Source: a virus | Lineage: Duplodnaviria; Caudoviricetes | DNA length: 64,000 nt | Direction: 5' to 3' (one strand) | IMG/VR virus record: IMGVR_UViG_3300049988_000245 | Coordinates: 64,001 to 128,000 of that record | In this document: positions 1 through 64,000 of the stretch, piece by piece | How positions within the stretch are numbered: position 1 is the first letter of the stretch | Layout of the letters: the number at the start of each line of letters is the position of its first letter | The notes under the pieces: model-generated | The model's input: the letters and a program-made list of their open reading frames with translations, nothing else | The model's database searches: none | What the model was told of the DNA's origin: nothing | Position numbers and translations under genes: made by a program

Positions 1-8667: not shown

Positions 8668-9237
8668 TTACAACCACTTGATAATTGGTTGATCCAAATT
8701 TCCTGTTTCCCAAACGAACCATGCGAAAGCCAACATGCTGGACGATTTCGGCTTGTTCTCGCCATCGCGGTTCATTTTTAACCTGTACGTAAACACGTAA
8801 ACGGTTTTGGGAGGGAATTTTTCGAAGAACGCCTTTCGCTTCTTCCCTTCTAAGAACTGGAGCTTCAGCAGCATCGCCACCTTACCATCAGCCTGCGCGA
8901 GCGAATGCCGGACGAAACGCTCGGCATACTTGTAAGGAGGATTGGTGATGATGTGGTTGACCCGTCGAGACTCGTTGAAGAAGTCGAGCCCGCCTTGGCC
9001 GTATCCTCGGTCGATTAGGTCGGTCGCCAGAACGATGTGCCCGGTTTCTTCCAGAACCTTGCAGATCGCTCCATCACCACACGCTGGCTCCCACACAAGA
9101 CCTGGGAATTCCTCGACCGCGAGCAGCGCTTCCACGGCGTTCCGGGGCGTGGGGTAGAAGTCGTTCTCGGGGCGGCCTTTGGATGTGCCGGAAATGCTCT
9201 GCGCGCGACGCAGACGGATCGCTGAAGTGTCTTCCAT
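8668..9237 (-). CDS. Orphan DNA N6-adenine methyltransferase (phage type)
   Basis: DFYPTP, WEPACGDG (motif I), IITNPPY (motif IV). Confidence 0.9.
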   Translation of the reverse strand: MEDTSAIRLRRAQSISGTSKGRPENDFYPTPRNAVEALLAVEEFPGLVWEPACGDGAICKVLEETGHIVLATDLIDRGYGQGGLDFFNESRRVNHIITNPPYKYAERFVRHSLAQADGKVAMLLKLQFLEGKKRKAFFEKFPPKTVYVFTYRLKMNRDGENKPKSSSMLAFAWFVWETGNLDQPIIKWL

Positions 9238-9245
9238 TATAGCGG

Positions 9246-9251
9246 TATTTA
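9246..9251 (-). promoter_or_regulatory. Late promoter core TAAATA
   Basis: 9 nt upstream of the MTase ATG. Confidence 0.45.
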
Positions 9252-9321
9252 TTCCACCGCCTCAGGAGCAACCGATTATTAACCATTTTTCGGTAGACCA
9301 ATTTTCGTTCGACCATACCGC

Positions 9322-9361
9322 TTGACGTTCTCTCAAAACCGCGTATATTCAACTCATCAGC
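9322..9361 (+). promoter_or_regulatory. Early promoter (conserved motif)
   Basis: TTGACG-N16-TATATT-caactcATCAGC. Confidence 0.75.
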
Positions 9362-9399
9362 CGCATAGAGACGGCGCCAACACAGGAACGGATCACACC

Positions 9400-10329
9400 A
9401 TGAACACCGCTTTCACCGCCACCTCCGAGATCGCTCTCTCCCTCGCCGCTTCCGCTGCTGAGCGCGCCGCCCAGGCCACCCAGAAGGGCATCAAGGGGAT
9501 CATGACCGGCCGGTCGGACACCTTCCGGGTCAACCCGTTCGACATCGATGTGGTCGCTGGTTTCAACCTTCGCGGCTTCGACTCCGAGGAGGTTCAGGCC
9601 GACCTCGTCCACCTCGCTCAGGACATCAAGACCCGTGGCGTCCAGCAGAGCCTGAAGGTTCGTCTCGACAGCCGTGACAACCGCCTGAAGCTGGTCGATG
9701 GCGAGCGTCGTCTCCGGGCCACCATCTACGCGATCAACTTCCTCGACGCCTCCGACATCACCGAGGTCCCGGTCGTGCTGGTTCGCGGCAAGTCGGACGC
9801 CGACCTGATCGCCGAGCAGTTCGCCTCGAACACCGACGATCTGCGCAAGGACTTCAACGAGGTCGAGCAGGCCAACGGCATCCAGCGTCTGATCGGCTTC
9901 GGCTGGGATGACACGAAGATCGCCGCCCAGACCGGCCTCAAGATGGCCCGTGTGAAGCGTCTCGTGGCGATCCTCGAACTCCCCACGGTGGTGTCCGATC
10001 TGGTTCGTGCGGACAAGGTCTCGGCCACCTACGCCCTGGAGGTGGTGAAGAACTCGGCCAACACCGAGGCTGCTGTCGAGACCCTGGAGAAGGGCCTTGC
10101 GGTTGCTGCGGAGAAGGGCGGCACCAAGGTGATGCGCAAGCACGTCACCCGCGCCGAGACCCCGGCTCTCCCCGGCAAGGCGTCCCCCCGCACGGTCCTC
10201 AAGAGCGTTGCGGAGGACTTCAAGACGGGTGAGGAAGTCGAGTCCACCAACGATGGTGTGACCACGGTGGCCTTCCACTTCACCCCCGAGGTCGCGGCCC
10301 GGATCAAGGCGGCCCTCGCCGGTCTCTGA
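9400..10329 (+). CDS. ParB/Srx-family protein
   Basis: LAQDIKTRGVQQSLKV..LVDGERRLRA (ParB arginine patch), then HTH and C-terminal extension. Confidence 0.85.
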   Translation: MNTAFTATSEIALSLAASAAERAAQATQKGIKGIMTGRSDTFRVNPFDIDVVAGFNLRGFDSEEVQADLVHLAQDIKTRGVQQSLKVRLDSRDNRLKLVDGERRLRATIYAINFLDASDITEVPVVLVRGKSDADLIAEQFASNTDDLRKDFNEVEQANGIQRLIGFGWDDTKIAAQTGLKMARVKRLVAILELPTVVSDLVRADKVSATYALEVVKNSANTEAAVETLEKGLAVAAEKGGTKVMRKHVTRAETPALPGKASPRTVLKSVAEDFKTGEEVESTNDGVTTVAFHFTPEVAARIKAALAGL

Positions 10330-10348
10330 TACGAGACCTTGGCGAACA

Positions 10349-10370
10349 CCCCCGGCAATCGTGCCGGGGG
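10349..10370 (+). terminator. Hairpin terminator
   Basis: CCCCCGGCA-ATCG-TGCCGGGGG perfect stem after ParB stop. Confidence 0.75.
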
Positions 10371-10499
10371 TTACTCTGTTGAAAGGGGACCTGTGATGAC
10401 GAAGAGCGATTTCATGTGGGAGTTCGGTCCTGCCCTGTATGGAAGCACCCTGGGTCTCGCTGTCGGTTCGATCCTGCTCGCCGGGTTTTATTTCTTCCC

Positions 10500-10760
10500 A
10501 TGAAGTGGGTCCAGACCGACTTGAAGCGGAACTCCGATCGGTGGGTTGCGCGGTTCAAGCTACCACTCCCGCACGGTCAGCGGGGGCTGGACTACACTTT
10601 TGCTTCTCTGTTTGCTCGCAGGTCACAAGCATGGTGTCTGGAGAATTTTGGCAAGCCCCATGCGAGCCATTCGACGAAGTATCGGTGGCACATGGACGGG
10701 TGGACGGCTCACTTCCGGCATGAGGACGATGCCTTCGCGTTCAAGATGCGGTGGTGCTGA
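10500..10760 (+). CDS. FxLRW-family small protein (paralogue)
   Basis: WCLENFG...FRHEDDAFAFKMRWC. Confidence 0.8.
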   Translation: MKWVQTDLKRNSDRWVARFKLPLPHGQRGLDYTFASLFARRSQAWCLENFGKPHASHSTKYRWHMDGWTAHFRHEDDAFAFKMRWC

Positions 10761-10794
10761 GGTGGTGTGGATCATTCGAGACGGAGGAACCAAG

Positions 10795-11094
10795 ATGGCT
10801 CGGTACTACCAGTACACCGACATCGTCGTCCCCGGCGTGCGCCGATTGATCGAGACCGACTTCACCGTGTTCCTGATGAAGGATTGCGATGACACCGTGA
10901 TGGGCGATCTCGAAGTGGTCGAGTGGGCCGCCACCCAAGGGGCACCAATCCACGTGGATAACCATTTCTGGAACCACCCGGTACGCCTCGGCAAGGACCA
11001 TAATCATGCGGCGATCGTCGATGCGTTCGACTCAGCCGTTCTCATGATCCGCGACCCCGATCTGGCCATGGCGTTCAAGCTGAAATTCTGTTGA
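10795..11094 (+). CDS. FxLRW-family small protein
   Basis: ...IRDPDLAMAFKLKFC. Confidence 0.75.
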   Translation: MARYYQYTDIVVPGVRRLIETDFTVFLMKDCDDTVMGDLEVVEWAATQGAPIHVDNHFWNHPVRLGKDHNHAAIVDAFDSAVLMIRDPDLAMAFKLKFC

Positions 11095-11161
11095 GCTTGA
11101 CGCGACCGGGCGATCCGTGTTCGAGAGTTTCGTCGGGCGCTAGTGCCCTGGGGAGCCAGTC

Positions 11162-11377
11162 ATGGTGATGGACAACGACCCGGACGAGAAGCTGATCGGG
11201 CATTTCACGTCGCGATCTTATCATTTGCATCTGTTGCGTGTGAGTACGGGGTACCGGATGGACTCGTTCGATAAGGATGATGTCTCTGGTACGATTTCGC
11301 AGGCACATTATTCCGATCTGCAAAACGCTCAGGTGGCATTCTGTATGAAGCTGCAAGAACTGCTCGCCACGGCTTAA
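11162..11377 (+). CDS. Hypothetical protein
   Basis: ORF track; co-oriented with neighbours. Confidence 0.55.
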   Translation: MVMDNDPDEKLIGHFTSRSYHLHLLRVSTGYRMDSFDKDDVSGTISQAHYSDLQNAQVAFCMKLQELLATA

Positions 11378-11545
11378 CCATTCTCACGAATTCGGCTTGC
11401 ATTCTTTTCGTTTTAAATCACATTGAGGAACCCGCCAGCTAACCACTGGCTAGTCGGATCACGCTGACCGACGAAGTGAAGCCGATTGGTCTCGGCAAAC
11501 TCAGGCGCCGGTCCCCGGAGGGGACGCGATGGTGGTAGCGAAAGG

Positions 11546-11950
11546 ATGGATAGCGTGGAGCCGAAAGCTAGGAAGCGCCCCGTCCCCACCAAGTATTTCA
11601 CTGAACTGGACGGTGGAATTCCGAAGCAATTCGTCCTCCCCATGACGATCAGGCAGAGGCGCCGAATCATGGGGGATTTTGCTGATTCTCAGAGCTTTAA
11701 TCAGCACTGTTGTGACCTCGAAGAGTGGGGCCGCGAGAACCAGATCGAGTTTCAGTTCGGTCTCCTCTACGACGTTCGTGAACGCTATTCTGCGGAGTAC
11801 GATCGCGTCATGACGGCGAACGATATTCCCGACCACGATCGAGAACGAATCCTCAAGGGCCTTCAGGACCGCGAGGAGTACCTGTTCAACGCGTTCTTCT
11901 TCGATAACCGTACCCACGCGTTCATGTTCAAGCTTCGCTGGTTCGGTTGA
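11546..11950 (+). CDS. FxLRW-family protein
   Basis: ...FFFDNRTHAFMFKLRWFG. Confidence 0.75.
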   Translation: MDSVEPKARKRPVPTKYFTELDGGIPKQFVLPMTIRQRRRIMGDFADSQSFNQHCCDLEEWGRENQIEFQFGLLYDVRERYSAEYDRVMTANDIPDHDRERILKGLQDREEYLFNAFFFDNRTHAFMFKLRWFG

Positions 11951-11986
11951 CATCCTACTGAATCCACGTATATTAGGGGAATCAGC
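11947..11986 (+). promoter_or_regulatory. Early promoter (conserved motif)
   Basis: TTGACA-N16-TATATT-aggggaATCAGC, followed by GGAG SD. Confidence 0.8.
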
Positions 11987-11997
11987 AGGAGAGATTC

Positions 11998-12264
11998 ATG
12001 GCCGCGCTCAAGATCGAGATCAACCCGGATATGGACTCGGTTCGGCGCCGCGCCGCGAAGTCGAACAACGACTGGCTGGTCTGGCGCAACCGCGACGGCG
12101 CCACCTGCGCGGCCCGCCGGTCGCTTCCCGCGATCAAGCAGGCGATGCTGGACTGCGGCACCGGCCGGAAGTTCACCATGTACTGTGCCCGGTCGGTCAT
12201 GCCGATGCTGATCGACTGGCGCCTCGGTCTGATCCTCCGGAACAACACCCGTCGCGGGTACTGA
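11998..12264 (+). CDS. Hypothetical early protein
   Basis: Strong SD, GC3-rich codon usage. Confidence 0.75.
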   Translation: MAALKIEINPDMDSVRRRAAKSNNDWLVWRNRDGATCAARRSLPAIKQAMLDCGTGRKFTMYCARSVMPMLIDWRLGLILRNNTRRGY

Positions 12265-12521
12265 TGAGCGAACGGACCTTCCTTCCGGCTGGGGAATCGT
12301 ACCTCACCAGCGTACTTTATCGGGCTCCCGTGGATATGGGCAGTCTGTCCCCGGATTGTAGTGCGATTATAGACTGGCTCGAAGAGGACGGCTTTGAAGG
12401 ATACTACTTCCTAGATAGTCACTCCTCGTACAATACGATTGGCAAACGCGTCTACGTAGATGTCAGCGTACTATTCAGTAACCCCGCTGCGGCATTCAAT
12501 TTCCGCATGAGATGGACTTGA
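12264..12521 (+). CDS. FxLRW-family small protein
   Basis: WLEEDG...LFSNPAAAFNFRMRWT. Confidence 0.75.
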   Translation: MSERTFLPAGESYLTSVLYRAPVDMGSLSPDCSAIIDWLEEDGFEGYYFLDSHSSYNTIGKRVYVDVSVLFSNPAAAFNFRMRWT

Positions 12522-12536
12522 AATCAGGAGATACCC

Positions 12537-13232
12537 ATGGGTGGTTCGATCAAAATCGTGACGCGGTTCTCCAACGGTGAGGTGCAGGGCGACGTTCGCC
12601 ACACCAACAACTTCCCGTTCTGGATTCGCCACCCCCGGTTCATCGAAGGGGACGAGGCGTTCTTCCGCAAGTACGTGGAGATGCCCTCCGAGTACAAGGA
12701 AGGCGACGCCACACTGGCTCCGGACGAGTACGGAGTCGTCGTGATCGACTTCAAGTATCGCACTGTCCACGTGTGCAACAACTACTCTCACCTCGTCAGA
12801 ATTTCGGTTTTCGAACGCGTTCACATGCAGAACAACCAGTTCGGCATCGGCGAGTCCGAGCAGGACGACGAGGCGACGTTCCGTGAGATGCTGGAGAAGG
12901 GTTATCTTTGCTTGGTCGAGCAGAACAGCCTGGGTGATCGACGGGAGATTGAACTCTCCGACGTGACCATGGAAAACTGGAACAACAAGATCGATGCGAA
13001 GTACGGGTTCCAGGCCACCATGAATTCCGACACGAGCTACTCCATCGGAATCAAATACCCCGGCTGGACGATCAAGCAGTACCGGGCGGACGATATCGCG
13101 TCGCACGACGAGCTTCGTCAGAATCTCCGCAACGCGGGCTTCACGATCACTGAAGCGGACGAGCGCAAGTACGTGGCTTGGCGGGACGAGCAGATCGCCA
13201 TGCTGGCGGAGGACGAAGCTCCCCAGGTTTAA
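12537..13232 (+). CDS. Hypothetical protein
   Basis: 231-aa ORF with AGGAG SD. Confidence 0.8.
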   Translation: MGGSIKIVTRFSNGEVQGDVRHTNNFPFWIRHPRFIEGDEAFFRKYVEMPSEYKEGDATLAPDEYGVVVIDFKYRTVHVCNNYSHLVRISVFERVHMQNNQFGIGESEQDDEATFREMLEKGYLCLVEQNSLGDRREIELSDVTMENWNNKIDAKYGFQATMNSDTSYSIGIKYPGWTIKQYRADDIASHDELRQNLRNAGFTITEADERKYVAWRDEQIAMLAEDEAPQV

Positions 13233-13306
13233 CCACGATGCGTTATGCTCATTTCGCGAAATGGGCATAACTGGTATTTTGCGCCATCCATATTGAAGGG
13301 TATACG

Positions 13307-15352
13307 ATGACGATCGAGCGCACCGACCTGATCCCCGGCGTAACCAAGGTTCGTCTGATCGGATACAGCGAATTTCAAAAGTCGCTGCTCACCTTCTGTG
13401 TTGAACCAGCTTCGTTGCGTTTCCGAAACGCGATACCGGCGATCGGTACGGTTGGGGTGGTCGGCGCGTCTTATAATCTGCGGGAAAACTCCATCCCTGT
13501 GCTGTTCGGTGAAGATACCCCGCTGGGCGACAACGAGGTGGACTGCGACCTCAATACGCTGGAAATCATCGAGAACCCGCCCCGGATGGAGCCGTTTCCG
13601 CTCGGTACCAAGGTGAAGCTGGTCAAGGCCGATCCCCGTCATCGGGGCGTGGGTTCGGCCATCCCCACGGTCGGCCTGATCGGCACGATCGATGCGCAGA
13701 CGGCCCCCGCATGGTGCCAGACCGTTCGGTTTAAGGCGACCGATCTCGGCTACGGCTCGCGTGATGATGACGACGATACGATCTGCCTGTACATCCTGCG
13801 CAACTGCCTGGAGCAGTACGTCCCGGTGGATGATGCGCTCCGACAGATCGTCGCCACCCTGAAAGAGGGACCGAAGGAATTCGATCCCGACACGTACCGG
13901 CCCAAGGTCGATCCCGACGCGCTGATCGACGCCCGTGGACATTGGATGAAGACCGAGCCGTTCCTGCGTAGCAGCATGGAGATGTGGTCGGGCAAACACT
14001 TTGACGACAATGTCAGCAGGTCGATGCTGTTCGAGAAAATCGATCTGGAAGAGCATGGCGCGGTCCGGGAGGAAACAAAGCAACTGTTCTTCCTCAGCAG
14101 CGAGTGCTTCGTCTGCCAGAGCAGGTTCGGCTACACCCCCTCGGAGGGTGGCAAGCGCTTCACCGCGTCCACCGAATGCCCGTATCCGGGCGGCATCCCC
14201 GATTACGATGTGCTGCTCGGCGTCCCCTCGGGGCGGATCGTGTTTGCGAACGACCTGCGTGCCCTGGTGGAGATCGAGGAGCCCCGTGGGACCAGCGTGA
14301 ATTCAATGATCGGCCAGCGCCGTAATACGGAGGCACACGCGGCGGCTGGACTGATCATGATCGCCACCGGCAACACCTGTCCGGGTATCTGGCGGCGGCC
14401 CGATGGGACGATCAGTATCGCCAACTTCCGGGGGAATGATCCGCAGGACGATGACGACCACGAGGTCGAGGGCGTGCACACCCCGGTGGAGGAGCGCGGC
14501 GAGGACTTGGGCAGCATCTGCACGGACCTGTGGGACTTCTGCGCGATGGACTACGGGTACTTCGTGAACCGCTGCGCCGCGCTCAACGAGGACCCGAAGG
14601 ATTTCGACATCACGATCGTCGATGTGAAGGCCGGGACCTGGGCGTTCACGGTCCCGAAGAGCACCGGTCGGGACACTGCGACGGAAATCTACTCCACTGG
14701 TCGCTGGACCGATCAGGCGGCGCCGGAGATTCGCCTCCCCGACACAACCCTGTCGGAGACCCTGGCGGAGAGCCAAGCCTGGAAGGGCCTGAAGGATATC
14801 TGGTCGAGCCCGATCTCCTCGAACGGCTACAAGGGCGTCGAATTCGTGCTGATCTGCTTCGGCACCGGCTACGACTGGACCGATGGGCTGCTCCGCACGG
14901 GCACTCGCCGGGAGGACGAGCCGTTCCGGAATCTCACCGACGCCATGCTGGAGCAGCCCCAGGCGGTGCACCCGCTGGACCAGCACGTGCCGGTGTGGCC
15001 GAACTTCGCCTATCCAATGGGGGAAGCCTTCCTCGGTCAGGAGCCGGGCATCTCGCCGATGTTCCCGCTTTCCATGGGCTACGCGAAGGTCTCGAAAATC
15101 CCGCAGAATGTCGATCCGTGGTGGCTCGCGCTCTCGGTCATGTACGTGAAGGCGATGAAGGATCGAACGGACCTATTCATGACCCGCCATGGCTACACGG
15201 CGGAGAAGCAGCAGGCCGGGATGAATCTGATCTATTCGATGCTGCTCGATCTGGTGGAGGTTCGTGGAGGGATCGACTGGATGCGCCCGTACTTCCGGGA
15301 GTGGCTGGCCGTGGATCAGGAACTTCTTCTGAAGAATCCGCCCCATGCGTGA
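13307..15352 (+). CDS. Large hypothetical protein (N-terminal repeated SH3-like segments)
   Basis: 681-aa ORF; two similar TKV.L....IP..G.VG segments. Confidence 0.8.
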   Translation: MTIERTDLIPGVTKVRLIGYSEFQKSLLTFCVEPASLRFRNAIPAIGTVGVVGASYNLRENSIPVLFGEDTPLGDNEVDCDLNTLEIIENPPRMEPFPLGTKVKLVKADPRHRGVGSAIPTVGLIGTIDAQTAPAWCQTVRFKATDLGYGSRDDDDDTICLYILRNCLEQYVPVDDALRQIVATLKEGPKEFDPDTYRPKVDPDALIDARGHWMKTEPFLRSSMEMWSGKHFDDNVSRSMLFEKIDLEEHGAVREETKQLFFLSSECFVCQSRFGYTPSEGGKRFTASTECPYPGGIPDYDVLLGVPSGRIVFANDLRALVEIEEPRGTSVNSMIGQRRNTEAHAAAGLIMIATGNTCPGIWRRPDGTISIANFRGNDPQDDDDHEVEGVHTPVEERGEDLGSICTDLWDFCAMDYGYFVNRCAALNEDPKDFDITIVDVKAGTWAFTVPKSTGRDTATEIYSTGRWTDQAAPEIRLPDTTLSETLAESQAWKGLKDIWSSPISSNGYKGVEFVLICFGTGYDWTDGLLRTGTRREDEPFRNLTDAMLEQPQAVHPLDQHVPVWPNFAYPMGEAFLGQEPGISPMFPLSMGYAKVSKIPQNVDPWWLALSVMYVKAMKDRTDLFMTRHGYTAEKQQAGMNLIYSMLLDLVEVRGGIDWMRPYFREWLAVDQELLLKNPPHA

Positions 15353-15587
15353 GCCTCGATACGACTTCATCCCTCTCAGTCGAGAGGGATACCACTACGA
15401 CCATAAGTTCGTGATTCGGGAAGACGGCGAATTCTTCAGGAGTAAGTACGACCCGATTCCAAGCGAGGTTGTTGCTTGGCTAGAAGAGCACGTCGGTACG
15501 TACGGCTACGACTACACGAATATCGACGGAGATGTTTGGATATCCGGATCGAAGAAAGCGTTCGAATTTCGTATGCGCTGGTGCTGA
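15345..15587 (+). CDS. FxLRW-family small protein
   Basis: WLEEHVG...SKKAFEFRMRWC. Confidence 0.8.
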   Translation: MREPRYDFIPLSREGYHYDHKFVIREDGEFFRSKYDPIPSEVVAWLEEHVGTYGYDYTNIDGDVWISGSKKAFEFRMRWC

Positions 15588-15602
15588 ATTGAGGGGCATA
15601 AA

Positions 15603-15851
15603 ATGAGCGAGAACGGAATCGGTATAAGGTCGGACCATTACGTTCGGACCTGGGGCCTTGGCTTTGGTTTCGGTGGCAAGACCGTTCGCTTGACCAACGA
15701 ACAGTTCTGGTTTGCCATGCTGGACGGAAGAATTCGGTACAGCCTGGGCGAGATTGCGCGGCGAACGGTGTGGAATATGACGGTGGAGCAGTACGAGAGC
15801 CAGCGCCATCCCGGCGCAGATGCCGCCTGCATCTCGTTCGACGACGCGTGA
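15603..15851 (+). CDS. Hypothetical protein
   Basis: ORF track; GAGG SD. Confidence 0.65.
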   Translation: MSENGIGIRSDHYVRTWGLGFGFGGKTVRLTNEQFWFAMLDGRIRYSLGEIARRTVWNMTVEQYESQRHPGADAACISFDDA

Positions 15852-16066
15852 GCGGCTGCAAGTATATCCCGGAGGGGAATGGCTATGGCGTTCGCTTTAT
15901 GCTTCCGGACAGGGATGACTGGAAAGTCGAAGCCCTACGGGAACTCACCAACTGGCTCACCGATGAATTCGGTGAGCCTCATATGATGCGATGGTATCAA
16001 ATGCAGTGGATCATCTATATCCCTGACCCGACCATCGCAATGGCGTTTCGGCTACGTTGGTGCTGA
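15848..16066 (+). CDS. FxLRW-family small protein
   Basis: WLTDEFG...IPDPTIAMAFRLRWC. Confidence 0.8.
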   Translation: MSGCKYIPEGNGYGVRFMLPDRDDWKVEALRELTNWLTDEFGEPHMMRWYQMQWIIYIPDPTIAMAFRLRWC

Positions 16067-16393
16067 CTCGCCGTGGATCGCCCGGAAAGCCTCGCGATCG
16101 ACCGGGAAGATGTTCTCGGTCTCTGAGGTGTCGAACATCTGCTCGTACCGCTCCGGACCGAGAAGCGTCTTGGTCTGTCTCATGAAGCCGGAGAAGTTCG
16201 TTTCGGCCGCGTCGAGGAAACCTTCCGAGGTGAGTTCGCCCCGATCCATTGCCTGACCCAGGCGCTCATGCTCGCCGCGCATCTTGCGTTGGATGGTCAG
16301 GACGTGTTCGAACTCCTCGGGCGTCACCGACACCTTGGTCTGCTCGAACATCGAGTGAAGCTCTTCGCGATCCGTTTGAACGTGACTGTGCAT
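16052..16393 (-). CDS. Hypothetical protein
   Basis: ORF track, ATG at 16393. Confidence 0.6.
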   Translation of the reverse strand: MHSHVQTDREELHSMFEQTKVSVTPEEFEHVLTIQRKMRGEHERLGQAMDRGELTSEGFLDAAETNFSGFMRQTKTLLGPERYEQMFDTSETENIFPVDREAFRAIHGESAPT

Positions 16394-16436
16394 ATGCTGC
16401 CCCTGATGAAAGAGGCAGCATATCTGGTTCGTCGGC

Positions 16437-18314
16437 TTAGATCGATACCTGTCTGCCCAATTCGACGGCACGCTCCGTGGGTATCCGGAAGTGCGCCGAG
16501 GCGTCGGCCTGAGCGGTGGACATCCGGACGAAGAGTGCGTCCTGCCACCAGGGCATCTTAGACGCGCTGGAAACCTTCAGGGTGCGCTTGGACAAGAAGA
16601 AGCTCGTCTTCATCACCTCGAACTTCCAGCCCGCCCTACGACACTGCTTGAGCGCCAGGGGAACGTTCGGGACTTCCATGAACCCGAACCGTAGGCGGAC
16701 CCGCAGGAAGCCGTCGTTCAGGGTCTCGATCCGAACGCGGTCTACTTCTTCCACGCGAGGTTCGTCCACCGTGTCTACGGCGAGAATCACGGTGTTCTGG
16801 TGGAGCACCCGGTTGTGCTTCAGGTTATGCAGGAGCGCCGGGGGCACCTCGTCCGGACGAGGCGTAAAGAACACTGCCGTCCCATCGACGCGATTCTTGA
16901 TTGATTTGGCCAGCGTCGGGATATAGTCGAGCAGGTCAAGAGCTTCCTTGCTCTGCTTGGTCGAGAGTAGTTCCGAACCCTTCCGCCACGTGATCATCGC
17001 GACCATCAGGAGAGCGCCGAACAGCACCGGGAGCCAGCCGCCGTCGAACACCTTCAGTGAGTTGGCCGACAGGAACACCATGTCGAGGGCCAGGAACGGC
17101 GTCATCAGCATGACAGCGAGCGGCATCGGGACCCGCCAGACCTTCCAGGCGACGAAGAACGCCAGCAGCGCGGTCATCACCATGGTCCCGGACACCGCGA
17201 TCCCGTATGCGGAGATCAGCGCCTCGGAGGACCGGAACGACAGCACCACCATGACGACTCCGGTGAGCAGCATCCAGTTGATCTGAGGAACGTAGATTTG
17301 CCCCCGCTCGGTCTCCGAGGTCGGTCGAATCACCATTCGGGGGAGCAGCTTCAACTGGATCGCCTGCTGGGTGAGCGAGAACGCCCCGGTGATCGCGGCC
17401 TGCGCGGCGATGATCGTCGCCAGCGTGGCGAGCAGCACCATCGGGATCAGCGCCCATTCCGGAAACATCAGGAAGAACGGATTCTCCGCATGCTCCGGGT
17501 GAGCCATCAGGAATGCGCCCTGGCCCAAATAATTCAGACCCAGACAGGGGAAGATGAAGCCGATCCACGCGACTTGAATCGGAGTCCGGCCGAAGTGACC
17601 CATGTCCGCGTATAGCGCCTCCGCTCCGGTAACTGCGAGGAACACCGAACCGAGCACCAGCATAGAGGCGAGGCCGTGGTGGAGTAGGAAGTCGAGCGCG
17701 TGGAGCGGGTTCAGGGCCGCCAGGATAGCCGTGTTCTCCCAGATGTAGGGAAGACCAACCAGGGCCATCAGACCGAACCACAGGGCCATCACGGGGCCAA
17801 AGAACGTGGCAACTCGCGCCGTACCCCGGCTCTGCACCACGAACAGGCTGATCAGGATGACCAGGGCGAGCGAAACCACGTAGGGTTTGAACGCGGAGGA
17901 GACCAGATTCAGCCCCTCGACCGCTGACAGAACCGAGACCGCCGGAGTCAGCACGGCGTCTCCATAGAACAGGGCGGCGCCGATCATCCCAAGTATCACG
18001 ACGTACTTGGCTCCGCCCATGGCCTTAAACGCCAGTGCGGTGAGTGCAAGAATCCCGCCCTCACGGTCATTGTCCGCCCACATAATGAGGCCGACATATT
18101 TCACCGTGACGGTCAGGAACAACGTCCAGAGGACCAGGGAGACCAGGGAGACGATCAGGTCGGGGGAATGTGCTCCGGCGCCGGAGGCGACCTTCAGGGT
18201 CTCCTTGAGCGCATACAAGGGGGAGGTGCCGATATCCCCATAGACGACACCGGTCGAGCCGAGAGCCAGTGTGAACAGGCCCGCCTTATGCGGGACCGTG
18301 GTGGTGGATGACAT
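16437..18314 (-). CDS. kup: KUP/HAK/KT family potassium uptake transporter
   Basis: GVVYGDIGTSPLY, GEGG-like REGGILAL, EALYADMGHFG, GQIYVPQINW, HNLKHNRVLH, FGFME; intact 625 aa. Confidence 0.97.
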   Translation of the reverse strand: MSSTTTVPHKAGLFTLALGSTGVVYGDIGTSPLYALKETLKVASGAGAHSPDLIVSLVSLVLWTLFLTVTVKYVGLIMWADNDREGGILALTALAFKAMGGAKYVVILGMIGAALFYGDAVLTPAVSVLSAVEGLNLVSSAFKPYVVSLALVILISLFVVQSRGTARVATFFGPVMALWFGLMALVGLPYIWENTAILAALNPLHALDFLLHHGLASMLVLGSVFLAVTGAEALYADMGHFGRTPIQVAWIGFIFPCLGLNYLGQGAFLMAHPEHAENPFFLMFPEWALIPMVLLATLATIIAAQAAITGAFSLTQQAIQLKLLPRMVIRPTSETERGQIYVPQINWMLLTGVVMVVLSFRSSEALISAYGIAVSGTMVMTALLAFFVAWKVWRVPMPLAVMLMTPFLALDMVFLSANSLKVFDGGWLPVLFGALLMVAMITWRKGSELLSTKQSKEALDLLDYIPTLAKSIKNRVDGTAVFFTPRPDEVPPALLHNLKHNRVLHQNTVILAVDTVDEPRVEEVDRVRIETLNDGFLRVRLRFGFMEVPNVPLALKQCRRAGWKFEVMKTSFFLSKRTLKVSSASKMPWWQDALFVRMSTAQADASAHFRIPTERAVELGRQVSI

Positions 18315-18378
18315 GTGGGTGATCCATTGGAGGAGGCGACGTTCTACACCTCTCTCATTGGTTCGACCAAATTGAATT

Positions 18379-18987
18379 TCAGGCAGATTCCTCCTCGGGC
18401 GGGGCAATTTTGTACCACCGCATTTTGAACTCCATCGCCTCGTTCGGGTCCTTAATCACCGCGACAACGTTCCGAAGCTGGTTCGACCATCCACCGGTCA
18501 CGACATGCGGACCTCGAATTCGTTCATTCACCCAGACTTCCATCTCCGTGTGTTGGTCCGAGGTCATAGTAGTCTCGATTCTGTAATTCTTGACCAGCGA
18601 CCTGAACCAATCTCGAACCTCTACAAGAGATCGTGGATCAGAGAATGCCAAACGCCATCCGTTAACATTGGACGACATGTCACCTTCGCGTTGCAGTAGA
18701 ACATTTCCATTCACACCATCGACGAATTTTCTGAATTCGGTGTAGTCCCAAAGTTTATTATTGATGTCCAAATCAGTTACTCGAAACTCTTCCCCGAAGG
18801 AGGCTCCGAAATACCACATCCGATAGTCATTGAACGGGTCTGGTAAGCCATGCGAGGGAATCTTCGCCACTCCCTGGAGCGTATTAGCAATTGGCTGAAA
18901 CTCCATGACTCGGGAGTTCATATTGGTGATCTGCGAGTATACCTCTGGGGTGAAGGACACGCGCGGAACCATTATAACGGTACTCAT
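18379..18987 (-). CDS. Tandem two-domain FxLRW-family protein
   Basis: LAFSDPRSL.. then WVNERIRG...IKDPNEAMEFKMRWY. Confidence 0.7.
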   Translation of the reverse strand: MSTVIMVPRVSFTPEVYSQITNMNSRVMEFQPIANTLQGVAKIPSHGLPDPFNDYRMWYFGASFGEEFRVTDLDINNKLWDYTEFRKFVDGVNGNVLLQREGDMSSNVNGWRLAFSDPRSLVEVRDWFRSLVKNYRIETTMTSDQHTEMEVWVNERIRGPHVVTGGWSNQLRNVVAVIKDPNEAMEFKMRWYKIAPPEEESA

Positions 18988-19011
18988 ATATATACCCCAA
19001 AGCCCCTAAAT

Positions 19012-19395
19012 ATGCGTATGAAGAAGCCGCAGAGACCTCTGGTTCAGAGGTTCTTCCACGACATGTTTACCGGACGTGACAACCATACATTCGATATGGG
19101 TCGTATCCTGTGGTTTCAGTCGATTCAAGCCTTCATCGGCCTGTCCGTGTATGCACTGTACAAGGGCGGCACCTTCGATCCCGTTCTCTGGGGCGCAGGT
19201 CTCGCCGCGCTCATGGCATCTGGTGGCGCCGCCCTCGGGTTGAAGTCTGGCACCGAGCCGGAATTTCGTGAGAAGACCCCGATGGGTGATTTCTCCGGCC
19301 GGATCGATGCAGTTCGAACCGAAGTCACCTCGGTTCGTCAGTCGGCCACCTCCATGGCGGCTTCGAAGCCAGACGAGCCAGACGACGGGGTTTGA
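19012..19395 (+). CDS. Small membrane protein, possible holin
   Basis: Two hydrophobic segments (DMGRILW...GLAALMASGGAALGLK); TAAATA immediately upstream. Confidence 0.55.
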   Translation: MRMKKPQRPLVQRFFHDMFTGRDNHTFDMGRILWFQSIQAFIGLSVYALYKGGTFDPVLWGAGLAALMASGGAALGLKSGTEPEFREKTPMGDFSGRIDAVRTEVTSVRQSATSMAASKPDEPDDGV

Positions 19396-20438
19396 TTCGG
19401 CTTCTTTCGTCTCGGACCCGTATTGGTCCCGCGCCGAATCGCCTTTATGTGCATAGGTACGCCACCGGGAAGCTCTTTGTAGGCTTCTCCGCGAATCACC
19501 TTATAAACGGCATCGCCGATACCAAGCTCGCGGGCGATCTGCTTCCCGAACACGTATCGGGTCCGATACATCCGCCGGGCCTGGATGACTTGCTCTTCAG
19601 TCAGTCTGCGACGGAATCCAGACGGTCGAAGTGTTGTTGCTCCCGGAACGTCTGCATAGTACCTTCCCGTAACGATATTGTTGATTGTCGCCGGATCAGT
19701 ACCTCCATAGGCGTCACCAAGCTTCTTAAGTGAAATACCAGACGTATACTGAAGCCGAATGAACAGGACTTGCTCGTCCGTAAACTTGCGCGCCTGATTG
19801 CGTTTTACTAGGGCGCCCGGCAGATGTGCGTACAAGCGTCCGGCCAGGATCGCATTAGTAAGATTTCGGGAGAGACCAAACTTGGCGGCGATCTCCGCTT
19901 GAGTGATGTCCTTTTTTGCGTAAAGGCTACGCATCCGCAGGACGTCCTTTTCCGGAATACTTCCGAGGGGCTTCTTTACCGCCCCGTGGATGTCCTTGTA
20001 GGAACGACCGGAGACGATCGCGCTGATCACAGTAGTTGGAGCCTCGAAGTATGCGGCTAACGCAGACTGTGCCCAATTCTTCTCACGGTAAAGATACCGC
20101 ATAAAAACGACTTGATATTTCTTAAACGTCCGGGGATTCTTCTTTATTGCTCCCGGAAGGTATGCGTATGACCGTCCTGAGATGCAATTGGCAACGCGCT
20201 TTTCGGCCTCGCCCATATAGGCAGCGATCTGACTATGCGTCCATCCGGATCGGGCGAGTTCCCGCATGTGCAAGACTTCGCTTGGCGTGAAAGCCTCGCG
20301 ACCAATCCGCACTTGTCCTTCGAACTCGAACTCCAGATACGCACTGATCGCTGCGTCAGACCACTTTTCGTCGGTCAAACGGCGAATCGTAAGAACCTGC
20401 TGGTCAGTGTAATGGATTGTGGAAGGAGGAGTCGGCAT
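19338..20438 (-). CDS. Tandem multi-HTH DNA-binding protein (about 6 repeats of the homing-endonuclease-type HTH)
   Basis: Repeated ~55-60 aa unit: T.EQV..IR..Y....Q..LA..FG.....I..I..GR.Y..LPG. Confidence 0.75.
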   Translation of the reverse strand: MPTPPSTIHYTDQQVLTIRRLTDEKWSDAAISAYLEFEFEGQVRIGREAFTPSEVLHMRELARSGWTHSQIAAYMGEAEKRVANCISGRSYAYLPGAIKKNPRTFKKYQVVFMRYLYREKNWAQSALAAYFEAPTTVISAIVSGRSYKDIHGAVKKPLGSIPEKDVLRMRSLYAKKDITQAEIAAKFGLSRNLTNAILAGRLYAHLPGALVKRNQARKFTDEQVLFIRLQYTSGISLKKLGDAYGGTDPATINNIVTGRYYADVPGATTLRPSGFRRRLTEEQVIQARRMYRTRYVFGKQIARELGIGDAVYKVIRGEAYKELPGGVPMHIKAIRRGTNTGPRRKKPNQTPSSGSSGFEAAMEVAD

Positions 20439-20643
20439 GAAATCCCCGTTTGTGAGCGGAGAAACTACCGGGGCTGGCCTTTTTGGTCAACCGAATCTGG
20501 GCGAACAAAATCGATTTTCAAGGGGACAGGCGGGCTGATGAGGCCGAGGTCCCTTCTGCGTAATCAACGCAGTGGCCTGTTGATGGGCCATATCCGGCGA
20601 ACCGGATTCTCTGACATGGTTAGCCTGCCCCCATGGAAATCGA

Positions 20644-20844
20644 TCACTTATCGTTGAGTAGGGAGTTTCGATACCGATTTTCGGCGATCACTTTGTCCAT
20701 CTCGTCGGCGCGCCGCCGTCTATAGGCAGCGATATCGCAATCAAGGGCCGCCGTTCGACGATTCGATCTAACCCAAAGCATCAGGCAGAAAACGATCGCA
20801 GCCAGCGGCGGCCCAAACAAATATACGAGAGATGGGGATATCAT
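20644..20844 (-). CDS. Small membrane-anchored protein
   Basis: N-terminal TM helix. Confidence 0.55.
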   Translation of the reverse strand: MISPSLVYLFGPPLAAIVFCLMLWVRSNRRTAALDCDIAAYRRRRADEMDKVIAENRYRNSLLNDK

Positions 20845-21323
20845 TGGTGTGACGAGTGAACCTCTGGGAGGCCCGTATTGTGCATGGTCTCACTTGGGGA
20901 AGTCAATTTTTCCCAATCGCCATCCACGGGTTCTAGCACGTTGACGGCAAATCGGCTGTCGTCGAGCACCTGAAGCCAGCCGATCACGTCTTCGCGCGTC
21001 CCTCGGAAGCCGAACTCTCGCATGATCTCGTCCACGATCATCGGATGGGGTCCGGATTCGGCCTCGCCGATCACGGAGATGCTGAGGTGACGGCAGGGTA
21101 CGCCCGGAGCGTGCTCCTCGATCGCGTATGTGGCCTCGTAGCAGGTAGGAAGCTGTACGGTCTGGTCTCGGTCCATAGTGAGCGGCAGGGCGGCTGTGCC
21201 GTTCTCCAACGCTTCCGCGCGGGACTGAATGGTCGAGTACGGAATGATGTTTCGGTGCGCATCCTGAAGGGCGACCGACATGAGGGCACGGGCTTGATTG
21301 TCGATGATGAGGGGGAGCGACAT
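20841..21323 (-). CDS. Hypothetical protein
   Basis: ORF track; CRHLSISV..PHP motif. Confidence 0.7.
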   Translation of the reverse strand: MSLPLIIDNQARALMSVALQDAHRNIIPYSTIQSRAEALENGTAALPLTMDRDQTVQLPTCYEATYAIEEHAPGVPCRHLSISVIGEAESGPHPMIVDEIMREFGFRGTREDVIGWLQVLDDSRFAVNVLEPVDGDWEKLTSPSETMHNTGLPEVHSSHQ

Positions 21324-21418
21324 CGTGTTTCCACCGTGAGAGCGCGCCTGTCCCGGCGCTCCCATGACATTCTCACCCGGCCGTGACGAAGGCAAGTCCG
21401 TCGCTTTAGACCAACCAA

Positions 21419-21676
21419 TTAGTCAAGTGCCTCTACGGTCACCCGAACGCGTTTTCCACGAAGAGAGTTAAACAGGGTGTGGGAATCCTCTCGCCCATTT
21501 TCAGACCATGAGCGGAGTTCGACCGAGAACATCCCGTCCGAGTGGGTCTCCTGTGGGGTCATGACGACGACAATCAGGGCCTGCGCGCCGTCGTCCACCT
21601 CGATATGGTCGTGGTCAACAACACCCTTGCGGGATTCGGTTGGGAACACAAACTCGGTTGCGTATCGAATCATCAT
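21419..21676 (-). CDS. Hypothetical protein
   Basis: ORF track; overlaps next gene by 4 nt. Confidence 0.65.
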   Translation of the reverse strand: MMIRYATEFVFPTESRKGVVDHDHIEVDDGAQALIVVVMTPQETHSDGMFSVELRSWSENGREDSHTLFNSLRGKRVRVTVEALD

Positions 21677-21951
21677 TCAACCCATCGGTAAGCGGTAAAT
21701 CGACCTTCTTTATGAGATTCCTCGACCCAACCGGCGTCACGGCAGTCTCGGGCGATTCGTTCGGCCAGCATCACGGCGGCTGTCACAGGACCCCCATGAG
21801 CGCGTAGTGCATGTACGCAGTACTCGGCTACGTCCTTCACCCGGAAGGGTCGCTGGCGCATATCCACGTAGACCTGTTCGACCACCTCCCAGGCGACCGA
21901 TGTGCCCGCAACAACGTAGCGGTGGTCCTTGAAACAATAATCCCGCGCCAA
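21673..21951 (-). CDS. Hypothetical protein
   Basis: ORF track. Confidence 0.6.
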   Translation of the reverse strand: MARDYCFKDHRYVVAGTSVAWEVVEQVYVDMRQRPFRVKDVAEYCVHALRAHGGPVTAAVMLAERIARDCRDAGWVEESHKEGRFTAYRWVE

Positions 21952-21970
21952 CGACCCGTTCTCCAGTGAG

Positions 21971-22861
21971 TTATCGGATTCCCGTATACCCGCCGTCGAA
22001 CACCTTGGCCATAACCCGATCGGTTAAAGATTCCACGAAATCGTCCATCATGGAATCAGCGCCGAATAGACGCTTCAGAGAGAAGCCACGCTTCACCTCG
22101 GTGGTGACGCGGAACAGCGGTATGTTCGAGGCAAACGCATGCAGGATCGCGGAATTGCTGTCGCCGAGTTCGTCAACCAGGGTGCCGACATGGTCCTTGG
22201 CCATGAAGTAGTCGCCGTCCATGGTGGCTTCGGTCACCTGGGGGCGAAACCCCTGGACGTGCTGCTTGAACGCCGTGTGTAGCCCCTGGAGCTTGTCGTT
22301 GACCGCATCCTTGTCCTCGTCCGTTGGTGTCTTGAACGGCACCACGGTGCGTTTCATTTTACCGGCGGTGAAGAGTTCGAAGTGCACTCCGATTCGCTTC
22401 AGCGCGTCCTCGAAGATTGGAATTTGACCAACCACGCCGATCGAGCCGACGAACGCCATCGGGTTTGCCACCAGCTTGGTGGCGACGCAGGCCATCATGT
22501 AGCCGCCGGATGCCGCGATCTCATCCACGAACACCGTGACAGGAATCTTCGCGTTGATCAGCCGCTCCACCTGGGCCGCCGCATTGGCGTACGCGGTTAC
22601 GGGGCCGCCGGGGGAATACACCGACAAGTACACCTGGGTGCCCTTGGCACCAGCGTTGACGATCACCGCGTTCACGTCGTGTTCGAGCTTCCGGAAGGCG
22701 TCTTCCTTCGGAATGCGGGTGTCGAACGTGATCAGGAAGATCGGGCCGCTGCTGGTGTTCTTGTTAGCTTCCATAAACACCTTTTGCGTATTCTTGGTGC
22801 CGATCTGTTTGGCCAGCACCTTGGTCTCGTTCTCGATCTTGGTCTTGTACTTCTTCTTCAT
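21971..22861 (-). CDS. S49 (SppA/SohB-like) peptidase
   Basis: SPGG.V..Y, VDEIAASGGYMMAC, GSIGVV, TAGKMKRT. Confidence 0.92.
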   Translation of the reverse strand: MKKKYKTKIENETKVLAKQIGTKNTQKVFMEANKNTSSGPIFLITFDTRIPKEDAFRKLEHDVNAVIVNAGAKGTQVYLSVYSPGGPVTAYANAAAQVERLINAKIPVTVFVDEIAASGGYMMACVATKLVANPMAFVGSIGVVGQIPIFEDALKRIGVHFELFTAGKMKRTVVPFKTPTDEDKDAVNDKLQGLHTAFKQHVQGFRPQVTEATMDGDYFMAKDHVGTLVDELGDSNSAILHAFASNIPLFRVTTEVKRGFSLKRLFGADSMMDDFVESLTDRVMAKVFDGGYTGIR

Positions 22862-22887
22862 AGAAAATCTCCGGGTACACATGAAAA

Positions 22888-22907
22888 GGGCGCCCCGTAG
22901 GGCGCCC
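22888..22907. terminator. Hairpin terminator
   Basis: GGGCGCCC-CGTA-GGGCGCCC with a T-run on the minus strand. Confidence 0.65.
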
Positions 22908-22916
22908 CAGATCGGT

Positions 22917-23519
22917 TCAGGCTACCTGACGCTGTGCGTCCGGCGCTGGGAGCTTGCCCCGGTAGTGGTTGGCGATGCCGTAGGTGAGGAAAGCACCACC
23001 TGCGATGGCGAGGAACACCAGGGCGATCAGGATCGGGGCCATGCCGCTATCTTCCTTGTCGTCCGACTTGAAGAAGTCGGTGACCTTGTCGAAGGCGTCG
23101 CCGATACCCGAAGAGGCGTGGTAGATGTTCGAGCCCATCGCATAGGTGTTGTATGCGGTGGTCGCCATGTTGGCGAAGCTCTTCTCCCGGAACATCTCGA
23201 TCCACGAATGGATAGTGATGATCAGGCCGGTGCCGAGCGCAGGGACGATGATCGTCAGGTACCACATCCCCATGAGGGCGTTGTTGAACTTTGCCGACAT
23301 CGGGTGGACCAGATTCAGCACCACCGCTTCGAGGATGATGAGGAGCATCGAGAAGCCGATCGCCGACTGGATCGCGGCCGACCAGATGACGAGGAACATG
23401 AAGGGTCCGTGGGACTCACGCTCCGCCCAGGTCATGCCGACGACGCGGGCATTCATGAACGAGATGAAGGTGTTCCAGAGAACCAGAGCAACGGCGAACA
23501 AAATGTACCAACCAGACAT
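22917..23519 (-). CDS. Multi-pass membrane protein
   Basis: 4-5 hydrophobic segments, 200 aa. Confidence 0.8.
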   Translation of the reverse strand: MSGWYILFAVALVLWNTFISFMNARVVGMTWAERESHGPFMFLVIWSAAIQSAIGFSMLLIILEAVVLNLVHPMSAKFNNALMGMWYLTIIVPALGTGLIITIHSWIEMFREKSFANMATTAYNTYAMGSNIYHASSGIGDAFDKVTDFFKSDDKEDSGMAPILIALVFLAIAGGAFLTYGIANHYRGKLPAPDAQRQVA

Positions 23520-23596
23520 GGCTAAAATCCTTGTAGAGAGATGCCTATATTGTGTTTCATGAGGACCAAGCGGTCAATTAAAACCGCTTGGAATGA

Positions 23597-23854
23597 TTAA
23601 TGCTCACCCACCCAGCGCATCTTGAATTCGAATGTTTGTTCTGCATTGGGCATAGTAAACGTTCTGTGGTTGGAAACGTACCACCGAGTATCGTCATCGA
23701 TCGATGGCTCGCCAAACCTCTCCTGACACCACTCAGTGATCTCTTGAGTAAGTTTGTCGGCCTCGTTCACGTTCTGAAGACCGATTGGATCGACGAGGAA
23801 TAACCACCAACCGCTCAATGGGTCGAAACCACCCTCCTCGACGATGACTTTCAT
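23597..23854 (-). CDS. FxLRW-family small protein
   Basis: WCQERFG...NAEQTFEFKMRWVG. Confidence 0.8.
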   Translation of the reverse strand: MKVIVEEGGFDPLSGWWLFLVDPIGLQNVNEADKLTQEITEWCQERFGEPSIDDDTRWYVSNHRTFTMPNAEQTFEFKMRWVGEH

Positions 23855-24042
23855 CGGTTCAGCGCGATCCCGCCGAGGCAGATGGCTGAGGCCCATCCGC
23901 CGCCGCCCAGGATGACGAACCCACCGATCGTCTTGTAAGTATCGGAGGCGTTCAGGCCAGTGTGGATCATCCATCCACCGAGTCCCATTGCGGCTAGACC
24001 CAAGAGGCCAACCCCCAGGACCATGTATGCGAGTTTCTCCAT
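23851..24042 (-). CDS. Small 2-TM protein
   Basis: Two hydrophobic Gly-rich helices. Confidence 0.65.
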   Translation of the reverse strand: MEKLAYMVLGVGLLGLAAMGLGGWMIHTGLNASDTYKTIGGFVILGGGGWASAICLGGIALNR

Positions 24043-24105
24043 CGCTTTTGCCTCAGGTTGGATGTGGTGATACGGGCGAGCTTACAAAAAGGGGTCTACG
24101 TAGTT

Positions 24106-24450
24106 TTAAGCGTAGGCGAACCCGAGCAGCAGCAATTCGTCTCGACGGATCGGCTTCGGTAGGCCATCCGCGATGATCACGGCAAGTTCGAACGGCATGA
24201 TCTCGATCGGGAAGTCTTTCTGCATACCGAAGTCGTCCCCGCCCCAAAGGGCGATCCGAACTGTGGTGAGATCACCACTGACGCCGCCGCCATGGATTTC
24301 ACCAACGAAGCAGCGAAGCTCGCCATTGGTGGTCGGATACCAGTCCTCGTTCGTCGGAGCGGTGAATTCGTAACGCTGAGGGATCACGCCGTTCATCCGG
24401 GTATTCCGGTACGGAGGATTCGGAGCGACCTTCGGTGCTTTGCGTCCCAT
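24106..24450 (-). CDS. Hypothetical protein
   Basis: GGAG SD; LWGGDDFGMQKD motif. Confidence 0.7.
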   Translation of the reverse strand: MGRKAPKVAPNPPYRNTRMNGVIPQRYEFTAPTNEDWYPTTNGELRCFVGEIHGGGVSGDLTTVRIALWGGDDFGMQKDFPIEIMPFELAVIIADGLPKPIRRDELLLLGFAYA

Positions 24451-24570
24451 GAATCTCTCCTCAGCGCGAGTAGCGGCGACCGCGTTTGACCGAGCCGTCA
24501 GCGGTGGAGCGGATCGTCCATTCCTTGCCCTTGTCGTGGGTCTCGACAGTCAGCTTGACCTTGCCCCGCT

Positions 24571-24610
24571 GCTGATGTCATCAATATACATCAAAACGCG
24601 AGAGATACAA
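24571..24610 (-). promoter_or_regulatory. Early promoter (conserved motif)
   Basis: TTGTAT-N16-TATATT-gatgacATCAGC; nearly identical to the 7322 site. Confidence 0.65.
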
Positions 24611-24703
24611 GAGTATAGAATCGATCTGGTTAACGCTCACCAAACCTCATCCGCAGGCCGATGCCGCGAAGCGTGATGAGTGGGGAAGCCATACGTGTCT
24701 CCG

Positions 24704-24967
24704 CTATCCGAAACAAAGTTTGAACGCGACCGCGTCTACCTCACGATAAAACAAGAGATCGACGGAATCTGAGAACTTAGGAGTGTACTTGTATAAAATG
24801 TTGTTTTCGTCCAGCCAAGCCTTAGCTTGGTCGCTGAGGCACGTCTGGACGTGATGACCGAGGACGCTTTTGGCGTTCCGAAGCGCACGATGATCCGAGG
24901 CGCCGTTTATGAACACCTTGACCAGACGAACACTCCCGTCCGGATTAAGAATCGGTGTGAGAATCAT
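24704..24967 (-). CDS. FxLRW-family small protein
   Basis: WLDENN...LFYREVDAVAFKLCFG. Confidence 0.75.
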   Translation of the reverse strand: MILTPILNPDGSVRLVKVFINGASDHRALRNAKSVLGHHVQTCLSDQAKAWLDENNILYKYTPKFSDSVDLLFYREVDAVAFKLCFG

Positions 24968-25239
24968 GATTCGGGGTCCGCAGGATAAACCTGCCAGTGC
25001 GTGCCGATGACGTAGTCCTTGTAGGGATTCGCCGTAACAGTCTTGAAGCCACCGAGGTAGTCGTAATTCTCCGACTCGTAGTCAACGGTAAGTTCGGATT
25101 CCCACACGCAGACGTGCCAGGATTTCTCCGGACTATGGTTGTTCAGGCTCTCCCATCCGGCGGTCCCGTAGACGAGGAGCTTGCGACCATCCCGTGGAGT
25201 GTTCTGGTCGATCGGGTAGGTGACGCCGGGGACAAACAT
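24964..25239 (-). CDS. Hypothetical protein (DUF551-like end)
   Basis: TPRDGRKLL...GTHWQ. Confidence 0.65.
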   Translation of the reverse strand: MFVPGVTYPIDQNTPRDGRKLLVYGTAGWESLNNHSPEKSWHVCVWESELTVDYESENYDYLGGFKTVTANPYKDYVIGTHWQVYPADPES

Positions 25240-25243
25240 TTCC

Positions 25244-25453
25244 TTAACCCTCGATGTCCGCTTTCAGCTTAGTCAGGCTAGAGAAGATTTCCCCGCCCTT
25301 TTTCTGTCCCTGCGGGATATACTGAAACCCCGCTTCGGTTCGCTGGATGACACCTGATTTTCGATCGTTCAAGTGCACCACGATCTGCGTATCGCTGATC
25401 CGCGTGTAGCGAATCGCGAGACCACCGCCGTACTTGATCTTTTCGTAAGACAT
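25244..25453 (-). CDS. Hypothetical early protein
   Basis: Downstream of early promoter, GGAGG SD. Confidence 0.7.
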   Translation of the reverse strand: MSYEKIKYGGGLAIRYTRISDTQIVVHLNDRKSGVIQRTEAGFQYIPQGQKKGGEIFSSLTKLKADIEG

Positions 25454-25467
25454 GTGGGCCTCCCGTT

Positions 25468-25507
25468 CCGATGTGATCTAATATACATCGAATTAGGAGG
25501 ATGTCAA
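25468..25507 (-). promoter_or_regulatory. Early promoter (conserved motif)
   Basis: TTGACA-N16-TATATT-agatcacATCGG. Confidence 0.75.
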
Positions 25508-25508
25508 C

Positions 25509-26531
25509 TTAGGTGACGACGACGCCCTGCGGACCGGCCTTCACACGGGTGCCGCCCTTCTGCTGGGCCGAGGTGGCGACGAACAGGGCAAGCTCCGGCA
25601 CGCGCGCGCGGATCATCGAGACCAGATCGTGCGACGGGTCAGGGTTTGCCGAGCCCGCACCCGCAGCGGGAGAGCGTCCGGTCACGACGCCGTCGATGTA
25701 CGCCTGGACTTCCTTCTGCTGCTCCGGGTTGAGACCCTTTAGCTGATTCCAGAGATCGAACTTCACGCCTGTGGCGGAATCCTGATACTGGCCGTTCTCG
25801 ACCGTCGCGGAAATCTGCGCCAGGGTGATTTTACCATCTGCGGTCTTCAGCGTGATGTTCTCGACGTACTTCGTCTCGGTGTGCTCGATCGTCCCTTCGA
25901 GGGAAATCTGCGTGAAGAAATCGCGACTCGACGAGACAGCGCCGCCCTGCTTGAACTCGTACTCGGAGATCGCCTTCAGCGCCGCCGCAGCCTTCTTCGC
26001 GGCCTCACCAAGCTCCGGGCTGAGCCCTTCGATCCCGGCGGTGGTCATGTCCACGTTGATTCCGCTTGCCTGTAGCTGCTGAATCACGTGGTCCATGTCG
26101 CCGTTGAACACCTGATCCATCTGCGAGGACGCCTGCTGGGCCGCCGCAGGGTTCGAAGCCAGACCCACCAGGGTGCCGACCATGCCGACGAGGATCGCGA
26201 TGAGCGCACGATTCTGCATGGCGATCTTGCCCACCTTGAGCACCTTTTGGAGCGTGCCTGAGACCTGGGGGTTTTCAGCGAACACGTTCAACGCTTTGTT
26301 CGTGGTCGCTGCGAGGAAGTCATACTGGATATCCCGGTACTTCTGCTGCGCTGCCTTGGCTGTCGCCTTGATCTTGTCCGCCAGCGGGCCTTCCATGAGC
26401 AGGCGAGAGCGGGCGCTTTCCCGTAGGGGGCGGAGAAGGGGGTTCGCGGCGTGGCATTCGAGGAAAAACGAGATCGTCTCGTCTTCGTTCTCGATCAGAT
26501 GCAGATAGGTACGAAACAGGGAAGCGGTCAT
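25509..26531 (-). CDS. Hypothetical protein with central TM segment (possible internal virion protein)
   Basis: 340-aa ORF; ALIAILVGMVGTLVGLA; Glu-rich N-terminus. Confidence 0.7.
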   Translation of the reverse strand: MTASLFRTYLHLIENEDETISFFLECHAANPLLRPLRESARSRLLMEGPLADKIKATAKAAQQKYRDIQYDFLAATTNKALNVFAENPQVSGTLQKVLKVGKIAMQNRALIAILVGMVGTLVGLASNPAAAQQASSQMDQVFNGDMDHVIQQLQASGINVDMTTAGIEGLSPELGEAAKKAAAALKAISEYEFKQGGAVSSSRDFFTQISLEGTIEHTETKYVENITLKTADGKITLAQISATVENGQYQDSATGVKFDLWNQLKGLNPEQQKEVQAYIDGVVTGRSPAAGAGSANPDPSHDLVSMIRARVPELALFVATSAQQKGGTRVKAGPQGVVVT

Positions 26532-26600
26532 CCGATATTTATGTTCAAATGTCCGGACTAAATGGTATGCCCATTTCATTACACAGCATAGAGATTTGAA

Positions 26601-26831
26601 ATGGCTATTCCAGAATCCAATATCTACAAGATGGACATGAGCAGCCCGCTGAACGAGCCGTTCTATCACTACACCTACGGAGGACGCGGAATGCACGAGG
26701 GTCTGTTCGAGGGAGACCGTTACGTGATCGTGACGAAGATTACCGGACAGGACAACTACGTGTTCGCGAACATCAATACGGGTAGGTTAGTTTCAGGGGT
26801 GCACCCGCTCTCGCGCTTTGTTGCGATCTGA
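26601..26831 (+). CDS. Hypothetical protein
   Basis: ORF track. Confidence 0.5.
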   Translation: MAIPESNIYKMDMSSPLNEPFYHYTYGGRGMHEGLFEGDRYVIVTKITGQDNYVFANINTGRLVSGVHPLSRFVAI

Positions 26832-27147
26832 TAAAATCGTCGGACGATTCCTCGCGTCCGACAACATGCCGGAGCTTGTCCCAAATCTCCTCGGTGAGGA
26901 CCATCGTCGTGCCATCGACGCGGTCGTAGAGTTCCGGGGCGATCTCGCAGAAAATCTCGACGAGAGGATTCCCGCGCATCCGGTCGATGGGGAGAAATCG
27001 ATTCTTCACCGCCCGGAACAGCATCTCGCCGGGATCGCGCTTGATTATCACGTGCGCGCGGAACGATATCGTCGTGCGAATCCGGTCTGCGCCGACGATT
27101 TGTCGGCCCTGACGATTCGGGATCAGCGCGATGATCTGAGGGGGCAT
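26773..27147 (-). CDS. Hypothetical protein
   Basis: ORF track; ATG at 27147. Confidence 0.55.
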   Translation of the reverse strand: MPPQIIALIPNRQGRQIVGADRIRTTISFRAHVIIKRDPGEMLFRAVKNRFLPIDRMRGNPLVEIFCEIAPELYDRVDGTTMVLTEEIWDKLRHVVGREESSDDFIRSQQSARAGAPLKLTYPY

Positions 27148-27170
27148 GAATCCATGGTCCAAACATGGGT

Positions 27171-27490
27171 CCGGGGGCCGAAGCCCCCGGTTCTGTTTCT
27201 ACGGTTACCCTACCGCACGAAGATCACGCCGCGAGGCGGACTTCCATGGCAACGTTGTCGTTGACAGATATGTGTTTGAACAGTGCACGCAAACAGTTTC
27301 CTGCGTACGCAAGCCGTGTCTCAGCTTATGTCGCCTCGTGCTCCCCGAAGGAAGTCGATCTCTCTTGCCCCTTCACGCGCAATCGATCCCAAGTCGCCCC
27401 CATCAGGAGAACACTTCATGAAAGTGTGCTCATGGTGGAGGCGTGCGGATTCGAACCGCAGTGTTGCCGCGCTATCTCACAAGGTCTTCA
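27171..27490 (-). ncRNA. ssrA: Circularly permuted (two-piece) tmRNA
   Basis: Acceptor piece ending T-arm TGCGG-TTCGAAT-CCGCA + CGCCTCC-A-CCA (ends 27433); hairpin spacer; coding piece starting GGGGGCG at 27401 (7-bp stem with G3:U70); tag ORF 27265-27224 VNDNVAMEVRLAA*; 3' hairpin 27171-27190. 5' end approximate. Confidence 0.93.
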
Positions 27491-27499
27491 ACAGTGGGG

Positions 27500-27530
27500 T
27501 ATTTATAGCTGAGCGTCGGTGGAGTGTCAA
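27500..27530 (-). promoter_or_regulatory. Composite sigma70 and late promoter of tmRNA
   Basis: TTGACA-N17-TATAAA, where the -10 is also the exact TATAAATA late motif. Confidence 0.8.
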
Positions 27531-27563
27531 GAATGGTGGAGGCGGCGATATAATAAATAATAG

Positions 27564-28127
27564 ATGAAAACACCGCGTAGTATCTCCACCGTTTGTGCAA
27601 ATTGTTCCGTAGATTTTCTAAAAGCAAAAAAAGAGTACGATCGACAAATTCGGGAGGGAAGATCGTATTTCTTCTGTAGTCGATCTTGTAATACATCCCA
27701 CTCTAACAAGATGGCTTCACCGGAACGAGTGGAGGCAAGCCGTAAAAGGCTTACTCAGGCCCGCCTGGACGGTCTTATCCCGCCTCGAACAAGAGATGAG
27801 TCTTCTCCATATCGTTATTACATCAGAAAATCGAAATGTCGCGGTGTTGAAAGCAACCTCACAATATCCTACTTAAAATCTCTGTGGGAATATCAAGAAG
27901 GAAGATGCGTTTACTCGCACGTCGATTTGATACTTAATGAGTATGTTTCCACCAAGCGGCAGGATATACGATTCCTGGCCTCGTTGGACCGAATCGATTC
28001 GACCAAAGGCTACATCGAAGGAAACGTTCAATTCATTTCTGCTTGCATGAATTACGGCAAAAGCACTTTGACAGACTCGCAGTTTCGAGAGCTACTTGAA
28101 ATATTGAGGTCTTCAAACCGTAAGTAA
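27564..28127 (+). CDS. HNH endonuclease with N-terminal Zn finger
   Basis: CANC..FCSRSC; CVYS..SLDRIDSTKGYIEGNVQ..MN. Confidence 0.85.
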   Translation: MKTPRSISTVCANCSVDFLKAKKEYDRQIREGRSYFFCSRSCNTSHSNKMASPERVEASRKRLTQARLDGLIPPRTRDESSPYRYYIRKSKCRGVESNLTISYLKSLWEYQEGRCVYSHVDLILNEYVSTKRQDIRFLASLDRIDSTKGYIEGNVQFISACMNYGKSTLTDSQFRELLEILRSSNRK

Positions 28128-28425
28128 AGGATTTTCCGAATACGGCCTCCTTTGGTCCAGGCAGACCTCTGGTAGGGTTTTCACACGTGCCTGCGCGCTA
28201 CTTATCTGCTGACCGCATCCGGGAAAGTCTCTGTTGTGCGCGCTTCGTATCACCCTCCCTGGTGACAGCAGCCTTGCGGTAGTCCCCCTGTGGGGTCCGG
28301 GCGCGGACAACGATTCTGATATTAACCGAAACGTATCTTGAACTCAAATGCTAAGTTTGGGTGATCCAAGCGAAAGCTACGCCTTCGTACCGTAGCGGGC
28401 TACTCCTCGGATTCGATATGCTATC
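28127..28425 (-). ncRNA. Unassigned structured RNA candidate
   Basis: GC-rich stretch with no convincing ORF, dense in hairpins, between AT-rich genes; TTGACA upstream on minus strand. Confidence 0.5.
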
Positions 28426-28544
28426 CGTCGCTTCTGCTGTCAAAAAACAAGGGATTAATCTTGATAGAAGGACTTGATTGATCGATTCAAGTGATTCATG
28501 ATATTGGTTGTACGAATCTGTCCAACCACGAGATGAGGCTTTTT

Positions 28545-30707
28545 ATGATTCCGTTTCGTTACGCCATTGTTCTGAAGAATCTCACTAAGGCGCAGGTCGC
28601 AGCGCTTTGTATCCATGTCGCGGGTAAAAGATTGAATATGCCTCAGATTTTTAAGATCGCGTTTGATAACGATCTAATGTCGTTGATTGACGTTCGAGTC
28701 GGAGAAGAGCTTAATTCTCCGACTTGGAAGAACTCGTATCAAGGTTCTCTTGCAAACGAGGCCAAGCTTCCCAATTCGATAATTTCTCGATTTGAGAACG
28801 ATGGTCTCATGGAATATGACGTGACCGAGTATTTCGACATCGATTTGAAGAGAATTTTTGGTCCCAATTCATGGAAGGATTATGAGAACGCTTTGAACCG
28901 CGATCCGGAGATTCAAGAAGAAATACAGACTAAGTCGATGCATGTCGCAAAAATGGATTTCTTCATCAAAAATACTCTCGACACTGCGCCGGTTGGTGTG
29001 ATGTTTCGAGAGCTTGTGATGAACGGGATTGAGGCTCCCGCGCCTGAGAGCACTACAGAGAACTATCTCCGGAGAATCCGGATTATGAGCTACGACCACT
29101 TTGGCACACCGAAGGCTATGATCGTCAACAACGGGCGTGGACTAGACCGGTTCGAGATGGACCGGATGATGGCGCTTGCCTATTCCGGTGGAAAGGAAAT
29201 GGGTACCGAGGGTCGGTTGAATCGTGGTGAGGGCGCGAAAATCGCAGCAATGCGATTTAACAGGAACGGACTGGTATGGCAGTCCCGTAAGGGCGTAGGC
29301 CCGGTTTACCAGTGTGGTCTGATGTTCAATGAGGATACGGATTCCTACGGGCGCATCTTGGCTGAGAACGGACAAACCGTATGGCCTGCACCCGAAGACG
29401 ACGCAAACCCTTTTCCTTCTGGCGACTTTGTTCGTGTCATCCTTCTTGGAAATGATGCGAAGCAAGATACTGTTTCAAATCCGTATGGGCAGAGGGACTC
29501 GGCACATACGATCACGCGAGAAATCTGGAACCGCTGGTACAAGTATCCGTCCGTCAAAGACGGCTACCGCCTCATTGTAGAAACCTCCGACAAGGTGAAC
29601 AACCGGTCCGGAAAGGCTTTCCGCCGAGCCCTGTGCCAGCACGACTTTCATCAAAATGCCGCTGCGCACAATATCACCATCGATGTTGTCACCACTTCCG
29701 GAGACGTGAAGATCGAGTTCGTCCGCGCTGAACCCCTTAGCGAAACGTTCGGCAAGACCGCCTATAGTCGGGAGTCAACCGGCGAGAACGGTTCTCGCAT
29801 GGCAATCGTTTGGCGGAACGAGATGTACGACGTTCATGCTCCCGCCAAGTGGTACCTCGAAGCCTCATCATTTGGTTTGGGACCGCTGGCGGCATCTGTC
29901 GGCGTGTTTATCCATCTCCCAGACTCTTTTGACGCTAAGGATGACAGATTCCGGAGCACGCTGGAGTCGGGGGGGCATACCGTTGTGTGCAAAGACTTTC
30001 GCGAAGTCATCTTCAACGCGCGTCCGGAATGGATCAAGAAGGCTGTTGACAAGGCCCTGAAGCAGAAGTTTGATCTCAGCGACGTTAACCAATACCTTCA
30101 GGAGCTTGCAAATTCTCTTCGCCCTCAGGCTCCGGGCGCAGAGGATAATGTCATCGATCTTCGAACCAAGCGAGGCGGCAGCGGGGGTGGGGATTCGGCG
30201 GCTAAACGTCGTACCGGTCTTTTCTCAACGCGCGGGTCCGGTGCCAAGACGGGTACACCGATTGTGGCCCCTAGCGTTCACTGGTCTACGCCGTCCGAGG
30301 AGCCTAACCTGAAGGATCGCGGTGCCTACTTCAACCGGGCGACCAATGCACTCTTTTTGAACGAGAACTATGGCCCGATCAAATCGATCGGTAATCGTAT
30401 CGAGGGGCAAATCTACCCCCCTCGCATCCAGTTGACCGACGAAGGTGTCGTCGAGCTTCGTGAGCTTGCGAAGTACGAGATTTATCGACGGTTGGGAAAG
30501 GCTGTCGGCGAACTGGTGGTACGAGGAATCGCCAAGGCTGGCGAGCAGAACTGGACCGAGGAGCAGATCGATCAGAGTGTTGGTGCTGACGCTTTGACGA
30601 TCAACACTGAGACCAACCGTGATGCCGAAATCGTCGCGGCCATCAAGGCTTCTCCGCAGTACAAGCACATCATGACCAAGGTGTCTGCGGGGCAGGCAAC
30701 GGCATGA
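28545..30707 (+). CDS. GHKL (HSP90/MORC/rIIA-like) ATPase
   Basis: FRELVMNGIEA (N box), VNNGRGLD (G1), NRGEGAKIAA (G2). Confidence 0.8.
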   Translation: MIPFRYAIVLKNLTKAQVAALCIHVAGKRLNMPQIFKIAFDNDLMSLIDVRVGEELNSPTWKNSYQGSLANEAKLPNSIISRFENDGLMEYDVTEYFDIDLKRIFGPNSWKDYENALNRDPEIQEEIQTKSMHVAKMDFFIKNTLDTAPVGVMFRELVMNGIEAPAPESTTENYLRRIRIMSYDHFGTPKAMIVNNGRGLDRFEMDRMMALAYSGGKEMGTEGRLNRGEGAKIAAMRFNRNGLVWQSRKGVGPVYQCGLMFNEDTDSYGRILAENGQTVWPAPEDDANPFPSGDFVRVILLGNDAKQDTVSNPYGQRDSAHTITREIWNRWYKYPSVKDGYRLIVETSDKVNNRSGKAFRRALCQHDFHQNAAAHNITIDVVTTSGDVKIEFVRAEPLSETFGKTAYSRESTGENGSRMAIVWRNEMYDVHAPAKWYLEASSFGLGPLAASVGVFIHLPDSFDAKDDRFRSTLESGGHTVVCKDFREVIFNARPEWIKKAVDKALKQKFDLSDVNQYLQELANSLRPQAPGAEDNVIDLRTKRGGSGGGDSAAKRRTGLFSTRGSGAKTGTPIVAPSVHWSTPSEEPNLKDRGAYFNRATNALFLNENYGPIKSIGNRIEGQIYPPRIQLTDEGVVELRELAKYEIYRRLGKAVGELVVRGIAKAGEQNWTEEQIDQSVGADALTINTETNRDAEIVAAIKASPQYKHIMTKVSAGQATA

Positions 30708-31393
30708 CGGTCAGCGTAACCCTCAAACGGGAAGACGAGATTCGAATCGTTTCCCTACACGTCGAGGCTGAGTGGCCTCTGCGGAAAATCGCAGAGACTT
30801 ACAGCACCAGCAATCATCGCGTTAAACGCATCTTGGAGCGCCACGGCGCTCCAATTCGAACCGAAGGCTGGAAGTTGGAGCCACTTTCCGAAGAACGAAA
30901 GAAACAGATTAGTAGTCAACAAAAAGGGCTTCCTTGCTGGATGCGAGGAAGAAAAATGACCGATGAACATCTTCGAAAGATGATGGCAAGTAAGTTGAAA
31001 ACAAAACGGTCTTTATCAGAATATAAAGACCTCGAACGATTGAAAATCCTTACGGGTATAACGTCCAGGCATCGAAAGATGCTGAGCTTTACCGATGAAT
31101 CGCGATTCGCGTTCATTGACAAGTTCTATTTCGATGAAGCATTCAACGCAATATATGATGCTTGGTTAGTAAACGACAAAAATAAGTGGTGGTACCCTTC
31201 GATTGATCATAAAATCCCGAAATCGTTGGGAGGATGTTTCTCCCTCGACAATCTTCAATTCTTAACTTGGTTTGAGAATCGGGCAAAGGCTGATATCCCC
31301 CAGGATCAATGGGAGGAGCTTAAGAGATTCACGAACACAAAGTCGAACCTTTTCATAGAATCCATTCTTGAATCGCGGCGACGATCTAATTGA
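30704..31393 (+). CDS. HNH endonuclease with NUMOD3-like motif
   Basis: WMRGRKMTDEH; PSIDHKIPKSLGG..LDNLQFLTWFEN; AT-rich. Confidence 0.85.
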   Translation: MTVSVTLKREDEIRIVSLHVEAEWPLRKIAETYSTSNHRVKRILERHGAPIRTEGWKLEPLSEERKKQISSQQKGLPCWMRGRKMTDEHLRKMMASKLKTKRSLSEYKDLERLKILTGITSRHRKMLSFTDESRFAFIDKFYFDEAFNAIYDAWLVNDKNKWWYPSIDHKIPKSLGGCFSLDNLQFLTWFENRAKADIPQDQWEELKRFTNTKSNLFIESILESRRRSN

Positions 31394-31763
31394 CGTAATC
31401 TCCGTCAGCGATACCTGACACTTCCATACGGGCGCGCCATCCTTCATCGAGCGGGCGCGCATCCGTATGAAGTCGGGCTTCCAGTGCATCGTTGTCCGAA
31501 TACACATGCAATACGATTGTATCATAAACCGTATACTTGGTATACCAGCTATCCGGTTTCGTATCGACAACGAATCGAATGAATTCCCAATGATATGGAA
31601 TCTCGCGGTGATCGAGATAGTTCACAAGGCGGTCTGATTCCTCCGCGTGATACCAGTAGGTAGCTCGGAGAGATCGAATCAGACATCCGTCATGGATGTG
31701 GCCGGGCGGGAACGGGTTGAAGTCGGTTCCAAATTCGTGCCAGAAAATCATGAAGCTACGCAC
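31386..31763 (-). CDS. Hypothetical protein, divergent FxLRW-family member
   Basis: VYSDNDALEARLH; heads the tandem array. Confidence 0.6.
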   Translation of the reverse strand: MRSFMIFWHEFGTDFNPFPPGHIHDGCLIRSLRATYWYHAEESDRLVNYLDHREIPYHWEFIRFVVDTKPDSWYTKYTVYDTIVLHVYSDNDALEARLHTDARPLDEGWRARMEVSGIADGDYVN

Positions 31764-32040
31764 GGCAGGTCGCTCCCCAGGTGAGTCGAAATTCGAAAGC
31801 CTGCTCAGGCGTTACGCTGGCGATCAATTCCTTGCGGCTTTCCCAATTCGGAACAGGCTCGGTCAGAACGATTCCCCGCGCTACACACCAATCCACGATG
31901 GGTTGGCCCAGGCGTTCAAAATCCTCGCGTGGCTGAACGAAAAAGTCGATCACCCAACCCTCGTCCTGCCAATCCCACTGGTTTCCGTCCCAGGACCATC
32001 CGTGGTCGAACCAGTGGACGCCCGCCTTAAGTCCATTCAT
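31756..32040 (-). CDS. FxLRW-family small protein
   Basis: WCVARG...TPEQAFEFRLTWG. Confidence 0.75.
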   Translation of the reverse strand: MNGLKAGVHWFDHGWSWDGNQWDWQDEGWVIDFFVQPREDFERLGQPIVDWCVARGIVLTEPVPNWESRKELIASVTPEQAFEFRLTWGATCRA

Positions 32041-32332
32041 CGTCGGTGACGACCGCTCCATGCCATCTGAGCTTAAACGCGACCGCCGTGGCGTAGTCTT
32101 GAAAGACGATCGCCGGAACGGAGGCCGAAGTCTTGACCGGGCAGAGCCGGTATCGATCCTGCGCGTGTTCGTCCAGCCAGCGCGCCACAGGGTTGATCGG
32201 GGAGGTCGTCGTGCAGAACGGGTATACGAGCGGGCTATCCTCGGAGAAGATCGCGCTGACCGTCCCTGCATCTCGCATCGTCCAGGGCACGCGGGGATCA
32301 CCGCCCGGATGCTCGACCAATTTGAAGCTCAT
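32027..32332 (-). CDS. FxLRW-family small protein
   Basis: WLDEH...FQDYATAVAFKLRWH. Confidence 0.8.
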   Translation of the reverse strand: MSFKLVEHPGGDPRVPWTMRDAGTVSAIFSEDSPLVYPFCTTTSPINPVARWLDEHAQDRYRLCPVKTSASVPAIVFQDYATAVAFKLRWHGAVVTDDEWT

Positions 32333-32568
32333 TGCCAGCGCATCCGGTAGGCGAACGCATCTGCGGGATCGGCGAATAGAAACACGAACAGGCCCGCCGG
32401 ATCGTAATGAGGAGCGAAGTCGCCCTTACAGAACTCTTTGCACCAATCCGACTGAGCGGAGATGAACGCAAGAATTTCACCTTCCTCACGCATTTCGATG
32501 ATCATCCGCGTTAGGTTGAGGTGTCCGTCATTCTCTTCGAGGAGCATTTCGTTGGCGTTCCGTCGCAT
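32329..32568 (-). CDS. FxLRW-family small protein
   Basis: WCKEFC...FADPADAFAYRMRWQ. Confidence 0.8.
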   Translation of the reverse strand: MRRNANEMLLEENDGHLNLTRMIIEMREEGEILAFISAQSDWCKEFCKGDFAPHYDPAGLFVFLFADPADAFAYRMRWQ

Positions 32569-32825
32569 TAGCACCATCTCATCTTAAACGCGAACGCATC
32601 GTCTTCGTAACGGAACAGGAATCCCGAGCCCTGTCGGACCCACCGGCCATTGAACCAATCGTCATGAGGGATCGGGAAATTCTCGACGCACCATGCGGCA
32701 ACCACATCGACCTGTCTCGTTCGATCCTTGATCTTTGCCAAAGATTCCTGTGAACCTCGCAGGACCATAATGAATCGATACGGGTAGATCGAGCCGTCAT
32801 TCCGATCGACTTGCCGCCAGCGCAT
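32568..32825 (-). CDS. FxLRW-family small protein
   Basis: YPY.F..WCVENF...FRYEDDAFAFKMRWC. Confidence 0.8.
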   Translation of the reverse strand: MRWRQVDRNDGSIYPYRFIMVLRGSQESLAKIKDRTRQVDVVAAWCVENFPIPHDDWFNGRWVRQGSGFLFRYEDDAFAFKMRWC

Positions 32826-32986
32826 CATCCCCACCGCATCTTGAATTCGAACGCCGTGTCCGGGTCGGAGAATGTCACACCAACGCGCCCAATGGGGAAC
32901 GTGAATCGGCCCGGCCTGGATGGTTCTTGCAGCCATTTCGTCAGATCGGGCGCGTGAGCATCGTCGAACGCTTTGCTCTTCGACAT
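32825..32986 (-). CDS. FxLRW-family small protein not in ORF track (possibly frameshifted near 33013)
   Basis: Manual translation MSKSKAFDDAHAPDLTKWLQEPSRPGRFTFPIGRVGVTFSDPDTAFEFKMRWG*. Confidence 0.7.
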   Translation of the reverse strand: MSKSKAFDDAHAPDLTKWLQEPSRPGRFTFPIGRVGVTFSDPDTAFEFKMRWG

Positions 32987-33037
32987 ATCCACGAAGATCA
33001 CGCACTCGACGAGGTGGGTACTTCTCCCAGGTTGCCA

Positions 33038-33334
33038 TCAGCCCCATCGCATCTTGAATTCGAACGCGTCCTGCTCGAACCGGAATTTGAACGAGGTCCC
33101 CTCGGAGGTCCAGCGCCATAGGTTGAGCGCACGGGCCGCCAGACGGTCATCGGTGCCGAACTGGAGACGACACCACTCGCTGGTCTCGTAGGCCGCTCTA
33201 CGGCGATCCTTGATGGTCTGGCGACGGAGGGCGATCTGCGCGGGCAGTGCGGCGAGCGCGGAGGTGTCGAGCGCGAACACGTACGGATAGCGCTCCTGTC
33301 CGACATTCGGTGGTGGGCTCATCTGCCAGCGCAT
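33038..33334 (-). CDS. FxLRW-family small protein
   Basis: YPYVF..WCRLQFG...FRFEQDAFEFKMRWG. Confidence 0.8.
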   Translation of the reverse strand: MRWQMSPPPNVGQERYPYVFALDTSALAALPAQIALRRQTIKDRRRAAYETSEWCRLQFGTDDRLAARALNLWRWTSEGTSFKFRFEQDAFEFKMRWG

Positions 33335-33594
33335 TACCCGAACCTCATCTGAAGAGCAAAGGCGTCTTCGATACGCGCGAACAGGATGGTCGAACCATGA
33401 ACGGCCCAAACAGTATTCGTCTCCGGCCCGTACTGTTCACGGCACCACTCGATCATGTCGTCTCGAAACTTGGCGCGGTCTTCCCATCCGGGAGACGCCG
33501 CCGTTCCGAAATGAGAACCCGGCGGTAGCCATATCCCATGCTGGAGTTCGGCGCCTAAACCTTCGTAGCTGAGATATTCCAGCCGGGCAGTCAT
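33334..33594 (-). CDS. FxLRW-family small protein
   Basis: WCREQYG...FARIEDAFALQMRFG. Confidence 0.8.
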   Translation of the reverse strand: MTARLEYLSYEGLGAELQHGIWLPPGSHFGTAASPGWEDRAKFRDDMIEWCREQYGPETNTVWAVHGSTILFARIEDAFALQMRFG

Positions 33595-33833
33595 CAGCAC
33601 CACCTCAGTTTGAACGCCGTGGCATCCGATTCCAGCCGGAAAAGGAATTCGCGCTGAGTCACCGTATAGGTCCAGCGATTTGGAATGGACCCGTCAAACT
33701 GTTCACCGCACCACGAAATCACTTTGGTGAACCGCCTGATATCGAGATCATGCCGATCGCGTTGATCCCGGAGCACGAACACGTACGGAAACGTGTAGTC
33801 CTGTTGATCCAGAATGAAGCGAAGCTCGTCCAT
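33594..33833 (-). CDS. FxLRW-family small protein
   Basis: WCGEQF...FRLESDATAFKLRWC. Confidence 0.8.
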   Translation of the reverse strand: MDELRFILDQQDYTFPYVFVLRDQRDRHDLDIRRFTKVISWCGEQFDGSIPNRWTYTVTQREFLFRLESDATAFKLRWC

Positions 33834-33834
33834 A

Positions 33835-34152
33835 TCAGGCCAGGACGCCGGGGGCGCCTTCTCTCAGCTTGAGATGGATGATCGTGGCGGTTCCGGGAAT
33901 CCGGTTGGTCATTCCATCGAGCCGGGGTGCCCAGACGGCGAGCGCGGACTTCGACATCTCGTACACCACCGTGGGAGTTCCGTTCTGAACCCCATAGTCA
34001 CCCTTGGAGGCGGTGTGGCCGACAGATGGTCCGGATGCCATGCCGATGTAGTTGACCTCGGATAGGAACGTCGCGCGCTCGTCCTCGGAGAGACGGTTGA
34101 GTAGACCGTCGTGGATGCACTGCTGAGCCTTTACGATTGCCTCGTAGTCCAT
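33835..34152 (-). CDS. Hypothetical protein
   Basis: GGAGG SD before ATG 34152. Confidence 0.65.
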   Translation of the reverse strand: MDYEAIVKAQQCIHDGLLNRLSEDERATFLSEVNYIGMASGPSVGHTASKGDYGVQNGTPTVVYEMSKSALAVWAPRLDGMTNRIPGTATIIHLKLREGAPGVLA

Positions 34153-34244
34153 GGAATCCTCCTGATGGATTCCAATCATATACCTCAAAACGAAAAAAGG
34201 GCAACCAGAAGGCCGCCCTTTCCTCTCGACGATTCAGTTATGGT

Positions 34245-35306
34245 TTACGCGTAGGTGAAGCACACCAGGGCGGAACCGACCGTTGCCGTGCCAGTGACGG
34301 AGAGAACGAGGTTCGTCTCGGACGTGGTCGGGAAGCGGTAGGTTGGGGTCACAACGTAGGTACCCGGAACGCTGAGATCGATGGCATTGCCGTCGAGCAG
34401 GCGAGAGAGGTTCGCGTTGTCACCAACCGTGATGTCCAGGGTTCCGTCGAACGCCGTGGTGACTTCGACGGAAATCTCGACTACGCGGGCGCCGTTGCCG
34501 ATCGAACCGAGGACGGTCGAAGCAGCGGTTGCCGGGGTCAGGATGACCGAGGAGGTCAGGGCGTCGGAGCGAGCCGAGTCCTGGGTCGCCGTGCAGACGA
34601 AGGCTGAACCGGTCCACGTGTAGGTGGCCCACTCGCCAGACGCTGCGTCGGTTGCGATGCCGGAGGCGTCGGTGACGAACACGGTGTCACCCGCGTTGAG
34701 GCCGGTGAGGGCGTCACGTGCGGCGATGGTCGGGACGATGTTGTTCTTCGAGGCTGCACCGTTCGCGGCAACGCCCTTGGCGCCGACGTAGCGGTAAGCT
34801 TCGACGTAGATGCCATCGGCCGCGACCGTGACGTTGCCGCCCGGCGAGGTCTTTGTTCCCGGAATGCCACCGATGAACGTGAGCACGCCAGCGACGGAGT
34901 CGAACACCCACTCCTCGCCGGTTTGATCCGGGAAGATACGCGCGGACTTGGTCGTATTCGGATCGCCGATGTACGCCTTGACCGCGTAGGACGAACCGAA
35001 GGTCGCCGGGATGAAGTCACCGAGGCCCGCGAGCCATGTAAGGTTCAGGGTCGAGGTGCCATCGACGGACAGCTTGACGCGGTTCGCACCGGTCAGCTTC
35101 GAAACGACCGAGGTGGACGCCGCAGGAGCGACGGCCGGGATATCGGTGGTCTTGGTCTGGGTCCAGATGTTGTCCGCGAAGATGGTGATCGGCGAGGCAA
35201 TCGTCTCGTTCGAACCGGCCTTCTTAGCGGTGGTATCCGACTTGGATACGCCGAAGGCAACCTTCTTCCAGAGTAGGTCGAGCTTTTCGGAATCAGAAAT
35301 AGCCAT
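34245..35306 (-). CDS. Virion structural protein
   Basis: MAISDSEKLDLLWKK N-terminus typical of jumbo-phage structural proteins; Thr/Ala/Gly-rich. Confidence 0.7.
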   Translation of the reverse strand: MAISDSEKLDLLWKKVAFGVSKSDTTAKKAGSNETIASPITIFADNIWTQTKTTDIPAVAPAASTSVVSKLTGANRVKLSVDGTSTLNLTWLAGLGDFIPATFGSSYAVKAYIGDPNTTKSARIFPDQTGEEWVFDSVAGVLTFIGGIPGTKTSPGGNVTVAADGIYVEAYRYVGAKGVAANGAASKNNIVPTIAARDALTGLNAGDTVFVTDASGIATDAASGEWATYTWTGSAFVCTATQDSARSDALTSSVILTPATAASTVLGSIGNGARVVEISVEVTTAFDGTLDITVGDNANLSRLLDGNAIDLSVPGTYVVTPTYRFPTTSETNLVLSVTGTATVGSALVCFTYA

Positions 35307-35322
35307 GTGTCAATTCCTCCTA

Positions 35323-37146
35323 TTAGTTCGTGAACGAAAGCGAGGTGATTGACTGACCTGCGTTCAGCTTGAAGCGAACGAGAATCTGGTTACCCGTCGA
35401 GTTCGTCGAGGACTGAGTACCGAAGGTACCAACGAAGGTGCCACCGTTACCAGACATAACCGTACCCAGGGCGCAGCCCGTGGTCGGATCGCCTGCTTCA
35501 CCGGGGACGCCCGCGCCGTCGTACGGCAGGTACATGTTCCACCAACCGTTCGCGTCAGAGCCGGACGGGGAGATGGAGGAGTTGTCCGAGACGCCCGGAA
35601 GCTTGATCTGGCAACCGGCGTAGTTACCGGCAACGACGATCGAGAACTTGGAGACGGCCGAACGGTTGAACGAGAACGTCACGTACTGGACGCCAGCCTG
35701 CGTGGACAGGTTCGGACCAGCCGGGAGGTAACCGACCGAGTAGTTGGTCTGATCGGCGCGGAGGACACCAGCGACGACAGCGGCTTCGTACGTGGCAAGA
35801 GCGACGGACGGGTCGAAGGTCGTCGCGGCAGCGGCCGGGGTATCGCCGTTCGCGGTGTTGACGCGAACCGCATTGTTGTTGTTCGGGAGAGCGCCGAGTC
35901 CGGAGACAGGTACGTTCATCTCGTAGACCTTGCCAGCCTGGGTACCAGCCATGACGAGGACGTTCGTGGCAAGACCAGCAGCGCCGGAGCCGTTGACGTT
36001 CTTAGCAGTGGCCGAGAGCGTACCGACAGCGAACACGTTCGAGCCGTTAACGTTGACGGTCACCGGGGTGATCGCCGTGGCAGCGGTGGTGTTGCGTGCG
36101 ATCGGGGTGGTGATACCCTGAGCGCCGTAGGTGTAGCTCTGAGCGCCGATGATGCCGTTTGAGCCCGAGACGACGAGCGGATCAGAACCACCGTAGTAGG
36201 TCTCGCCGGAAAGGTTGGCGACCGAGAGACCGAGCGTCAGGGTTCCGCCAGCGTTGTAGTGAGGAACACCCGAGGAGTACGAAACCGTGCCGAGGGTGCT
36301 CTGAGCCACAGTAGCCAGCGTCACAGCCGGAACCGCAGTCATACCGTCCTTGACGAAGTAGATTTCGTTGGATGCCGAAGCAGCCGTATCAGTGAGCTTG
36401 ATCTTGTTGACACCGTTCGAGGAGGTCGGACCAGCCACGGCAACATCGATCGACTTCCAGAATCCAGGGGTGGAAACCGGGTAGTCCTTCTGGTCGCTGA
36501 TCTGGAGACCGCCGAACGTACCAGCGTCGCCCGAACCGGTGAGCGTCTTAGAACCGACAACTGCGCCGTTTAGAAGGAGCGAGATGGTGCCGGAATCCCC
36601 CGGACCAACGTCATTGAGTGTGTTGGTGGTCGGATTGTTGACGATACGAGTAACCGACTGGCCAGCCGCATACGGCGAGGTGGTCGAGTTGTCCGGAACG
36701 CCGCCAGCGGCGAGGAGCGGGGTGTTACCGGTAGCGTTGTTGATCGAGATCGCGCCGTTCGGGAACTGCGGGGGCTGTGACGGGATGAGCTTCGCCAGAA
36801 CTTCGTTCAGCGAATCCACGGCGTCAGACACCTTGGTCGTATTGGTCAGTGCGATCGCGCCGGGTTGCCAGGAGCCGTCACCTTTGGAGGAAACGTCGCC
36901 TAGATTGAGATCAAATCCATCGACGTTGCCGATCGCCGTAGAGGCGTTAGACTGCACCTGCTGAAGCTGGGAGAGCGTCACGAGATCGTTCAGCGCCACG
37001 GCGTCCTTACCCTTGACGTTCGTCAGGGAGCCGGTTGCAGTGACGGCTTCGAAATGTCCCGAGTTAGCGACGAACTTAGGTCCAGCCTTACCGAACTGAA
37101 CCTGCGTACCAACGCCAACAAGGCCGAAATTCTTTGTATCAGCCAT
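35323..37146 (-). CDS. Virion structural protein (fibre/baseplate-associated)
   Basis: 607 aa, Gly/Ser/Thr/Asn-rich beta-type composition; late promoter upstream. Confidence 0.7.
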   Translation of the reverse strand: MADTKNFGLVGVGTQVQFGKAGPKFVANSGHFEAVTATGSLTNVKGKDAVALNDLVTLSQLQQVQSNASTAIGNVDGFDLNLGDVSSKGDGSWQPGAIALTNTTKVSDAVDSLNEVLAKLIPSQPPQFPNGAISINNATGNTPLLAAGGVPDNSTTSPYAAGQSVTRIVNNPTTNTLNDVGPGDSGTISLLLNGAVVGSKTLTGSGDAGTFGGLQISDQKDYPVSTPGFWKSIDVAVAGPTSSNGVNKIKLTDTAASASNEIYFVKDGMTAVPAVTLATVAQSTLGTVSYSSGVPHYNAGGTLTLGLSVANLSGETYYGGSDPLVVSGSNGIIGAQSYTYGAQGITTPIARNTTAATAITPVTVNVNGSNVFAVGTLSATAKNVNGSGAAGLATNVLVMAGTQAGKVYEMNVPVSGLGALPNNNNAVRVNTANGDTPAAAATTFDPSVALATYEAAVVAGVLRADQTNYSVGYLPAGPNLSTQAGVQYVTFSFNRSAVSKFSIVVAGNYAGCQIKLPGVSDNSSISPSGSDANGWWNMYLPYDGAGVPGEAGDPTTGCALGTVMSGNGGTFVGTFGTQSSTNSTGNQILVRFKLNAGQSITSLSFTN

Positions 37147-37203
37147 TCAAATATCTCCTAATGTATTGGAGGGTTGGCCCCGTTAATAGGCGGGGCGTAA
37201 GTG

Positions 37204-37209
37204 TATTTA
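37204..37209 (-). promoter_or_regulatory. Late promoter core TAAATA
   Basis: Upstream of the two structural genes. Confidence 0.55.
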
Positions 37210-37308
37210 GGGTGTGATAAGAACTACAAAGCAGAACAGTTAATAATTTTTAATACATTTGGCTCAAAAATAATAAATGATTCAGTATAAAGCTTGTCGG
37301 AGTAGTGC

Positions 37309-37518
37309 GTGAAGATTCGTTATAAAAAGATGCGTCGCAAGCTCCTAGCTGAACTCATCGTCCTCCGGGGCATCGTGACGATCGCCCAGGCCCAACGTCA
37401 AACGGACACCGTGATGGTGTCCGGAATGAAGTTATGGGAGGTCCAGATGGAGCTTGTCCGGCTAAGGCATTCGCGCGTGAAAACTACTCGTGTAGTTTCC
37501 CCGTCGTCGGCTGAGTAA
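37309..37518 (+). CDS. Small basic hypothetical protein
   Basis: GTG-start ORF, 69 aa. Confidence 0.45.
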   Translation: MKIRYKKMRRKLLAELIVLRGIVTIAQAQRQTDTVMVSGMKLWEVQMELVRLRHSRVKTTRVVSPSSAE

Positions 37519-40015
37519 AGGGAACGAAAGGTGTCGCAGCAAGTCTGTCATATTCCTGCTTGGACACGACTTCGCCATTCACCGTGTATCTCTCGTTTGT
37601 ATTGAACTTCGTCAAACTTTCGGAAGCCGTAACTGGAACCTGAGGGATTGTCCGCTGGTCCGTATTTGATTGATTCAGCGCGCTGACCTGCTCCGATGTG
37701 AAACCGGATTCGTCATTTCCCGAGAGGGAGCGGGTTGCTTCCTTGTTAATCTCGTTCACCTGAGCGGATGTGAATCCGGTCTCATCGTTTCCGTACAATG
37801 GGGGCGTGCTGACCTGATCGATGTACTGCTGGTTCAGCGCCGTGCTGGCACCGCCGATTCCATCACCGGAGCCGTTCGTATTGGTGAACGCGCTGGCGCT
37901 CTGCGACTCCACCGGCCTGATGATGTCCGCACCATTCCCGTCGAGAGAGAAATCGCTGCTCGTCGAGGTGTCAAGAGAGCCGTTGGACAGGTCATTGTCT
38001 TCGATCTTACTGCTGGTGCCGTCGTAGAGCGACGCGTTGGGGCCGCCAAATAAATCGTCCTTACCGCCTAGCTCGAACTCGCTCGAACCCGTACCAGTAG
38101 ATGTGCCCATATCACTCGAAGACGTCCCTCCGGAGCTACCTCCTTGGGCGGACTTCAGTGCGTCCGAACCGACATTCCCAAGTACGCTTCCCGCGCAGGC
38201 GTTGTTCTTGAGCGCCTTCAGGTTGAAAGAGCCAGCGATGATCTTAAGCGCGTTCGTAGCCGCTCCGAGCATGCCCTTCTCGCCGCCGATCATACCGCCA
38301 ACACCGCCCATGATCCCACCGAGGCCGCCCCCTCCCATAAGGCTGCTCAACTGACCAGAAATACCGCCCAGGCCGCCGGGAAGCATCCTGAGCATCCCAG
38401 AGATGTTGCCCATGCCGAGGCCGCCCATGAGCCCGCTTAGTTGACCAGTGAGGCCGCCAAGATTTCCGATGACGCCGGAGATGTTACCGTTCAGGAGGCT
38501 TCCAAACGAGCCCATCATCCCCTGCATGTTACCAACAAGGGAACCCACGATGGGAAGCTGCGACAGGCCAGGGATGGAGCCAAGGCCGCCCAGACGCGAG
38601 AGAATGCCCTGACCCATGCCGATGATCGAGGCGACGTTGCCGAATCCCGTGGTCCCGCCGTAATCCCCCAGAGTGGTCCCTAGGGTACCCATCTGGGTAA
38701 CCAGGGACTGCATGTTGTTGATCTGTACCAAGTAAGACAGAACCTTAACCATACGAGCAAGGATATCGGTCTTCTCGGACGAGGCTGGCACGTAGGTGTC
38801 GATCGAAGTTTTGAACACCGTGAGGTCGGTGATGATCGGGGTGATGTCGCCAACCTGCGAGATGTTGCCGGGCACGCGCAGATAGTCGGACAGCCCGTAA
38901 AGCTGACCGGTCAGAACCGTGACGTTGCCGACCGCTGCGGTGGATTTTGTCTGCGAGAGAGACCCACCAGAGAGCGCCAGGGGCACCGAGGTGGTCTCGG
39001 CGATGTTGAGCAGTGCGGTAAGCTTGTCGGCCAACGCGATGATCTCGTTGACCAGATCGGACACGTCGTAGGTCGCCAGCGTGTTGACGACACCGTTTAG
39101 CTGGGTTTGGACCGCGTAGGGGCTTTGGGCAGAGATCAGCGGAACCCCACCGATCGACTGTGACTGGTTTACGAACCCGCCCATTGCCGAGATGATGCCA
39201 CCGAGCTTGGTCAGATTCCCGAGTGCACTTCCGGCGCCGCCCATGATGTTGGTCAACTGCGAGCCGAGCGCCGCAACATTTCCAAAGCTACCGATCGAGG
39301 AAATCATCGATCCGATCTGGCCGATGTTCCCGATGTTGCCAAGATTCCCAACGAGCCCGGAGATATTACCGATACCGGGAATCGCGCCAAGCCCGCCGAG
39401 GTTGCCAAATCTACCCAGCATGTTGAGAACACCCCCGCCCATAAGGTTGCCCATCATGCCCTGGACTTGCCCGAGAACGCCCATGGCCTGCCCCATGAAC
39501 TGAGAGGCTTTACCCATGATGGAGCCAAACGCATTACCCATGGACGAGCACTGCCCACCGGTAACCGACGCCGCGCCGCTGCCCGACCCGGTTTCGGCAG
39601 CGAAGTTGATCATCAGGGCCATCGGGGAAACCTGCGACTGGCGCATATAAGCGCCTGACGCGACAGATTTTGAGGCCGGAGCCGATGCATCATTGAAGCC
39701 GGGCAGACGCTGAAGCGCGGCGAGGTCACTGATGTATCCGGAGACAAGACCGAGATTCGTCGTAAGATTGTCGAACTGATCATTCAGGTGGATGACGAGG
39801 TCGTTCATAACGCCCTGCTGAAAATATCCAAGCTGGGTCGAATGCGGGTTCAGGTCGGGCAGATCGAGATCGGACATGAGCTTGGACAATGAGCCGATGC
39901 CGTCGCGCACACCCGAGGCGTGGCCGACGCAATCCTTATTGAAAGCCTTGTCGTTCTGGAGCAGGTCATAGACCGCAAGAATCTCTGCGGTATCCGGATC
40001 GATCGCGTCTGCCAT
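37484..40015 (-). CDS. Large Gly/Ser/Met-rich protein next to PAAR (baseplate/ejected protein candidate)
   Basis: 843 aa with long GLGG/GNIG low-complexity tracts. Confidence 0.75.
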   Translation of the reverse strand: MADAIDPDTAEILAVYDLLQNDKAFNKDCVGHASGVRDGIGSLSKLMSDLDLPDLNPHSTQLGYFQQGVMNDLVIHLNDQFDNLTTNLGLVSGYISDLAALQRLPGFNDASAPASKSVASGAYMRQSQVSPMALMINFAAETGSGSGAASVTGGQCSSMGNAFGSIMGKASQFMGQAMGVLGQVQGMMGNLMGGGVLNMLGRFGNLGGLGAIPGIGNISGLVGNLGNIGNIGQIGSMISSIGSFGNVAALGSQLTNIMGGAGSALGNLTKLGGIISAMGGFVNQSQSIGGVPLISAQSPYAVQTQLNGVVNTLATYDVSDLVNEIIALADKLTALLNIAETTSVPLALSGGSLSQTKSTAAVGNVTVLTGQLYGLSDYLRVPGNISQVGDITPIITDLTVFKTSIDTYVPASSEKTDILARMVKVLSYLVQINNMQSLVTQMGTLGTTLGDYGGTTGFGNVASIIGMGQGILSRLGGLGSIPGLSQLPIVGSLVGNMQGMMGSFGSLLNGNISGVIGNLGGLTGQLSGLMGGLGMGNISGMLRMLPGGLGGISGQLSSLMGGGGLGGIMGGVGGMIGGEKGMLGAATNALKIIAGSFNLKALKNNACAGSVLGNVGSDALKSAQGGSSGGTSSSDMGTSTGTGSSEFELGGKDDLFGGPNASLYDGTSSKIEDNDLSNGSLDTSTSSDFSLDGNGADIIRPVESQSASAFTNTNGSGDGIGGASTALNQQYIDQVSTPPLYGNDETGFTSAQVNEINKEATRSLSGNDESGFTSEQVSALNQSNTDQRTIPQVPVTASESLTKFNTNERYTVNGEVVSKQEYDRLAATPFVPFTQPTTGKLHE

Positions 40016-40022
40016 AGCGCCT

Positions 40023-40289
40023 TTACTTGTCGAGGTAGGTGAGGTCTGAGCCGGTGATGAGAATCGCTCCACAGGCCGCCCTGGAGGCAAGGTGAGCGGT
40101 CTCCGGACCGGTGGTCTTCACGGGGTTTGAGATCGTGCTGATGATCGGCTGAACCCCGTGGAGGGGGCACGAAACGAGGTCGCCACGGCGGGCGACCTTT
40201 TTGCCTTCGACCGTACGGATGCTCTCTCCCGTGATGACCACCGCACCATGAGAGAGATTGTCGCCGATTCGCGTGATCTTGAACGACAT
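40023..40289 (-). CDS. PAAR-domain spike-tip protein (T4 gp5.4-like)
   Basis: GD..SHGAVV.TG, VARRGDLVSCP.HG, CGA.LITGS. Confidence 0.92.
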   Translation of the reverse strand: MSFKITRIGDNLSHGAVVITGESIRTVEGKKVARRGDLVSCPLHGVQPIISTISNPVKTTGPETAHLASRAACGAILITGSDLTYLDK

Positions 40290-40296
40290 GCCGTCC

Positions 40297-40644
40297 TTAC
40301 GGGATCAGCAGGCCGGGAGACTTCGGCTGCACGATCTCGGAGGTTGCTGCGCGATAGCTCGCGGCCACGTCGGTGTTCGACTTAATCGGGGCGAGGGACA
40401 GCTTGGTGTGGCTGAACTCAAACGACGATGATTCGGCAACCGAGTACATGAACGGGGCAAACTGAATCTGGGCACCAACCGCACCATCGTCGCCCTGAAC
40501 CATGCGGGCGAGAACGTGGACGGGCTTCGTCAGGGTGATCGAGTCATCACGCAGCACGGTGACGCGACCGACGATCTCTTCACCCGAGGTGAGACGAACC
40601 GTTGCAATGTCGTTGACAGAAAGAGACTTGTTTTCGATAAGCAT
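40297..40644 (-). CDS. Sm-like fold protein common in T4-like phages
   Basis: TVRLTSGEEIVGRV..ITLTKP..QFAPFM. Confidence 0.7.
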   Translation of the reverse strand: MLIENKSLSVNDIATVRLTSGEEIVGRVTVLRDDSITLTKPVHVLARMVQGDDGAVGAQIQFAPFMYSVAESSSFEFSHTKLSLAPIKSNTDVAASYRAATSEIVQPKSPGLLIP

Positions 40645-40718
40645 TGATAAAATCCAAAAAGGGTAATAACCAAATATACCCTTAATGCTACTTATCGTTC
40701 CATAAAAACCGTATAGAA

Positions 40719-40898
40719 CTACTTCTTATTCAGGTAATCGAGCGCGATCTGAACCTTGTTGATGCTTTCGAGCTTGTCTTTCATGAGTAAACGGACCACG
40801 GCGGTGGGCGAAAGCCTCTTCCCGGAAATGCTCTCGTAGTGCTCTTTCAGCGCCTTGAGGTGGATTTCGTCGGCTGACTGCAAATTGATGCTCATCAT
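40719..40898 (-). CDS. Small putative DNA-binding early protein
   Basis: Directly downstream of early promoter with GAGGAG SD. Confidence 0.6.
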   Translation of the reverse strand: MMSINLQSADEIHLKALKEHYESISGKRLSPTAVVRLLMKDKLESINKVQIALDYLNKK

Positions 40899-40911
40899 GT
40901 GGAGTACTCCT

Positions 40912-40950
40912 CTGATGCCCAAAATGTACACCGAATAGAAAAGATGTCAA
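40912..40950 (-). promoter_or_regulatory. Early promoter (conserved motif)
   Basis: TTGACA-N16-TACATT-ttgggcATCAG. Confidence 0.75.
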
Positions 40951-41076
40951 GTTGACGGGAATCTTAAACCGCGCCAAGGTGGGGTGTCAGCGGGCTCCCC
41001 CAACCTGCCCGTTGGCGAAGAAGGCTCGTGTGGACCCACCGATCGTTCGCACGAGCCTTCTGCATAAGGGTATTGC

Positions 41077-41370
41077 GTGACTTATCCCCCGCTCGTTCGC
41101 GCTATCTGTAAGAAACATCCAGATCGCATTTTGGTCCTAAAAATTATCGGGGCAACGATCAGCGATCAGACCGAGGTAAGCAAGGCTTATTTTCGTCTTG
41201 GAAGGGCATGTGAGCGCGTTGGCGCCCGAATATCATTCAAGACCTTGCCACCATACAACGGACGATACTTCATTGTTATTTTGTCAAAGACGCCCGAGGA
41301 AGCGGTTGCGCTTCGCGTCGCATCAAAGGACCTATTGGTCCCGGCTAGCAACATCCTCAATAGCGAATAG
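41077..41370 (+). CDS. Hypothetical protein (weak FxLRW-like)
   Basis: ...ILSKTPEEAVALRVA. Confidence 0.55.
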   Translation: MTYPPLVRAICKKHPDRILVLKIIGATISDQTEVSKAYFRLGRACERVGARISFKTLPPYNGRYFIVILSKTPEEAVALRVASKDLLVPASNILNSE

Positions 41371-41662
41371 ACTCTTCCCCGTTCGGATCGCGACGACGAC
41401 CACTCAGCGGGTGGCGATGCCATCCCTCAGGCTCACCCTTGCCATCCCAGGCTTCGAGAGCCGCACGGGCCGCATCCTCGTCGTGATAGCACCAACGATC
41501 TGAATAGGTATTGCGGTCGCCCATCTCGCCCACAATGATTGCCCAGGTGAACATCAGCCGGAGCAAGCCGGTCCAGCGTCCATCGCCGATCGGGCGCGGG
41601 TCGATGTAGCCGCCATCGGTTTTCAAGTAGTGGAGGAAAGAGAGTTCTTCGAGTCGAGTCAT
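41357..41662 (-). CDS. Conserved hypothetical protein
   Basis: DRWCY..AA..AL..WDG.GEP.GWHRHP.SGRRR motif. Confidence 0.75.
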   Translation of the reverse strand: MTRLEELSFLHYLKTDGGYIDPRPIGDGRWTGLLRLMFTWAIIVGEMGDRNTYSDRWCYHDEDAARAALEAWDGKGEPEGWHRHPLSGRRRDPNGEESIRY

Positions 41663-41958
41663 AGCATGATCCTGAATAGGAGAGCGGCGTCCGGATCGGA
41701 GAAATACGCGACGCAGCGCTCGACCGTCGCCCATTTCTCCTCTTGCCCTTCATTGAGGTGCGTCGTCCAGCGCCGGATATGGACGCGGCCCACGTCACGC
41801 TCTCTGATGAATTCCCGAGGATAGCGAACCAGGGCGGCAGAGCCGGAGAGCGTCCGGATCATCCGCTGGAAATCCTGCTTGGTCAGCGGCACGAGCAATT
41901 CCACCGGGGTGTACCCGGCGTAGTACTCCGCGTTGTTCCATTTAATAAAGGTCGCCAT
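41659..41958 (-). CDS. FxLRW-family protein (divergent)
   Basis: ...YFSDPDAALLFRIML. Confidence 0.7.
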   Translation of the reverse strand: MATFIKWNNAEYYAGYTPVELLVPLTKQDFQRMIRTLSGSAALVRYPREFIRERDVGRVHIRRWTTHLNEGQEEKWATVERCVAYFSDPDAALLFRIML

Positions 41959-41988
41959 ACCCGGAATATACCCGGATATGGCGAAAAA

Positions 41989-42249
41989 TCAATCCCTAAG
42001 AATCCGATCTACCTCATCCGTGACCTGCTCAGGGCGAAGCTGCTGGAGCGCGGCATTACCGCCCTCGACGAGAATCTTGCTACCCACGTAAAGCTGAGGC
42101 ACGGTCTTGTGACCACGATCCTTAATGAACGCCAGAGCTTCTGGATTCGTCGTCACATCGACGGTCTCGAAATAAATCTCGTTTCGGGTCAGATATTCCT
42201 TCGCCTGGACACAATGTGGGCAGTTCGGCTTCGAGTATAAAGTAATCAC
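41989..42249 (-). CDS. Glutaredoxin (RNR electron donor)
   Basis: LYSKPNCPHCVQAK; HKTVPQLYVG. Confidence 0.93.
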   Translation of the reverse strand: MITLYSKPNCPHCVQAKEYLTRNEIYFETVDVTTNPEALAFIKDRGHKTVPQLYVGSKILVEGGNAALQQLRPEQVTDEVDRILRD

Positions 42250-42324
42250 AATGAACCTCAAAAAATGAGGCTCTATAATATCTTAAAGTAAAAGCCGTCA
42301 GCAATATTGCTAACGGCTTTTGGT

Positions 42325-42555
42325 TCAGAAGCTTATTTCGATTATTATCTTAGGAGTAACATCCTGTGTTTCCCGAACGCCTGGATCGAAGAAGATCGTC
42401 TTGGCGATGACCTCTCCGGACAAAGAGTCTTCGATCAGCGGTAGAACGAAGTACTCACCCAATTCGGGAGCATGGAAATTCTCGTATGGACCGTACTCGA
42501 ACCGCTTTTCCGATTCCACGTGGTTGACGTGGAAGTGATACTCGATCTTCTGCAT
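42325..42555 (-). CDS. Hypothetical protein
   Basis: ORF track, AAGGA SD. Confidence 0.6.
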   Translation of the reverse strand: MQKIEYHFHVNHVESEKRFEYGPYENFHAPELGEYFVLPLIEDSLSGEVIAKTIFFDPGVRETQDVTPKIIIEISF

Positions 42556-42564
42556 TGTGATTCC

Positions 42565-42678
42565 TTATGTAGGAATTAGATCGGTATAACGGTCGATAAT
42601 GACCAGCCATCCAGCAACAAGAGCCAATAGAAGTACTATGATGGCAGCAAATGATTTGGTATGATTCTTACTTGACAT
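42565..42678 (-). CDS. 37-aa single-TM peptide (not in ORF track)
   Basis: Manual translation MSSKNHTKSFAAIIVLLLALVAGWLVIIDRYTDLIPT*. Confidence 0.5.
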   Translation of the reverse strand: MSSKNHTKSFAAIIVLLLALVAGWLVIIDRYTDLIPT

Positions 42679-42687
42679 TAGAATCCC

Positions 42688-42948
42688 TTAATAGCGCGGA
42701 CCATTGGTCGTGTTACCAAGCTGCTGCTGGTAGCCTTCCTGATGAGGGTTGCGCGAATTTGGATTCCCGTAATGATGGGTTTGCGTCCGGCGATGCTGGC
42801 GCTCCTCCTTCGTCGTGTCCGGACGCCCATAATGGTAATGATGGGGATGAGCGATTCCCGCACTGGACGGATGAGGATGATACGGGGAAGCCACGGCGAC
42901 GTTCGTCGCAGCAACAAGGGATAGAACGAGAGCAGACATAAACTTCAT
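42688..42948 (-). CDS. Secreted His/Pro-rich low-complexity peptide
   Basis: Sec signal MKFMSALVLSLVAATNVAVA followed by HPH repeats. Confidence 0.6.
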   Translation of the reverse strand: MKFMSALVLSLVAATNVAVASPYHPHPSSAGIAHPHHYHYGRPDTTKEERQHRRTQTHHYGNPNSRNPHQEGYQQQLGNTTNGPRY

Positions 42949-43134
42949 AACGTAGATAATCTCACTTCTAATAGAGTTTGGTTATTAACCCATATTAGAC
43001 TGAAATGTTTCTCAGTTGTATTATTATAAGTGCTTCAACTGTGCGTAATCACACAGTGCTCTCAATGACGATCGACGAATCTCGCTTATCCATCTCCACG
43101 TCAATGACGCGGAGATGGTATTCGATCTTCTATA

Positions 43135-44262
43135 TCAGAGCTTGAAATCCGAGAAAGTACCTGAATCCACGTCCTGCTTGGTCTGACCGATCGTGTATTG
43201 CGTGATCTCGGTCTCCTGCGGTGCCACCTGCACCTCAGCACCGGAAATCCACTTGGCCGTCCACGGGAGAGGATTAGCCTTCTGCGGGTAGATCGGCGAC
43301 AGGCCGACCGCGACCAGACGCTTGTTGGCGATCCATTCGACATAGTCGGACAGGAGCGCATAGTTGAGGCCGATCATGCTCCCGTCCTTGAACAGGTACT
43401 CGGCCCACTCCTTCTCCTGGGTGACCGCGTCGGAGAACAGCTTGGTGCATTCCTCCTTGGTCTCCTCGGCGATCTTGGCGAAGTCCGGATCGTCCTGTGG
43501 TAGAATCTTGATCAGCGTCTGGGTGGCGGCGAGGTGAAGATTCTCGTCGCGGCAGATCAGCTTGATGATCTTCGCGTTGCCTTCCATCCGCTTAACCTCG
43601 GCATACGCCCAGGAGCAGGCAAAGCTCACGTAGAACCGAACACCCTCAAGGATGTTCACGCTCATGATGGCCATCCACAGAGCCTTCTTAAGCTCGTATA
43701 GGTCCACCTTGACGGATTCGCCGTTGATCGTGTGCGTACCCTCGCCGAAGAGGTTGTACAGCCCCTCCAGGCGAATCAGGTTGTCATAGTGCTCGGAGAT
43801 GTCCTTGGCGCAATCGACGATCTCGCCGATGTCCATCATCTCATCGAACACCTGGGATGGATTCGGGTAGACGTTCCTGATGATGTGGGTGTACGACCGG
43901 CTGTGAATCGTCTCCGAGAACGCCCACGTGGTGATGAACGCCTCTAGCTCGGGGAGCGAGACGATCGGCAGGAACGCGATGTTGGGGGACCGACCCTGAA
44001 CGGAGTCCAGTAGAATCTGACGCTTCAGATTCGACGTGAAGATGTGCCGTTCGTGATCAGTGAGTTCCTTGAAGTCTTTTGCGTCCTTCATCACGTCAAC
44101 CTCCTGAGGTTGCCAGAAGAACGATAGTTGCTTCTCGGTTAGTTTGTCGAACTGACGATACTTCATCGTATCGAATCGCTGAACGGAGACGCCTCCATTG
44201 GGGTCCAAGAACGCAAGCGCCTGAGTATGGTCTTTACGAGAATTTGCATCAAATACGGACAT
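43135..44262 (-). CDS. nrdB: Ribonucleotide reductase class Ia beta subunit
   Basis: FFWQPQEVD, QILLDSVQGR, ETIHSRSYTH, LEGVRFYVSFACS, DENLH. Confidence 0.98.
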   Translation of the reverse strand: MSVFDANSRKDHTQALAFLDPNGGVSVQRFDTMKYRQFDKLTEKQLSFFWQPQEVDVMKDAKDFKELTDHERHIFTSNLKRQILLDSVQGRSPNIAFLPIVSLPELEAFITTWAFSETIHSRSYTHIIRNVYPNPSQVFDEMMDIGEIVDCAKDISEHYDNLIRLEGLYNLFGEGTHTINGESVKVDLYELKKALWMAIMSVNILEGVRFYVSFACSWAYAEVKRMEGNAKIIKLICRDENLHLAATQTLIKILPQDDPDFAKIAEETKEECTKLFSDAVTQEKEWAEYLFKDGSMIGLNYALLSDYVEWIANKRLVAVGLSPIYPQKANPLPWTAKWISGAEVQVAPQETEITQYTIGQTKQDVDSGTFSDFKL

Positions 44263-44887
44263 AAGTAACACTCCAATCTTTGCAGTTGCCGCGTTTGGCG
44301 GGATAATCTTGTTTCTTCGTCAAGCGATCTCGAAAGGCTTGATAAACTTTCGGCCACGCTACCTTAAATCTATGCTCGTTTTCTTGGCACCAAGATTTTA
44401 GGCAGTCGGACGCGAAAATCTCGCCCTCCGGTGACCGAATTTCAGAAGCTTTGCTGTTTGGATTGCTGCTTCCAGTCCGAGACACCCCATACATGCCATT
44501 GGCCTCGCCGTAGTGAGGACGGTGATTGGGATGAGTCTTCCCGTACATGCCATTCCGACACCCTGACACATCCCGTCCGTTGTTCCCTCCATATGCGCTG
44601 GGGCTTATGTTGTAGAAATCCGGACTTTTGGCTGCATCATAGGAATCAAGGTAGTGCTGCTCGCGCTCCTGAATTCGAGAATCATCAACGTATTCAAGAA
44701 TGATTCGTTCAAATGAATCTCTACCATATTTTATGTAGGCTCGGCGGAAGTGCTTACCTGATCCGACGTACGAGCTAGAATCTAAGCCAGAATGTCGGCC
44801 AATATACTTCTTACCGTCAAGCTTATTAGTCCAAAGATATATGAATCCCATGAACGGATGATACCAAAGGGTATCACCCGTTCTCAA
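44249..44887 (-). CDS. Free-standing GIY-YIG (Seg-like) homing endonuclease
   Basis: GFIYLWTN..GKKYIGRH; YVGSG; NUMOD3-like NGMYGKTH repeats. Confidence 0.9.
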   Translation of the reverse strand: MRTGDTLWYHPFMGFIYLWTNKLDGKKYIGRHSGLDSSSYVGSGKHFRRAYIKYGRDSFERIILEYVDDSRIQEREQHYLDSYDAAKSPDFYNISPSAYGGNNGRDVSGCRNGMYGKTHPNHRPHYGEANGMYGVSRTGSSNPNSKASEIRSPEGEIFASDCLKSWCQENEHRFKVAWPKVYQAFRDRLTKKQDYPAKRGNCKDWSVTYVRI

Positions 44888-44904
44888 CTTCGAAATGTCG
44901 AGAC

Positions 44905-45129
44905 TTAGAGGGTCTCGAACTCGAAGCGATTCTTGATCGACTCGTTGAGGAACTTGGTCTTGCTGTCCGCCGACTCGAAGTTGCTTGCCGTCGAAGCATC
45001 GACGTTGTTGTACCGGTAGGTCTTGCCGCCGATGAAGGCGACTTCGAGCGTCTGCGCGGACGAATCGTAGGCGATGCGGTCGATGTTACCGCTGTTGAAA
45101 TCCGTGCCATTGGTCTTGGTGAAGGACAT
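44905..45129 (-). CDS. KTSC domain protein
   Basis: SGNI..IAYD..QTLEV.F..G..YRY..V...F..ADS..KF.N..IK. Confidence 0.9.
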   Translation of the reverse strand: MSFTKTNGTDFNSGNIDRIAYDSSAQTLEVAFIGGKTYRYNNVDASTASNFESADSKTKFLNESIKNRFEFETL

Positions 45130-45244
45130 CTGAATCTCTCTCGTATAAGGATTCGACGAACAAATTTGGTTCGACGAAAATACCAATTGCATGGTTAACG
45201 GGTGTTTGGCAAGGTGGACGTACGAAAATCAGAAAGGTTCTAAT

Positions 45245-46096
45245 ATGCCGTTTAACCGTCGCGGGATTCTCGCTGGCCTCCTGGGAACGCCCCTGGGGAT
45301 CACCGCACTGAAGGCGATGCCGCTTCCGGCAGAGACCCAGAAGGCCATCGCGTTCACCCCCGAGGTGCAGAAGGCGGTCGAGAACATTCCCCCGCTCCCG
45401 ACCCCGAAACGCAATCTGCATCCGTTATTCGGATTCCAGACGATCGATGCCGAGCTTGGGTTCGCCTATACCCTGCGCAGCCGATACTCAGATGCGGTGA
45501 CCCTTGCGAATCCTGAGCCGCGCATCTCGATCCAGATTAACAAGGTGGTTGCTGGGGGTACATATTACCCGACGATGGACGCGGCCGAGGACGCGATCTT
45601 CAGTAAGTTCGCCATCACCCATCGCGAGGTGAGAAGCCCAGACAACCCCGAGCATACCAAGTTTCACCTCGTGCGGGCGGCGAACCGGATCGCCCAGACG
45701 ACCCGGCGCGGCATGGGTAACGTCATTCTCGTCCATCGGGATGACCTGCATCTACTCGATACCCCGTGGGTGGCCAACGTGATCCCCGAGCGAATCGGGC
45801 GGTGGTCGAACGTCGGGTTCACCCACAACCGAGTCTCCCAGGTCTGGGTCACCGACCGCCGTGTTCCTGCGATCCCGCACGGGAACGCGCTTGTGGGTTA
45901 TCGCGGATCGGAGTTAGACGCCCCTGCCGTTCTCACGTATCATCCGGGCTTTGGATACAGCTACGCGATGAACGAGAAGCCGGAAACCTACATGCACGTA
46001 GTCGGACTGACTGTGAAAGCCCGAGCGCCCCATACGGACGAGGCTATATGGGCGGAAGAGAAGCGGGGTGCCGTACGCCCCGTTCGCGCCGCATGA
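45245..46096 (+). CDS. Truncated major capsid (gp23-like) paralogue with twin-arginine leader
   Basis: FQT....GFAYTLRSRY, ISIQINKVV, AANRIAQTTRRGMGN, LVGYRGSELDA are gp23 motifs; N-terminus MPFNRRGILAGLLG. Confidence 0.8.
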   Translation: MPFNRRGILAGLLGTPLGITALKAMPLPAETQKAIAFTPEVQKAVENIPPLPTPKRNLHPLFGFQTIDAELGFAYTLRSRYSDAVTLANPEPRISIQINKVVAGGTYYPTMDAAEDAIFSKFAITHREVRSPDNPEHTKFHLVRAANRIAQTTRRGMGNVILVHRDDLHLLDTPWVANVIPERIGRWSNVGFTHNRVSQVWVTDRRVPAIPHGNALVGYRGSELDAPAVLTYHPGFGYSYAMNEKPETYMHVVGLTVKARAPHTDEAIWAEEKRGAVRPVRAA

Positions 46097-46287
46097 AGCG
46101 GCCTTCCTTAGAGAAGATCGCCCAGGCCCTTCCTCGCTCGCGTATCATGGCAGGCGAGTACACCTACCCGTACGCCGAGGGTGGGCCTCAGCGGCGGGTC
46201 TTCTACGCAGATGTGGGCACGCTTCCCCCGGAGGCGGCCAACCGATTCATCAAATCGCTCATGGAGAAGTACGATGGAACGTCGTAG
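46093..46287 (+). CDS. 64-aa portal (gp20)-fragment protein
   Basis: PQRRVFYADVGTLPPEAANRFIKSLMEKY matches gp20 PERRVFYIDVGN(L/M)P..KA..Y...M. Confidence 0.75.
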   Translation: MKRPSLEKIAQALPRSRIMAGEYTYPYAEGGPQRRVFYADVGTLPPEAANRFIKSLMEKYDGTS

Positions 46288-46810
46288 CCTTCTCGCGGCC
46301 GGTGCTGCCGCGATCACCGGTCTGTTCGGCGCCAAGTCGGCTCAGGCGGCGCCCTCGGGCGCTCTCACTCTGGACGAAGCCACGCGGATCGTCGTCGGCA
46401 ACGTTCGTAATCCGCCTGCCCCGGAGGAGATTCAGCGTCTCATCGCGGGGATCAATATGCAGGTAATGAACCGGCTTACCCAAGCTGGCATCGTTGACCC
46501 GCAATACGTAATGACGAGCGCCGTGGTTCGCTTCCGGGGGCAGGTGGTCGAGGCCAAGACACGTAGGCTCTCTTCGCGTTACACGTTCGGAGAGAATGTC
46601 CCGCCGATCGTGCAGGCCGAGGTCGAAGCCACGTTGGTCGAGAGCATCGTGCAGGAGATCACCGCAGAGTTGGTCCGGCCCGAGAACAAGGGTATCCAGT
46701 ATTGTCCATACGAGTTGGTCACCAGTTCCGGGGTCATCCTCGATCCGGAAACGCTCAACCCCACGATATTCTTTCTGACCCGTTTTGGGACCTTCGTGAA
46801 AGCCGCATAG
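46274..46810 (+). CDS. Mini gp23-like protein with Tat signal peptide
   Basis: VEAKTRRLSSRYTF, QEITAEL, YCPYELVTSSGVILDPETLNPTIFFLTRFG; leader MERRSLLAAGAAAITGLFGAKSAQA. Confidence 0.82.
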   Translation: MERRSLLAAGAAAITGLFGAKSAQAAPSGALTLDEATRIVVGNVRNPPAPEEIQRLIAGINMQVMNRLTQAGIVDPQYVMTSAVVRFRGQVVEAKTRRLSSRYTFGENVPPIVQAEVEATLVESIVQEITAELVRPENKGIQYCPYELVTSSGVILDPETLNPTIFFLTRFGTFVKAA

Positions 46811-46842
46811 AGTCCTGGCATCCGACCACACATGAGGAAGCG

Positions 46843-47250
46843 TTGGGCGTTCTCTTGAAGAATGCCCAACGCGACAAGCCGCGTTCGCGCATCGAACAGG
46901 TCGTTGAATGTATCAACCGGCGTGTTTTCGAAAATGTTCGGGAGATCATCAACCCACGTCTGGTCATGGTCGAGCGCGTCATGATGCTCGATTGGGCCGT
47001 CGAGGCTCGGACTCGGAATCTTCGGACACACATGGACTGCGCCGATTTTCGCCAGAGCGGCTACGTCCCCGAGATGATCGAGGCGGCCATTGACGGTATC
47101 ACGGGTGAAATTCTGGAGATGCAGGCCGGGACGAGTTTATCGTACTGTCCCTACGCGCTGGTGACCGGGCACGAGCAAATTGTCGATCCGACCACCTCTG
47201 GTGAATACGTCTATTTCCGTACCTGTTACGGATTGTACGAGCTACCTTAG
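46843..47250 (+). CDS. Mini gp23-like protein (third paralogue)
   Basis: VEARTRNL, YCPYALV..IVDPTT..VYFRTCYG; start uncertain (TTG after GAGGA). Confidence 0.7.
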   Translation: MGVLLKNAQRDKPRSRIEQVVECINRRVFENVREIINPRLVMVERVMMLDWAVEARTRNLRTHMDCADFRQSGYVPEMIEAAIDGITGEILEMQAGTSLSYCPYALVTGHEQIVDPTTSGEYVYFRTCYGLYELP

Positions 47251-47507
47251 CTGTTGAGCGCGCGCAGCAGGCTGTCGAAGCCGTGGCCTCGTGCGCGCCC
47301 CTTCAGGAAGCGCCACTTGCCCGTGCTGGGCCAGTAATCGACAGACTCGATAATGCGAAGGTGAGGCCCGTGGGGGCTCAACTCGCGAACCATGAAGCCC
47401 AAATGCTCCAGCTTCGCGATCTGCTCTGGCGCCTTGTCTGCGCGCTCCTGGCGCTGTTCCTTACGGTGCGCACGCAGGTCGTTGAAGATGTCTCCCATGT
47501 CGCCCAT
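47247..47507 (-). CDS. Conserved small phage protein
   Basis: MGDMGDIF...VDYWPSTGKW motif. Confidence 0.75.
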   Translation of the reverse strand: MGDMGDIFNDLRAHRKEQRQERADKAPEQIAKLEHLGFMVRELSPHGPHLRIIESVDYWPSTGKWRFLKGRARGHGFDSLLRALNS

Positions 47508-47510
47508 GAT

Positions 47511-47960
47511 TCAGCCCTCGATCTCGCCAACCTCGTAGTGATTCCCCACCTTACCACCATATTTGATTCGGAAGTGAAATGCATCGTTCGGATTCCCGAA
47601 AAAGAACACGTTGGTTAACGGGAGAACCTTGCCGTACTCGATTGGCATCTGGGATCGGAACAGGCTCACCCGCATGTGCCAGAGCGAAGATACGTTCTCG
47701 ATGATCCACTCGTGCATCTCGCGATCGTACGGATGCGCGTACAGCGTCACCATATGGGGGAACGTTTCTTCCACCCAGGCCCAATACTGCTTGTTATTGG
47801 ACGTGTTGAGTTCGTCCTTGGCGTGAACCCGTTTTGTTTCCGGGTCCATCACCGCCAGCGGATGGATATGGCCCTGGATGATGTAGAGACGGCGCAATAA
47901 CTTACGTCGTAAAATTCTTGTTATTCGAAATAATCTTGCTAGTAGCACGTTTACCCCCAT
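47511..47960 (-). CDS. FxLRW-family protein
   Basis: WIIENV...FFFGNPNDAFHFRIKYG; start uncertain. Confidence 0.65.
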   Translation of the reverse strand: MGVNVLLARLFRITRILRRKLLRRLYIIQGHIHPLAVMDPETKRVHAKDELNTSNNKQYWAWVEETFPHMVTLYAHPYDREMHEWIIENVSSLWHMRVSLFRSQMPIEYGKVLPLTNVFFFGNPNDAFHFRIKYGGKVGNHYEVGEIEG

Positions 47961-48160
47961 GACATTTTGAATTCCAGGGCTGTCGTATCGTTTTTGATCA
48001 AGACATTTCCACAAAGTGTAAGTTCCCAATCAAGAAATTCTATTCCTACGTGCTCTTTCAACCACGAGCGAATATTATATCGATCAATCTCAGATTCTGA
48101 AGTGAACATGTGTGGTAAGTCAACGTTGTGATTTGCAATTTTGTGATATCGAAACCTCAT
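47951..48160 (-). CDS. FxLRW-family small protein
   Basis: WLKEHVG...KNDTTALEFKMSWG. Confidence 0.8.
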   Translation of the reverse strand: MRFRYHKIANHNVDLPHMFTSESEIDRYNIRSWLKEHVGIEFLDWELTLCGNVLIKNDTTALEFKMSWG

Positions 48161-48414
48161 CCCCACCTCACGCGAAACGCCGTGGCATCGACATCTGTCG
48201 AGATGTCGATGGTCGTCATGTCGGCGCGCCAGCGGGGTACGACCGGCTTCACCCCGTAGGCGTAGTCGGGCGGGCCGAACTGCTCGCGGCACCAATGGAT
48301 CGCCTCGATCATGTTGGCGTTCGTGGTGAAATAGGTTGGGGAAACAATCATCTCGAAACCGAACGGGTATTTGGTTCCCTTCAGCCGATAAAGCGGTTTG
48401 AACTTGATCTCCAT
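48157..48414 (-). CDS. FxLRW-family small protein
   Basis: WCREQFG...STDVDATAFRVRWG. Confidence 0.8.
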   Translation of the reverse strand: MEIKFKPLYRLKGTKYPFGFEMIVSPTYFTTNANMIEAIHWCREQFGPPDYAYGVKPVVPRWRADMTTIDISTDVDATAFRVRWG

Positions 48415-48662
48415 CAGCACCACCGCATTTTGAAGGCGAGCGCATCGGGCTCATTTTGGAATACAATATGGAATCCGTTGCACCGGAACGCTTCGCTTTG
48501 GTATCCGATTTGATCCATGCACCAGCGTAAGGCGAGGTCGCGCGTCTCGTAGTAGCTATCTCCGTCGAAGACATGCTGTTTTAGAGAGAACTGATACGGG
48601 TAGGTTAGTTTCCGCCCTTTCCGGTCCTCGAATACAGTCGGCTCTTGAAACCAGTCCACCAT
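48414..48662 (-). CDS. FxLRW-family small protein
   Basis: YPYQF..WCMDQIG...FQNEPDALAFKMRWC. Confidence 0.8.
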   Translation of the reverse strand: MVDWFQEPTVFEDRKGRKLTYPYQFSLKQHVFDGDSYYETRDLALRWCMDQIGYQSEAFRCNGFHIVFQNEPDALAFKMRWC

Positions 48663-48928
48663 CAGCAGTACCTCAACTTGAATTCGAGCGCCTGTGGGAG
48701 GTCTCGCATATAAATGGTTCCACGGTGTCCGACGCGCCAATCCTTTCCGTGCGGGCCGACGTTCTCGACCAGCCATTCGGCGATGAAATCGGGTGTGTAA
48801 TCGGCACCGGCCCCAATATCAGGATTGGTGGTTTCAACGCAGCCCGTTCCGAACACCAGCCGATGATGGCGTGGTTGGAACATGTGCTCGTTCGCGTTCA
48901 CCACGTGATGGTATGAGATTCTGGTCAT
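48662..48928 (-). CDS. FxLRW-family small protein
   Basis: WLVENVG...MRDLPQALEFKLRYC. Confidence 0.8.
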   Translation of the reverse strand: MTRISYHHVVNANEHMFQPRHHRLVFGTGCVETTNPDIGAGADYTPDFIAEWLVENVGPHGKDWRVGHRGTIYMRDLPQALEFKLRYC

Positions 48929-48958
48929 TTTACGAATATGACCGGAATTGTTAGTTTG

Positions 48959-49405
48959 TCAATTCCCGTAGTACCAGAACAGGAACGAGCGCTTACCATC
49001 CTCGCCCTTGTCGATCTGGAAGCCGAAATCGTTGTCGATCATCTCCTGAAGCATCGCTCCAAGAGCAGGTACGCCCGCGATTTTACAGAGGTCAATGAAA
49101 TCCTTGTCCGATTCGTATCCACCGAAGTTGTGACCCCGCATGGCTGTGGAGAAGGGTTCTTCGATGCCATCCGGTAGAGGAATCTTGTAGTACTCCATTT
49201 GCGTGATCGTACGATCTTCCATCATGATCGCCTCAAGGTTCTCCAGGGTGATCAGTTGGGCGAACTCCTCCAAAATGATACGGGATTCGACCGCTGCCAG
49301 GGCCTGCTTCTCTTTGGCTGCGCGGATAAGTCGATCGCGCTCCTCAAATTTGTTATGGGCGATCATGCTGGCGTAGGCCGAGCCGAGTTGCTTCAATTTG
49401 CTCAT
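48959..49405 (-). CDS. Hypothetical protein
   Basis: 148-aa ORF, GAG SD. Confidence 0.7.
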   Translation of the reverse strand: MSKLKQLGSAYASMIAHNKFEERDRLIRAAKEKQALAAVESRIILEEFAQLITLENLEAIMMEDRTITQMEYYKIPLPDGIEEPFSTAMRGHNFGGYESDKDFIDLCKIAGVPALGAMLQEMIDNDFGFQIDKGEDGKRSFLFWYYGN

Positions 49406-49424
49406 CTCAAATGCTCATAAAAGA

Positions 49425-49446
49425 GGAGCGGGGTTTCCCCCGCTCC
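49425..49446 (-). terminator. Terminator after nrdA
   Basis: GGAGCGGGG-TTTC-CCCCGCTCC stem, T-run on minus strand. Confidence 0.75.
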
Positions 49447-49453
49447 GGTCCAT

Positions 49454-51922
49454 TCAAATCCGGCAGGCGTCGCACTCTTCTTCGTCTGCGGAGATATTTT
49501 CGTCTTCGGCGACAGCTTCCTTCGCGTGAACGTCGATCTCACCGGCGGAATCATTGGTGTTGTTGTAGTAGAGTGTCTTACCGCCCCACTTGTAGTGCAG
49601 CATGATGTGCTTTAGCAGTTCTGACATCGGCACGCGATCGTCTTCGTAGAACTTCGGGTTATACGAGGTGTTAACCGAAATGGCCTGATCGATGTACTTC
49701 TGAAGAATCGCGCAAAGCTGAAGGTAGCCGAGCGGGCTCTTCTGGTCCCAGAGGAGTTCGTAGTTCTTCTTGAGCTTGCGAATCTCAGGAACGACCTGCT
49801 TGAGCACGCCGTGCTTGGACTGCTTCACCGAGACGTACGAGCGCGGCGCTTCGATTCCGTTGGTCGCGTTGGCGATCTGGGCGGAGGTCTCGGCGGGCAT
49901 CAGCGCCATCAGCGTGGCATTGCGGATTCCATACTTCTTCAGGTCGGCGCGGAGAGAATCCCAATCCAGGCGCTCTTCGTGGGCGATCAATTCGTCCACT
50001 TCGGCCTTGCGGGTGTCGATCGGGACGATGCCTCGATGATATTTTGTATTTTTGGAGAGTAGGCAAGCGCCCTTCTCCTTGGCAAGCTCCACCGACGCCT
50101 TAATCAAATAGTACGACCATGCCTCGGCGTACTGATCGACCAGGGCGATACCCGAGCCATCCGTGTACTTGACGCCGTTCTTCGCGAGGAAATACGCGAA
50201 GTTGATGATGCCGATACCGAGCGGACGGTACTCCTGGGTGTGCTTCTGAGCGGCCAGAACAGGGTATTCCTGATGGTCGAGCAGGTTGTCGAGGGCGCGG
50301 ACCGCAAGGCGGCAGATGCGCTCGAAATCGTGCGGCGACTTGATCACGCCCCAATTGATCGCGGAGAGCGTGCACAGGGCGATGCGGGACATGTCGTCCT
50401 CGCGCTCAACCTCGACCATGTTGGTCTTCGAGTACCAGGGCGTACCGGCCTCATCCAAACCGGATTCGGTTTTCACGGAGGAGCCGACCACATTGACGAT
50501 CGCGTTGTTCGCGCGAGCCGCTTCCATGAAGGTCACGAGTTCGGCCACCGGGATCGAGAGGCGCTGCGTCTGCACGGTACCCATCGGGGTCGTGGTGAGG
50601 GTAATCTCGCAGCAGAGGTTCGACATATGGACGGGCGCCACCTTCTCGTCGAACGACGAATGGGTGTTGGCGTTGTCCACGTTCATCAGGTAGATTCGGC
50701 CAGTGTCCTTGCGCTCGTTCACGAACGTGGTGAACAGTTCGAGGGCCTTGACCTTCTTCTTGCGCAGGCGGGTGTTGCGCTCGGCGGTCTCGTAAAGCTG
50801 CTTGAACTTGTCCTGATCGGCGAAGAACGCCTCGTACAGCCCAGGGACATCCGAAGGAGAGAACAGGGTGATCTCACCGCCAGTGATCAGTCGCTCATAG
50901 AAGAGCTTCGAGAACTGAACGCCGTAGTCCATGTGACGGACGCGGTTCTCTTCGACGCCCTTGTTGTTCTTCAGAACGAGGAGGCTTTCCACCTCAAGGT
51001 GCCAGATCGGGTAGTAGAGAGTCGCCGAGCCCTTGCGGACGCCGCCCTGGTTGCAGGAATTCACAGCCGACTGGAAATGCTTGAAGAACGGCGTCAGACC
51101 GGTGTGAGAGGCGTCACCGTTCCGGATGGGCGAGCCGAGCGCGCGGATCGAGCCCGCGCCGATGCCGATACCGGCACGCTGAGATACGTAGTCGATGACG
51201 GCGGCCGAGGTCGCGTTGATCGACTTCAGGGAGTCGCCGCACTCAATCAGGGTGCACGAGGAGTACTGACGCACAGCCGTACGCACGCCCGACATAATCG
51301 GCGTGGGGAGGGAGATTTCGTGCTTCGAGATGGACTCGTAGTAGTCCCGCACCCACTGGAGGCGGGTTTCCTTGGGGTATCGGGCGAACAGCACCGCCGC
51401 GACGAGGATGTAGAGAATCTGTGGGGTCTCAAGAATCTCGCCTGTGACGCGATTCTGGACTAGATACTTGCCGCGCATCTGCTCCATGGCGACGTAGGTC
51501 AGCGCCATGTCTCGCTCATGATTGACGAATCCGCCGATCTCGTCCCACTCGGACTCGGTGTAGTCGGTGAGCAGCGCGGGGTCGTAAAAACCCTTCTCGA
51601 CGTTCGTCTTGATCACGTCGAACAGGCGAAGCGCCTGAAAGCGGCCATGGACCTGCTTGCGCAGATGATAGTTGACCAGACGACCAGCAACGTACTGGTA
51701 GTTGGGGTGATCTTCGGAGATCAGGTCGGCCGCAGCCTTGATCAGAGTCTCTTGAATATCAGAGGTCTTCATACCATCGAAGAACTGAATCTGCGAACGC
51801 AGTTCGACTTCGGATGCGCTGACGCCGGACAAGCCCTCGGTCGCCCAGAAGACGACCTTGTGCAGCTTTTCCAGATTCAGGGGTTCTTTAGTGCCATCAC
51901 GCTTCGTGACGTTGATCTTCAT
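49454..51922 (-). CDS. nrdA: Ribonucleotide reductase class Ia alpha subunit (ATP cone)
   Basis: VTKRDG, LPTPIMSG, YSSCTL, NLCCE, ALCTL, LMPAETS, C-terminal CDAC. Confidence 0.98.
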   Translation of the reverse strand: MKINVTKRDGTKEPLNLEKLHKVVFWATEGLSGVSASEVELRSQIQFFDGMKTSDIQETLIKAAADLISEDHPNYQYVAGRLVNYHLRKQVHGRFQALRLFDVIKTNVEKGFYDPALLTDYTESEWDEIGGFVNHERDMALTYVAMEQMRGKYLVQNRVTGEILETPQILYILVAAVLFARYPKETRLQWVRDYYESISKHEISLPTPIMSGVRTAVRQYSSCTLIECGDSLKSINATSAAVIDYVSQRAGIGIGAGSIRALGSPIRNGDASHTGLTPFFKHFQSAVNSCNQGGVRKGSATLYYPIWHLEVESLLVLKNNKGVEENRVRHMDYGVQFSKLFYERLITGGEITLFSPSDVPGLYEAFFADQDKFKQLYETAERNTRLRKKKVKALELFTTFVNERKDTGRIYLMNVDNANTHSSFDEKVAPVHMSNLCCEITLTTTPMGTVQTQRLSIPVAELVTFMEAARANNAIVNVVGSSVKTESGLDEAGTPWYSKTNMVEVEREDDMSRIALCTLSAINWGVIKSPHDFERICRLAVRALDNLLDHQEYPVLAAQKHTQEYRPLGIGIINFAYFLAKNGVKYTDGSGIALVDQYAEAWSYYLIKASVELAKEKGACLLSKNTKYHRGIVPIDTRKAEVDELIAHEERLDWDSLRADLKKYGIRNATLMALMPAETSAQIANATNGIEAPRSYVSVKQSKHGVLKQVVPEIRKLKKNYELLWDQKSPLGYLQLCAILQKYIDQAISVNTSYNPKFYEDDRVPMSELLKHIMLHYKWGGKTLYYNNTNDSAGEIDVHAKEAVAEDENISADEEECDACRI

Positions 51923-52046
51923 ACCAATATCCATCTGTAAAATGCTCTCTCTAAATTTAAACGGGAGTTATTTACGCGAGTAAAAACCTGTTTAAAGTCA
52001 CAGAGAATAAAGAAAAATCTGAGATAAAATGAGAGAGCAAAGCCTA

Positions 52047-52514
52047 CTAAGGCTTCAGTGGTTCTGCAATTTCTTTGTCGATGATGATGGGGAATTCTGG
52101 TACGGGCAGAGATTCCACATCGAATCCTTCACCCGCGTCGTACGAGAACGAGATATGCGGGTTGTATTCTGGAAAGTCGTACGAGGCGCCACGGCTCATC
52201 GCGAGGTCGAATCGCGTCCGCAGGTACGAGGATTCCAGATGGAGCACCAGAACGGGCTTCTTCGTGTTGTGGTCTTCCCAGACCTCCCAACCGGTTGCTT
52301 TGGCTTCATGACCGATGTCGTGCTCGGCTCGCCAGAAGAGCGGCTTCTTGCTGTACACGATGGTGGTGTGATAGCGAGATGGGACGATTGGATTTTTGAT
52401 CTTGAAGTCATCGACAAACTTTGAGAGGTCTTTGACCGTCTGTTTGTCAAACTTCACGCATACGTACAGGCCGTTTTTCGGCTCTGAGTCTTCCATAATT
52501 TCAGCAAAACGCAT
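52047..52514 (-). CDS. acb1: Anti-CBASS 2H phosphodiesterase (T4 Acb1/gp57B-like)
   Basis: GLYV..KF, NP...YHTTIVYS, LVL.L.S.YL..R, GA.YDFPEYNPHISFSY. Confidence 0.88.
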   Translation of the reverse strand: MRFAEIMEDSEPKNGLYVCVKFDKQTVKDLSKFVDDFKIKNPIVPSRYHTTIVYSKKPLFWRAEHDIGHEAKATGWEVWEDHNTKKPVLVLHLESSYLRTRFDLAMSRGASYDFPEYNPHISFSYDAGEGFDVESLPVPEFPIIIDKEIAEPLKP

Positions 52515-52576
52515 TGGGGGCTCACAAAATGATCCCCCAATGATACTATTCTGACATTCGAATTAGCAATAATCTG

Positions 52577-53032
52577 TTAAGATTTGCAGTCGATGGCTTT
52601 GTAACCTCGACCAACATTCTGCCAGCAAACAAGAATTTCCTTACGAGTATTAGGAATTTCTACAACAGTATCAAACTCATAGTTGAGCCAGAATTTGTTA
52701 TCTACTTGAACAACAAGCATCATATCGGAAAGATCATGATCCTTTACCAGTGCTAGCTTCAAACGAGAGCCGTCCCATCCGGATAGCCTTAGCGTTTGCT
52801 CCATTCCAATCGCTACACTATTGCGGCACCAATCGTTTTCCGCGATCATCTCCCAGATTGTCGGCCACGTCTTCGCATCTTCCGCGTCATAGGCAAAGCG
52901 TGAAAGTGGAGCTTTAGACCAGTGATTGGCGACCCGTGCAAGCTGTTCGTCCTCCGGCATACCCGAGAGGGAATTCCGGAGGTCTTTCCAATCTTTGAGA
53001 CGTTCGCGTGGATTCAATAGAAAAGGATTCAT
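52577..53032 (-). CDS. Conserved jumbo-phage hypothetical protein
   Basis: RL..WK.LR..W..AP..WPT.WE.I. Confidence 0.75.
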   Translation of the reverse strand: MNPFLLNPRERLKDWKDLRNSLSGMPEDEQLARVANHWSKAPLSRFAYDAEDAKTWPTIWEMIAENDWCRNSVAIGMEQTLRLSGWDGSRLKLALVKDHDLSDMMLVVQVDNKFWLNYEFDTVVEIPNTRKEILVCWQNVGRGYKAIDCKS

Positions 53033-53074
53033 AGTACGCATAGTGTAGACCGGACTTTCTATGAAATCGATATA

Positions 53075-55393
53075 TTAGGTACCGAAAGCGCGGATAGTAA
53101 ATTCGAGAGATCGTGGGTCGTACATGGTGCCATTCTGGTTCGGTGTCTTCATAGTGATGCGATTCACTGTGAAATCCTGACCTGTCTTTCTCATAAATTC
53201 CACACGCGTTGACCAGTTATCGTCGAACGTTCCATATTGAGCGCTGGCGGAGACATGTACCGCAGTATCAGGAAGCGGAGTGGTGAAATTGAAAGTAAAC
53301 ACTCCGGTATCCTGTCGAACAATACTGGCGATATTCAGCAGCTTCGACTTTGTATAGTCGATAGTTCCATTATCGTTCACGTAGATGTAACATGCCACCA
53401 ATGGTGCGGTTCCCCCACCGCCCGATCCGCCGCCGGACGACGATCCGGCCGGACCCTGGGGGCCAGCCGGACCTTGAGGACCAGCGGGACCGGCAGGGCC
53501 GGTGGGTCCCGCAGGACCCTGGGGGCCAGCCGGACCGGTCGCTCCAGAGCCCGATCCATCGGCAGACGTTGGGACGAGAAGCCACGCAGAATCTGCACCC
53601 GGTACCGAGGGCGTGTTAGCCTGTAGGCATAGGTATGTTTTGCAATTGTATGTGACTGTATCGGAGTAATAATAGGCTGAACCCGTGGGCACGGACGATG
53701 ATGCAGGAACGTTAATCTGTGAGAAATAGACATTGTCAAACCCACGGAACGAGCTACCGTCCTTACTGTACGAAAATCTAGCAGTATGCGAGCCAACGGC
53801 TAGGGCTCGGCTCGTATACGTTTTATAGTCCGAGTAAACTCCGCTATCTTGAAAATCTTCTACGCCGTCGATTAGGACGCGAAATTTGTCATAAACGTTC
53901 TCAGACTGAAGAAAGTAACGCGCCGTTAAATGGTTATCAACGCCCTCTTCAACGACGAAATCGATGTCAAAGTATGTATTCTCGCTGTTACCGATTGTCT
54001 GCATACGCAAAGCGTTCGACGTTCCGATAGTCACATCCGGCTTAGATTCAACCACCCAATCAGTGTTTGAGAGTGAGAATCGGAAAGAAGACGGGACGGC
54101 GTTGCGATCGGCAAACTGAATGACGCCAGAGGCTAACACCGGAGGAGCGACCCATGCGCCACGGAAGCTGGCTACAGGCGCGGTTGTTCCACTGGACCCA
54201 CCCGTGATCACCACGCTGGCCTTCCCATTGCCTCCATTGGTCACCGTCACGCCGGTACCAGAGAACGCAATCTCGCTCACCGTGCTGATCGAGGTTGCAG
54301 CGGATGAGACCTTGAGTGGAGATACAGGGGCGGCCCCGACCGCCGAGATGGTGATCTCGTTGGTCGTCGTGGCCATGTTAATACCCGTACCCGGACGCAG
54401 GGTGCGGAACTGAATCTCGCGCGACGGCGTGATGGTGGCGAACAGGCCGAGGCCGGAGCCAACGTTCGAGACCGTGTAGTCAGTGCTCGACGTGTCGCCA
54501 TCCTGAAGCACGTTGAAGTCAAGCTTACCCTGGGTGTCGTTATAGGTGACCGAGATGCCAACCTGAACATCACGGGTGACCATTTCACCGACGATGTCTT
54601 CGATGTCCTCGCGCGAGAACTTCGACACGCCCTGGGTGGAGAATTCGCTCGACGTGCTGAAGCCGTTGTCGAATGGGCTCGCCGTGTTGGTGAGCGGTCG
54701 CTCCAGGCGGAACCACAGGTACACCGGGGCATCGAGCGAGGAGCAGTACTGAAGGCGGAAATAACGGTCGCCGATAGCGCCACCACGAATCACACGAAAC
54801 TGCACGTTGTCGTAAGCCAGCGCAGGGTTAATGGCGTCTGGCATAGTTAGGTCGAGACGACGGGCGGTGAGGGCATCGTCCTTGATCAGGGCTTCTTCCG
54901 CATTGGGTTCAGACATGAAACGAAGATGACCCGTGCGCAGAGGGGTGCTGTCGCGGTCGTCTGCTACCACGTGATAGTCGAGTGCTGCGACGATCTCTTC
55001 CCCAGGTAGACGAAAGGCTGAGGCTGTACCGTAAGAGCGCTCGACACGCACGTCAGTCCAGTCATCCACACCCGTTGGTGAGAGGACAGCCTTGAAGAAT
55101 CCACCGGAGCCGATATCACGCTGGAGAAAGCTGAAAATCCGCTGCAACGCGTCAGTGGACGCCTCGGTGAGAATTTCGAGGTTCTGGTACGGGAAAGCAG
55201 TGCGTTTGTAATTGGGTTGCCCATAGCTGGGCGTCTGGCCGATGAAGAGACGGCCAGAATCGACGGTGAACGCGATCTCACCTGTTGCGAGCGCGTTCTC
55301 GAACACCAGGGGCGTGAGGCTCAGTGGCTTGCCGGGCAGGTCCAATTCTGCGCCACGACGGTACTGAAGCTTGCTAACTTGAAAAACTGGCAT
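53075..55393 (-). CDS. Tail-fibre-like virion protein with collagen repeat
   Basis: RRG..L..GEIAFTVD..RLFIG N-terminus; (GPX)n GPAGPQGPAGPTGPAG; TAAATA upstream. Confidence 0.75.
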   Translation of the reverse strand: MPVFQVSKLQYRRGAELDLPGKPLSLTPLVFENALATGEIAFTVDSGRLFIGQTPSYGQPNYKRTAFPYQNLEILTEASTDALQRIFSFLQRDIGSGGFFKAVLSPTGVDDWTDVRVERSYGTASAFRLPGEEIVAALDYHVVADDRDSTPLRTGHLRFMSEPNAEEALIKDDALTARRLDLTMPDAINPALAYDNVQFRVIRGGAIGDRYFRLQYCSSLDAPVYLWFRLERPLTNTASPFDNGFSTSSEFSTQGVSKFSREDIEDIVGEMVTRDVQVGISVTYNDTQGKLDFNVLQDGDTSSTDYTVSNVGSGLGLFATITPSREIQFRTLRPGTGINMATTTNEITISAVGAAPVSPLKVSSAATSISTVSEIAFSGTGVTVTNGGNGKASVVITGGSSGTTAPVASFRGAWVAPPVLASGVIQFADRNAVPSSFRFSLSNTDWVVESKPDVTIGTSNALRMQTIGNSENTYFDIDFVVEEGVDNHLTARYFLQSENVYDKFRVLIDGVEDFQDSGVYSDYKTYTSRALAVGSHTARFSYSKDGSSFRGFDNVYFSQINVPASSSVPTGSAYYYSDTVTYNCKTYLCLQANTPSVPGADSAWLLVPTSADGSGSGATGPAGPQGPAGPTGPAGPAGPQGPAGPQGPAGSSSGGGSGGGGTAPLVACYIYVNDNGTIDYTKSKLLNIASIVRQDTGVFTFNFTTPLPDTAVHVSASAQYGTFDDNWSTRVEFMRKTGQDFTVNRITMKTPNQNGTMYDPRSLEFTIRAFGT

Positions 55394-55505
55394 ATGTCAA
55401 AAAACCCCGTCGTTAACCATTTTGGTTATTTATTCGAAGCTTAAGGGGTTGAGATTTTTCGATTCTGATGTATCGTCGTTGGGCGAAGCTCCTTGCGAGG
55501 ACCCC

Positions 55506-56093
55506 ATGGGCTATCAAAATCCACAAGAAGACATGATGAAGGAGGCGGAGGGTGTCGGTACTCTGCTCCAAAACCTTGAAGCGATGGGGATAAGCTGTCC
55601 CGAACTGATACAGGCTTCGATCGAGTCGGAAACGAATTTCGTCGAGGTGGTCGAAGCTCAGCTTAAGGCGGCTGGCGAAGTCCAGGCGATGATCGACGGC
55701 CTCGACGAATATACGAAGTCACTCGGCGAGCGGAAGGCGCGCTTCAAGAAGATGGTCGATCAGATTCGCGAGGGCATCGCGGAAGCACTCAGTCGGGCCG
55801 AGAAGAAGTCCCTGGTCACCGCATTCGGCACAGTCAGCGCCGGAAAGGCACCGGCCAGCCTTAAGGTTACCTCCGAGGCGCAGGTACCGGAGCATTACTT
55901 CGGCATGACCCTGAACACGGCCGATCTGAAGCGCGACATGGTTGCGTGGCAGAAGGCGTACGACGCGCTGGACAAGATCAAGGACGACGACGAGCGCACC
56001 AAGGCTCGCGCCGAATACGTGAAGAAGCACCCGCCCATTCCGGGTGCCGAACTGATCGAGGGTAAGCAGACCCTGACGATCCGGAGGAAGTGA
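55506..56093 (+). CDS. Siphovirus Gp157-like protein
   Basis: Coiled N-terminus; GTVS..K.P.SL.V..E..VPE.YF; IPGAELIEG..TLTIR. Confidence 0.8.
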   Translation: MGYQNPQEDMMKEAEGVGTLLQNLEAMGISCPELIQASIESETNFVEVVEAQLKAAGEVQAMIDGLDEYTKSLGERKARFKKMVDQIREGIAEALSRAEKKSLVTAFGTVSAGKAPASLKVTSEAQVPEHYFGMTLNTADLKRDMVAWQKAYDALDKIKDDDERTKARAEYVKKHPPIPGAELIEGKQTLTIRRK

Positions 56094-57124
56094 TGCCCAA
56101 GGCCGTTGTGACCCCCGAGGAGGGGGAGAACCTGAACTTCGCACTCGATCTGGAGCTTTGGGGTCCGGATCATATCAAGAGGTGCCGCGAGCGCTTCCGG
56201 GAAGCTACCCTGGAAACGTTCATCGACGTGATGCGCAGGGCCAAAAAGCTTGGGCGCGATCCGCTCACCGATATTTGGCAGGCGTCGGACGGCGCTTTCC
56301 TCATGCACGCCCATGCGATGTTCGATTATGCCAGTTCGACCGGCCGTTATGCGCCCGGAGATACCGTCCCTGTATACGAGACCACTGAGAAGGTGGATTC
56401 GACGAACCCGCACGGGCTCATTCGCTGCACCGTCACGATCAAGGTCAAGACGGACGACGGCAAATGGCATGACTGTCCGGGCGAGGCATTCTGGGACGAT
56501 CTCGTTCCCCTGGTGAACACCCGGTTCGACAACGTCACGGGCCAATTCGTCGGCGGTGTGGTCTCGAACGCCTCCGGCTGGGCGTCGATGCCCCACATTC
56601 TGCTGCGCAAGTGCGCTTACGTGGACGCGCTGAAGCGCGCATTCCCGGAGCTTGCCTCGTTCACCGTTCGCGAGGAGAACGAGCGCGGCGCCAGCATGGA
56701 TCAGCAGCGCCCGGCCGCACCGAAGATGCCCTCGGCAGATGTGCCGGTGGCCGACCCCACCGGGGGCGAGCGGGTCGATCGGACCTACTACATCGACACG
56801 AACTGGCTCGACGGCGATTCCGAAATGGTCGCCGAGACCGATTTCTTCGACCGGGTTACCGCGTTCCTGGCCGGTGAGATCGAAGAGGGTCGCCCCGCCA
56901 GGGCGGCCGAGTGGTTCCGCAAGAACGAGCCCGCCTTCGATGAGTTCTGGCTGCGCGATCAGCGCCTCACCAAGCGTAAGAATGCCGTGGCGATCAAGAA
57001 GTACCTCTCGGCCGCCATAGACGCCGCTGCGGCCCAGGACGCGGCTCAGAGCAGCGAAGTGATCGGGGCCGCCCCAGCGACCATTGCAAGGCCCCGTAGG
57101 AGCCGTGTGAGCATCGTCGAATGA
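56090..57124 (+). CDS. RecT/Bet-family single-strand annealing protein
   Basis: LGRDPL, CTVTI, EAFWDD, W..MP..LLRKCA..ALKRAFPE. Confidence 0.85.
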   Translation: MMPKAVVTPEEGENLNFALDLELWGPDHIKRCRERFREATLETFIDVMRRAKKLGRDPLTDIWQASDGAFLMHAHAMFDYASSTGRYAPGDTVPVYETTEKVDSTNPHGLIRCTVTIKVKTDDGKWHDCPGEAFWDDLVPLVNTRFDNVTGQFVGGVVSNASGWASMPHILLRKCAYVDALKRAFPELASFTVREENERGASMDQQRPAAPKMPSADVPVADPTGGERVDRTYYIDTNWLDGDSEMVAETDFFDRVTAFLAGEIEEGRPARAAEWFRKNEPAFDEFWLRDQRLTKRKNAVAIKKYLSAAIDAAAAQDAAQSSEVIGAAPATIARPRRSRVSIVE

Positions 57125-57351
57125 GATGGATGGTCAAGGTCGTTCGGGTTGATCTCGCCGATGTGGAAGCGGATTCGATTCCACGTCTGTGTGAGGACGC
57201 CCTGGAAAACGCGATGGACGGTATCGGGGACAAGACGGTGGTCTCGATCAGCCAGAGTCAGGTGCGGACCACGTACGATTCGTCGAGCGACTATCGCTCG
57301 AACATGGTCGGGGAGAATTCCCTCGTCTATACGATCGTCTACAAGGCTTGA
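57121..57351 (+). CDS. Hypothetical protein
   Basis: ATGA overlap with Bet. Confidence 0.7.
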   Translation: MRWMVKVVRVDLADVEADSIPRLCEDALENAMDGIGDKTVVSISQSQVRTTYDSSSDYRSNMVGENSLVYTIVYKA

Positions 57352-57357
57352 ACGAAT

Positions 57358-57387
57358 ATGGCCCCGGTGAGTAATCACCGGGGCCAT
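57358..57387 (+). terminator. Perfect 13-bp hairpin
   Basis: ATGGCCCCGGTGA-GTAA-TCACCGGGGCCAT. Confidence 0.75.
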
Positions 57388-57453
57388 AATGTTTAATAAA
57401 TATACACACATAACTGAATATATTATCAGTATATAACCATACAAAGGAATACT

Positions 57454-58284
57454 ATGAGCGTTATTCTGAGAGGAAGATTCTCTTCCAATCTAAATGTCAG
57501 AATTAGACTTAAGAATGTTCTTCCAAAGATAGTAACAGGTATTAGCTCATCTCTGATCACGTCAAGCTCTTTTACGTTGTCGTTTGTTCGAGAATTAGGA
57601 GTTACGTATCAGTACACTTTCAATAATGGCGCTACATGGCTTAATCTACCTTTGGACGGTTCAATAACAGGATTGATTAGTCAGACTTCGTATTCAGTTC
57701 GAGTTCGGGGTGTTAACCGGTATGGTGTCGGCCTAATTTCTGCTGCGACTGTTGTGACGACGCTTTCGGCGTTTGCCTCGTTTGACCCAGCTAGGCTTGG
57801 GTCGGGAGTGACACTCAGCAACAGTAACACTACGGTGACCATGCCGGGCAGTTGGAAGAGTGCTTTGTGCACTCGGCCTAAGTTCCCAGGAACAGGGCGA
57901 TACTATCTGGAATTTCAAGGCGGAACTAATGTGAGAATTGGTATCGTTGATGGCTCTGTAAATCTTGAGACTGAAATTCTTTCTCAGGGATACCCATGTA
58001 TCTATCCATATGGTGGTATTTTATACAATAAGGGCAGCAACCAAGAGACTTCAACGGAGGGAAGTATTATTGCAAATCCGCCTCAAGTTTACGGAATGCT
58101 ATGGGATAGTTATTCAAGAAAAATAACATTCACTAGAGATGGTAGAATTCTTTTCGTGCATAGCACTTCTGACCAAATTTCTGGATCGCCGATTTATGCC
58201 GCTGTCTCGGCAATCAGTGATTCAATAACCTTGAATTTTGGTCCTACGTTTAAATACCTTCCGTCCGGGTATACAGCTTGGTAG
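57454..58284 (+). CDS. FN3 + SPRY/B30.2-like domain protein
   Basis: Y.VRVRG.N..G.G (FN3); G.YYLEF..RIGI..G....YG (SPRY); markedly AT-rich. Confidence 0.7.
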   Translation: MSVILRGRFSSNLNVRIRLKNVLPKIVTGISSSLITSSSFTLSFVRELGVTYQYTFNNGATWLNLPLDGSITGLISQTSYSVRVRGVNRYGVGLISAATVVTTLSAFASFDPARLGSGVTLSNSNTTVTMPGSWKSALCTRPKFPGTGRYYLEFQGGTNVRIGIVDGSVNLETEILSQGYPCIYPYGGILYNKGSNQETSTEGSIIANPPQVYGMLWDSYSRKITFTRDGRILFVHSTSDQISGSPIYAAVSAISDSITLNFGPTFKYLPSGYTAW

Positions 58285-58316
58285 CGTTTGATTTTTGGCT
58301 ATGATATGAATCGAAG

Positions 58317-58340
58317 ACCCCTGATGAGATTATCAGGGGT
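58317..58340 (+). terminator. Terminator
   Basis: ACCCCTGAT-GAGATT-ATCAGGGGT then TTT. Confidence 0.7.
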
Positions 58341-58365
58341 TTTCAGCTTGTGGTGAGTTAATCTA

Positions 58366-59289
58366 GTGAGAATCTACGCTCTCCTAATACTAACTCTGGT
58401 CCCAATAAATGCTAATGCGCGTGGGTTCAATGATTCCCGGCGAACCTCAGAAGAGGCCATGCGTACGGGAATCCCACAGAGTGTCGAGTCGGTACCGACC
58501 GTACCCGGACTTGACGTGTTCGGTACCACCGCGCCGACCGATCCTGGCGATCCCGGTGACCTCACGATCACGAACACCAACGACGGACGCATGGGCAAGA
58601 GTGGAGGAATCTTCCGCTCGGTCCAATCGAAGACCCAGCTTGGATACACGTTCGCACCAGATGCATGGATCGCGGTCGCGGCGTTTGATACCGGGACGCG
58701 CCTGCGAGGACTTCCAGACATCGGCCCGGACAAGGATCGGTTCAACTTCGACGGCGGTACCCTGGAATTTCAGTACCGGGTCCTGCATCGCTCCGAAACC
58801 AATCCGTTCGCCATCGCACTCGATGTGGAGCCCGCGTGGAATCGAATGGACCCCTACTCGGGTCGGACCGAAAGCACGTTCTCGGTCACCCCTAAGATTT
58901 TCATCGACGCCGTGGTGATCCCACACGTGCTCTTCTGGGGGCTGAACCTCTCCTACACCCCGCAGGCCGAACGTGTCGCGGGTCGTTATGTTCGAAGCTC
59001 GGGTACGCTGACCTCTACCGCCCTGGTCGTCCAGATTAATTCGGACGTGTTTTTGGGTGCCGAAGCGCGATATTTCGACGGGTTTTCATCTCTCTCGATC
59101 TCGCGAATCTCCGATCAGGCCCTGTTCGTCGGCCCGACCGTGGTATGGCAGGTGAACGAGAAGCTTGCCGTCAACGCGGCGTTCTCCCCGCAGGTGTTCG
59201 GTCGCGCCAAAGGACAGCAGACGGGCAAGCTCGACACTCAAGCGTTCGAACGTCAAAACTTCCGGCTCAACATCAATTATCAGTTTTAG
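58366..59289 (+). CDS. Outer-membrane beta-barrel protein of rhizobial type
   Basis: Sec signal, amphipathic beta-strands, C-terminal NINYQF BAM signal. Confidence 0.75.
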   Translation: MRIYALLILTLVPINANARGFNDSRRTSEEAMRTGIPQSVESVPTVPGLDVFGTTAPTDPGDPGDLTITNTNDGRMGKSGGIFRSVQSKTQLGYTFAPDAWIAVAAFDTGTRLRGLPDIGPDKDRFNFDGGTLEFQYRVLHRSETNPFAIALDVEPAWNRMDPYSGRTESTFSVTPKIFIDAVVIPHVLFWGLNLSYTPQAERVAGRYVRSSGTLTSTALVVQINSDVFLGAEARYFDGFSSLSISRISDQALFVGPTVVWQVNEKLAVNAAFSPQVFGRAKGQQTGKLDTQAFERQNFRLNINYQF

Positions 59290-59588
59290 AGCCAGCGCAT
59301 CTTGAACGCGAACAGATATTCGGGCTTGCTGAATCCGATTGGCCAAAGGTCGCCATAGTTCTCGTAGATCGCCCATTCCGGATCGAGTTCGTCGCACCAC
59401 GCCGCCATCTCATTAGTAAAGCCGCGAGTATAGTTATAGTCGATCCGACAATCTTCCGGGTACTTGACCCGGAAGTCATACAGGAATTGATTGCAATAGG
59501 CCGCATACATGGCACAGGCGTAATGCTCGTTCCGATCCAGACCTTCCATGCAATAGTATACGTCAGGGGAAAGACGTTTGAGCCTCAT
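59286..59588 (-). CDS. FxLRW-family small protein
   Basis: WCDELD...FSKPEYLFAFKMRWL. Confidence 0.75.
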   Translation of the reverse strand: MRLKRLSPDVYYCMEGLDRNEHYACAMYAAYCNQFLYDFRVKYPEDCRIDYNYTRGFTNEMAAWCDELDPEWAIYENYGDLWPIGFSKPEYLFAFKMRWL

Positions 59589-60271
59589 GCGGCGGCCTTT
59601 AGATACGCGTCAACGCGGTTCAAGAACGAGTCCATGTGTTTGTCGAATTCCAACCCCTCAAGGACGAATTCCTTGTAGTCGAGTTCGCGCGAAACCATGA
59701 AGATCACACCTCGTTTGATGTCAGTCCCGTACACCTCGTTGTGAGCGAGCGAGTACGCGCACATCTGATCGAAATAGTCCACGATCATGTCGCGGGTGCG
59801 CATCTTCTTCGCCGTCTTGTGATCCATGATCGACGGAATGCCCTCGTGGACGCCGACGAGATCGGTCATGCCCCCGTAGAGGCCGGGGAAGTACATCGCA
59901 ACTTCCTGGCCCCAGACCTCGTCCACCTTGGGTAGGCCCTTGGTGATGATCTGGTCGGCCATCCTGGCGGCCTGGATACGCACGAGGTTGTTCCCGCCCG
60001 GCCGGGGAATCCCCATGACGTAGTTCTCGATATGCGTGTGCATGAGCGTACCGAGACCGGTCGCTTCCTTGCGCACCCTGTCGGCTTTCTCCTTACCGAC
60101 CCGCTCCTCCCAAAGCTTGATCTGGGTCTTGTCTGAGGTACCCGATAGGATCGTCGTCACGCTCGGGAGCGGTGTTCCATCGGTCGGGTCCATATAGAAC
60201 CGCGTACCGTCCTCATGGGTGATTCGGGAAATCTCCGGGTATTCGAAAAGACGATTCAGTTTAACCGACAT
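59585..60271 (-). CDS. PD-(D/E)XK exonuclease (MGME1/Cas4-like)
   Basis: PSVTTILS, GTLMH..IE, G.TDL..IMDHKTAKK, Q..AY..A. Confidence 0.9.
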   Translation of the reverse strand: MSVKLNRLFEYPEISRITHEDGTRFYMDPTDGTPLPSVTTILSGTSDKTQIKLWEERVGKEKADRVRKEATGLGTLMHTHIENYVMGIPRPGGNNLVRIQAARMADQIITKGLPKVDEVWGQEVAMYFPGLYGGMTDLVGVHEGIPSIMDHKTAKKMRTRDMIVDYFDQMCAYSLAHNEVYGTDIKRGVIFMVSRELDYKEFVLEGLEFDKHMDSFLNRVDAYLKAAA

Positions 60272-60344
60272 TTGAAATGCTTTGCCAAAATCAAGAAGGA
60301 TTTTAGCCTAACAAATCACGCAGTTAATGGTCATAAATATCTAC

Positions 60345-60572
60345 ATGGATACGATCAAGCACTACATCGGAAGGAATTGGTTCGAGCATAAGGAAGCCCT
60401 GGCGAAGCACGCGCACGCCAAGGGGTTGAGCACGAATCTCAAGGTCTACGGTGATCTGATCGAGGGTACGAACAAGCCGCTGAAGGATTTCGCGGATATC
60501 TGCACGGACGATCAGCGACTGACCATCACGATCTGCCCCAAGGGTCAGATTCTCAAGATCAAGATCGGCTAA
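60345..60572 (+). CDS. Hypothetical late protein
   Basis: TAAATA immediately upstream. Confidence 0.7.
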   Translation: MDTIKHYIGRNWFEHKEALAKHAHAKGLSTNLKVYGDLIEGTNKPLKDFADICTDDQRLTITICPKGQILKIKIG

Positions 60573-60710
60573 CGAACCACGGCGGTTGTTGGGTCGATTC
60601 GACCGGACCTCGCAAACTCTTCGACCTGATCACCCAAGATTCCCGATACGGGGTCGTACGATAGAACTTCGACCAAGCGCTCACGAGTGAGGGTGTTATT
60701 CCTTCTCTTC
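60569..60710 (-). pseudogene. N-terminal remnant of an HNH endonuclease
   Basis: LTRERLVEVLSYDPVSG motif then premature stop. Confidence 0.5.
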
Positions 60711-60902
60711 AAAGCGGTCCCAATCCTGCATCGCCTCGGGAAGCTCAGCCTCAAGCTCAGCCGACCACGGCTCGGGCTCGTCGCCCCAATTCCGGATGAT
60801 GTAGTTCTCACGAGTGAACGGGATGGAGTCGCGCTTCATCCCATAGAGCACCGGATCGGACTCGATCTCTTCCTGCGAGAAGTGAATGACCTTGTCCGAC
60901 AT
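60696..60902 (-). CDS. Small acidic hypothetical protein
   Basis: IPFTRENY..WSAELEAELPE. Confidence 0.7.
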   Translation of the reverse strand: MSDKVIHFSQEEIESDPVLYGMKRDSIPFTRENYIIRNWGDEPEPWSAELEAELPEAMQDWDRFEEKE

Positions 60903-62233
60903 CAGATATCCCTCTTCTTTGCCCAATCGGGTGTCTCAATACCACCGGAGATGTCGTGTATTTGGTTGCGAACCTCGTCGCCACTAACCTTCCCGTCTTG
61001 ATAAGAATGCCATAGACTCTTGATCGTATCAAGATGCTTGGCCTTTCCATTGCCATTACCGTTAAAAAGTCCCTTCGCGGCTTCCCAGGTAATCGACTGC
61101 ATCTCGCGCGGCAGGATGTTACGCTCCTTCGCGGCGCGGCGGTAGGCATCCGCATAGAGCGGGTACGTCCCGTGGACGCCCGTGATGATCGAGCCCTTTG
61201 CCGGGGTGAACGGGGCGCCACCCTGGGCGGTCGCCGGGAGGGTGTTCTTGAAGTTGTGTGCGACCTCGGTGGTGTTGCCACCGAGGGGGTGCAGAAGGCC
61301 AGCGGCGACCGCGTGCGTGTCAATGGTCACGTCGCCGTGGTGGCCGTTGGGATCGACGATGTTGTTGTAGAAGTTTCGAACCTTGTGACGCTCACCCATG
61401 AGGCGAGAAATCTTGTCGATATCCGAATTCGCTTCGATCGCACCGATGGCCTTGCTGATCTCCGCAACGGAGCCCCAGCGGAGCTTGGCGTGCTGGTCCG
61501 CGTTGTTCGCACCCGCCCCGTAGGCGTCACCGTTCGTGTAGGTGCGTCCCAGGCGGCCCTCAGGCTCCACCATGGGATAGTAGCTCGGATTGTGAGCCTC
61601 GTCGTACGTGCGAATCCAGGCGGCCTTGTGATCGATGTCCACGAGCTTTTCCAGCGGTAGGCCACGGATGGCCTCATGGATCGGCTTGTTCCGATCGTTG
61701 TGCCAGATACGAAGGGCGGTCTCTTCCATTTCCGGAGTCCACGGGGCGTCGCGACGGTTCAGATAGGCGTCGAGCACGCGGTCGCCGATAGAGGCGTTCT
61801 CGTGCCATGTCTTCTGCGGACTAAGCGCCGCGTAGACTGCCGCGACCGCCGCATGGGGGAGGCCGTACTCGTCCGCACGATCCTTGGTCAGCTTGTTCGC
61901 GCCGTCGTACCAAAGACGGGCACGGGCGCGCTGATCTTCCGGCATCTTGTCGTGAAGGAACAGGAGGTTGTCCTTGACGTGGTCGATGAACTTATTCGCC
62001 ACACGCTCGGACTTGCCCCGGCGATCGTTATGCGGGAGCGCCGCGTACTTTTTCACCAAGCCGATGTTGTGGTCGAACGACTTCGGATCAGCCTTGGCCG
62101 AATCCAAGTCCACAGTCAGATCATGACGGATGTCATCGACCTTCTTCGAGGTCGGCATACGGGTGGAGATTCGATTAGGATTCTGGGTGACCGCTTCGAT
62201 CAACCCTTCGATCAGCTTAATAAAATTGCGCAT
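60902..62233 (-). CDS. Conserved phage protein, putative HhH-glycosylase-like fold
   Basis: WYD, AALSPQKTW.EN, KVRNFYNNI, VTIDTHA, QSITW motifs. Confidence 0.65.
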   Translation of the reverse strand: MRNFIKLIEGLIEAVTQNPNRISTRMPTSKKVDDIRHDLTVDLDSAKADPKSFDHNIGLVKKYAALPHNDRRGKSERVANKFIDHVKDNLLFLHDKMPEDQRARARLWYDGANKLTKDRADEYGLPHAAVAAVYAALSPQKTWHENASIGDRVLDAYLNRRDAPWTPEMEETALRIWHNDRNKPIHEAIRGLPLEKLVDIDHKAAWIRTYDEAHNPSYYPMVEPEGRLGRTYTNGDAYGAGANNADQHAKLRWGSVAEISKAIGAIEANSDIDKISRLMGERHKVRNFYNNIVDPNGHHGDVTIDTHAVAAGLLHPLGGNTTEVAHNFKNTLPATAQGGAPFTPAKGSIITGVHGTYPLYADAYRRAAKERNILPREMQSITWEAAKGLFNGNGNGKAKHLDTIKSLWHSYQDGKVSGDEVRNQIHDISGGIETPDWAKKRDI

Positions 62234-62835
62234 TACTTAGCCGCGAGAATCGTAAGAGTGGGGGCTTCGAACCGAACGACAAAGTAGGGCGCAAGAGCCT
62301 GATTGAGGCGTGCCCACTGTTCCGGCGTGACCTTATTGATCGGGCTGCGCTGGTCGATCTCACGAGAGAACGAGCGATCCTGCTCCAGGGCACGGGCCAG
62401 CTTGTTCATACCGGATTCGTGAATGTTCAGAGACGAGCAGAGGTTGTCAAAGGCCGCTTCCATACCCTGATCAGTACCATCGAAGGCGAGTTCATTAACG
62501 ACTTGCTCGCGCACCTGGGGAGCTTCAGCGTGCTCAACCCAATACTGATACTCTTTGATGTAGTGGGACTGCTTCACGTCGTTGTGGTCAAGGATATTGT
62601 GACCACCCGGATTTGCATGGTTCGCAACCAGATCAGCGTCAGCTTCTTCGTAGCTCTTGAATGGGCCGTAGCAATCGACCTCTTCATCGCGCCAGTTGTA
62701 CTTTTCCTCGTCGCTAGTAAACCGCTCGAACGCGTAATACCACTGACCGGGCTTCCACTCGATGAATTCGCATTCCGCGCCAGTGCTTTCTTGAAGCTTA
62801 GCGGATTCGTTGATGATGTTCATGTAATCGCGCAT
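62233..62835 (-). CDS. Hypothetical protein, possible internal head protein
   Basis: MRDYMNIINES N-terminus; late promoter upstream. Confidence 0.7.
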   Translation of the reverse strand: MRDYMNIINESAKLQESTGAECEFIEWKPGQWYYAFERFTSDEEKYNWRDEEVDCYGPFKSYEEADADLVANHANPGGHNILDHNDVKQSHYIKEYQYWVEHAEAPQVREQVVNELAFDGTDQGMEAAFDNLCSSLNIHESGMNKLARALEQDRSFSREIDQRSPINKVTPEQWARLNQALAPYFVVRFEAPTLTILAAK

Positions 62836-62860
62836 GATAGAAACCCACAATCTAATGGGT

Positions 62861-63454
62861 TTATTTATCACTAAACGGTATATCGCTTCCGGAGTATGGA
62901 TCGGATATTACGATCGTCGTATCGCGATACATGAAGTTTCCCTCATGGAGATCAAGATGAGAGCCAGCAGGTTTGGCCCTTAGCAGATTTTCGATTGATT
63001 CCATCAGACTCTCAAGATGAAACTTCGCATTATTAGAATTGAAGATGTCAATCTCCGCCTGAACCATAGGCACACCATAGAAACGACGCTGAATATGATC
63101 GACTTGGTCGTGGAGCCTCATATATCGGTATTGCTGGTCAGACATCTCGCGGAGAACTTCAATCCGAACCATCGCGCCGTATCCGGGCAGGCGTATGACC
63201 TTCCCGATGATCTTAGGCATATGCGGGTCTTGGCGATTCTTGATTGCATAGTTGAGGAATTGCTCGTAAAAAGGGTCCTTGAACACCTTCAAGACGTATC
63301 GAGAATCGAATGAGGGGTGATCGAATACCGCACCATACGATCCTGATCCGAGATAGTCGAACCCGCGATCTTCCAGATAATCCACAACGTCCTGCACCTT
63401 TTTAAAGGTGGCGGCGACGTGTGAGCGAACGCCCTGTAGCTCGTCCAGACGCAT
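62861..63454 (-). CDS. Ser/Thr protein kinase (T7 gp0.7-like fold)
   Basis: LGSGSYGAVF, YVLKVF, LDLHEGNFM, IVISDP. Confidence 0.85.
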   Translation of the reverse strand: MRLDELQGVRSHVAATFKKVQDVVDYLEDRGFDYLGSGSYGAVFDHPSFDSRYVLKVFKDPFYEQFLNYAIKNRQDPHMPKIIGKVIRLPGYGAMVRIEVLREMSDQQYRYMRLHDQVDHIQRRFYGVPMVQAEIDIFNSNNAKFHLESLMESIENLLRAKPAGSHLDLHEGNFMYRDTTIVISDPYSGSDIPFSDK

Positions 63455-63879
63455 TAGAACGGGCCTGCGTCCCCAGGAGCGGCATCGGCGCCAACAACGC
63501 CATTCTGCTTCTTCATGTTCGTCTTGGCCTGCGAGACGGCCATGCTGGAGACCTTCTTGGCGTTCTTCTCAGCCTCGGCTTCGCCATTCGCGTTGTCGCC
63601 TTCACCTTCACCCGGATTGTTCAGGGCAAAATACACACGATCGCCTTCAATCTTGGTAATCATCTTGACCTCGGCCGGGTCGAGTACATGCATGACCAGG
63701 GCACGGTCCACGGACACGCCAGATTCAAGTTCTCCCATCTTATCGACGATCGCCTGAATCGACACATATGGGACACCCTGGGCCGCGAGCGGCATCAGCA
63801 TGTCCAGCATGGAGTCGCGTAGTTCCTGAACGACACTGCCGCCCTCCGGCTTTTGTTCAAAGATTTCGAGTAGCAGCAT
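63454..63879 (-). CDS. Hypothetical protein
   Basis: MLLLEIFE N-terminus; ORF track. Confidence 0.75.
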   Translation of the reverse strand: MLLLEIFEQKPEGGSVVQELRDSMLDMLMPLAAQGVPYVSIQAIVDKMGELESGVSVDRALVMHVLDPAEVKMITKIEGDRVYFALNNPGEGEGDNANGEAEAEKNAKKVSSMAVSQAKTNMKKQNGVVGADAAPGDAGPF

Positions 63880-63891
63880 CGTTCTGGGTCC

Positions 63892-64000
63892 TTACTTGAT
63901 CTTGTTCGGGTCGAGGGCGCCTGTCTGCATAAGCTGAGCAGTAACCAGATCGGTCATAACGGGCGAATCAGACGTCTTCGCCCCGACCGTACCAGCCAGA
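63892..64000 (-). CDS. 3' end of a CDS entering from outside the window
   Basis: Open frame ...MTDLVTAQLMQTGALDPNKIK* ending at TAA 63892. Confidence 0.5.
   Translation of the reverse strand, partial: LAGTVGAKTSDSPVMTDLVTAQLMQTGALDPNKIK

Follow-up and report, generated by a model that had tools for sequence, protein, structure and literature searches.

A previously undescribed family of small proteins present in many copies in a T4-like jumbo phage and its relatives

Expanded small-protein families in large viruses

Few features of huge phages are understood as poorly as their multigene expansions. Bacillus phage G carries a lineage-specific expansion of ~35 zinc-ribbon proteins, which was called 'unprecedented' (Iyer et al. 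2021, PMC7824862). The family described here is similar in that one small domain is present at tens of copies per jumbo phage and its function can only be guessed; however, it has a different fold and no conserved Cys pairs. A zinc ribbon of the phage G type was rejected on the basis of the absence of a paired CxxC, the only cysteines being a semi-conserved one in helix 1 (52%) and an optional C-terminal one. The largest phage expansion described in searchable sources has ~35 copies, and the present family, at ~90 copies in about half of a genome, exceeds it two- to threefold. Whereas the zinc ribbons are confined to one phage, this family is clade-wide and occurs in a complete phage of 608 kb as well as in Phosso, a phage that is in culture.

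The internal proteins of T4 (IPI-III) and the products of T4-like hyperplastic regions are small and fast-evolving, vary from one close relative to the next, and are presumed to act in counter-defence. Here, too, the proteins are small, fast-evolving accessory proteins and one member is fused to a capsid-protein segment, but they have no N-terminal capsid-targeting peptide in common, are conserved at the C-terminus and in structure, and are an order of magnitude more numerous. Classification as T4-type capsid-targeted proteins was rejected, the N-terminus being unconserved and the N-arm of Gp23 occurring in one member only. In giant eukaryotic viruses, multigene families of ankyrin, MORN, F-box, and BTB proteins combine a constant scaffold with a variable surface and are thought to bind host proteins; their scaffolds are known repeat or adaptor domains acquired from hosts. 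The phage family shares the many-copy constant scaffold with variable surfaces, yet its domain has no cellular counterpart except for six Methylobacterium copies. With respect to fold, minimal ferredoxin/ACT-like sandwiches (designs 6nuk and 6wmk; VC0802, 1zvp) have the same element order, both helices packing against one side of a three- to four-stranded sheet. The resemblance is at background level (Z 5.0-6.5; rmsd 2.3-3.3 A over 57-73 residues), there is no sequence relationship, and the domain here stops after the second helix, without the classic final strand.

The family in the window and across phages

The DNA comes from leaf and silage samples and belongs to a giant phage that has not been cultured; the window is the whole 64,000-nucleotide stretch that was analysed, part of a 265,895-bp virus record. 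A first-pass annotation had proposed a family of about 24 FxLRW proteins in the window, and the genome-wide HMM returned exactly 24 candidates, 20 at E <= 3.5e-8 and four weaker, every one with the C-terminal tail (...DAFxFK(M/L)RW). Iterated HMMs gave 19 strong window members, and a six-frame motif scan found 18 window ORFs that terminate in [FY][KR][LMV]RW. While the window count stood, the family as a whole proved about four times larger than the annotation had seen, with 83 ORFs in the record at E<1e-4 and 92 at E<1e-2, covering 7.5-10.8% of its DNA. The central W(C/L)xExxG that had been reported is likewise evident among the 83 members (W 95%, C 52%, E 52%, G 86%). The ORFs are genuine genes that have been maintained, and they make up a single small-protein family not described before; its copies are spread over the whole of a T4-like jumbo phage associated with Methylobacterium-type hosts, some alone and others in translationally coupled arrays. 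The single members in the window are as follows.

10416-10760, plus strand: member of 114 aa, tail DAFAFKMRWC (HMM E 6.5e-15)
10762-11094, plus strand: weak member of ~110 aa, tail LAMAFKLKFC (HMM candidate ORF 10525-11094; E 3.3e-3)
11486-11950, plus strand: member by its tail HAFMFKLRWFG, with an atypical N-terminal part and uncertain start (HMM candidate ORF 11480-11950; genome HMM E 0.035)
12264-12521, plus strand: member of 85 aa, AAFNFRMRWT (E 8.7e-11)
15345-15587, plus strand: member of 80 aa, KAFEFRMRWC, the second member folded (E 2.9e-14; AF2 pLDDT 86.4)
15770-16066, plus strand: member of ~98 aa, IAMAFRLRWC (E 2.1e-15)
18379-18987, minus strand: long member of 202 aa (E 1.1e-13)
23597-23854, minus strand: member of 85 aa, QTFEFKMRWVGEH (E 7.4e-18; orthologue in related phage L013 69% identical, dN/dS 0.09)
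24704-24967, minus strand: weak member of 87 aa, DAVAFKLCFG (HMM candidate ORF 24704-25081; E 0.016)
41659-41958, minus strand: weak member of 99 aa, DAALLFRIML, lacking the final W (HMM candidate ORF 41659-41988; E 2.5e-4)
59286-59588, minus strand: member of 100 aa, YLFAFKMRWL (E 1.4e-12)

The start given for the gene at 10762 is that suggested by the junction, directly after the stop of the preceding member. For ORF 11480-11950, the value of 7e-15 from the window HMM is circular because this ORF was a seed of that HMM. The weak member at 41659-41958 has an L013 orthologue that also matches the HMM (2.4e-4; 75% identical, dN/dS 0.12). In the long member, an uncharacterised N-terminal stretch of ~130 aa precedes the domain, which is followed by an 11-aa tail past RW; this protein has no Pfam or PADLOC match, and the N-terminal halves of long members lack a Pfam domain in nine of ten tested.

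Both tandem arrays with overlapping codons that had been noted are present, eight genes at 31756-33833 and five at 47511-48928, and their junctions are TGATG or ATGA overlaps. Identities in the first array are to orthologues.

31756-32040, minus strand: array 1 gene w7, 94 aa, QAFEFRLTWGATCRA (HMM E 3.5e-8; 81% identical, dN/dS 0.11)
32027-32332, minus strand: w6, 101 aa, AVAFKLRWH plus 10 aa (E 6.2e-13; 82%)
32329-32568, minus strand: w5, 79 aa, DAFAYRMRWQ (E 6.9e-11; 62%)
32568-32825, minus strand: w4, 85 aa, start MRWRQ, the 183-aa ORF being an over-call (E 5.1e-18)
32825-33037, minus strand: wX, ~53-58 aa in a 213-bp unit (E 4.4e-13)
33038-33334, minus strand: w3, 98 aa, DAFEFKMRWG (E 3.1e-19; 78%, dN/dS 0.24)
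33334-33603, minus strand: w2, ~83-89 aa, DAFALQMRFG (E 3.9e-17; 59%)
33594-33833, minus strand: w1, 79 aa, DATAFKLRWC, the first member folded (E 1.5e-17; 75%; AF2 pLDDT 85.3)
47511-47960, minus strand: array 2 gene 5, ~149 aa, DAFHFRIKYG plus 14 aa, with the start that the junction suggests (E 1.8e-12)
47951-48160, minus strand: gene 4, ~69 aa, ALEFKMSWG, ATGA junction (E 2.4e-11)
48157-48417, minus strand: gene 3, ~86 aa, ATAFRVRWG (E 1.2e-16)
48414-48665, minus strand: gene 2, ~83 aa from the TGATG junction, 120 aa with an upstream ATG (E 4.1e-19)
48662-48928, minus strand: gene 1, 88 aa, QALEFKLRYC (E 2.8e-12)

A two-domain member of ~200 aa, also claimed in the first-pass annotation, was not recovered: no ORF in the window has two HMM domain matches. 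The ~200-aa ORFs at 32568-33119 and 47951-48574 look like over-calls that cross the neighbouring member in another frame. For the former, the L013 orthologue places the true start at MRWRQ, and this orthologue, r4, aligns to 32825-32571 with 52% identity; the 207-aa ORF of array 2 gene 4 is probably an over-call. Scans for sigma-70-type promoters and terminators around array 1 gave chance-level results, and TATAAATA occurs just twice in the window, with no link to the arrays.

The copy counts that the annotation had called for, genome-wide (83-92) and in relatives, were extended to five IMG/VR records, where the profile matched 57, 20, 16, and 17 times in four related phage fragments and 53 times in the complete 608-kb phage; two of these five records encode gp23. 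Single members had no tblastn match in 50,697 phage records, and a profile search later matched the Sinorhizobium phage Phosso, with 44 copies, and weakly Atu_ph07, with two degenerate members, gp255 and gp258. As Phosso is cultured, the family's purpose is directly testable. No family match was found in Brevundimonas phage Kabachok, Caulobacter phage CcrColossus, or Salicola phage SCTP-2. Metagenomes hold 3,723 cluster representatives. The family is thus characteristic of a clade of phages of plant-associated bacteria with genomes of 380-610 kb. It occupies about a tenth of the known DNA of the phage studied here and has no Pfam or PHROGs entry. It is also essentially phage-restricted: a survey of ~185,000 species genomes yielded 63 motif loci, of which two were genuine; these lie in a low-GC region of Methylobacterium carpenticola, one of them adjoining a DISARM operon. 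Only six cellular copies are known, in one low-GC region of a Methylobacterium chromosome, and their surroundings contain only an IS630-type transposase fragment and uncharacterised proteins.

Predicted fold, selection, and gene turnover

Two members modelled by AF2 from independent alignments (see the lists above for pLDDT) have the same core element order, a confidently predicted beta-alpha-beta-beta-alpha sandwich; DSSP assigns E-H-E-E-H to both models, the second with an additional N-terminal strand. On these models, the domain is a two-layer alpha/beta unit of ~65-80 aa comprising a strand, a long helix ending in WCxExxG, a hairpin that contributes the W and the FxF residues, and DAFxFKMRW as the final helix, and it almost always ends one residue past the W. 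Among the 83 members, conservation is confined to the hydrophobic core and to G48, E44, K75, and R77, and all other positions are free. The N-termini are as divergent as had been reported, with top residues at only 10-30% in the N-terminal columns of alignment A1. Such core-only conservation, together with one fold in two independently modelled members, upholds the proposed constant scaffold with a variable surface. Orthologues agree at 86% of their last 15 residues vs 68% of the remainder. Net charge ranges from -16 to +6, and 4 of 83 members have a TM-like segment. Covariation between the helix-1 and C-terminal cysteines, as for a metal site or disulfide, was sought and not found (helix-1 Cys in 9 of 18 members with a C-terminal Cys vs 21 of 64 without), and a homodimer prediction with two copies and alignment A1 scored 0.24 against a mark of 0.42, a value with no bearing on binding.

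The family had no counterpart in the resources searched. In Pfam-A, none of the 83 members matched any family at E<=0.01; PHROGs v4 gave nothing better than E 0.06 for eight members, PADLOC-DB no match for six, and a profile search of PDB sequences nothing below E 0.49. The Foldseek comparison envisaged in the annotation returned no match for the predicted fold in the PDB or among Swiss-Prot models, and the fold search gave only generic ferredoxin/ACT-like matches (Z <= 6.5), the best VIA structural match being a designed ferredoxin (Z 6.5) and T4 Arn scoring at background level (Z 4.6). Both models fall within the ferredoxin-like class, which is a class placement and not homology. Homologous-protein searches retrieved almost only self matches, plus orthologue P0111 with alignment A1, and with the long member only the C-terminal domain scored. 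Structural neighbours in the ESM Atlas were the same viral clusters, and a literature search found no description of the family.

Nine orthologue pairs compared with L013 have dN/dS of 0.01-0.24, indicative of purifying selection; the positive selection for which a test had been suggested gave no gene-wide signal. Orthologue dN nonetheless exceeds that of large neighbouring genes, so the family evolves faster. The paralogues are old, with a median best identity of 36% and no recent duplicates. Family expansion is ancient, and no ongoing expansion is seen. Without gene-wide positive selection or recent duplication, a stable repertoire fits better than an arms race.

The similar 3' DNA ends described in the annotation correspond to an exactly repeated 20-mer, GCGTTCGAATTCAAGATGCG.

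32835-32854, minus strand: 20-nt direct repeat copy 1, 3' end of wX, coding AFEFKMR (exact match; indel joint inside)
33048-33067, minus strand: 20-nt direct repeat copy 2, 3' end of w3 (exact match)

The 213-bp wX unit is a single-gene indel, absent from L013 and from a ~96%-identical natural strain. In the natural-strain contig, the joint runs from 32834 to 33048, skipping 213 bp, and in both comparisons the breakpoints lie inside the 20-nt repeat. The presence or absence of wX with a breakpoint exactly in this repeat establishes that recombination at the 3' anchor happens: whole genes are gained or lost via recombination between conserved 3' ends. The proposed recombination thus stands as a route of gene gain and loss, and this natural indel at a conserved tail supplies a concrete mechanism for repertoire turnover; as an engine of ongoing expansion it lacks support, given the age of the paralogues. 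Codon bias accounts for the 20-mer itself. Adjacent copies were no richer in shared synonymous codons than copies far apart (0.51 vs 0.48), and longer shared runs join copies >100 kb apart; gene conversion among adjacent tails was rejected.

Proposed role and rival explanations

Only the hydrophobic core appears to be fixed, while the surface and loops, the N-terminal extensions, the charge, and the membrane anchors of some members would vary freely, and every copy seems to be retained by purifying selection. Taken together, these features suggest, tentatively, that the copies most likely form a repertoire of small cytoplasmic protein-binding modules, each for a different host or defence protein, acting in host takeover or counter-defence. 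The proposed role is drawn by analogy from other small viral proteins that have diversified. It is enticing to extend this reading, as an unlikely but attractive speculation, to a cassette-style counter-defence library of ~90 to 150 copies per phage, each binding a different defence or takeover target, in which the tail would serve as the core of the last helix, as the ribosome-binding site coupling the next cassette, and as a short homology by which whole cassettes are swapped between co-infecting phages. If so, huge phages would possess a modular, exchangeable repertoire.

Carriage of the proteins in the capsid and their delivery with the DNA, as for T4 internal proteins, is considered improbable. 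One member outside the window (G000 175996-176454) has the Gp23 capsid-protein N-arm ahead of its domain (PF07068 positions 4-46, E 3.5e-12), and the nearest ESM Atlas cluster having any Pfam family has Gp23 in 13% of members, but this fusion is found in one of ~90 members and, because N-termini are unconserved, there is no common targeting peptide. The Atu_ph07 proteins gp255 and gp258 are also missing from the virion mass-spectrometry table (PMC6102473, supplementary Table S5), where small proteins are easily missed and the copies concerned are degenerate. Little credence is given to small nucleic-acid-binding regulators (KH-, dsRBD-, or ACT-like alpha/beta) that would use the last-helix K and R: the K75 and R77 columns are basic in 95% and 92% of members and there is a low-Z resemblance to small alpha/beta nucleic-acid-binding modules, yet the proteins are mostly acidic or neutral (37 acidic, 37 neutral, 9 basic; median pI 5.7) and match no RNA- or DNA-binding Pfam family. 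Modules that sense small ligands or regulate in the manner of ACT domains are least probable of all; the best solved matches of the second model are ACT-type (VC0802 Z 5.0, an aspartate kinase regulatory domain Z 4.5, CASTOR1 Z 4.2), but these values lie under the level that the tool calls common background, no ACT Pfam match exists among the 83 members, and the conserved residues form the core and not a ligand site.

A very doubtful alternative to the binder repertoire is that the tail owes its conservation chiefly to a DNA- or RNA-level function, as the next gene's ribosome-binding site or as a recombination anchor, the proteins being largely dispensable filler. The motif Arg is AGG/AGA in 37% of members, compared with 12% in the rest of the domain, and this choice places a GAGGTG 7-8 nt ahead of the next start; AGR is found in 24 of 46 coupled vs 1 of 10 uncoupled genes (Fisher p 0.03); the indel breakpoints also fall in the tail. 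Against this stand the whole-gene range of dN/dS, a tail conservation that is equal in singletons and AT-rich distant homologues, and the location of the tail in both AF2 models, where it makes up the buried side of the last helix.

A family of small tailed proteins

The proteins considered here share a small domain ending in DAFxFK(M/L)RW, hereafter the tail, and the first-pass annotation, made without database searches, placed about 24 of them in the window. A six-frame scan of the window returned 18 ORFs ending in [FY][KR][LMV]RW, mostly with one more residue before the stop, and iterated HMMs gave 19 strong members; when the HMM was iterated on the whole record, exactly 24 tail-bearing ORFs were recovered in the window, 20 of them at E <= 3.5e-8, in agreement with that estimate. 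Record-wide, the HMM detects 83 ORFs at E < 1e-4 and 92 at E < 1e-2, and the family takes up between 7.5% of the record, counting domains only, and 10.8%, counting the longest ORFs. The motif lies 0-3 residues before the stop in nearly all record members; exactly one residue follows the Trp in 67 of 82, most commonly Gly (26) and then Cys (18). The genes form arrays of 9, 8, 5, 4, 4, 3, 3 and 3, plus 10 pairs and 24 singletons. Both tandem arrays described at first pass were confirmed, with successive genes overlapping at TGATG or ATGA:

31756-33833 (-), array 1, eight genes
32825-33037 (-), wX, a gene of array 1
47511-48928 (-), array 2, five genes

A proposed two-domain member was not borne out, as no window ORF has two domain hits. 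ORFs of 183 and 207 aa look like over-calls, each crossing a neighbouring member in another frame; judged by its orthologue in the related phage contig L013, the 183-aa ORF corresponds to an 85-aa gene.

With an alignment of 83 C-terminal domains, AlphaFold2 modeled the 79-aa member at 33594-33833 (pLDDT 85.3, pTM 0.71) as a strand, a long helix, two strands and a helix. The member at 15345-15587, folded from 131 homologues gathered in a library-wide search rather than from the paralogues of this genome, yielded a model (pLDDT 86.4, pTM 0.74) with the common core and an extra N-terminal strand. The first-pass annotation had named the lack of a common fold as grounds for refuting its reading; these two models, from separate alignments, predict a shared one. 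Conserved positions (W41, Cys or hydrophobic 42, E44, F46, G48, W54, I63, F65, A71, F72, F74, K75, M76, R77 and W78) line the hydrophobic sides of both helices and of the hairpin, except for a few polar residues. Elsewhere the most frequent residue accounts for only 10-25% at each position, and the net charges of members span -16 to +6.

Four members have TM-like segments; they lie outside the window, at record positions 135020-136154 (+) and 34146-34664 (-), and because three are consecutive genes of one array, a membrane-anchored subgroup is suggested. HMM searches also revealed a 153-aa fusion outside the window (record 175996-176454 (+); L007:10496-10954), in which ~50 N-terminal residues matching the conserved N-arm of Gp23, the major capsid protein of T4-type phages (PF07068 positions 4-46, E 3.5e-12), precede a normal FKVRWM domain. 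We take this capsid segment to overlap the T4 Gol region sensed by the Lit abortive-infection protease.

Evolution and turnover of the copies

L013, a 60.8-kb Logan contig, is syntenic with window positions 44000-19000 at ~83% nucleotide identity. Nine pairs of family orthologues are 52-82% identical, compared with 85-95% for large flanking genes, and their dN/dS values are 0.01-0.24; by these comparisons, therefore, the genes are maintained and evolve fast, yet under purifying selection. Substitutions are rarer in the tail: orthologue identity is 86% over the last 15 residues and 68% over the remainder. Among the 83 record members, the median best-paralogue identity is 36%, no recent duplicates were found, and the nearest paralogue lies within 1.5 kb for only 10 (chance expectation, 2.5). 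The paralogues are, to judge from their divergence, old.

The L013 array has seven genes and its window counterpart eight. The extra unit is wX (213 bp), with the same ~30-nt tail sequence at both bounds, and the sequence downstream of its stop matches the gene3-gene4 junction of L013. A 1,064-bp silage-metagenome contig from another study, ~96% identical to the window, joins 32834 to 33048; exactly 213 bases are skipped, and 20 letters at the joint fit either side. Contigs of three other runs have wX. Since this indel occurs in both L013 and the silage strain and is bounded by the tail, whole-gene gain or loss occurs at the conserved 3' end. A search across the record found no close paralogue of wX, whose distribution may reflect either gain here or loss elsewhere. 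The 20-nt direct repeat reported at first pass was located at 32835-32854 and 33048-33067, the 3' ends of wX and of a second array gene, w3. Shared runs of 20-26 nt also connect copies >100 kb apart, and adjacent and distant pairs agree equally often in the synonymous codons of the tail (identity 0.51 and 0.48); the repeat is not special, being predicted by peptide conservation plus codon bias. The idea that the family expands by recombination at its 3' anchors thus survives in part: a whole gene has come or gone with breakpoints in the 20-nt repeat, but the lack of recent duplicates speaks against recent expansion.

The tail Arg codon is AGG or AGA in 37% of members versus 12% elsewhere in the domain (e.g. 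window 33594-33620 and 48157-48185). ATG-AGG-TGG holds GAGGTG, 7-8 nt upstream of the next gene's start, and AGR occurs in 24 of the 46 coupled genes and in 1 of the 10 uncoupled ones (Fisher p 0.03). The tail may double as the ribosome-binding site of the next gene.

Distribution and candidate roles

None of the 83 members matches a Pfam family, and PHROGs searched with eight members, PADLOC with six and a profile search of PDB sequences gave no match. Foldseek found no relative in PDB or Swiss-Prot, and VIA-align returned background-level matches only, to designed ferredoxins at Z 6.5 and to ACT-like domains at Z 5.0. Convincing structural neighbours came from BFVD, the AFDB clusters and the ESM Atlas alone, and all are uncharacterised proteins encoded by uncultured tailed phages.

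When 1.84 billion cluster representatives were searched exhaustively with the profile, 3,723 matched at E <= 0.001, mostly proteins of 65-110 aa but including a few with two domains. IMG/VR carriers were located by a back-translated tail pattern, and profile counts were then taken on whole records. Counted across this genome and its relatives, as proposed at first pass, the family numbers 83-92 in the record, 16-57 per related record (57, 20, 16 and 17 in fragments of 75, 38, 31 and 54.5 kb, respectively, and 53 in a complete phage of 607,744 bp) and 44 clear-tailed matches in the cultured Sinorhizobium phage Phosso (469 kb), every one annotated as a hypothetical protein. Cultured Agrobacterium phage Atu_ph07 has three degenerate matches, and phages SCTP-2, Kabachok and CcrColossus have none. 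A 35-copy expansion has been termed 'unprecedented' (Iyer et al. 2021, PMC7824862); the tail family is mentioned neither there nor in the publications describing Atu_ph07 and Sinorhizobium phage AP-J-162.

A scan of ~185,000 species genomes for the exact pattern of the tail gave 63 loci, of which only two are genuine, both in Methylobacterium carpenticola, the sole cellular genome with genuine copies. Strain ID0610 carries six copies within 65 kb (contig_1, 215.9-222.0 kb and 280.3-288 kb), in a region of lower GC than its flank that has no T4-type capsid gene and no further protein in common with the phage. A DISARM operon, DrmC-DrmB-DrmA (2.2e-10, 6.8e-18 and 2.3e-92, respectively), lies convergent to one of the copies, a single case and a lead only.

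A single stable predicted fold with surfaces free to vary, the purifying selection acting on every copy, dozens of copies clade-wide and cassette-level turnover are the basis for a tentative proposal, to which we give slightly less than even chances: the copies would serve in host takeover or counter-defence as a repertoire of small binding modules, much as the first-pass annotation envisaged. That the proteins are instead packaged or injected is unlikely, and a nucleic-acid-binding function slightly more so. A tail conserved mainly for a DNA- or RNA-level role, a reading that the possible ribosome-binding site brings to mind, seems improbable. ACT-like sensors, for which the structural matches stay at background level, are the least probable of these readings.

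The phage and its genome

The window covers bases 64001-128000 of its source, an IMG/VR virus record (265,895 bp, linear, 56% GC, CheckV 57% complete). The record belongs to a tailed jumbo phage, which encodes tail-fibre, baseplate-spike and virion structural proteins, ribonucleotide reductase, a gyrase B-like protein and a Kup transporter. A complete gp23 capsid protein of the T4 type is encoded by two related records that carry the family, and the DNA turns up again in the leaf and silage metagenomes of 13 studies. Several other features of the window stand out:

16437-18407 (-), full-length Kup-type K+ transporter (PF02705, E 2.4e-172)
27133-27526 (-), permuted tmRNA (ARAGORN call, tag VNDNVAMEVRLAA)
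27500-27507 (-), T4-type late-promoter-like octamer TATAAATA
27266-31405, low-GC segment (50-52%, ~4.1 kb) adjoining array 1
35323-37146 (-), gene for a 607-aa protein adjoining array 1

The octamer, one of only two in the window, sits at the upstream edge of the tmRNA. The low-GC segment carries 738-aa and 229-aa genes on the opposite strand, neither segment gene matching Pfam or PADLOC, and only ~0.85 kb occupies its position in L013. The 607-aa protein is 53-59% identical to proteins of phiCbK-like Caulobacter/Brevundimonas phages, which lack the tail family, and its identity falls to 28-34% against the proteins of the jumbo phages Phosso, Atu_ph07 and SCTP-2; this closer affinity to the phiCbK-like phages suggests that it is part of a mosaic tail module. 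The phage-borne Kup transporter is an unusual auxiliary gene.

Follow-up and report, generated by a model that had tools for sequence, protein, structure and literature searches.

Circularly permuted genes that encode two-piece tmRNAs are known from three lineages (PMC9004378, PMC11915505), and they also occur in phages. In the survey of Buchholz et al. (2022), 53 of 133 unique phage tmRNAs were of the two-piece form, and the Caulobacter phages CcrSC and CcrBL9 appear in Table S1 of that paper (PMC9004378); 79 sequences from phages are included in the tmRNA database (PMC11915505). Among the described systems, the Methylophilales phage Melnitz and the pelagimyophages carry complete two-piece tmRNAs of the alphaproteobacterial type with a predicted early (sigma-70) promoter, and ribosome rescue or selective tagging was proposed as the role of these marine myophage RNAs (PMC9004378). 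For the giant phages of Caulobacter and Brevundimonas, the Dolichocephalovirinae, Gill et al. (2012) did not mention a tmRNA in their account of phiCbK, and the Brevundimonas phage paper stated that none was detectable in an ARAGORN screen. Phage two-piece tmRNAs as such have already been published; the locus described here is a further one, of interest for its Methylobacterium origin and a Val-first tag that it has in common with other phages.

Structure of the permuted tmRNA gene and its promoter

The window that we analyzed is a stretch of 64,000 nucleotides, corresponding to bases 64001-128000 of the 265,895-bp IMG/VR virus record IMGVR_UViG_3300049988_000245 (CheckV completeness, ~57%). 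Its minus strand contains a circularly permuted (two-piece) tmRNA gene at approximately 27168-27495, which was detected by ARAGORN as well as by Rfam/Infernal; all features of the gene given below are located on this strand. The ARAGORN call, labeled "Permuted", spans 27133-27526 and has the tag VNDNVAMEVRLAA; within it, the 3' tRNA domain, the 5' domain and the tag are at positions 55-94, 126-152 and 262-303, respectively. Infernal matched the Rfam model tmRNA_permuted (RF04321) to 27224-27495 over model positions 1-213 of 213 with 77.3 bits (E = 4e-13) against a gathering score of 47 bits, and the outcome for this model was the same when the whole 266-kb record was searched. The three lineage-specific Rfam models all remained below their gathering thresholds, the tRNA-like domain matching each of them, so that the merged model alone passed. 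Scores were 30.6 bits (threshold, 50) for alpha_tmRNA (RF01849), which aligned over model positions 69-184, the tRNA domain, only; 52.4 bits (threshold, 84) for beta_tmRNA (RF01850), which aligned over its full length to 27166-27544; and 27.7 bits (threshold, 70) for the third. The two-piece tmRNA of the original prediction was thus recovered by ARAGORN and by RF04321. As to the check proposed with it, ARAGORN or Infernal with the alpha_tmRNA model, the former gave a call, and the latter fell short. The accompanying premise that permutation marks the alphaproteobacterial form does not hold exclusively, given the three lineages mentioned above. A pattern combining T-loop, acceptor end, spacer and GGGG had a single match in the window and none in 100 shuffled sequences. 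The minimum free energy fold recovered the acceptor stem, the spacer hairpin and the terminal hairpin, and it was more stable than those of shuffled sequences (z = -3.4).

The order of the gene is permuted: the acceptor 3' piece with its CCA end comes first, and the 5' GGGG piece and tag frame lie downstream of it. According to the Rfam alignment and ARAGORN, the acceptor piece (27433-27495) comprises the 5' strand of the long tRNA-domain helix, the T-arm UGCGG-UUCGAAU-CCGCA and the 3' strand of the acceptor stem with its ACCA end (CGCCUCC-ACCA, 27433-27443); its 5' end is a prediction derived from the start of the Rfam model and the distance to the promoter. A 31-nt intervening spacer with the hairpin ACACUU/AAGUGU follows (27402-27432; read directly and folded), which is putatively excised in processing. 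The coding piece (27168-27401), delimited by Rfam, ARAGORN, alignment and fold, contains the strand GGGGGCG (27395-27401), a D-like region, the linker and pseudoknot-region hairpins, the tag frame and the trailer hairpins. At its 3' end, sequence reading and folding identified a GC-rich terminal hairpin, CCGGGGGC-UUCG-GCCCCCGG (27171-27190). GGGGGCG and CGCCUCC form a 7-bp acceptor stem with a G3:U70 pair and an A73-CCA end, and its pairs were preserved in all 16 aligned sequences; in the long tRNA-domain helix, the Rfam alignment shows non-canonical pairs at the three outermost positions. The acceptor-first order, the G3:U70 stem and the spacer hairpin could each be read directly on the minus strand as they had been predicted. 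This was also the case for the tag frame at 27265-27224, GUC AAC GAC AAC GUU GCC AUG GAA GUC CGC CUC GCG GCG UGA, for which ARAGORN returned the same tag.

A -35-like hexamer, TTGACA (27525-27530), and a -10 region, TATAAATA (27500-27507), whose hexamer TATAAA lies 17 nt past the -35 element, were read directly upstream of the gene. The arrangement TTGACA-N17-TATAAATA extends over 27530-27500, and the match to RF04321 begins 5 nt beyond it. The strict sigma-70 rule of the tool made no call here because the -10 hexamer TATAAA is without the final T. TATAAATA occurs nine times in the 266-kb record (approximately three copies expected); seven of the nine copies are outside long same-strand ORFs, and four, the tmRNA copy included, have TTGnnn 17 to 18 nt upstream. 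In the tmRNA genes of all five relatives inspected, TTGACA is positioned 17 to 18 nt upstream of ordinary -10-like hexamers. Based on the TTGnnn elements at several copies of TATAAATA and on the ordinary -10-like hexamers in relatives, the promoter looks to be of a sigma-70-like type used by host RNA polymerase. The original prediction had proposed a promoter that is both sigma-70 and late type, with expression throughout infection. Its sigma-70-like part agrees with these observations. A T4-type late promoter is unsupported, since the 266-kb record has just nine copies of TATAAATA, several of them preceded by a TTGnnn -35 element at 17 to 18 nt; expression throughout infection is likewise unsupported. 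Independently of the tmRNA locus, a promoter-like motif, TTGACATC(C/T)T..N..TGTAYATT, corresponding to a -35 hexamer and an extended -10, is repeated across the record, with copies at window positions 11947 (plus strand), 25507 (minus strand) and 40950 (minus strand) and at record positions 36976, 146592 and 237169. It is probably the main early promoter class of this phage.

A second copy of the 11-mer CGCCUCCACCA, which forms the acceptor 3' end, is present 3 nt upstream of the -35 hexamer (27534-27544, minus strand). Lying 101 nt apart, both copies of this direct repeat belong to the tmRNA locus, and the 11-mer has no further occurrence in the 266-kb record. The repeat may represent the scar of a duplication, an att-like core or a sequence tied to the adjacent HNH gene, which is divergent from the tmRNA gene and starts 20 nt past the repeat. 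This gene (27564-28127, plus strand; PHROG 3322) is one of two HNH/endonuclease VII-like genes near the tmRNA, the other being located at 30704-31393 (plus strand; PHROG 1035); a Pfam search returned nothing for either. Between the first of them and a 738-aa ORF, the ORF-free interval 28127-28490 contains a minus-strand TTGACA. This interval gave no Rfam match at E values up to 10, and the idea of a further, intron-split tmRNA in the region of the HNH gene and the interval was rejected.

PHROG matches on both flanks of the tmRNA gene are to HNH/endonuclease VII-like families and to phage families of unknown function. With phage-type genes on either side in a 266-kb viral record, the gene is phage encoded, as had been predicted. 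The kinship of the phage with Dolichocephalovirinae is defined by a single 607-aa tail-region protein (35323-37146), which matched 53 phage records at 53 to 59% identity, almost all of them Dolichocephalovirinae. DNA searches of INPHARED with the tmRNA and with the surrounding 20 kb yielded no matches, nor did exact and semi-degenerate T-arm/acceptor patterns in IMG/VR. A broader pattern retrieved 119 viral loci from IMG/VR, with no close relatives among them, and a neighboring S49 peptidase used as a probe for relatives led to three short contigs, all lacking a tmRNA. An Rfam search found no riboswitch near the gene. This distinguishes it from the tmRNA of Melnitz, which is linked to a glutamine riboswitch; Melnitz and the pelagimyophages also differ from this phage in being T4-like myophages of streamlined marine bacteria. 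Approximately 4.3 kb before the window, at record positions 59598-59752 (minus strand), ARAGORN found two adjacent tRNA genes with a CUA anticodon, labeled tRNA-Pyl and of the amber-suppressor type. They prompted a look at TAG recoding, of which there was no sign: 30 of 163 long ORFs end in TAG.

Relationship to Methylobacterium ssrA

A pattern of the acceptor stem and spacer was run over 185,579 species genomes, and its matches were almost exclusively in Alphaproteobacteria. One of these matches, ssrA of Microvirga lenta, reached 69 bits in an nhmmer comparison with the phage tmRNA, and the tmRNA of phage CcrColossus 14.7 bits. Sampling was then done in the family and, subsequently, the genus of Methylobacterium sp. 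BTF04 (146 genomes). Of the 146 Methylobacterium genomes, 81 gave matches. The best of these covered 278 nt, beginning at the T-arm and ending with the terminal hairpin, at 73% identity, and over tag and trailer identity reached 85 to 89%. By blastn, Methylobacterium ssrA scored 146 bits. Compared segment by segment with one Methylobacterium copy, identity was 48% in the acceptor piece, 61% in the spacer, 62% in the 5' tRNA-like part, 52% in the linker, 86% in the tag and 82% in the trailer. The block of high identity begins at the resume codon, and a mosaic generated by recombination at this point was considered. Host-host comparisons display the same gradient, with tag and trailer most conserved; recombination was therefore not invoked.

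The phage gene and Methylobacterium ssrA have the same order of acceptor piece, spacer hairpin and coding piece, the same stem GGGGGCG/CGCCUCC and near-identical trailer hairpins. Both encode a 13-codon tag in which NDNV, M and RLAA are kept, and an 18-nt run, GCCUCCACCAUGAGCACA, is identical in the two. They also have in common approximately 55 nt of extra linker with a CUUCGG hairpin that is absent from other genera of the family. The 31 nt AACAGAACC..GGACCC at the terminal hairpin also recur in the Microvirga family sample, in three ssrA loci whose tag is not that of the genus Methylobacterium. The phage spacer hairpin is homologous to Methylobacterium GAGCACA..UGUGCUU, its pairs being preserved via compensatory changes, and changes on both sides of a pair between phage and hosts were seen in three helices. 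They affect three pairs of one linker helix, one pair of a helix between tag and trailer, and one pair of the terminal hairpin. These compensatory changes argue for ongoing selection on RNA structure.

Several features set the phage gene apart. It resides in a phage genome behind a different promoter. Its resume codon is GUC, its tag is VNDNVAMEVRLAA and its stop codon is UGA, whereas Methylobacterium ssrA has GCC, ANDNVVMDARLAA and UAA. The three bases before the resume codon are UCU in the phage and AAU in Methylobacterium, and the T-loop is the canonical UUCGAAU in the phage versus the non-canonical GGGCAGUAC in Methylobacterium. Among the Methylobacterium copies themselves, tag and acceptor piece are nearly invariant across 32 genomes.

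Leaf-metagenome runs contain this stretch of the phage, and no RNA run was among the matching runs. In separate runs, single contigs cover the tmRNA and both flanks without differences, two of these runs being possible sources of the record. Higher-depth contigs in the same runs match 27165-27263 only and then continue into the host sequence CUCUAAAU-GC, diverging exactly at the resume codon; judged by their sequence, they are Methylobacterium-type ssrA from the same samples. In one run, a second contig differs at 28 of 219 nt over 26900-27118, in a 136-aa ORF that lies downstream of the tmRNA, so the leaf sample also contains a related strain of the phage. The phage gene is far too diverged from the 146 Methylobacterium genomes, the best of which has 73% identity overall, to be stray host DNA, and the leaf contigs span gene and flanks. 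Host contamination and chimeric assembly were rejected on these grounds. With Methylobacterium ssrA as its nearest relative, of the same architecture, the sequence comparison identifies the phage tmRNA as a diverged capture from a Methylobacterium-like alphaproteobacterial host, in line with the capture and divergence that had been predicted. The presence of both the phage and Methylobacterium-type ssrA in leaf samples is consistent with this origin.

A valine resume codon in this and other phages

In Escherichia coli, the tag reading frame is set mainly by A86, which serves as a ruler at a distance of four bases before the resume codon; the three bases between them matter little, and the tag template can be replaced (PMC2481249). 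The phage sequence around the resume point reads AUAUCU|GUC, and the frame closes with RLAA followed by UGA. GUC (27263-27265) is aligned with a GCC resume codon in each of the 32 Methylobacterium ssrA loci, and the phage has the same U(-5)A(-4) as the hosts. If AAC were the first codon, U would be placed at -4; therefore, the templated tag (27224-27265) begins with Val, and the Val codon that had been predicted is found exactly at the host GCC position. In full, the peptide appended would read A-VNDNVAMEVRLAA. All 32 genomes have one and the same host tag, and the phage tag differs from it at 4 of 13 residues (A1V, V6A, D8E and A9V). At the nucleotide level, 6 of 42 bases of the frame differ, and GUC represents a single C-to-U transition. 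An Ala (GCN) resume codon is typical of permuted tmRNAs but does not define them. It was present in all of the approximately 140 alphaproteobacterial ssrA loci examined, which comprise a genome scan (90/90), all called ssrA genes of the Microvirga family sample and a further set (35/35) that includes the 32 Methylobacterium loci. The statement in the original prediction that host tags typically start with ANDN likewise held for the alphaproteobacterial loci examined.

The same resume codon was encountered in Dolichocephalovirinae. RF04321 matched with 57 to 88 bits in all five records tested, and GUC behind A(-4) was found in 10 of 10 giant phages of Caulobacter and Brevundimonas, including phiCbK, Magneto, Rogue, RBC8 and CcrPW, in the context ..AAAU|GUC in nine and ..AACU|GUC in one. 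The tags following GUC vary (NDN, AANDN, ASNDN, NASNDN, ADNDN and EAHNDN). ARAGORN missed the permuted tmRNA in 5 of the 10 phages. The Brevundimonas phages Kabachok and Bajun each have one permuted tmRNA, and in 37 of 37 GenBank records of Caulobacter phages that match the CcrColossus tmRNA, no tmRNA annotation is present under the match.

The tmRNA described here resembles those of Dolichocephalovirinae in its permuted form, its TTGACA promoter, GUC behind A(-4), NDN in the tag and the AA end, and it is carried by a phage with a related tail-region protein. It differs in its 31-nt spacer, compared with 36 to 104 nt in Dolichocephalovirinae, and in its surroundings: the Caulobacter phages inspected have the tmRNA beside tRNA genes (tRNA-Met and often tRNA-Cys), whereas ARAGORN found no tRNA genes near the gene in the window. 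No flanking proteins were common to the two sets of loci. Membership in the Dolichocephalovirinae tmRNA lineage was thus rejected for want of locus synteny, in view of the 14.7 bits for CcrColossus against 69 bits for Microvirga and, by blastn, 146 bits for Methylobacterium ssrA, and with GUC as the sole commonality. Since the phage gene is of the Methylobacterium type and non-syntenic with the Caulobacter-phage loci, its GUC looks independently acquired.

A further case is the contig IMGVR_UViG_3300032560_000024, which is T4-like, with baseplate proteins nearest to those of Caulobacter phage Cr30. Its permuted tmRNA (6120-6459) reads UAAAU|GUC followed by GCA AAU GAU AAC, yielding the tag VANDNDIVDFALAA. 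No permuted tmRNA was found in the T4-like alphaproteobacterial phages Cr30, phiM12 and phiN3. On contig IMGVR_UViG_3300032560_000024, TATAAATA is located 8 nt before the RNA start, an arrangement as in the window.

The recurrence of GUC in other phages is suggestive of more than random drift in this one. It is possible, if on balance improbable, that tmRNAs of lytic phages of Alphaproteobacteria carry a Val (GUC) resume codon as a signature that recurs under selection, with at least three independent origins (phiCbK-like siphophages, this phage and the T4-like contig), and that cellular alpha-type tmRNAs are invariably Ala-first. The literature consulted on these phages and on phage tmRNAs does not mention a common GUC resume codon.

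Proposed function and significance

The gene is probably an intact, expressed-looking two-piece ssrA of a giant phage, of Methylobacterium-like origin and evolved separately since, which would serve ribosome rescue with host factors and an altered tag. Its expression, processing and charging and its part in rescue and proteolysis are inferred as follows. Host RNA polymerase would transcribe one precursor from the sigma-70-type promoter, and host tRNA-processing enzymes would cut out the 31-nt spacer, leaving an acceptor and a coding piece that pair with each other in the 7-bp acceptor stem and in the long tRNA-domain helix. The RNA may then be charged with alanine by the alanyl-tRNA synthetase of the host via G3:U70. 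Host SmpB and EF-Tu would bring it to ribosomes stalled on broken mRNAs, where translation would resume at GUC, four bases past the conserved A, and the Val-first tag would be added behind the charged alanine. The LAA end could direct the tagged product to ClpXP. The predicted net effect is a greater capacity for ribosome rescue in infection, with a tag that differs from that of the host at residue 2 of the appended peptide and three others. SmpB (PF01668) was not found in the 266-kb, ~57% complete record, and the phage RNA presumably relies on the SmpB of the host. All sequence elements that a functional tmRNA must itself supply are present, namely, the Ala identity pair, a T-arm and a CCA end, the U-A that sets the frame, an open tag frame and LAA, so that rescue with host factors is the best-supported reading. 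Points against it are the failure to find SmpB, the acceptor piece as the most diverged segment relative to Methylobacterium, the sub-threshold scores of the lineage-specific models, the non-canonical outer pairs of the long helix, the -10 hexamer without its final T and the incompleteness of the record.

In E. coli, residue 2 of the tag is read by the protease adaptor SspB and the protease ClpA. The altered tag may itself be the selected function, changing recognition by adaptors and proteases of the SspB/ClpA type while the ClpX-binding LAA is kept, and so shifting the fate of tagged proteins. Such a role would fit the occurrence of GUC in this phage, in the 10 Dolichocephalovirinae and in one T4-like contig when every cellular locus examined has GCN, the apparently independent acquisition of GUC in a Methylobacterium-type gene, and the four substitutions relative to an invariant host tag. 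We nevertheless regard it as unlikely. A single transition is sufficient to produce GUC in a frame that differs at only six bases, and the chance of a coincidental GUC is approximately 5 to 10% by our own estimate from the alignment. GCN is retained in 75 of 84 permuted tmRNAs on IMG/VR contigs, including contigs of 146 to 368 kb, and the reading of residue 2 by SspB and ClpA is knowledge from E. coli, not from Methylobacterium.

The RNA might instead act on the host system as a decoy or competitor that binds host SmpB or enters stalled ribosomes, damping or diverting host trans-translation. A precedent, cited in PMC11915505, is the CDS-less tmRNA-like RNA of mycobacteriophage DS6A, which is reported to inhibit the endogenous tmRNA, and a phage RNA whose record yielded no SmpB would compete with the host tmRNA for that of the host. 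A decoy would have no need of the complete tag frame, the frame-setting U-A and the canonical LAA end, of an intact alanine identity pair or of helices maintained by compensatory changes, all of which make this role very unlikely. Least credible to us is a functionless passenger, whether a recently acquired host gene that is decaying, an attP-like trace left by integration into ssrA or an assembly chimera containing host DNA. tmRNA genes are common integration sites (PMC4383910), an 11-nt copy of the acceptor 3' end is found just upstream, and the 18-nt run is identical to Methylobacterium ssrA. Yet the 266-kb record yielded no tyrosine integrase, and an integration remnant was rejected for this reason. 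No part of the gene is missing, a promoter of its own precedes it, and the compensatory changes oppose decay. Its divergence from the 146 Methylobacterium genomes is too great for a chimeric fragment, and the leaf-run contigs, two of the runs possibly being the source of the record, continue through both flanks.

The preferred reading, rescue by a captured tmRNA with an altered tag, has several implications. This is a phage tmRNA with an identifiable donor lineage, and its tag differs from an invariant host tag at four positions, the first templated residue included; phage-tagged and host-tagged peptides should therefore be separable in one experiment, the C-terminal ends to tell apart being AVNDNVAMEVRLAA for the phage and AANDNVVMDARLAA for the host. 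For this uncultivated giant phage, the gene also provides a host prediction, namely, Methylobacterium on leaves. In phiCbK-like phages, tmRNAs have gone unannotated even though these phages are well studied, and all 10 that we examined have the same non-alanine resume codon. If GUC were indeed a recurrent, selected feature, phages would rewrite residue 2 of the tag and thereby alter the fate of rescued proteins, beyond adding rescue capacity, and the phage tag would be a mass-spectrometry marker that distinguishes phage-driven from host-driven trans-translation.

Follow-up and report, generated by a model that had tools for sequence, protein, structure and literature searches.

Why would a phage keep cut-down copies of head genes among its genes for nucleotide metabolism? 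Among phage proteins, those of the head are the most conserved and are the chief patterns sensed by bacterial immunity, and copies of them that lie apart from the head genes could serve the phage in several ways. We analyzed such a set of genes in a giant phage found in samples of leaf and silage (IMG/VR record IMGVR_UViG_3300049988_000245, 266 kb). The window is the 64,000-nucleotide stretch from position 64,001 to 128,000 of this record, and all coordinates below are positions in the window.

A four-gene operon between nrdB and nrdA

We found that four translationally coupled genes, g1 to g4 (45245-47250, plus strand), form one accessory operon and that each of them encodes a cut-down version of a head protein (capsid or portal). 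The operon is flanked by nrdB (43135-44271) and nrdA (49454-51934), both on the minus strand. g1 (45245-46096) encodes 283 aa. The start of g2 (46093-46287; 64 aa) overlaps the g1 stop as ATGA, and g3 (46274-46810; 178 aa) overlaps g2 by 14 nt. The frame of g4 (46843-47250; 135 aa) opens at the g3 stop, with the TTG at 46843, behind GAGGAA, as the most probable start of the gene; the homology of g4 begins already at 46828, ahead of this TTG. The GC content by codon position suits all four frames (~0.6 at position 1, 0.39-0.48 at position 2 and 0.68-0.77 at position 3; 0.585/0.477/0.769 for g2 and 0.60/0.39/0.68 for g4). An earlier sequence-only reading had described four coupled plus-strand genes in a minus-strand region with nrdA and nrdB on either side, and the overlaps and strands bear this out. 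Scanning upstream of g1 for a sigma-70 promoter and a terminator gave nothing convincing, and we found no RNA sequencing runs that contain the stretch.

The surroundings of the operon are nucleotide-metabolism genes on the opposite strand, and it lies outside any head module. By comparison, the real major capsid protein (MCP) gene of phage Phosso lies near the genes for portal and TerS. The gene of a functional MCP shares a head module with those for portal, scaffold, protease and terminase, and its product is cytoplasmic with no export signal; the cassette does not have this context. We also searched for full-length gp23 and gp20, as the sequence-only reading had proposed. Neither is in the 266-kb record, which is ~57% complete, so they presumably lie in the missing part.

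Capsid-derived products

g1 is a Tat leader joined to a compact but complete HK97-fold copy of a T4-type MCP. It matches Pfam Gp23 (E 7.7e-6, 26 bits; cut-off 24.4), and the major head families in PHROGs concur with this assignment. By BLASTP, residues 61-85 and 144-228 align with residues 92-116 and 259-346 of the Phosso capsid protein, and residues 133-265 align with 298-440 of the XacN1 capsid protein. The AF2 model of g1 (pLDDT 65.7) was most similar (VIA) to T4 gp24 (Z 10.5, 207 residues) and gp23 (Z 9.3); every one of the 50 rows in its structural list was an HK97-fold protein. Within the cassette, g1 alone has the N-arm, E-loop, P domain and A domain of a complete HK97 fold.

g3 is a Tat leader followed by a mini-MCP, which consists of N-terminal helices, an N-arm, a spine helix and a P-domain hairpin. 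Its match to Pfam Gp23 (E 5.5e-10, 39.6 bits; cut-off 24.4) falls in two stretches. Residues 90-133 match residues 170-215 of the Phosso capsid protein, and residues 143-172 match 348-377 with 57% identity. That is, the sequence skips from MCP residue 215 to 348. The motifs seen earlier in the letters (VEAKTRRL, QEITAE and YCPY..DP..F.TR.G) are present in g3 and degenerate in g4, and the suggestion that both proteins lack the segment between the motifs agrees with this skip and with a model that has no A domain. Both lack the entire A domain as well as the E-loop/insertion region. The g3 model (pLDDT 88.7) has a beta-alpha-beta-beta topology plus the N-terminal helices. Its best structural match (VIA) was T4 gp24 (Z 7.5, 128 aligned residues, spread over chain positions 11-386), and 44 of its 50 best structural rows were HK97-fold proteins. 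The proposed structural comparison gave lists dominated by HK97-fold proteins for both g1 and g3. Foldseek against the PDB with g3 returned only a 37-residue hairpin match to gp23, and the AFDB clusters held nothing meaningful and no cellular look-alike.

g4 is a leaderless tandem paralogue (a duplicate) of mature g3. Its own match to Pfam Gp23 has an E value of 0.046, so its family assignment comes only via the g3-family profile, which matches the whole length of g4 (E 8e-31). g4 and g3 are 28% identical, and the Glu, Pro and Phe that hardly vary within the family are present in g4. In the family tree it is sister to g3 plus its relative P0002, on a long branch. We considered whether g3 and g4 are fused by a -1 frameshift and rejected this. 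There is no slippery site in 46702-46810, and the counterpart of g4 in a distant contig (L118, below) starts at its own ATG. We also rejected a capsid gene split by an intron, intein or homing endonuclease. The order of the pieces (MCP 259-346, portal, MCP 170-215 plus 348-377) is not colinear, each piece has its own start or leader, and their contents overlap.

These proteins resemble T4 gp23 and gp24 (PF07068, HK97 fold) in sequence, in the whole fold of g1, and in the N-arm, spine helix and P-domain hairpin of g3 and g4. They differ from them in the Tat leaders of g1 and g3, the loss of the A domain and E-loop in g3 and g4, variable copy number and fast evolution. The sequence-only reading had counted three miniaturized gp23-derived proteins. 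The gp23 origin holds for g1, g3 and g4, but g1 is not a fragment.

Mature g1 (~259 aa) is close in size to HK97 gp5* and to encapsulins, which are small HK97-fold proteins of ~260-280 aa, and it has the complete fold. It could thus be the shell of an encapsulin-like cage or lattice assembled in the periplasm, together with the full-fold proteins a and b of L118, and with the minis as accessories. Tat carries folded cargo, and there are several fold variants per cassette, as such an assembly might use. However, many loci hold one mini alone, no cargo gene is evident and the periplasm is narrow. Encapsulins also differ in being cytoplasmic and leaderless, in having cargo genes and in not being gp23-type by sequence. 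We consider a periplasmic cage very improbable.

The portal-derived product

g2 is a leaderless copy of only the end of portal stem-alpha5, the clip tip and alpha6. Its portal-homologous core is residues 32-61 (46186-46275, plus strand), which run from RRVFYADVG through TLPPE into a helix. This core matches positions 204-233 of the 433 in Pfam Portal_T4 (E 2.1e-5, 23.9 bits; cut-off 22.9), and the portal families in PHROGs concur. That g2 is just the RRVFYxDVG segment of gp20, as had been read from the letters, is therefore correct. g2 aligns with residues 256-303 of the Phosso portal, equivalent to T4 gp20 ~258-311. A portal has a wing, stem, clip and crown in ~500-600 aa, and g2 is about one eighth of this. 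Because g3 and g4 have no A domain and g2 is so small a part of a portal, these three could not build a shell or portal alone. The earlier view that the short proteins are unlikely to build capsids by themselves thus stands for g2, g3 and g4.

L118 encodes a homologue of g2 (48% identity; Portal_T4 E 3e-14) that has a Tat leader. The clip tip is PPE in g2 and in L118 c82; it is His/Arg-Lys in three of the six real portals compared. A T4 gp20 peptide, 288-311, binds the terminase gp17 and inhibits packaging in vitro (cited in PMC4493910). g2 is a naturally occurring small protein with the homologous segment at its end, although its tip is PPE rather than the A-R-K of T4. Since g2 covers the portal clip segment that includes the gp17-binding residues, interference with packaging or assembly is biochemically plausible.

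Predicted twin-arginine leaders

The Tat leader of g1 (45245-45316, plus strand; 24 aa) has N-R-R-G-I-L, a 16-aa h-region of Gly, Ala and Leu, A-L-K-A before the predicted cut, and a c-region Lys. The Tat leader of g3 (46274-46348, plus strand; 25 aa) has M-E-R-R-S-L-L, an h-region, and K-S-A-Q-A before the predicted cut. Both read as canonical cleavable leaders, and the sequence-only reading was silent on them. g1 and g3, as well as their orthologues and 12 members of the family, have two arginines followed by two hydrophobic residues, a moderately hydrophobic h-region, an AxA cleavage site and a basic residue in the c-region. The leader of g1 is conserved in its L008 orthologue and that of g3 in P0002. 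A crude Tat pattern occurs at 6 of the 7457 candidate starts in the 266-kb record, and g1 and g3 are the sole ones on long ATG-started ORFs with homologues. In an ESM-Atlas feature search with g3, Tat-leader families dominate, and these look-alikes are driven by the leader. Because the short leader models of NCBIfam and Pfam gave no match to the leaders of g1 and g3, the Tat reading rests on the sequence and on this search. We found no phage-encoded TatA/B/E or TatC in the 266 kb.

Based on these results, g1- and g3-type leader-bearing proteins are probably folded in the cytoplasm and then exported and cleaved by the Tat pathway of the host. The leaderless g2 and g4 may ride along, as the 'hitchhiker' subunits of Tat substrates do. 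In hydrogenase small and large subunits and in DmsAB, as in g3/g4, g1/g2 and d/e of L118, a leader-bearing gene lies beside a leaderless partner. In contrast to those enzymes, no cofactor is involved, and a complex of the cassette proteins is putative. A co-fold of g1 (57-240) with g3 (28-178) scored 0.01, which speaks neither for nor against a complex. Periplasmic DNA binding is unlikely: mature g3, g4 and all six of the L118 proteins are acidic (pI 4.8-6.1).

Relatives and selection

At least three related phage contigs carry the cassette at this locus. L007 has g1 and g3, both with Tat leaders, and no g2 or g4. L008 has the order nrdB-KTSC-g1. In the distant contig L118, nrdB is followed by six cassette genes, five of which have Tat leaders; one of these five is the Tat-tagged portal fragment, whereas a second mini in the set is leaderless. 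Two Tat minis are in tandem in L023, and a double mini is paired with a g1-like protein in L119, both leaderless.

A profile search found ~45 small g3-like proteins that match the full profile, plus double and triple tandem fusions, all metagenomic. About one third have Tat leaders. The leaderless proteins are about two thirds of the single-domain members and all of the tandem fusions. Leaders were gained or lost at least four times on the family tree, so the core activity may be cytoplasmic. There are also leaderless MCP pieces fused to other domains: g5 in this genome, Phosso gp170, and XacN1 ORF261 and ORF451. Those of XacN1 resemble the MCP of that phage more closely (62% vs 48%).

Other searches found no further cassette. 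Using blastn, the region had no match among 50,697 phage records; using tblastn against phage records, g1 had none and g3 matched only the MCPs of Phosso and XacN1. No cultured phage in the 50,697-record set has the cassette. A related-locus search with a narrower family alignment returned only full-length MCPs, and NCBIfam had no matches for the cassette proteins. In the full-text literature searched, capsid or portal paralogues that are truncated or Tat-tagged are not described. The family evolves fast, occurs sporadically and seems to be restricted to phages. It is previously undescribed, and no described system accounts for the operon.

The cassette genes are under purifying selection yet fast-evolving. 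The g1 orthologues are 63% (L007) and 73% (L008) identical, with dN/dS of 0.20-0.24, and the g3 orthologue in L007 is 58% identical, with dN/dS of 0.29. Overall, dN/dS was 0.2-0.3, with dN ~10 times that of nrdA and dS ~2 times that of the flanking genes. In a natural variant all four ORFs are open, g4 despite an in-frame 3-nt deletion.

We considered whether the genes are functionless, decaying partial duplicates of head genes, or silent donors for gene conversion. Their fragmentary content fits decay, as do the absence of g2 and g4 from L007 and the 11 non-synonymous and 4 synonymous changes in g4 between close strains. However, the frames are open with the GC structure of coding sequence, dN/dS is low, the leaders are conserved, the same locus in distant relatives is occupied, portal fragment included, and the wider family is large. 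Silent gene conversion was rejected, given the selection at the protein level and pieces that are too diverged from MCPs to recombine (40-60% amino-acid identity over 30-50 aa). There is very little chance that the cassette is without function.

The variation among relatives also bears on a role in the phage's own head. Extra MCP-related minor proteins are frequent in jumbo capsids, and the minis still have two features of the MCP, its N-arm and its N-terminal LLEN-like motif. The products could be minor capsid or cement proteins, or could use the Tat leader as a membrane tether that docks nascent proheads; prohead initiation at the inner membrane is established for T4 and SPP1 (PMC13212656 and references there). 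In contrast, structural genes are expected to evolve far more slowly and to lie in a head module, and here close relatives have anywhere from 2 to 6 of the genes. Five other jumbo T4-like genomes, of which two are complete, contain no minis, and the AxA cleavage sites imply release rather than anchoring. We think that a role in head morphogenesis is unlikely.

Possible function

The cassette probably serves in conflicts with other phages or with host defenses. Perhaps the mimics act in the cytoplasm as sponges or poisons, before or without export, with the Tat leader tethering the bound complex to the membrane or disposing of it. The clip peptide would occupy the docking site for terminase or neck, and MCPs that lack the A domain would cap MCP lattices or soak up proteins that recognize MCP or portal. 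Examples of such targets are sensors of the Avs, CapRel and Lit types, assembly proteins of a competitor, and redirecting proteins of satellites. The correspondence of g2 to the gp17-binding peptide is in keeping with this, as are the leaderless majority of the family, the leaderless fused pieces, and fast evolution, which suits an arms race. However, real export is favored by the predicted cleavable leaders, which are present on two of the four proteins here, both of those in L007 and five of the six in L118. The conserved MCP of the phage would itself be struck by such a poison, a decoy could set off the sensor to which it binds, and the clip tip is unlike that of real portals. Most of the cassette proteins are probably periplasmic, and CapRel, Lit, Avs4, terminase and head assembly are cytoplasmic, so the decoy or assembly poison suggested by the sequence-only reading, if it acts simply in the cytoplasm, needs an extra assumption. 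We regard a cytoplasmic sponge or poison as doubtful.

We tentatively propose instead that the cassette proteins do not build the head of this phage and are assembly-incompetent mimics at the inner membrane or in the periplasm that neutralize foreign partners of head-protein surfaces, although this is less likely right than wrong. The mimicked surfaces would be the MCP N-arm, the edge or inner face of the P domain, and the portal clip. The partners bound and neutralized would belong to someone else, the likeliest being head-associated proteins released into the envelope by superinfecting related phages. The exported accessory proteins characterized in lytic phages are mostly superinfection-exclusion or lysis-control factors. 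The logic would be that of T4 Spackle or TP-J34 Ltp, with binding supplied by head mimicry. Like these two, T4 Imm and T5 Llp, the cassette would encode small accessory proteins that cross the inner membrane and act against incoming phages. The likeness is in logic only: those proteins have Sec or lipoprotein signals, are not derived from head proteins, and have no relation to the cassette in sequence or fold.

Scaffold, terminase, neck and immune sensors, the partners that are known for the MCP and portal clip, are cytoplasmic. This counts against an envelope mechanism, as do the leaderless majority of the family and a PPE clip tip unlike that of some real portals. In addition, the clip of the portal points out of the virion, and a protein that binds it would therefore not enter the periplasm with an incoming phage. 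One known use of capsid paralogues outside their owner's normal shell is that of SaPIbov5 Ccm and the cf-PICI capsids, HK97-fold proteins that are among the structural matches. Unlike the cassette proteins, they have complete folds and no leader, belong to satellites, co-assemble in the cytoplasm and interfere with the assembly of the helper.

Implications

The envelope mimicry that we propose may be one case of something more general, although we put this forward with greater hesitation. Phages might repeatedly have turned capsid and portal pieces into Tat-exported effectors, an envelope toolkit of head mimicry against other phages or host defenses that includes a natural terminase-binding clip peptide. 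As judged from its sequence, a conserved and selected operon retains only chosen capsid and portal surfaces, mostly tagged for export.

For annotation, weak matches to Gp23 or Portal_T4 in small ORFs of jumbo phages should be treated as a real family and not as noise. The natural minimal HK97 sub-domains, including a beta-alpha-beta-beta core without an A domain, bear on the origin of the fold, and the cassette could yield natural peptide inhibitors of DNA packaging. Once worked out, the mechanism could prove to be a new way in which phages exclude one another or evade immunity, and it could explain why Tat, an exporter of folded proteins, was recruited. If exported self-mimicry is true, it would be a new principle, carried by a new and widespread family of phage proteins.

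A capsid- and portal-derived cassette between nrdB and nrdA

We found that the cassette consists of four plus-strand genes flanked by nrdB and nrdA, both on the minus strand. These genes are g1 (45245-46096, capsid-like, with a Tat leader), g2 (46093-46287, a portal fragment), g3 (46274-46810, a shortened or "mini" capsid protein with a Tat leader) and g4 (46843-47250, a leaderless mini). g1 and g2 are joined by an ATGA overlap, g2 and g3 share 14 nt, and the g4 frame begins open at the g3 stop; these overlapping or abutting frames confirm the coupling proposed in the sequence-only reading. The homology of g4 to g3 begins at 46828, upstream of the sole canonical g4 start (TTG at 46843, behind GAGGAA). 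All four frames have a coding-type pattern of codon-position GC. Immediately 3' of the cassette (47511-48928, minus strand) is an arrayed set of short paralogous ORFs whose products end in ..AF(K/R)(M/L/V)R(W/Y).. A GIY-YIG (SegE-like) homing endonuclease ORF (44249-44887, minus strand; Pfam E 3e-6) lies between nrdB and a KTSC gene. It is missing from the related contig L008, where nrdB adjoins KTSC, and is probably a mobile insertion beside the cassette.

The window covers bases 64001-128000 of an IMG/VR virus record, which is 265,895 bp long and ~57% complete (CheckV). The nearest relatives of its NrdA are those of T4-like and jumbo phages, and among phage records g3 matched only the capsid genes of two phages, Phosso of Sinorhizobium (469 kb) and XacN1 of Xanthomonas (385 kb). 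Therefore, the phage is a jumbo myovirus, distantly T4-like, of roughly 450 kb. Leaf and silage metagenomes of several studies contain near-identical DNA, and the indications point to a phyllosphere methylotroph as host. Two different jumbo-phage contigs, L007 and L008, bearing nrdA, nrdB and the cassette, are both inside a MAG labelled Verrucomicrobiaceae (GCA_004144115.1; SEGU01000033, SEGU01000946), which is either contamination with phage DNA or a hint at the host.

Capsid-derived proteins

Pfam and PHROGs matched g1, g3 and g4 to Gp23/major head proteins, in agreement with a gp23 origin for all three. We mapped the pieces by BLASTP against the 408-aa major capsid protein (MCP) of Phosso. 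In g1, residues 61-85 correspond to MCP 92-116 (N-arm) and residues 144-228 to MCP 259-346 (A domain), with a weak continuation to the C-terminal P-domain strands. In g3, residues 90-133 correspond to MCP 170-215 (spine helix) and residues 143-172, with 57% identity, to MCP 348-377 (P-domain hairpin). As the family alignment shows, minis also retain the helix H-P-L-I-x-N at the N-terminus and the motif V-M-t-g-P-V, counterparts of the LLEN motif and N-arm of MCPs. Thus, g3 and g4 are doubly deleted MCPs, which have lost the E-loop/insertion region and the entire A domain.

In structural searches, the g1 and g3 models both matched T4 gp24 best. In the g3 model, which is confident (pLDDT 88.7), beta-alpha-beta-beta comes after two N-terminal helices. 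In an exhaustive structural search this model aligned with gp24 over 128 residues across chain 11-386 (Z 7.5, rmsd 3.6), and 44 of the top 50 rows were capsid proteins or encapsulins of the HK97 fold. The model of g1 is less confident (pLDDT 65.7). Because 207 of its residues align with gp24 (Z 10.5; Z 9.3 with gp23) and all 50 rows were HK97 folds, g1 is a complete compact HK97 fold and not a fragment. A morphogenetic role for the cassette proteins appears unlikely.

Capsid pieces also occur outside the cassette. The cultured relatives Phosso and XacN1 have further small ORFs in which MCP pieces are joined to unrelated sequence (PV764938.1 113923-114303, gp170, and 182280-182855, the region 5' of the annotated gp276 start; AP018399.1 151297-152082, the ORF261 C-terminus, and 316250-316474, ORF451). 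None of these four has a Tat leader, and the XacN1 pieces resemble the XacN1 MCP more than that of Phosso. Elsewhere in our record, outside the window, is a fifth capsid piece, a 153-aa ORF (175996-176457 of the whole record, = L001:1480-1941) whose residues 8-50 match Gp23 profile positions 4-46 (E 3.5e-12). Behind its N-arm (residues 10-61; 54% identity to Phosso MCP 74-125) the protein continues into the C-terminal domain of a large paralogue family of this genome ("AFxFKMRW") and ends DAFGFKVRW. By our numbering, residues 10-61 correspond to the T4 Gol peptide region.

The portal fragment

g2 matches Pfam Portal_T4 and PHROGs portal proteins. It aligns with Phosso portal 256-303, equivalent to T4 gp20 258-311, and is just a gp20 segment, as first read. 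In T4 this segment covers the last part of stem helix alpha5 and the start of the clip domain (279-358), which is exposed outside the capsid and is the docking site for the terminase gp17 and the neck (PMC4493910). gp17 contacts in the clip tip are N291, M292, R295 and K296 (PMC4493910) and the gp20 peptide 288-311 binds gp17 and is an inhibitor of packaging (PMC4493910). The g2 protein stops directly after the matching helix. The clip tip reads G-T-L-P-P-E in g2 and G-T-M-P-P-E in its homologue on the related contig L118; at the equivalent positions, His/Arg-Lys is present in three of the six real portals that were compared. This may point to another target. The known terminase binding of the T4 clip peptide, together with the existence of leaderless relatives, leaves room for a cytoplasmic sponge or poison, which we consider rather improbable.

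Tat leaders

The N-termini read M-P-F-N-R-R-G-I-L in g1 and M-E-R-R-S-L-L in g3. Each leader has a 16-aa Gly/Ala-rich h-region, a c-region Lys and A-x-A (ALKA in g1, AQA in g3) ahead of the mature part, and both are kept in orthologues. By a crude pattern, 6 of 7457 candidate starts in the record are Tat-like, and only g1 and g3 among these are long ATG-started ORFs with homologues. A language-model search for look-alikes of g3 retrieved Tat-leader families, which counts only as a lead; no match came from dedicated short-leader HMMs. We read both as genuine Tat signals, predicted to be cleavable. Assembly in the periplasm seems very improbable. Right behind the predicted cleavage site of g1 is a Pro-rich stretch (residues 25-58, 45317-45420; LPAETQKAIA..PEV....PP.PTPKR). 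It is the best-conserved part of g1 across three orthologues and may be a linear binding motif.

Relatives and selection

A comparison of synteny, a check proposed with the sequence-only reading, placed cassette genes near nrdA or nrdB in L007, L008 and L118. L007 (7.4 kb) has orthologues of g1 (63% identity) and g3 (58%), in unchanged position relative to nrdA, and lacks g2 and g4. L008 has the order nrdB-KTSC-g1 (g1 73% identity). On the 9.1-kb contig L118, from a viral metagenome, nrdB is followed by six plus-strand genes. Five of the products have a Tat leader, namely a near-full MCP of 333 aa, a 285-aa g1-like protein, an 82-aa portal fragment with 48% identity to g2 (Portal_T4 E 3e-14), a 199-aa mini and, from the last gene, a 247-aa piece of spine helix plus A domain. 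A 150-aa mini encoded between the last two is leaderless. Of two more contigs, L023 carries a tandem pair of Tat minis; in L119 a double mini precedes a g1-like protein, and both are leaderless.

A g3-profile search of 1.84 billion representatives gave 107 matches. Some 45 of them, 135-210 aa long, span the whole profile, others include two- and threefold tandem fusions, and full-length MCPs matched in two stretches only. The small members are all metagenomic, several on contigs of 85-295 kb. Tat leaders occur in ~12 of 35 single-domain members and were gained or lost at least four times in the family tree, in which g4 is the sister of g3 plus the family protein P0002. In five other jumbo T4-like genomes (two complete) we found the normal MCP and no minis. 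One leaderless mini, P0012, lies directly 3' of a 210-aa Gcw_chp outer-membrane beta-barrel protein (PF09694; L025/L026:5277-5909), a single case of a possible link to the envelope.

Relative to orthologues, g1 and g3 have dN/dS of 0.20-0.29, with dN ~0.28-0.30 compared to 0.03 for nrdA. dS between g1/g3 and L007 is ~1.0-1.2, and ~0.5 for the flanking 86-aa gene and nrdA. This doubling suggests allele exchange or a separate history of the cassette, the GC of which (0.61-0.63) is also above that of the flanks (~0.48-0.55). In a silage-metagenome variant, 1-5% diverged, all four ORFs are open and g4 has the one indel, a deletion of 3 nt that keeps the frame. Synonymous to non-synonymous counts among the differences listed were 7:4 (g1), 1:1 (g2), 1:5 (g3) and 4:11 (g4), small numbers that leave out 12 differences. 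It is most improbable that the cassette is junk.

Function of the cassette

These comparisons give good support to what the cassette proteins are, to their family membership and conservation, and to their likely export. Full-text literature searches turned up nothing comparable to the cassette. The shortening of two distinct head proteins, with the same type of leader, in one operon argues that likeness to the head is needed for function. The same leader type on shortened capsid and portal proteins argues that leaving the cytoplasm is needed, at least in these lineages. For the same reason, we tentatively favor, over the less likely morphogenetic, periplasmic-assembly and junk readings, the notion that the exported head mimics would act in the envelope, with a role in conflict.

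Follow-up and report, generated by a model that had tools for sequence, protein, structure and literature searches.

Head-protein paralogues with candidate twin-arginine leaders in an accessory cassette of a jumbo phage

To our knowledge, proteins of the HK97 fold are known only as cytoplasmic shell builders, namely capsids, encapsulins and gene transfer agents. The closest described relatives of the locus presented here are the T4 capsid protein gp23 and its vertex paralogue gp24 (PF07068; PDB 7VRT, 1YUE), which belong to the same family and have the same HK97 fold as two of its four genes, genes 1 and 3. Like gp24, these are extra shell-protein paralogues in a phage genome. They are, however, much shorter than gp23 and gp24 and miss the lattice-forming elements, their N-termini bear RR leaders of signal type where gp23 has its prodomain, and they sit among nrd genes rather than head genes, in only some relatives. 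The T4 portal protein gp20 (PF07230; PDB 3JA7, 6UZC) is matched at residues 261–309 by gene 2 and its counterpart in the related locus L019, but gene 2 retains about 30–50 of more than 500 residues, so that no portal ring is possible, and the L019 counterpart bears an RR leader. Encapsulins and the capsids of PICI satellites and gene transfer agents are exapted HK97 folds that have likewise been reused beyond the parent shell. Those proteins form closed cytoplasmic shells, whereas the proteins described here are devoid of shell-forming elements and possess export-type leaders.

T4 Imm and Sp and T5 Llp are small accessory envelope exclusion proteins that are encoded outside structural modules and use Sec or lipoprotein signals; the analogy with them is functional only, and the cassette proteins share neither sequence nor fold with them. 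With bacterial Tat substrates, the leaders in question share an RR-x-hydrophobic-Leu n-region, a moderate h-region, a basic c-region and an Ala-x-Ala-like site. In contrast to those substrates, the genes belong to a phage, the cargo is a fold of capsid or portal type that contains no cofactor motif, export is predicted, and the cut-offs of the Tat HMMs are not reached. Genes for leaderless partners adjoin those for leader-bearing proteins, as in hitch-hiker complexes; E. coli PaoABC is a described case of hitch-hiker export by Tat (PMC4273604).

The window, that is, the whole stretch of DNA analysed, comprises 64,000 nt and corresponds to positions 64,001–128,000 of IMG/VR record IMGVR_UViG_3300049988_000245 (Duplodnaviria; Caudoviricetes), which is 265,895 bp long with an estimated completeness of 57%. 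The source is a jumbo phage of ∼460–520 kb from the Phosso/XacN1 group. The cassette is located among early-type nucleotide-metabolism genes (Table 1) and adjoins nrdB in the relatives L014, L015, L019 and L020; in L015 and L020, nrdB stands immediately beside the KTSC-domain gene with no GIY-YIG gene between them. As regards promoters, neither a sigma-70 scan nor a search for repeats in the 52-bp spacer upstream of the cassette gave anything convincing. The cassette DNA recurs in metagenomes of leaf and silage samples that stem from several studies, and none of the RNA runs searched for this stretch contains it. The locus is an accessory cassette of miniaturised head-protein paralogues, which probably serves as a Tat-targeted envelope module.

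Table 1. Genes of the cassette and its flanks (positions in the window)
Feature	Position	Strand	Description
nrdB, ribonucleotide reductase small subunit	43135..44271	-	context marker of the cassette; syntenic homologues carry PF00268
GIY-YIG homing-endonuclease-like gene	44249..44887	-	Pfam GIY-YIG 27.7 bits; missing at this site in relatives
KTSC-domain gene	44905..45192	-	divergent neighbour of the cassette; Pfam KTSC 66.9 bits; same neighbour in L015 and L020
Gene 1 (P0003, 283 aa)	45245..46096	+	RR leader, linker, trimmed gp23-type HK97 fold
Gene 2 (P0004, 64 aa)	46093..46287	+	portal-derived fragment, leaderless here
Gene 3 (P0001, 178 aa)	46274..46810	+	RR leader, two helices, HK97 P-domain
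Gene 4 (P0002)	46702..47250	+	leaderless paralogue of gene 3 (alignments A3/A6)
nrdA, ribonucleotide reductase large subunit	49454..51934	-	other flank of the variable region; syntenic homologues carry PF02867/PF00317/ATP-cone

The ORF at 45245 (gene 1) opens with the N-terminus MPFNRRGILAGLLGTPLGITALKA and is preceded by a Shine-Dalgarno-like purine run, GAAAGG. An upstream in-frame ATG is present at 45191; its frame is not preserved in L020, where the ORF begins at the Met equivalent to 45245, and 45245 is thus the supported start. The RR leader (codons 1–24, 45245–45316) is followed by a Pro-rich linker of ∼35 aa and then by the HK97 fold. P0003 matches Pfam Gp23 at 26.0 bits (cut-off 24.4) over only part of the 376-position profile, and the profile of the gene 1 family aligns with residues 347–455 of T4 gp23 (E 1.4e-10). 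The AF2 model has a pLDDT of 81, and its top Foldseek matches are T4 gp23 and gp24 (E 6.7e-6). Alignment of P0003 with the Phosso capsid protein delineates the retained and deleted segments; the E-loop is absent, and a helix of only 9 residues stands where the spine helix is expected. As modelled, P0003 is a nearly whole, trimmed HK97 fold and not a mere fragment.

Gene 3 is structured differently. The ORF at 46274 has the N-terminus MERRSLLAAGAAAITGLFGAKSAQA and a Shine-Dalgarno-like purine run (GGAGAA) upstream, and its leader (codons 1–25, 46274–46348) ends in AQA. The P-domain consists of a strand, the spine helix and a C-terminal hairpin, and the A-domain is missing. P0001 matches Pfam Gp23 at 39.6 bits, above the same cut-off of 24.4, in two pieces covering positions 113–192 and 316–353 of the 376-position profile. 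Foldseek comparison of its AF2 model (pLDDT 77.5) with the PDB returned no significant whole-chain match, only local T4 gp23 matches of 36–46 residues. A wide VIA-align search gave T4 gp24 as the best match (Z 7.8, 125 residues, rmsd 3.2), and the best 50 were nearly all encapsulins or capsid proteins of the HK97 fold; the P0003 model, too, has structural matches to encapsulins. The model therefore describes P0001 as a P-domain-only version of a gp23-type capsid protein. Both proteins belong to the gp23 family by Pfam score, each lying above the gathering cut-off, and neither has a complete HK97 fold, given that P0003 is without the E-loop and the long spine helix and P0001 is without the A-domain. 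A complex prediction for P0003 (55–283) with P0001 (27–178) scored 0.01, which counts neither for nor against an interaction. A sequence-only reading had taken the two proteins for capsid-derived HK97-fold fragments behind RR leaders. The capsid derivation is confirmed by the Pfam scores and the gp23/gp24 fold matches; "fragment" describes gene 3 well but undersells gene 1, and the focus on two leader-bearing proteins, both of which are indeed there, widens to a cassette of four genes, the other two being a leaderless paralogue and a piece of the portal.

The portal fragment, gene 2, overlaps the end of gene 1 by ATGA at its start, an arrangement of coupled genes. P0004 matches Pfam Portal_T4 at 23.9 bits (cut-off 22.9), at profile positions 204–233, or ∼30 of 433 positions. 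Its 82-aa counterpart in the distant relative L019 carries an RR leader, MNRRQILTGAVSVAGASAVSLGLGTAASA, and aligns with T4 gp20 residues 261–309 (E 9e-9); the fragment is also found in L020. With 64 aa and this small part of the profile, gene 2 does not correspond to a full portal protein with wing, stem, clip, crown and a dodecameric assembly. The start of gene 4 is uncertain and may be TTG 46702 (182 aa) or TTG 46843 (135 aa). Translation from 46702 would overlap the end of gene 3 out of frame, and public gene calls start at 46843; P0041 of L020 has an N-terminus homologous to the upstream frame (PHDILSDPFW..IESW). In L019, a leader-bearing copy is followed by a leaderless counterpart of gene 4.

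The leaders of genes 1 and 3 both combine RR-x-hydrophobic-Leu with an h-region free of charges and end in a small residue (−1), and both were found where the sequence-only reading had placed them, the second with its AQA. The core motifs read NRRGILA in gene 1 and ERRSLLA in gene 3, and each h-region spans 16 residues with mean Kyte-Doolittle values of 1.69 and 1.68, respectively. The candidate cleavage pattern is AQA followed by A in gene 3, and LKA followed by M in gene 1, which is looser at −3 than A-x-A. Across 17 family leaders, counted over four cargo types whose homologues are only 25–40% identical, RR is invariant (17/17), a hydrophobic residue (I/L/F/V) occupies +3 in 16/17 and Leu occupies +4 in 16/17. 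Family h-regions, where measured, are 16–27 residues long with mean Kyte-Doolittle values of 1.3–1.9, and almost every leader is followed by a small residue, usually Ala, at the candidate signal-peptidase site. The leaders are also conserved in three close lineages (P0009, the gene 3 homologue P0006 and the 5′ end of L014). Compared with L020, the 24 codons of the gene 1 leader show nine synonymous and three conservative nonsynonymous changes, which together with the deep conservation of RR indicates that the leaders are under purifying selection.

Leaderless family members start exactly at an 'SPLF/HPLFG' motif, so that leader and linker represent an added module. On the family tree, leader-bearing members cluster (5 changes, against 11.7 with shuffled labels) and the leader was gained or lost at least three times. 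A heuristic scan of the 265,895-bp record (ORFs of at least 70 aa) found Tat-like N-termini in 5 of 5581 ORF/start combinations: those of the adjacent genes 1 and 3 and of three short ORFs of 80–116 aa. Chance is an unlikely explanation, since two of only five such starts fall in neighbouring genes. These patterns are best read as showing that genes 1 and 3 begin with true twin-arginine-type signal peptides, and that the same is true in relatives of the portal piece and of further paralogues. Although the h-regions are Gly/Ala/Thr-rich, a SAR lysis protein is not what they precede, the cargo being a capsid fold with no lysozyme or holin family match.

Neither Pfam TAT_signal (PF10518) nor TIGR01409 matched P0003 or P0001, and an NCBIfam search with the first 45 residues alone of each protein produced no Tat match. 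The homologue P0020 falls below the cut-off in both Tat HMMs, with 15.5 (cut-off 22.7) and 14.0 (cut-off 16.7) bits. Short models like these two are known to overlook true signals in many cases, and their misses here lower the Tat assignment of the leaders without excluding Tat. The subthreshold HMM scores fit an interpretation in which the leaders work through Sec, as ordinary signal peptides or as signal anchors that stay uncleaved; RR would then be no more than a usual positive n-region, and Tat would play no part. So do the short length of the leaders (24–29 residues, towards the lower limit of the Tat range) and the consensus Lys at +5, which is found in one leader only (P0012). This interpretation is improbable, because RR is never replaced by K in the 17 leaders despite the low identity of the proteins, and the residues following RR fit the Tat core motif in 16/17. 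Moreover, the h-regions are rich in Gly/Ala/Thr/Pro and moderately hydrophobic, and basic c-region residues are frequent (both window leaders have K there, and several relatives have R). Such a moderate h-region combined with a basic c-region is a Tat-type, Sec-avoidance feature.

The family comprises about 30 representative clusters at 50% identity, and its distribution marks it as accessory. In the complete 543-kb relative G003, a full capsid gene is accompanied by three short paralogues, all of them leaderless, and the complete genomes G002, G004 and G005 have the capsid gene only. Cassette content varies: L014 is without genes 2 and 4, and L020 is without gene 3. Many family members are leaderless, including all those in G003, suggesting that the fold has a role independent of export. 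Searches for related loci returned nothing from IMG/VR (query P0001 or alignment A5) or from JGI metagenomes (query A5), and an ESM Atlas feature search gave matches below 0.8 only. In tblastn against cultured phages, P0003 had no match, and P0001, P0020 and P0012 hit bona fide capsid genes only, one per record, with no cassette carrier among them. The sequence-only reading had known of no described example, and this stands for the cultured phages and the literature searched, in which no paper describing capsid or portal pieces with export-type leaders was found.

The 265,895-bp record contains no full-length Gp23 or Portal_T4 match, only fragments, and the genes are complementary in that gene 3 keeps the strand and spine-helix segment missing from gene 1. 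The pieces might on these grounds jointly constitute the real, split major capsid protein of the phage, with the leaders as assembly propeptides. We disfavour this view as very improbable and reject a split functional capsid gene. The record is incomplete, and its contig ends map to 100.8 kb and 143.2 kb of the complete 524-kb relative G002, flanking exactly the interval that holds the portal gene (112.3–113.7 kb) and the capsid gene (∼117.4–118.6 kb). This assembly gap explains why none of the Phosso capsid-gene neighbours sought in the contig was found. The separate capsid gene beside short paralogues in G003, the different gene subsets in relatives, the absence of the E-loop from all pieces and the position among early-type genes likewise argue against a shell-protein role for the cassette.

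The variable content also speaks for a reading of the ORFs as decaying remnants of duplicated head genes whose RR leaders arose by chance, as do the unclear start of gene 4 with its overlap of gene 3 and the loss from gene 2 of a leader present in its L019 counterpart. However, every lineage keeps its frames open, the leader has gathered more synonymous than nonsynonymous changes, confidence in the AF2 models is good, the family is sizeable and Tat-like starts are rare in the record. Pseudogene debris was rejected on the intact frames and the selection on the leaders, and this reading is likewise disfavoured, with hardly any probability left to it.

For the favoured reading, a Tat-targeted module, the following route can be proposed. 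Genes 1 to 4 encode, in order, a gp23-type HK97 fold in trimmed form, a peptide resembling the portal stem/clip, a capsid piece reduced to the P-domain and a leaderless copy of that piece. Folding would take place in the cytoplasm, where leaderless members might join the others as hitch-hikers. The RR-x-hydrophobic-Leu motif of the leaders would be recognised by the Tat translocase of the host; neither TatA/TatC nor any other Tat component was found to be encoded by the contig. Tat would then move the proteins across the inner membrane or lodge them in it, and signal peptidase would cleave behind the small residue at −1, which in gene 3 is the last of AQA. Dependence on Tat, the cleavage and a location in the envelope are what we infer from the leaders.

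A different use of the same leaders would keep the cargo inside. The leaders would target the membrane or TatBC, and the proteins, tethered there, would work on the cytoplasmic face as mimics of head proteins, binding capsid or portal subunits. If the subunits were those of a competitor phage or satellite, binding could cause dominant-negative interference with assembly or removal by Tat hitch-hiking; if they were the phage's own, binding could promote membrane-attached prohead initiation like that by T4 gp20–gp40. T4 proheads start on the inner membrane, and the cargoes are pieces that make contacts in the head: the P-domain with spine helix, the trimmed full fold and a portal segment corresponding to about gp20 261–309. 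Capsid and portal pieces also travel together in one cassette, and the commonness of leaderless paralogues implies cytoplasmic activity of the fold. Against such tethering, the signal-peptidase-type pattern that follows almost every leader would be superfluous for a cytoplasmic anchor, and RR on the N-side combined with the positive-inside rule would place the cargo outside. We consider the tethered mimic unlikely, albeit less so than a Sec signal.

What the proteins would do at the envelope is a guess of rather low probability: a device for phage-phage competition or superinfection exclusion, or for the capture of head proteins. The sequence-only reading had offered superinfection exclusion and envelope signalling as examples, and both are conjectural. 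We tentatively suggest, as one possibility among several, that jumbo phages have built a Tat-exported or Tat-docked hetero-complex from the contact surfaces of their own capsid and portal, which would be a new class of envelope device. If so, the complex could recognise rival phages by their head proteins or other virion parts, or could use Tat hitch-hiking to remove captured capsid subunits from the cytoplasm, and the cassette would provide the first HK97-fold protein acting outside the cytoplasm.

A selectively kept HK97 fold and portal piece with export-type leaders would mean that the commonest fold of viruses has been put to a new use, and would also represent a new class of phage accessory protein at the host envelope. 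Should the proteins act on head assembly instead, they would be natural inhibitors directed at the capsid or portal. In jumbo phages from soil and leaves, the family marks an accessory island of variable content that lies between the nrd genes and may hold other genes for interaction with the host.

The window covers positions 64,001–128,000 of an IMG/VR virus record. The record, which CheckV rates as 57% complete (265,895 bp), has jumbo phages as its closest named relatives, Sinorhizobium phage Phosso (469 kb) and Xanthomonas phage XacN1 (385 kb). Within the window, a plus-strand block of four closely coupled ORFs lies between nrdB and nrdA, and the stretch from this cassette to nrdA is occupied by a multi-copy family of small proteins. 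The cassette site adjoining nrdB and the KTSC gene is conserved among relatives, and the cassette DNA is present in leaf and silage metagenomes of several studies, so that an assembly artefact can be dismissed. The GIY-YIG/SegE-like homing endonuclease gene between nrdB and the KTSC gene is missing from the equivalent site in two related loci, L015 and L020, and therefore looks like a recent mobile insertion. The spacer 5′ of gene 1 (..GGTTAAC.GGT.TTTGGCAAGGTGG..) is kept in both of these loci; no sigma-70-like promoter was found in it, and it may act as a promoter or operator of a phage-specific kind.

Features of the cassette region and of related loci
Feature	Position	Strand	Remark
nrdB	43135-44271	minus	one flank of the block
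GIY-YIG/SegE-like gene	44249-44887	minus	
Spacer	45193-45244		52 bp
Gene 1 (P0003)	45245-46096	plus	283 aa
Gene 2 (P0004)	46093-46287	plus	64 aa; ATGA overlap with gene 1
Gene 3 (P0001)	46274-46810	plus	178 aa
Probable gene 3/gene 4 overlap	46702-46810	plus	final 109 nt of gene 3; out of frame
Gene 4 (P0002)	46702-47250	plus	start probably at TTG 46702
Small-protein family	47511-48928	minus	88-172 aa
nrdA	49454-51934	minus	other flank of the block
153-aa ORF	L009:1486-1947 (= G000 175,996-176,457)		outside the window
Small-protein family	L009:1913-2209		88-172 aa
Capsid paralogues of G003	L113:8969-11408 (= G003 336,968-339,407)		254, 298 and 260 aa; tandem; leaderless
Portal gene of G002	112.3-113.7 kb		
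Capsid gene of G002	about 117.4-118.6 kb		

The sequence-only reading had placed twin-arginine (Tat) signal peptides on two capsid-derived domains here. Translation returned the identical leaders, MPFNRRGILAGLLGTPLGITALKA at the N-terminus of gene 1 and MERRSLLAAGAAAITGLFGAKSAQA at that of gene 3, each start preceded by a Shine-Dalgarno-like run. An in-frame ATG 5′ of gene 1 (45191) is out of frame in L020. Across 24 codons the gene 1 leader differs from that of L020 by nine synonymous changes and three conservative replacements (F3L, G11S, and L12I). The homologous protein P0006 retains the gene 3 leader (MQRRNLLTAGVAAFTGLFATKAIQA), and the truncated 5′ end of the related locus L014 reads ...LGTPLGIS, part of the hydrophobic h-region of gene 1. 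Sequence comparison indicates that the leaders are real and under selection. A simple Tat-like filter, applied to 5581 ORF/start combinations from the whole record, was passed by five, two of them the neighbours gene 1 and gene 3. Pfam TAT_signal and TIGR01409 did not match either protein and scored below cut-off on one homologue; by motif anatomy the leaders are Tat-like, yet they lie under curated HMM thresholds.

With the gene 1 protein as query, phmmer run over the full set of 1.84 billion representative proteins yielded 30 protein clusters, mostly of 180–350 aa. Leaders are present on 13 (for example, SRRTLLKGLALIPFIG..VRA, DRRKFLAGLFGAPAVATALTVPVQA, and KRRSFLVGLAVTPVVAALPLPAQA); the remaining clusters start straight at a conserved SPLF/HPLFG motif, which suggests that leader and linker form an add-on module. 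Among 17 distinct leaders, a count that takes in one portal-fragment leader and two on other capsid-like paralogues of the related locus L019, the RR pair never varies, 16 have I, L, F, or V at position +3, and 16 have Leu at position +4. The h-regions, rich in Gly, Ala, Thr, and Pro, carry no charge and have a mean Kyte-Doolittle value of 1.3–1.9 where measured, and a small residue, usually Ala, occupies the likely −1 position. That these are ordinary Sec signals or anchors is quite improbable. In a maximum-likelihood tree of poor resolution, the members with leaders group together (5 changes versus 11.7 with shuffled labels), and three gains or losses are the minimum required.

Pfam Gp23, whose cut-off is 24.4 bits, scored gene 1 at 26.0 and gene 3 at 39.6, which bore out the proposed capsid origin of the cargo. 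Aligned to the Phosso capsid protein and the near-identical metagenomic P0007, gene 1 retains the GxQ...LRxRY N-arm motif, the SIQI strand, and the A-domain core (NRIAxxTRRGxGN), has a diverged C-terminus, and lacks the E-loop and a segment comprising a strand and the spine helix. Its AF2 model (31-sequence alignment; pLDDT 81, pTM 0.72) matches T4 gp23 and gp24 best in Foldseek (E 6.7e-6, probability 1.0), followed by the HK97 capsid and encapsulins, and T4 gp23 residues 347–455 align with the family profile (E 1.4e-10). Gene 3 holds the segment missing from gene 1 (VVEAKTRRLSSRYTF plus the spine helix) and keeps the C-terminal hairpin YCPY...DP...TRFG, with the entire A-domain deleted; residues 49–178 of its model (pLDDT 77.5) superimpose on T4 gp24 over 125 residues (Z 7.8, rmsd 3.2), and nearly all of its best 50 chains are HK97-fold capsids or encapsulins. 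Gene 4 is a paralogue of gene 3 that carries no leader. In the probable overlap of the two genes both frames look conserved, the gene 3 frame keeping the capsid hairpin and the other matching the N-terminus of P0041, a homologue from L020. Gene 2 scores 23.9 bits against Portal_T4 (cut-off 22.9), and its L019 counterpart aligns to residues 261–309 of the T4 portal gp20 (E 9e-9). By sequence and fold the capsid-derived cassette proteins belong to the gp23/gp24 lineage; unlike a shell protein, they lack the complete fold, and no shell-forming gene is among them. At the level of sequence, these data demonstrate a family of shortened capsid and portal paralogues that selection maintains, many of them with the full anatomy of a Tat signal at the N-terminus. 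Gene debris is a very improbable description of the cassette.

No full-length capsid or portal gene was found in the record, which first suggested that the cassette is a split capsid gene. Three observations argue against this candidate and make it very unlikely. First, the complete 543-kb relative G003 (IMG/VR) carries an ordinary capsid gene and, at a distance of 130 kb, three short paralogues adjoining thymidylate synthase, DHFR, and a GIY-YIG gene; since this trio is leaderless, the family also occurs free of export leaders, here too in a region of nucleotide metabolism. Second, the record ends (positions 1 and 265,895) map by ORF-level comparison to 100.8 and 143.2 kb of the complete 524-kb relative G002, facing each other across a 42-kb interval in which G002 has its portal and capsid genes. 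Most probably, then, the true head genes fall within the unassembled gap; the assembly apparently broke off in their vicinity. Third, the gene set varies: L014 is limited to genes 1 and 3, L020 combines genes 1 and 2 with a gene 4-like ORF, and P0020 is a lone member in another jumbo-phage contig. Of the six genes in L019, five bear RR leaders (333 aa, 285 aa, an 82-aa portal piece, 199 aa, and 247 aa); the sixth, a 150-aa gene 4-like ORF, bears none. Three complete genomes (G002, G004, and G005) have the capsid gene only, without short paralogues. The cassette sits in an accessory island amid nucleotide-metabolism genes and does not represent the virion head genes.

The members of the multi-copy small-protein family, none of which matched Pfam, share the C-terminal motif A-x-x-F-K/R-hydrophobic-R/K-aromatic (endings ALEFKMSWG, AFRVRWG, ALAFKMRWC, ALEFKLRYC, and AIAFKMRFL). 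Elsewhere in the record, in a 153-aa ORF without an RR leader, a copy of the capsid N-arm is joined to a C-terminal domain with the ending ..AFGFKVRWM. The copied segment matches T4 gp23 89–135 (E 1.2e-5; Pfam Gp23, 46.9 bits), a region that includes the Gol peptide, the trigger of Lit defence; a decoy role against Lit is therefore conceivable.

Of the suggestion that capsid fragments were repurposed for the envelope, the capsid origin (Gp23 scores and fold matches) and the Tat-type leaders (motif and selection) stood. Full-text searches found no paper on a Tat or other export leader on capsid-derived proteins, in agreement with the statement that no described example was known, and among 50,697 records of cultured phages tblastn brought up no carrier, the matches being true capsid genes only. 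Docking of the mimics by their leaders at the membrane or translocase, with cytoplasmic capsid or portal subunits as the target, is unlikely; it could take the form of assembly interference, subunit removal, or membrane-attached prohead initiation. We somewhat favor an accessory module with Tat-type envelope targeting. The leaders would be recognized by the host Tat system, the compact, fast-folding capsid-type domains would cross or lodge in the inner membrane, perhaps carrying leaderless neighbours along as hitch-hikers, and signal peptidase would then cleave. The cassette joins known parts in an undescribed way; if it is targeted to the envelope as outlined, a role in phage–phage competition or exclusion is no more than a tentative suggestion.

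Follow-up and report, generated by a model that had tools for sequence, protein, structure and literature searches.

The portal protein of bacteriophage T4, gp20, carries a clip domain (residues 279-358) that is exposed outside the capsid and to which the terminase gp17, and later the neck, attach (PMC4493910). Residues 280-305 comprise the end of stem helix α5 together with the first part of the clip, a domain that also supplies a strand of an inter-subunit sheet (PMC4493910). Four residues at the clip tip, N291, M292, R295, and K296, are needed for packaging, and mutation of N291/M292 or R295/K296 abolishes it (PMC4493910). In work cited in PMC4493910, a synthetic 24-residue gp20 peptide spanning residues 288-311 is described as binding gp17 and inhibiting packaging. 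T4 also provides an example of a virion-protein piece that is kept as a small ORF, namely alt.-1/alt.-2, which according to the annotation of NC_000866 arose when part of gene alt was duplicated long ago and acquired a new stop and a new start. Complete T4-type portals comprise 524-590 residues (524 in T4 and 575 in Sinorhizobium phage Phosso).

Capsid and portal proteins are among the main targets of bacterial immune sensors, including Avs4, Avs8, Avs10, Avs11, Lit, and CapRel. The twin-arginine (Tat) pathway exports folded proteins and complexes, and leaderless subunits can be exported with a partner, as in the hitchhiking of Escherichia coli HybC with HybO and of DmsB with DmsA (hydrogenase and DMSO reductase, respectively). 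Here we describe P0001, a predicted protein of 64 residues. Its alignments show it to be copied in frame, with divergence, from the stem-to-clip segment of a T4-type portal, and it is encoded among genes for capsid-derived proteins, most of them with Tat-type leaders.

The window analyzed, a stretch of 64,000 nt, corresponds to bases 64001-128000 of a 265,895-bp IMG/VR contig with a CheckV completeness of 57%. Many genes of the contig match those of Phosso (469 kb) at 30-60% protein identity, and the contig stops just short of the point where Phosso carries its portal and capsid genes, indicating that it represents about half of a ~460-kb Atu_ph07/Phosso-like jumbo phage. The portal gene of the phage itself is past the end of this contig, and the sole contig that extends it adds only 1.3 kb. 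The cassette consists of four tightly coupled plus-strand genes, of which P0001 is the second, in the gap between nrdB and nrdA of a minus-strand region with the order nrdB, GIY-YIG endonuclease, KTSC ... nrdA, Acb1 (Table 1). P0001 is thus encoded between nrdB and nrdA, outside the head module, which by synteny with Phosso is located beyond the contig end. The other three cassette genes encode rebuilt parts of the major capsid protein, two of them behind Tat leaders. DNA near-identical to the cassette is present in leaf and silage metagenomes from several studies; a DNA search of the cassette against cultured phages gave no match.

Table 1. Features of the cassette and its surroundings (positions in the window)
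Feature	Position	Strand	Size	Description
GIY-YIG gene	44249-44887	-		SegE-like homing endonuclease
Divergent spacer	45130-45244		115 nt	Between KTSC gene and cassette; holds a direct repeat
Gene 1 (P0002)	45245-46096	+	283 aa from second ATG	Tat-type leader (N-R-R-G-I-L, h-region), then HK97-fold body from major capsid protein
Gene 2 (P0001)	46093-46287	+	64 aa	Leaderless portal-derived mini-gene; evidence: Pfam Portal_T4, PHROG 213, codon usage, L047 counterpart
Portal-homologous core of P0001 (aa 32-60)	46186-46272	+		Clip β-strand and tip helix, equivalent to T4 gp20 280-308
Shine-Dalgarno of gene 3 (GGAG)	46263-46266	+		Inside the last P0001 codons, 7 nt before ATG 46274; read directly
Gene 3 (P0003)	46274-46810	+	178 aa	Tat-type leader ending A-Q-A; Pfam Gp23, 39.6 bits
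Gene 4 (P0004)	46843-47250	+	135 aa	TTG start behind GAGGAAG; leaderless gene 3 paralogue
Small ORFs	47951-48928	-		Common C-terminal motif (see text)
Acb1 gene	52047-52514	-		Anti-CBASS; Pfam, 125 bits

The Acb1 gene lies directly beyond nrdA, 5.8 kb from the P0001 ORF, and the same arrangement is found in L041, a contig of 7.4 kb that shares 95.6% nrdA identity with the window. The GIY-YIG gene, located between nrdB and the KTSC gene, is missing at the same place in L042, a contig with a 95% identical nrdB, indicating that it is a recent insertion. An origin of the cassette as homing-endonuclease debris, given that the GIY-YIG gene is 360 nt upstream, was rejected because L042 has the cassette start without the endonuclease; the purifying selection on genes 1 and 3 also contradicts it. 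A general habit of fragmenting large genes was likewise rejected, as a self-tblastn of all ORFs of at least 200 aa revealed no other gene of the contig to be fragmented in a comparable way. Within the divergent spacer, the direct repeat TTCGACGAA occurs twice, 9 nt apart, and may serve the cassette as a promoter or operator. Scans for promoters and terminators, like a search for the T4 late-promoter motif, gave nothing usable.

The preliminary description of this DNA reported a stand-alone 64-aa ORF containing a conserved portal motif and joined to the upstream gene by an ATGA overlap, and all of these elements are present as described. The ORF starts with the ATG at 46093 and comprises 64 codons, ending in a TAG stop at 46285-46287. 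P0001 matches Pfam Portal_T4 (PF07230) with 23.9 bits (E 2.1e-5; curated cut-off 22.9), a match that covers only profile positions 204-233 of 433, and PHROG 213 (portal) with an E value of 1.8e-5. In a six-frame search the P0001 site is the sole portal-like place in the whole contig (E 1.5e-5 per genome), which makes the match more than chance. BLASTP aligns P0001 residues 32-57 with T4 gp20 280-305, and the BLASTP alignment to the Phosso portal spans 48 residues. The protein is colinear with the end of stem helix α5, the first clip strand, and tip helix α6 (T4 ~260-311), it has the motif P-x-R-R-V-F-Y-x-D-x-G of T4-type portals, and its residues 40-63 are homologous to gp20 288-311. That the segment is the most conserved in gp20, as first proposed, is right, and alignment places P0001 in the stem-to-clip stretch. 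P0001 differs from T4-type portals in lacking the wing, crown, tunnel loop, and second stem helix, so that no ring is possible, and in its location outside the head module. Unlike alt.-1/alt.-2, which adjoin their parent gene and have no export context, it is far from the portal gene and sits among capsid-derived genes. tblastn searches of cultured phages with P0001 and with its counterpart P0062, described below, returned only full-length portal genes, and a PDB sequence search with P0001 and P0003 returned nothing relevant.

A 64-codon open frame in DNA of ~60% GC is not rare alone, with an estimated frequency of ~1 in 8. Codon usage in the P0001 frame is, however, gene-like, at +0.31 bits per codon (0.36 +/- 0.19 for 64-codon chunks of long genes), compared with about -0.4 off-frame, and GC by codon position is 0.58/0.48/0.77. 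The shortness of the frame, the GC-rich DNA, and a Pfam score 1 bit above the cut-off would suit a chance ORF with a spurious motif match. This explanation is nonetheless exceedingly improbable given the genome-wide E value, the independent PHROG match, and the in-frame coding signature, and it is contradicted by the counterpart that occupies the same slot in the contig L047 and scores 53 bits.

The ATG of P0001 overlaps the TGA stop (46094-46096) of gene 1, a 283/301-aa ORF, and this ATGA start falls exactly at the edge of the portal-homologous stretch. No Shine-Dalgarno sequence lies ahead of the ATG, which has the ATGA overlap only, and P0001 would be made by termination-reinitiation from the gene 1 message. 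At its other end, the last 14 nt of P0001 overlap the start of gene 3. A fusion of gene 1 to P0001 by -1 frameshifting was considered, as the frames fit, and rejected, as the last codons of gene 1 contain no slippery heptamer. The protein begins M-K-R-P-S-L-E-K and has charged residues throughout, with none of the elements by which we defined a Tat leader (RR, an uncharged h-region of at least 12 residues, and an A-x-A end).

The capsid-derived neighbors of P0001 provide its closest context. Gene 1 matches Pfam Gp23 with 26 bits, above the cut-off, and its AF2 model (pLDDT 81) matches HK97, T4 gp24, and T4 gp23 in Foldseek, each with a probability of 1.0; tblastn of P0002 against cultured phages gave no match. 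The body of the gene 3 product has no A-domain but retains the E-loop strand, the spine helix, and the C-terminal strands of the capsid protein, and it shows a two-piece tblastn match (49%) to the Phosso capsid protein. Its AF2 model has a pLDDT of 77, and Foldseek gave only local matches of 37-40 residues to T4 gp23. The L041 homologue of P0002 is 63-66% identical, with a dN/dS of ~0.23, and that of P0003, P0008, is 58% identical, with a dN/dS of ~0.27; genes 1 and 3 are thus selected and fast-evolving. P0004 is 26% identical to P0003 (E 2e-11) and has a leaderless counterpart in L047 (6823-7275). Between strains, the listed sites in gene 4 comprise 13 nonsynonymous and 5 synonymous changes, along with an in-frame 3-nt loss, and gene 4 is under relaxed or diversifying selection, unlike gene 1 (4 nonsynonymous, 7 synonymous). 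Twin-arginine leaders with RR and an uncharged h-region are found in P0002, P0003, P0008, P0062, and four other L047 genes. P0001 fits this head-fragment family by its body, a colinear piece of a head protein in a coupled cassette of similar genes, and is without the family's Tat leader.

Comparison with related contigs shows that the portal mini-gene has a counterpart and can also be absent. In L041, the closest syntenic relative, only 22 nt lie between genes 1 and 3, and there is neither a mini-portal nor a gene 4; thus, the mini-gene is dispensable. L047, a 9.1-kb viral-metagenome contig with an 83% identical nrdB, has the same cassette layout beside nrdB on the minus strand. Its genes encode, in order, two capsid-like proteins with Tat leaders (333 and 285 aa), the 82-aa P0062, a Tat-leader P0003-like protein (199 aa), a leaderless P0003-like protein (150 aa), and a Tat-leader capsid-like protein (247 aa). 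P0062 combines a Tat-type leader with a portal piece and occupies the same slot, directly before the P0003-type gene, which it overlaps by ATGA as at the gene 1/P0001 junction. It matches Portal_T4 with 53 bits (E 3e-14) and is 40% identical to T4 gp20 240-306; its match to Pfam TAT_signal is sub-threshold (13.7 bits). P0062 and P0001 share 48% identity across a 29-aa core, which is the best-kept part of the cassette between the window and L047 (48% vs 29-42% for the neighbors, with nrdB at 83%). Between the window and L041 the cassette genes are only 58-66% identical, compared with 95.6% for nrdA. By these identities, the cassette evidently evolves much faster than nrdA and nrdB. The preliminary description had named a decayed duplication as the outcome that would overturn its view; P0001 is neither random nor freshly decayed, as the counterpart occupies the same cassette slot in L047. 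We infer that P0001 probably belongs to a family of export-tagged head-protein fragments, within which it is conserved yet dispensable.

A profile search of 1.84 billion representatives yielded ~50 gene-1-like proteins of 190-330 aa, two of them in L047, and at least 15 of the ~50 have Tat-type leaders, the others beginning right at the first capsid motif. On another jumbo-phage contig (L049:3759-6828), Acb1 and an Acb2/Tad1-hairpin gene are followed downstream by a Tat-leader capsid-like member of the gene 1 family, and an nrdA with an intein is close by. A 63-96-kb contig (L045:10001-11652) carries tandem Tat-leader capsid-like genes, P0017 and P0020, beside an ART-PolyVal gene; this cassette is without a portal piece and lies away from nrd genes. 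When 5.8 billion proteins were searched for short proteins homologous to P0001 or P0062, the queries themselves were the only matches. Scans of IMG/VR, JGI metagenomes, and GTDB genomes with P0001 and with the P0002 and P0003 alignments found no relatives, and degenerate DNA patterns for R-R-V-F-Y-A-D-V-G gave 0 matches in IMG/VR. The same-slot mini-gene is present in L047 and absent from L041, and L042 and L043 are cut or differently built; the mini-portals found are two only, P0001 and P0062.

The two mini-portals share a tip that departs from those of real portals. For comparison, 54 of 58 IMG/VR portal genes from Phosso-like phages yielded the homologous segment. Its clip stretch varies very little among them, with the tip turn ending G-P-R-A, P-S-H-L/M-A, or V-H-K-S, and the T4 tip reads A-R-K-A. 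P0001 and P0062 both have G-T-(L/M)-P-P-E, which is absent from T4, Phosso, and all 54 IMG/VR segments, so that the tip has changed from basic to P-P-E. The equivalents of T4 R295/K296 are E-A in P0001 and E-Q in P0062, and those of N291/M292 are T-L and T-M. The shared tip argues for one capture event followed by divergence, and the replacement of the basic pair by an acidic residue argues against plain docking to the terminase in the T4 manner. P0001 and P0062 have 14 of 32 core positions in common, compared with 9-14 for real portals, a count that alone is not decisive. Patchy gene conversion from the phage's own portal may be a source of the conserved motif in P0001.

These tip residues bear on the idea that P0001 is a cytoplasmic interferer of packaging or assembly. 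A free clip peptide would, on this account, bind the large terminase or cap the inter-subunit clip sheet of the portal, and thereby regulate the phage's own packaging or poison that of a co-infecting T4-type rival. P0001 residues 40-63 present, as a naturally encoded free peptide, the stretch homologous to T4 288-311, the gp17-binding, packaging-inhibiting peptide as cited in PMC4493910, and in T4 a strand of the clip joins the inter-subunit sheet (PMC4493910). Having no export leader, P0001 would also remain cytoplasmic. However, N291/M292 and R295/K296 are replaced in P0001 by T43/L44 and E47/A48, which reverses the charge, and P0062 has the same change. In addition, P0062 and the neighboring genes are Tat-tagged, and the gene is dispensable in L041. 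We consider such an interferer unlikely, and the dominant-negative portal fragment put forward in the preliminary description fits poorly on the same grounds, namely the Tat-tagged counterpart and neighbors, the altered tip, and the absence of the gene from L041.

A second proposed target was the portal-sensing Avs proteins, for which P0001 would act as a cytoplasmic sponge, offering a conserved epitope that soaks up STAND/NLR-like sensors such as Avs4 and Avs11. The portal is a proven trigger of Avs4 and Avs11 (bioRxiv 10.64898/2026.01.04.697583), the cassette is fast-evolving and near the anti-CBASS gene Acb1, and the family member in L049 is beside Acb1 and Acb2/Tad1. However, Avs sensors are reported to recognize whole folds via extended, enveloping interfaces (bioRxiv 10.64898/2026.01.04.697583), and a strand-helix piece of ~30 residues cannot reproduce this recognition. 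The export leaders across the family point away from the cytoplasm, and L041 is without the gene, such that competition for Avs sensors is a very doubtful function. Of the original proposal, the portal mimic stands as a reasonable idea, P0001 being a genuine portal-derived mini-gene, while its roles as a cytoplasmic poison or an Avs decoy are unsupported and the family context points to export.

The reading we prefer, to which we give about an even chance, is that P0001 is a working portal-clip mimic within a cassette of export-tagged head-protein fragments that has a fast-evolving conflict function. Indeed, the Tat leaders on the L047 counterpart and on the capsid-derived neighbors make the family look built for the envelope rather than for cytoplasmic portal rings or Avs sensors. 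As a working mimic, P0001 would present the portal clip alongside its capsid-derived partners, in a conflict role such as phage-host or phage-phage interference, and would not be a cytoplasmic poison that acts on portal rings by itself. The cassette products would mimic head-protein surfaces, with most sent to the envelope by Tat, and the leaderless P0001 would either stay cytoplasmic or leave with a leader-bearing partner by Tat hitchhiking. P0001 resembles the hitchhikers HybC and DmsB, the partners of HybO and DmsA, in being leaderless, small, and translationally coupled to leader-bearing neighbors, but these neighbors are not redox enzymes and their pairing with P0001 is putative. Likewise, P0001 is like the Tat-leader head-fragment genes (P0062, P0002, and P0003) in its cassette and head-protein body, and shares its slot and derived tip with P0062, but is without the twin-arginine leader that defines the others. 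A more specific version, which we hold to be improbable, is that the cassette is a counter-measure that uses the capacity of Tat to move folded complexes. In this case, each gene would present, behind a Tat leader, a head-protein epitope that is conserved and often sensed, and a cytoplasmic binder of such epitopes (capsid Gol-like and P-domain pieces and the portal clip), whether a host sensor or a rival's head protein, would be dragged to the translocon or expelled, and P0001 would be the portal epitope of the set, as a leaderless sponge or a partner rider.

The working-mimic reading has to be weighed against the possibility that the window's copy is an eroding relic. An ancestral leader-bearing portal mini-gene, as in L047, would here have lost its leader and stem and be on its way out. 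Its frame would persist owing to its shortness and high GC content and to its place between two genes under selection, the coupling signals of which it contains. The stem stretch E-D-A-V-V-I-Y-R, which P0062 keeps almost as in T4, is unrecognizable in P0001, and the missing leader together with this lost stretch looks like erosion of the N-terminal half relative to P0062. In addition, the ATG is without a Shine-Dalgarno sequence, the Pfam score is barely above the cut-off compared with 53 bits for P0062, and L041 already has a 22-nt spacer instead of the mini-portal. Strain comparisons point in both directions. In an independent silage-metagenome strain that is ~99% identical, the P0001 ORF is unchanged while gene 1 differs at 11 sites (7 synonymous, 4 nonsynonymous), which is weak evidence against decay, as only ~2.4 changes would be expected in P0001. 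A second strain in that run, with 94.6% identity, stays in frame across the motif but diverges completely upstream of 46198, where it reads G-A-A-Q-A-A-T-P-R-R in frame before V-F-Y-A-D-V-G, resembling the A-x-A end of a leader joined nearer to the motif. The 5' half of the mini-gene thus appears to be in flux, as erosion would have it. Against a relic, the codon usage of the P0001 frame is gene-like, the ATGA start lies exactly where the homologous stretch begins, and the clip core is still 48% identical to that of P0062 and retains the derived tip. Collectively, these data lead us to regard the relic as a real but rather doubtful possibility.

No paper on Tat-tagged capsid or portal fragments was found in the literature, and P0001 belongs to a kind of phage gene that is undescribed there, of which it is a leaderless, possibly decaying member. 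The finding matters because a fast-evolving, conserved phage cassette re-issues the most conserved pieces of head proteins as small separate genes, most of them export-tagged. If these proteins are mimics, they would constitute a new class of phage counter-defense or inter-phage weapon and would put the Tat pathway to an unexpected use. Among the members, the portal mini-gene is the smallest and the most amenable to testing, as its segment includes a known T4 inhibitory peptide, and its occurrence with a leader (P0062) and without one (P0001) provides a ready-made natural comparison. Even as an eroding relic, P0001 would show how such cassettes gain and lose members.

Capsid-derived small genes also occur elsewhere in this phage. 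A third one, encoding 153 aa, lies outside the window (L002:1480-1941; contig 175996-176457); its first 45 residues correspond, at 46.9 bits, to the start of the Gp23 profile in the Gol region, and the C-terminal domain fused to them ends F-K-V-R-W-M. The Phosso counterpart of this gene is at 182175-182855, and in Phosso XYS97328 a capsid C-terminal piece is fused to a similar F-K-L-T-F domain. The small minus-strand ORFs downstream of the cassette (Table 1), as well as L002:1907-2203, have the common C-terminal motif A-x-x-F-K-(L/M)-R-(W/Y)-(G/C). These ORFs form a multi-copy small-protein family without a Pfam match, whose domain is fused to capsid fragments in both this phage and Phosso.
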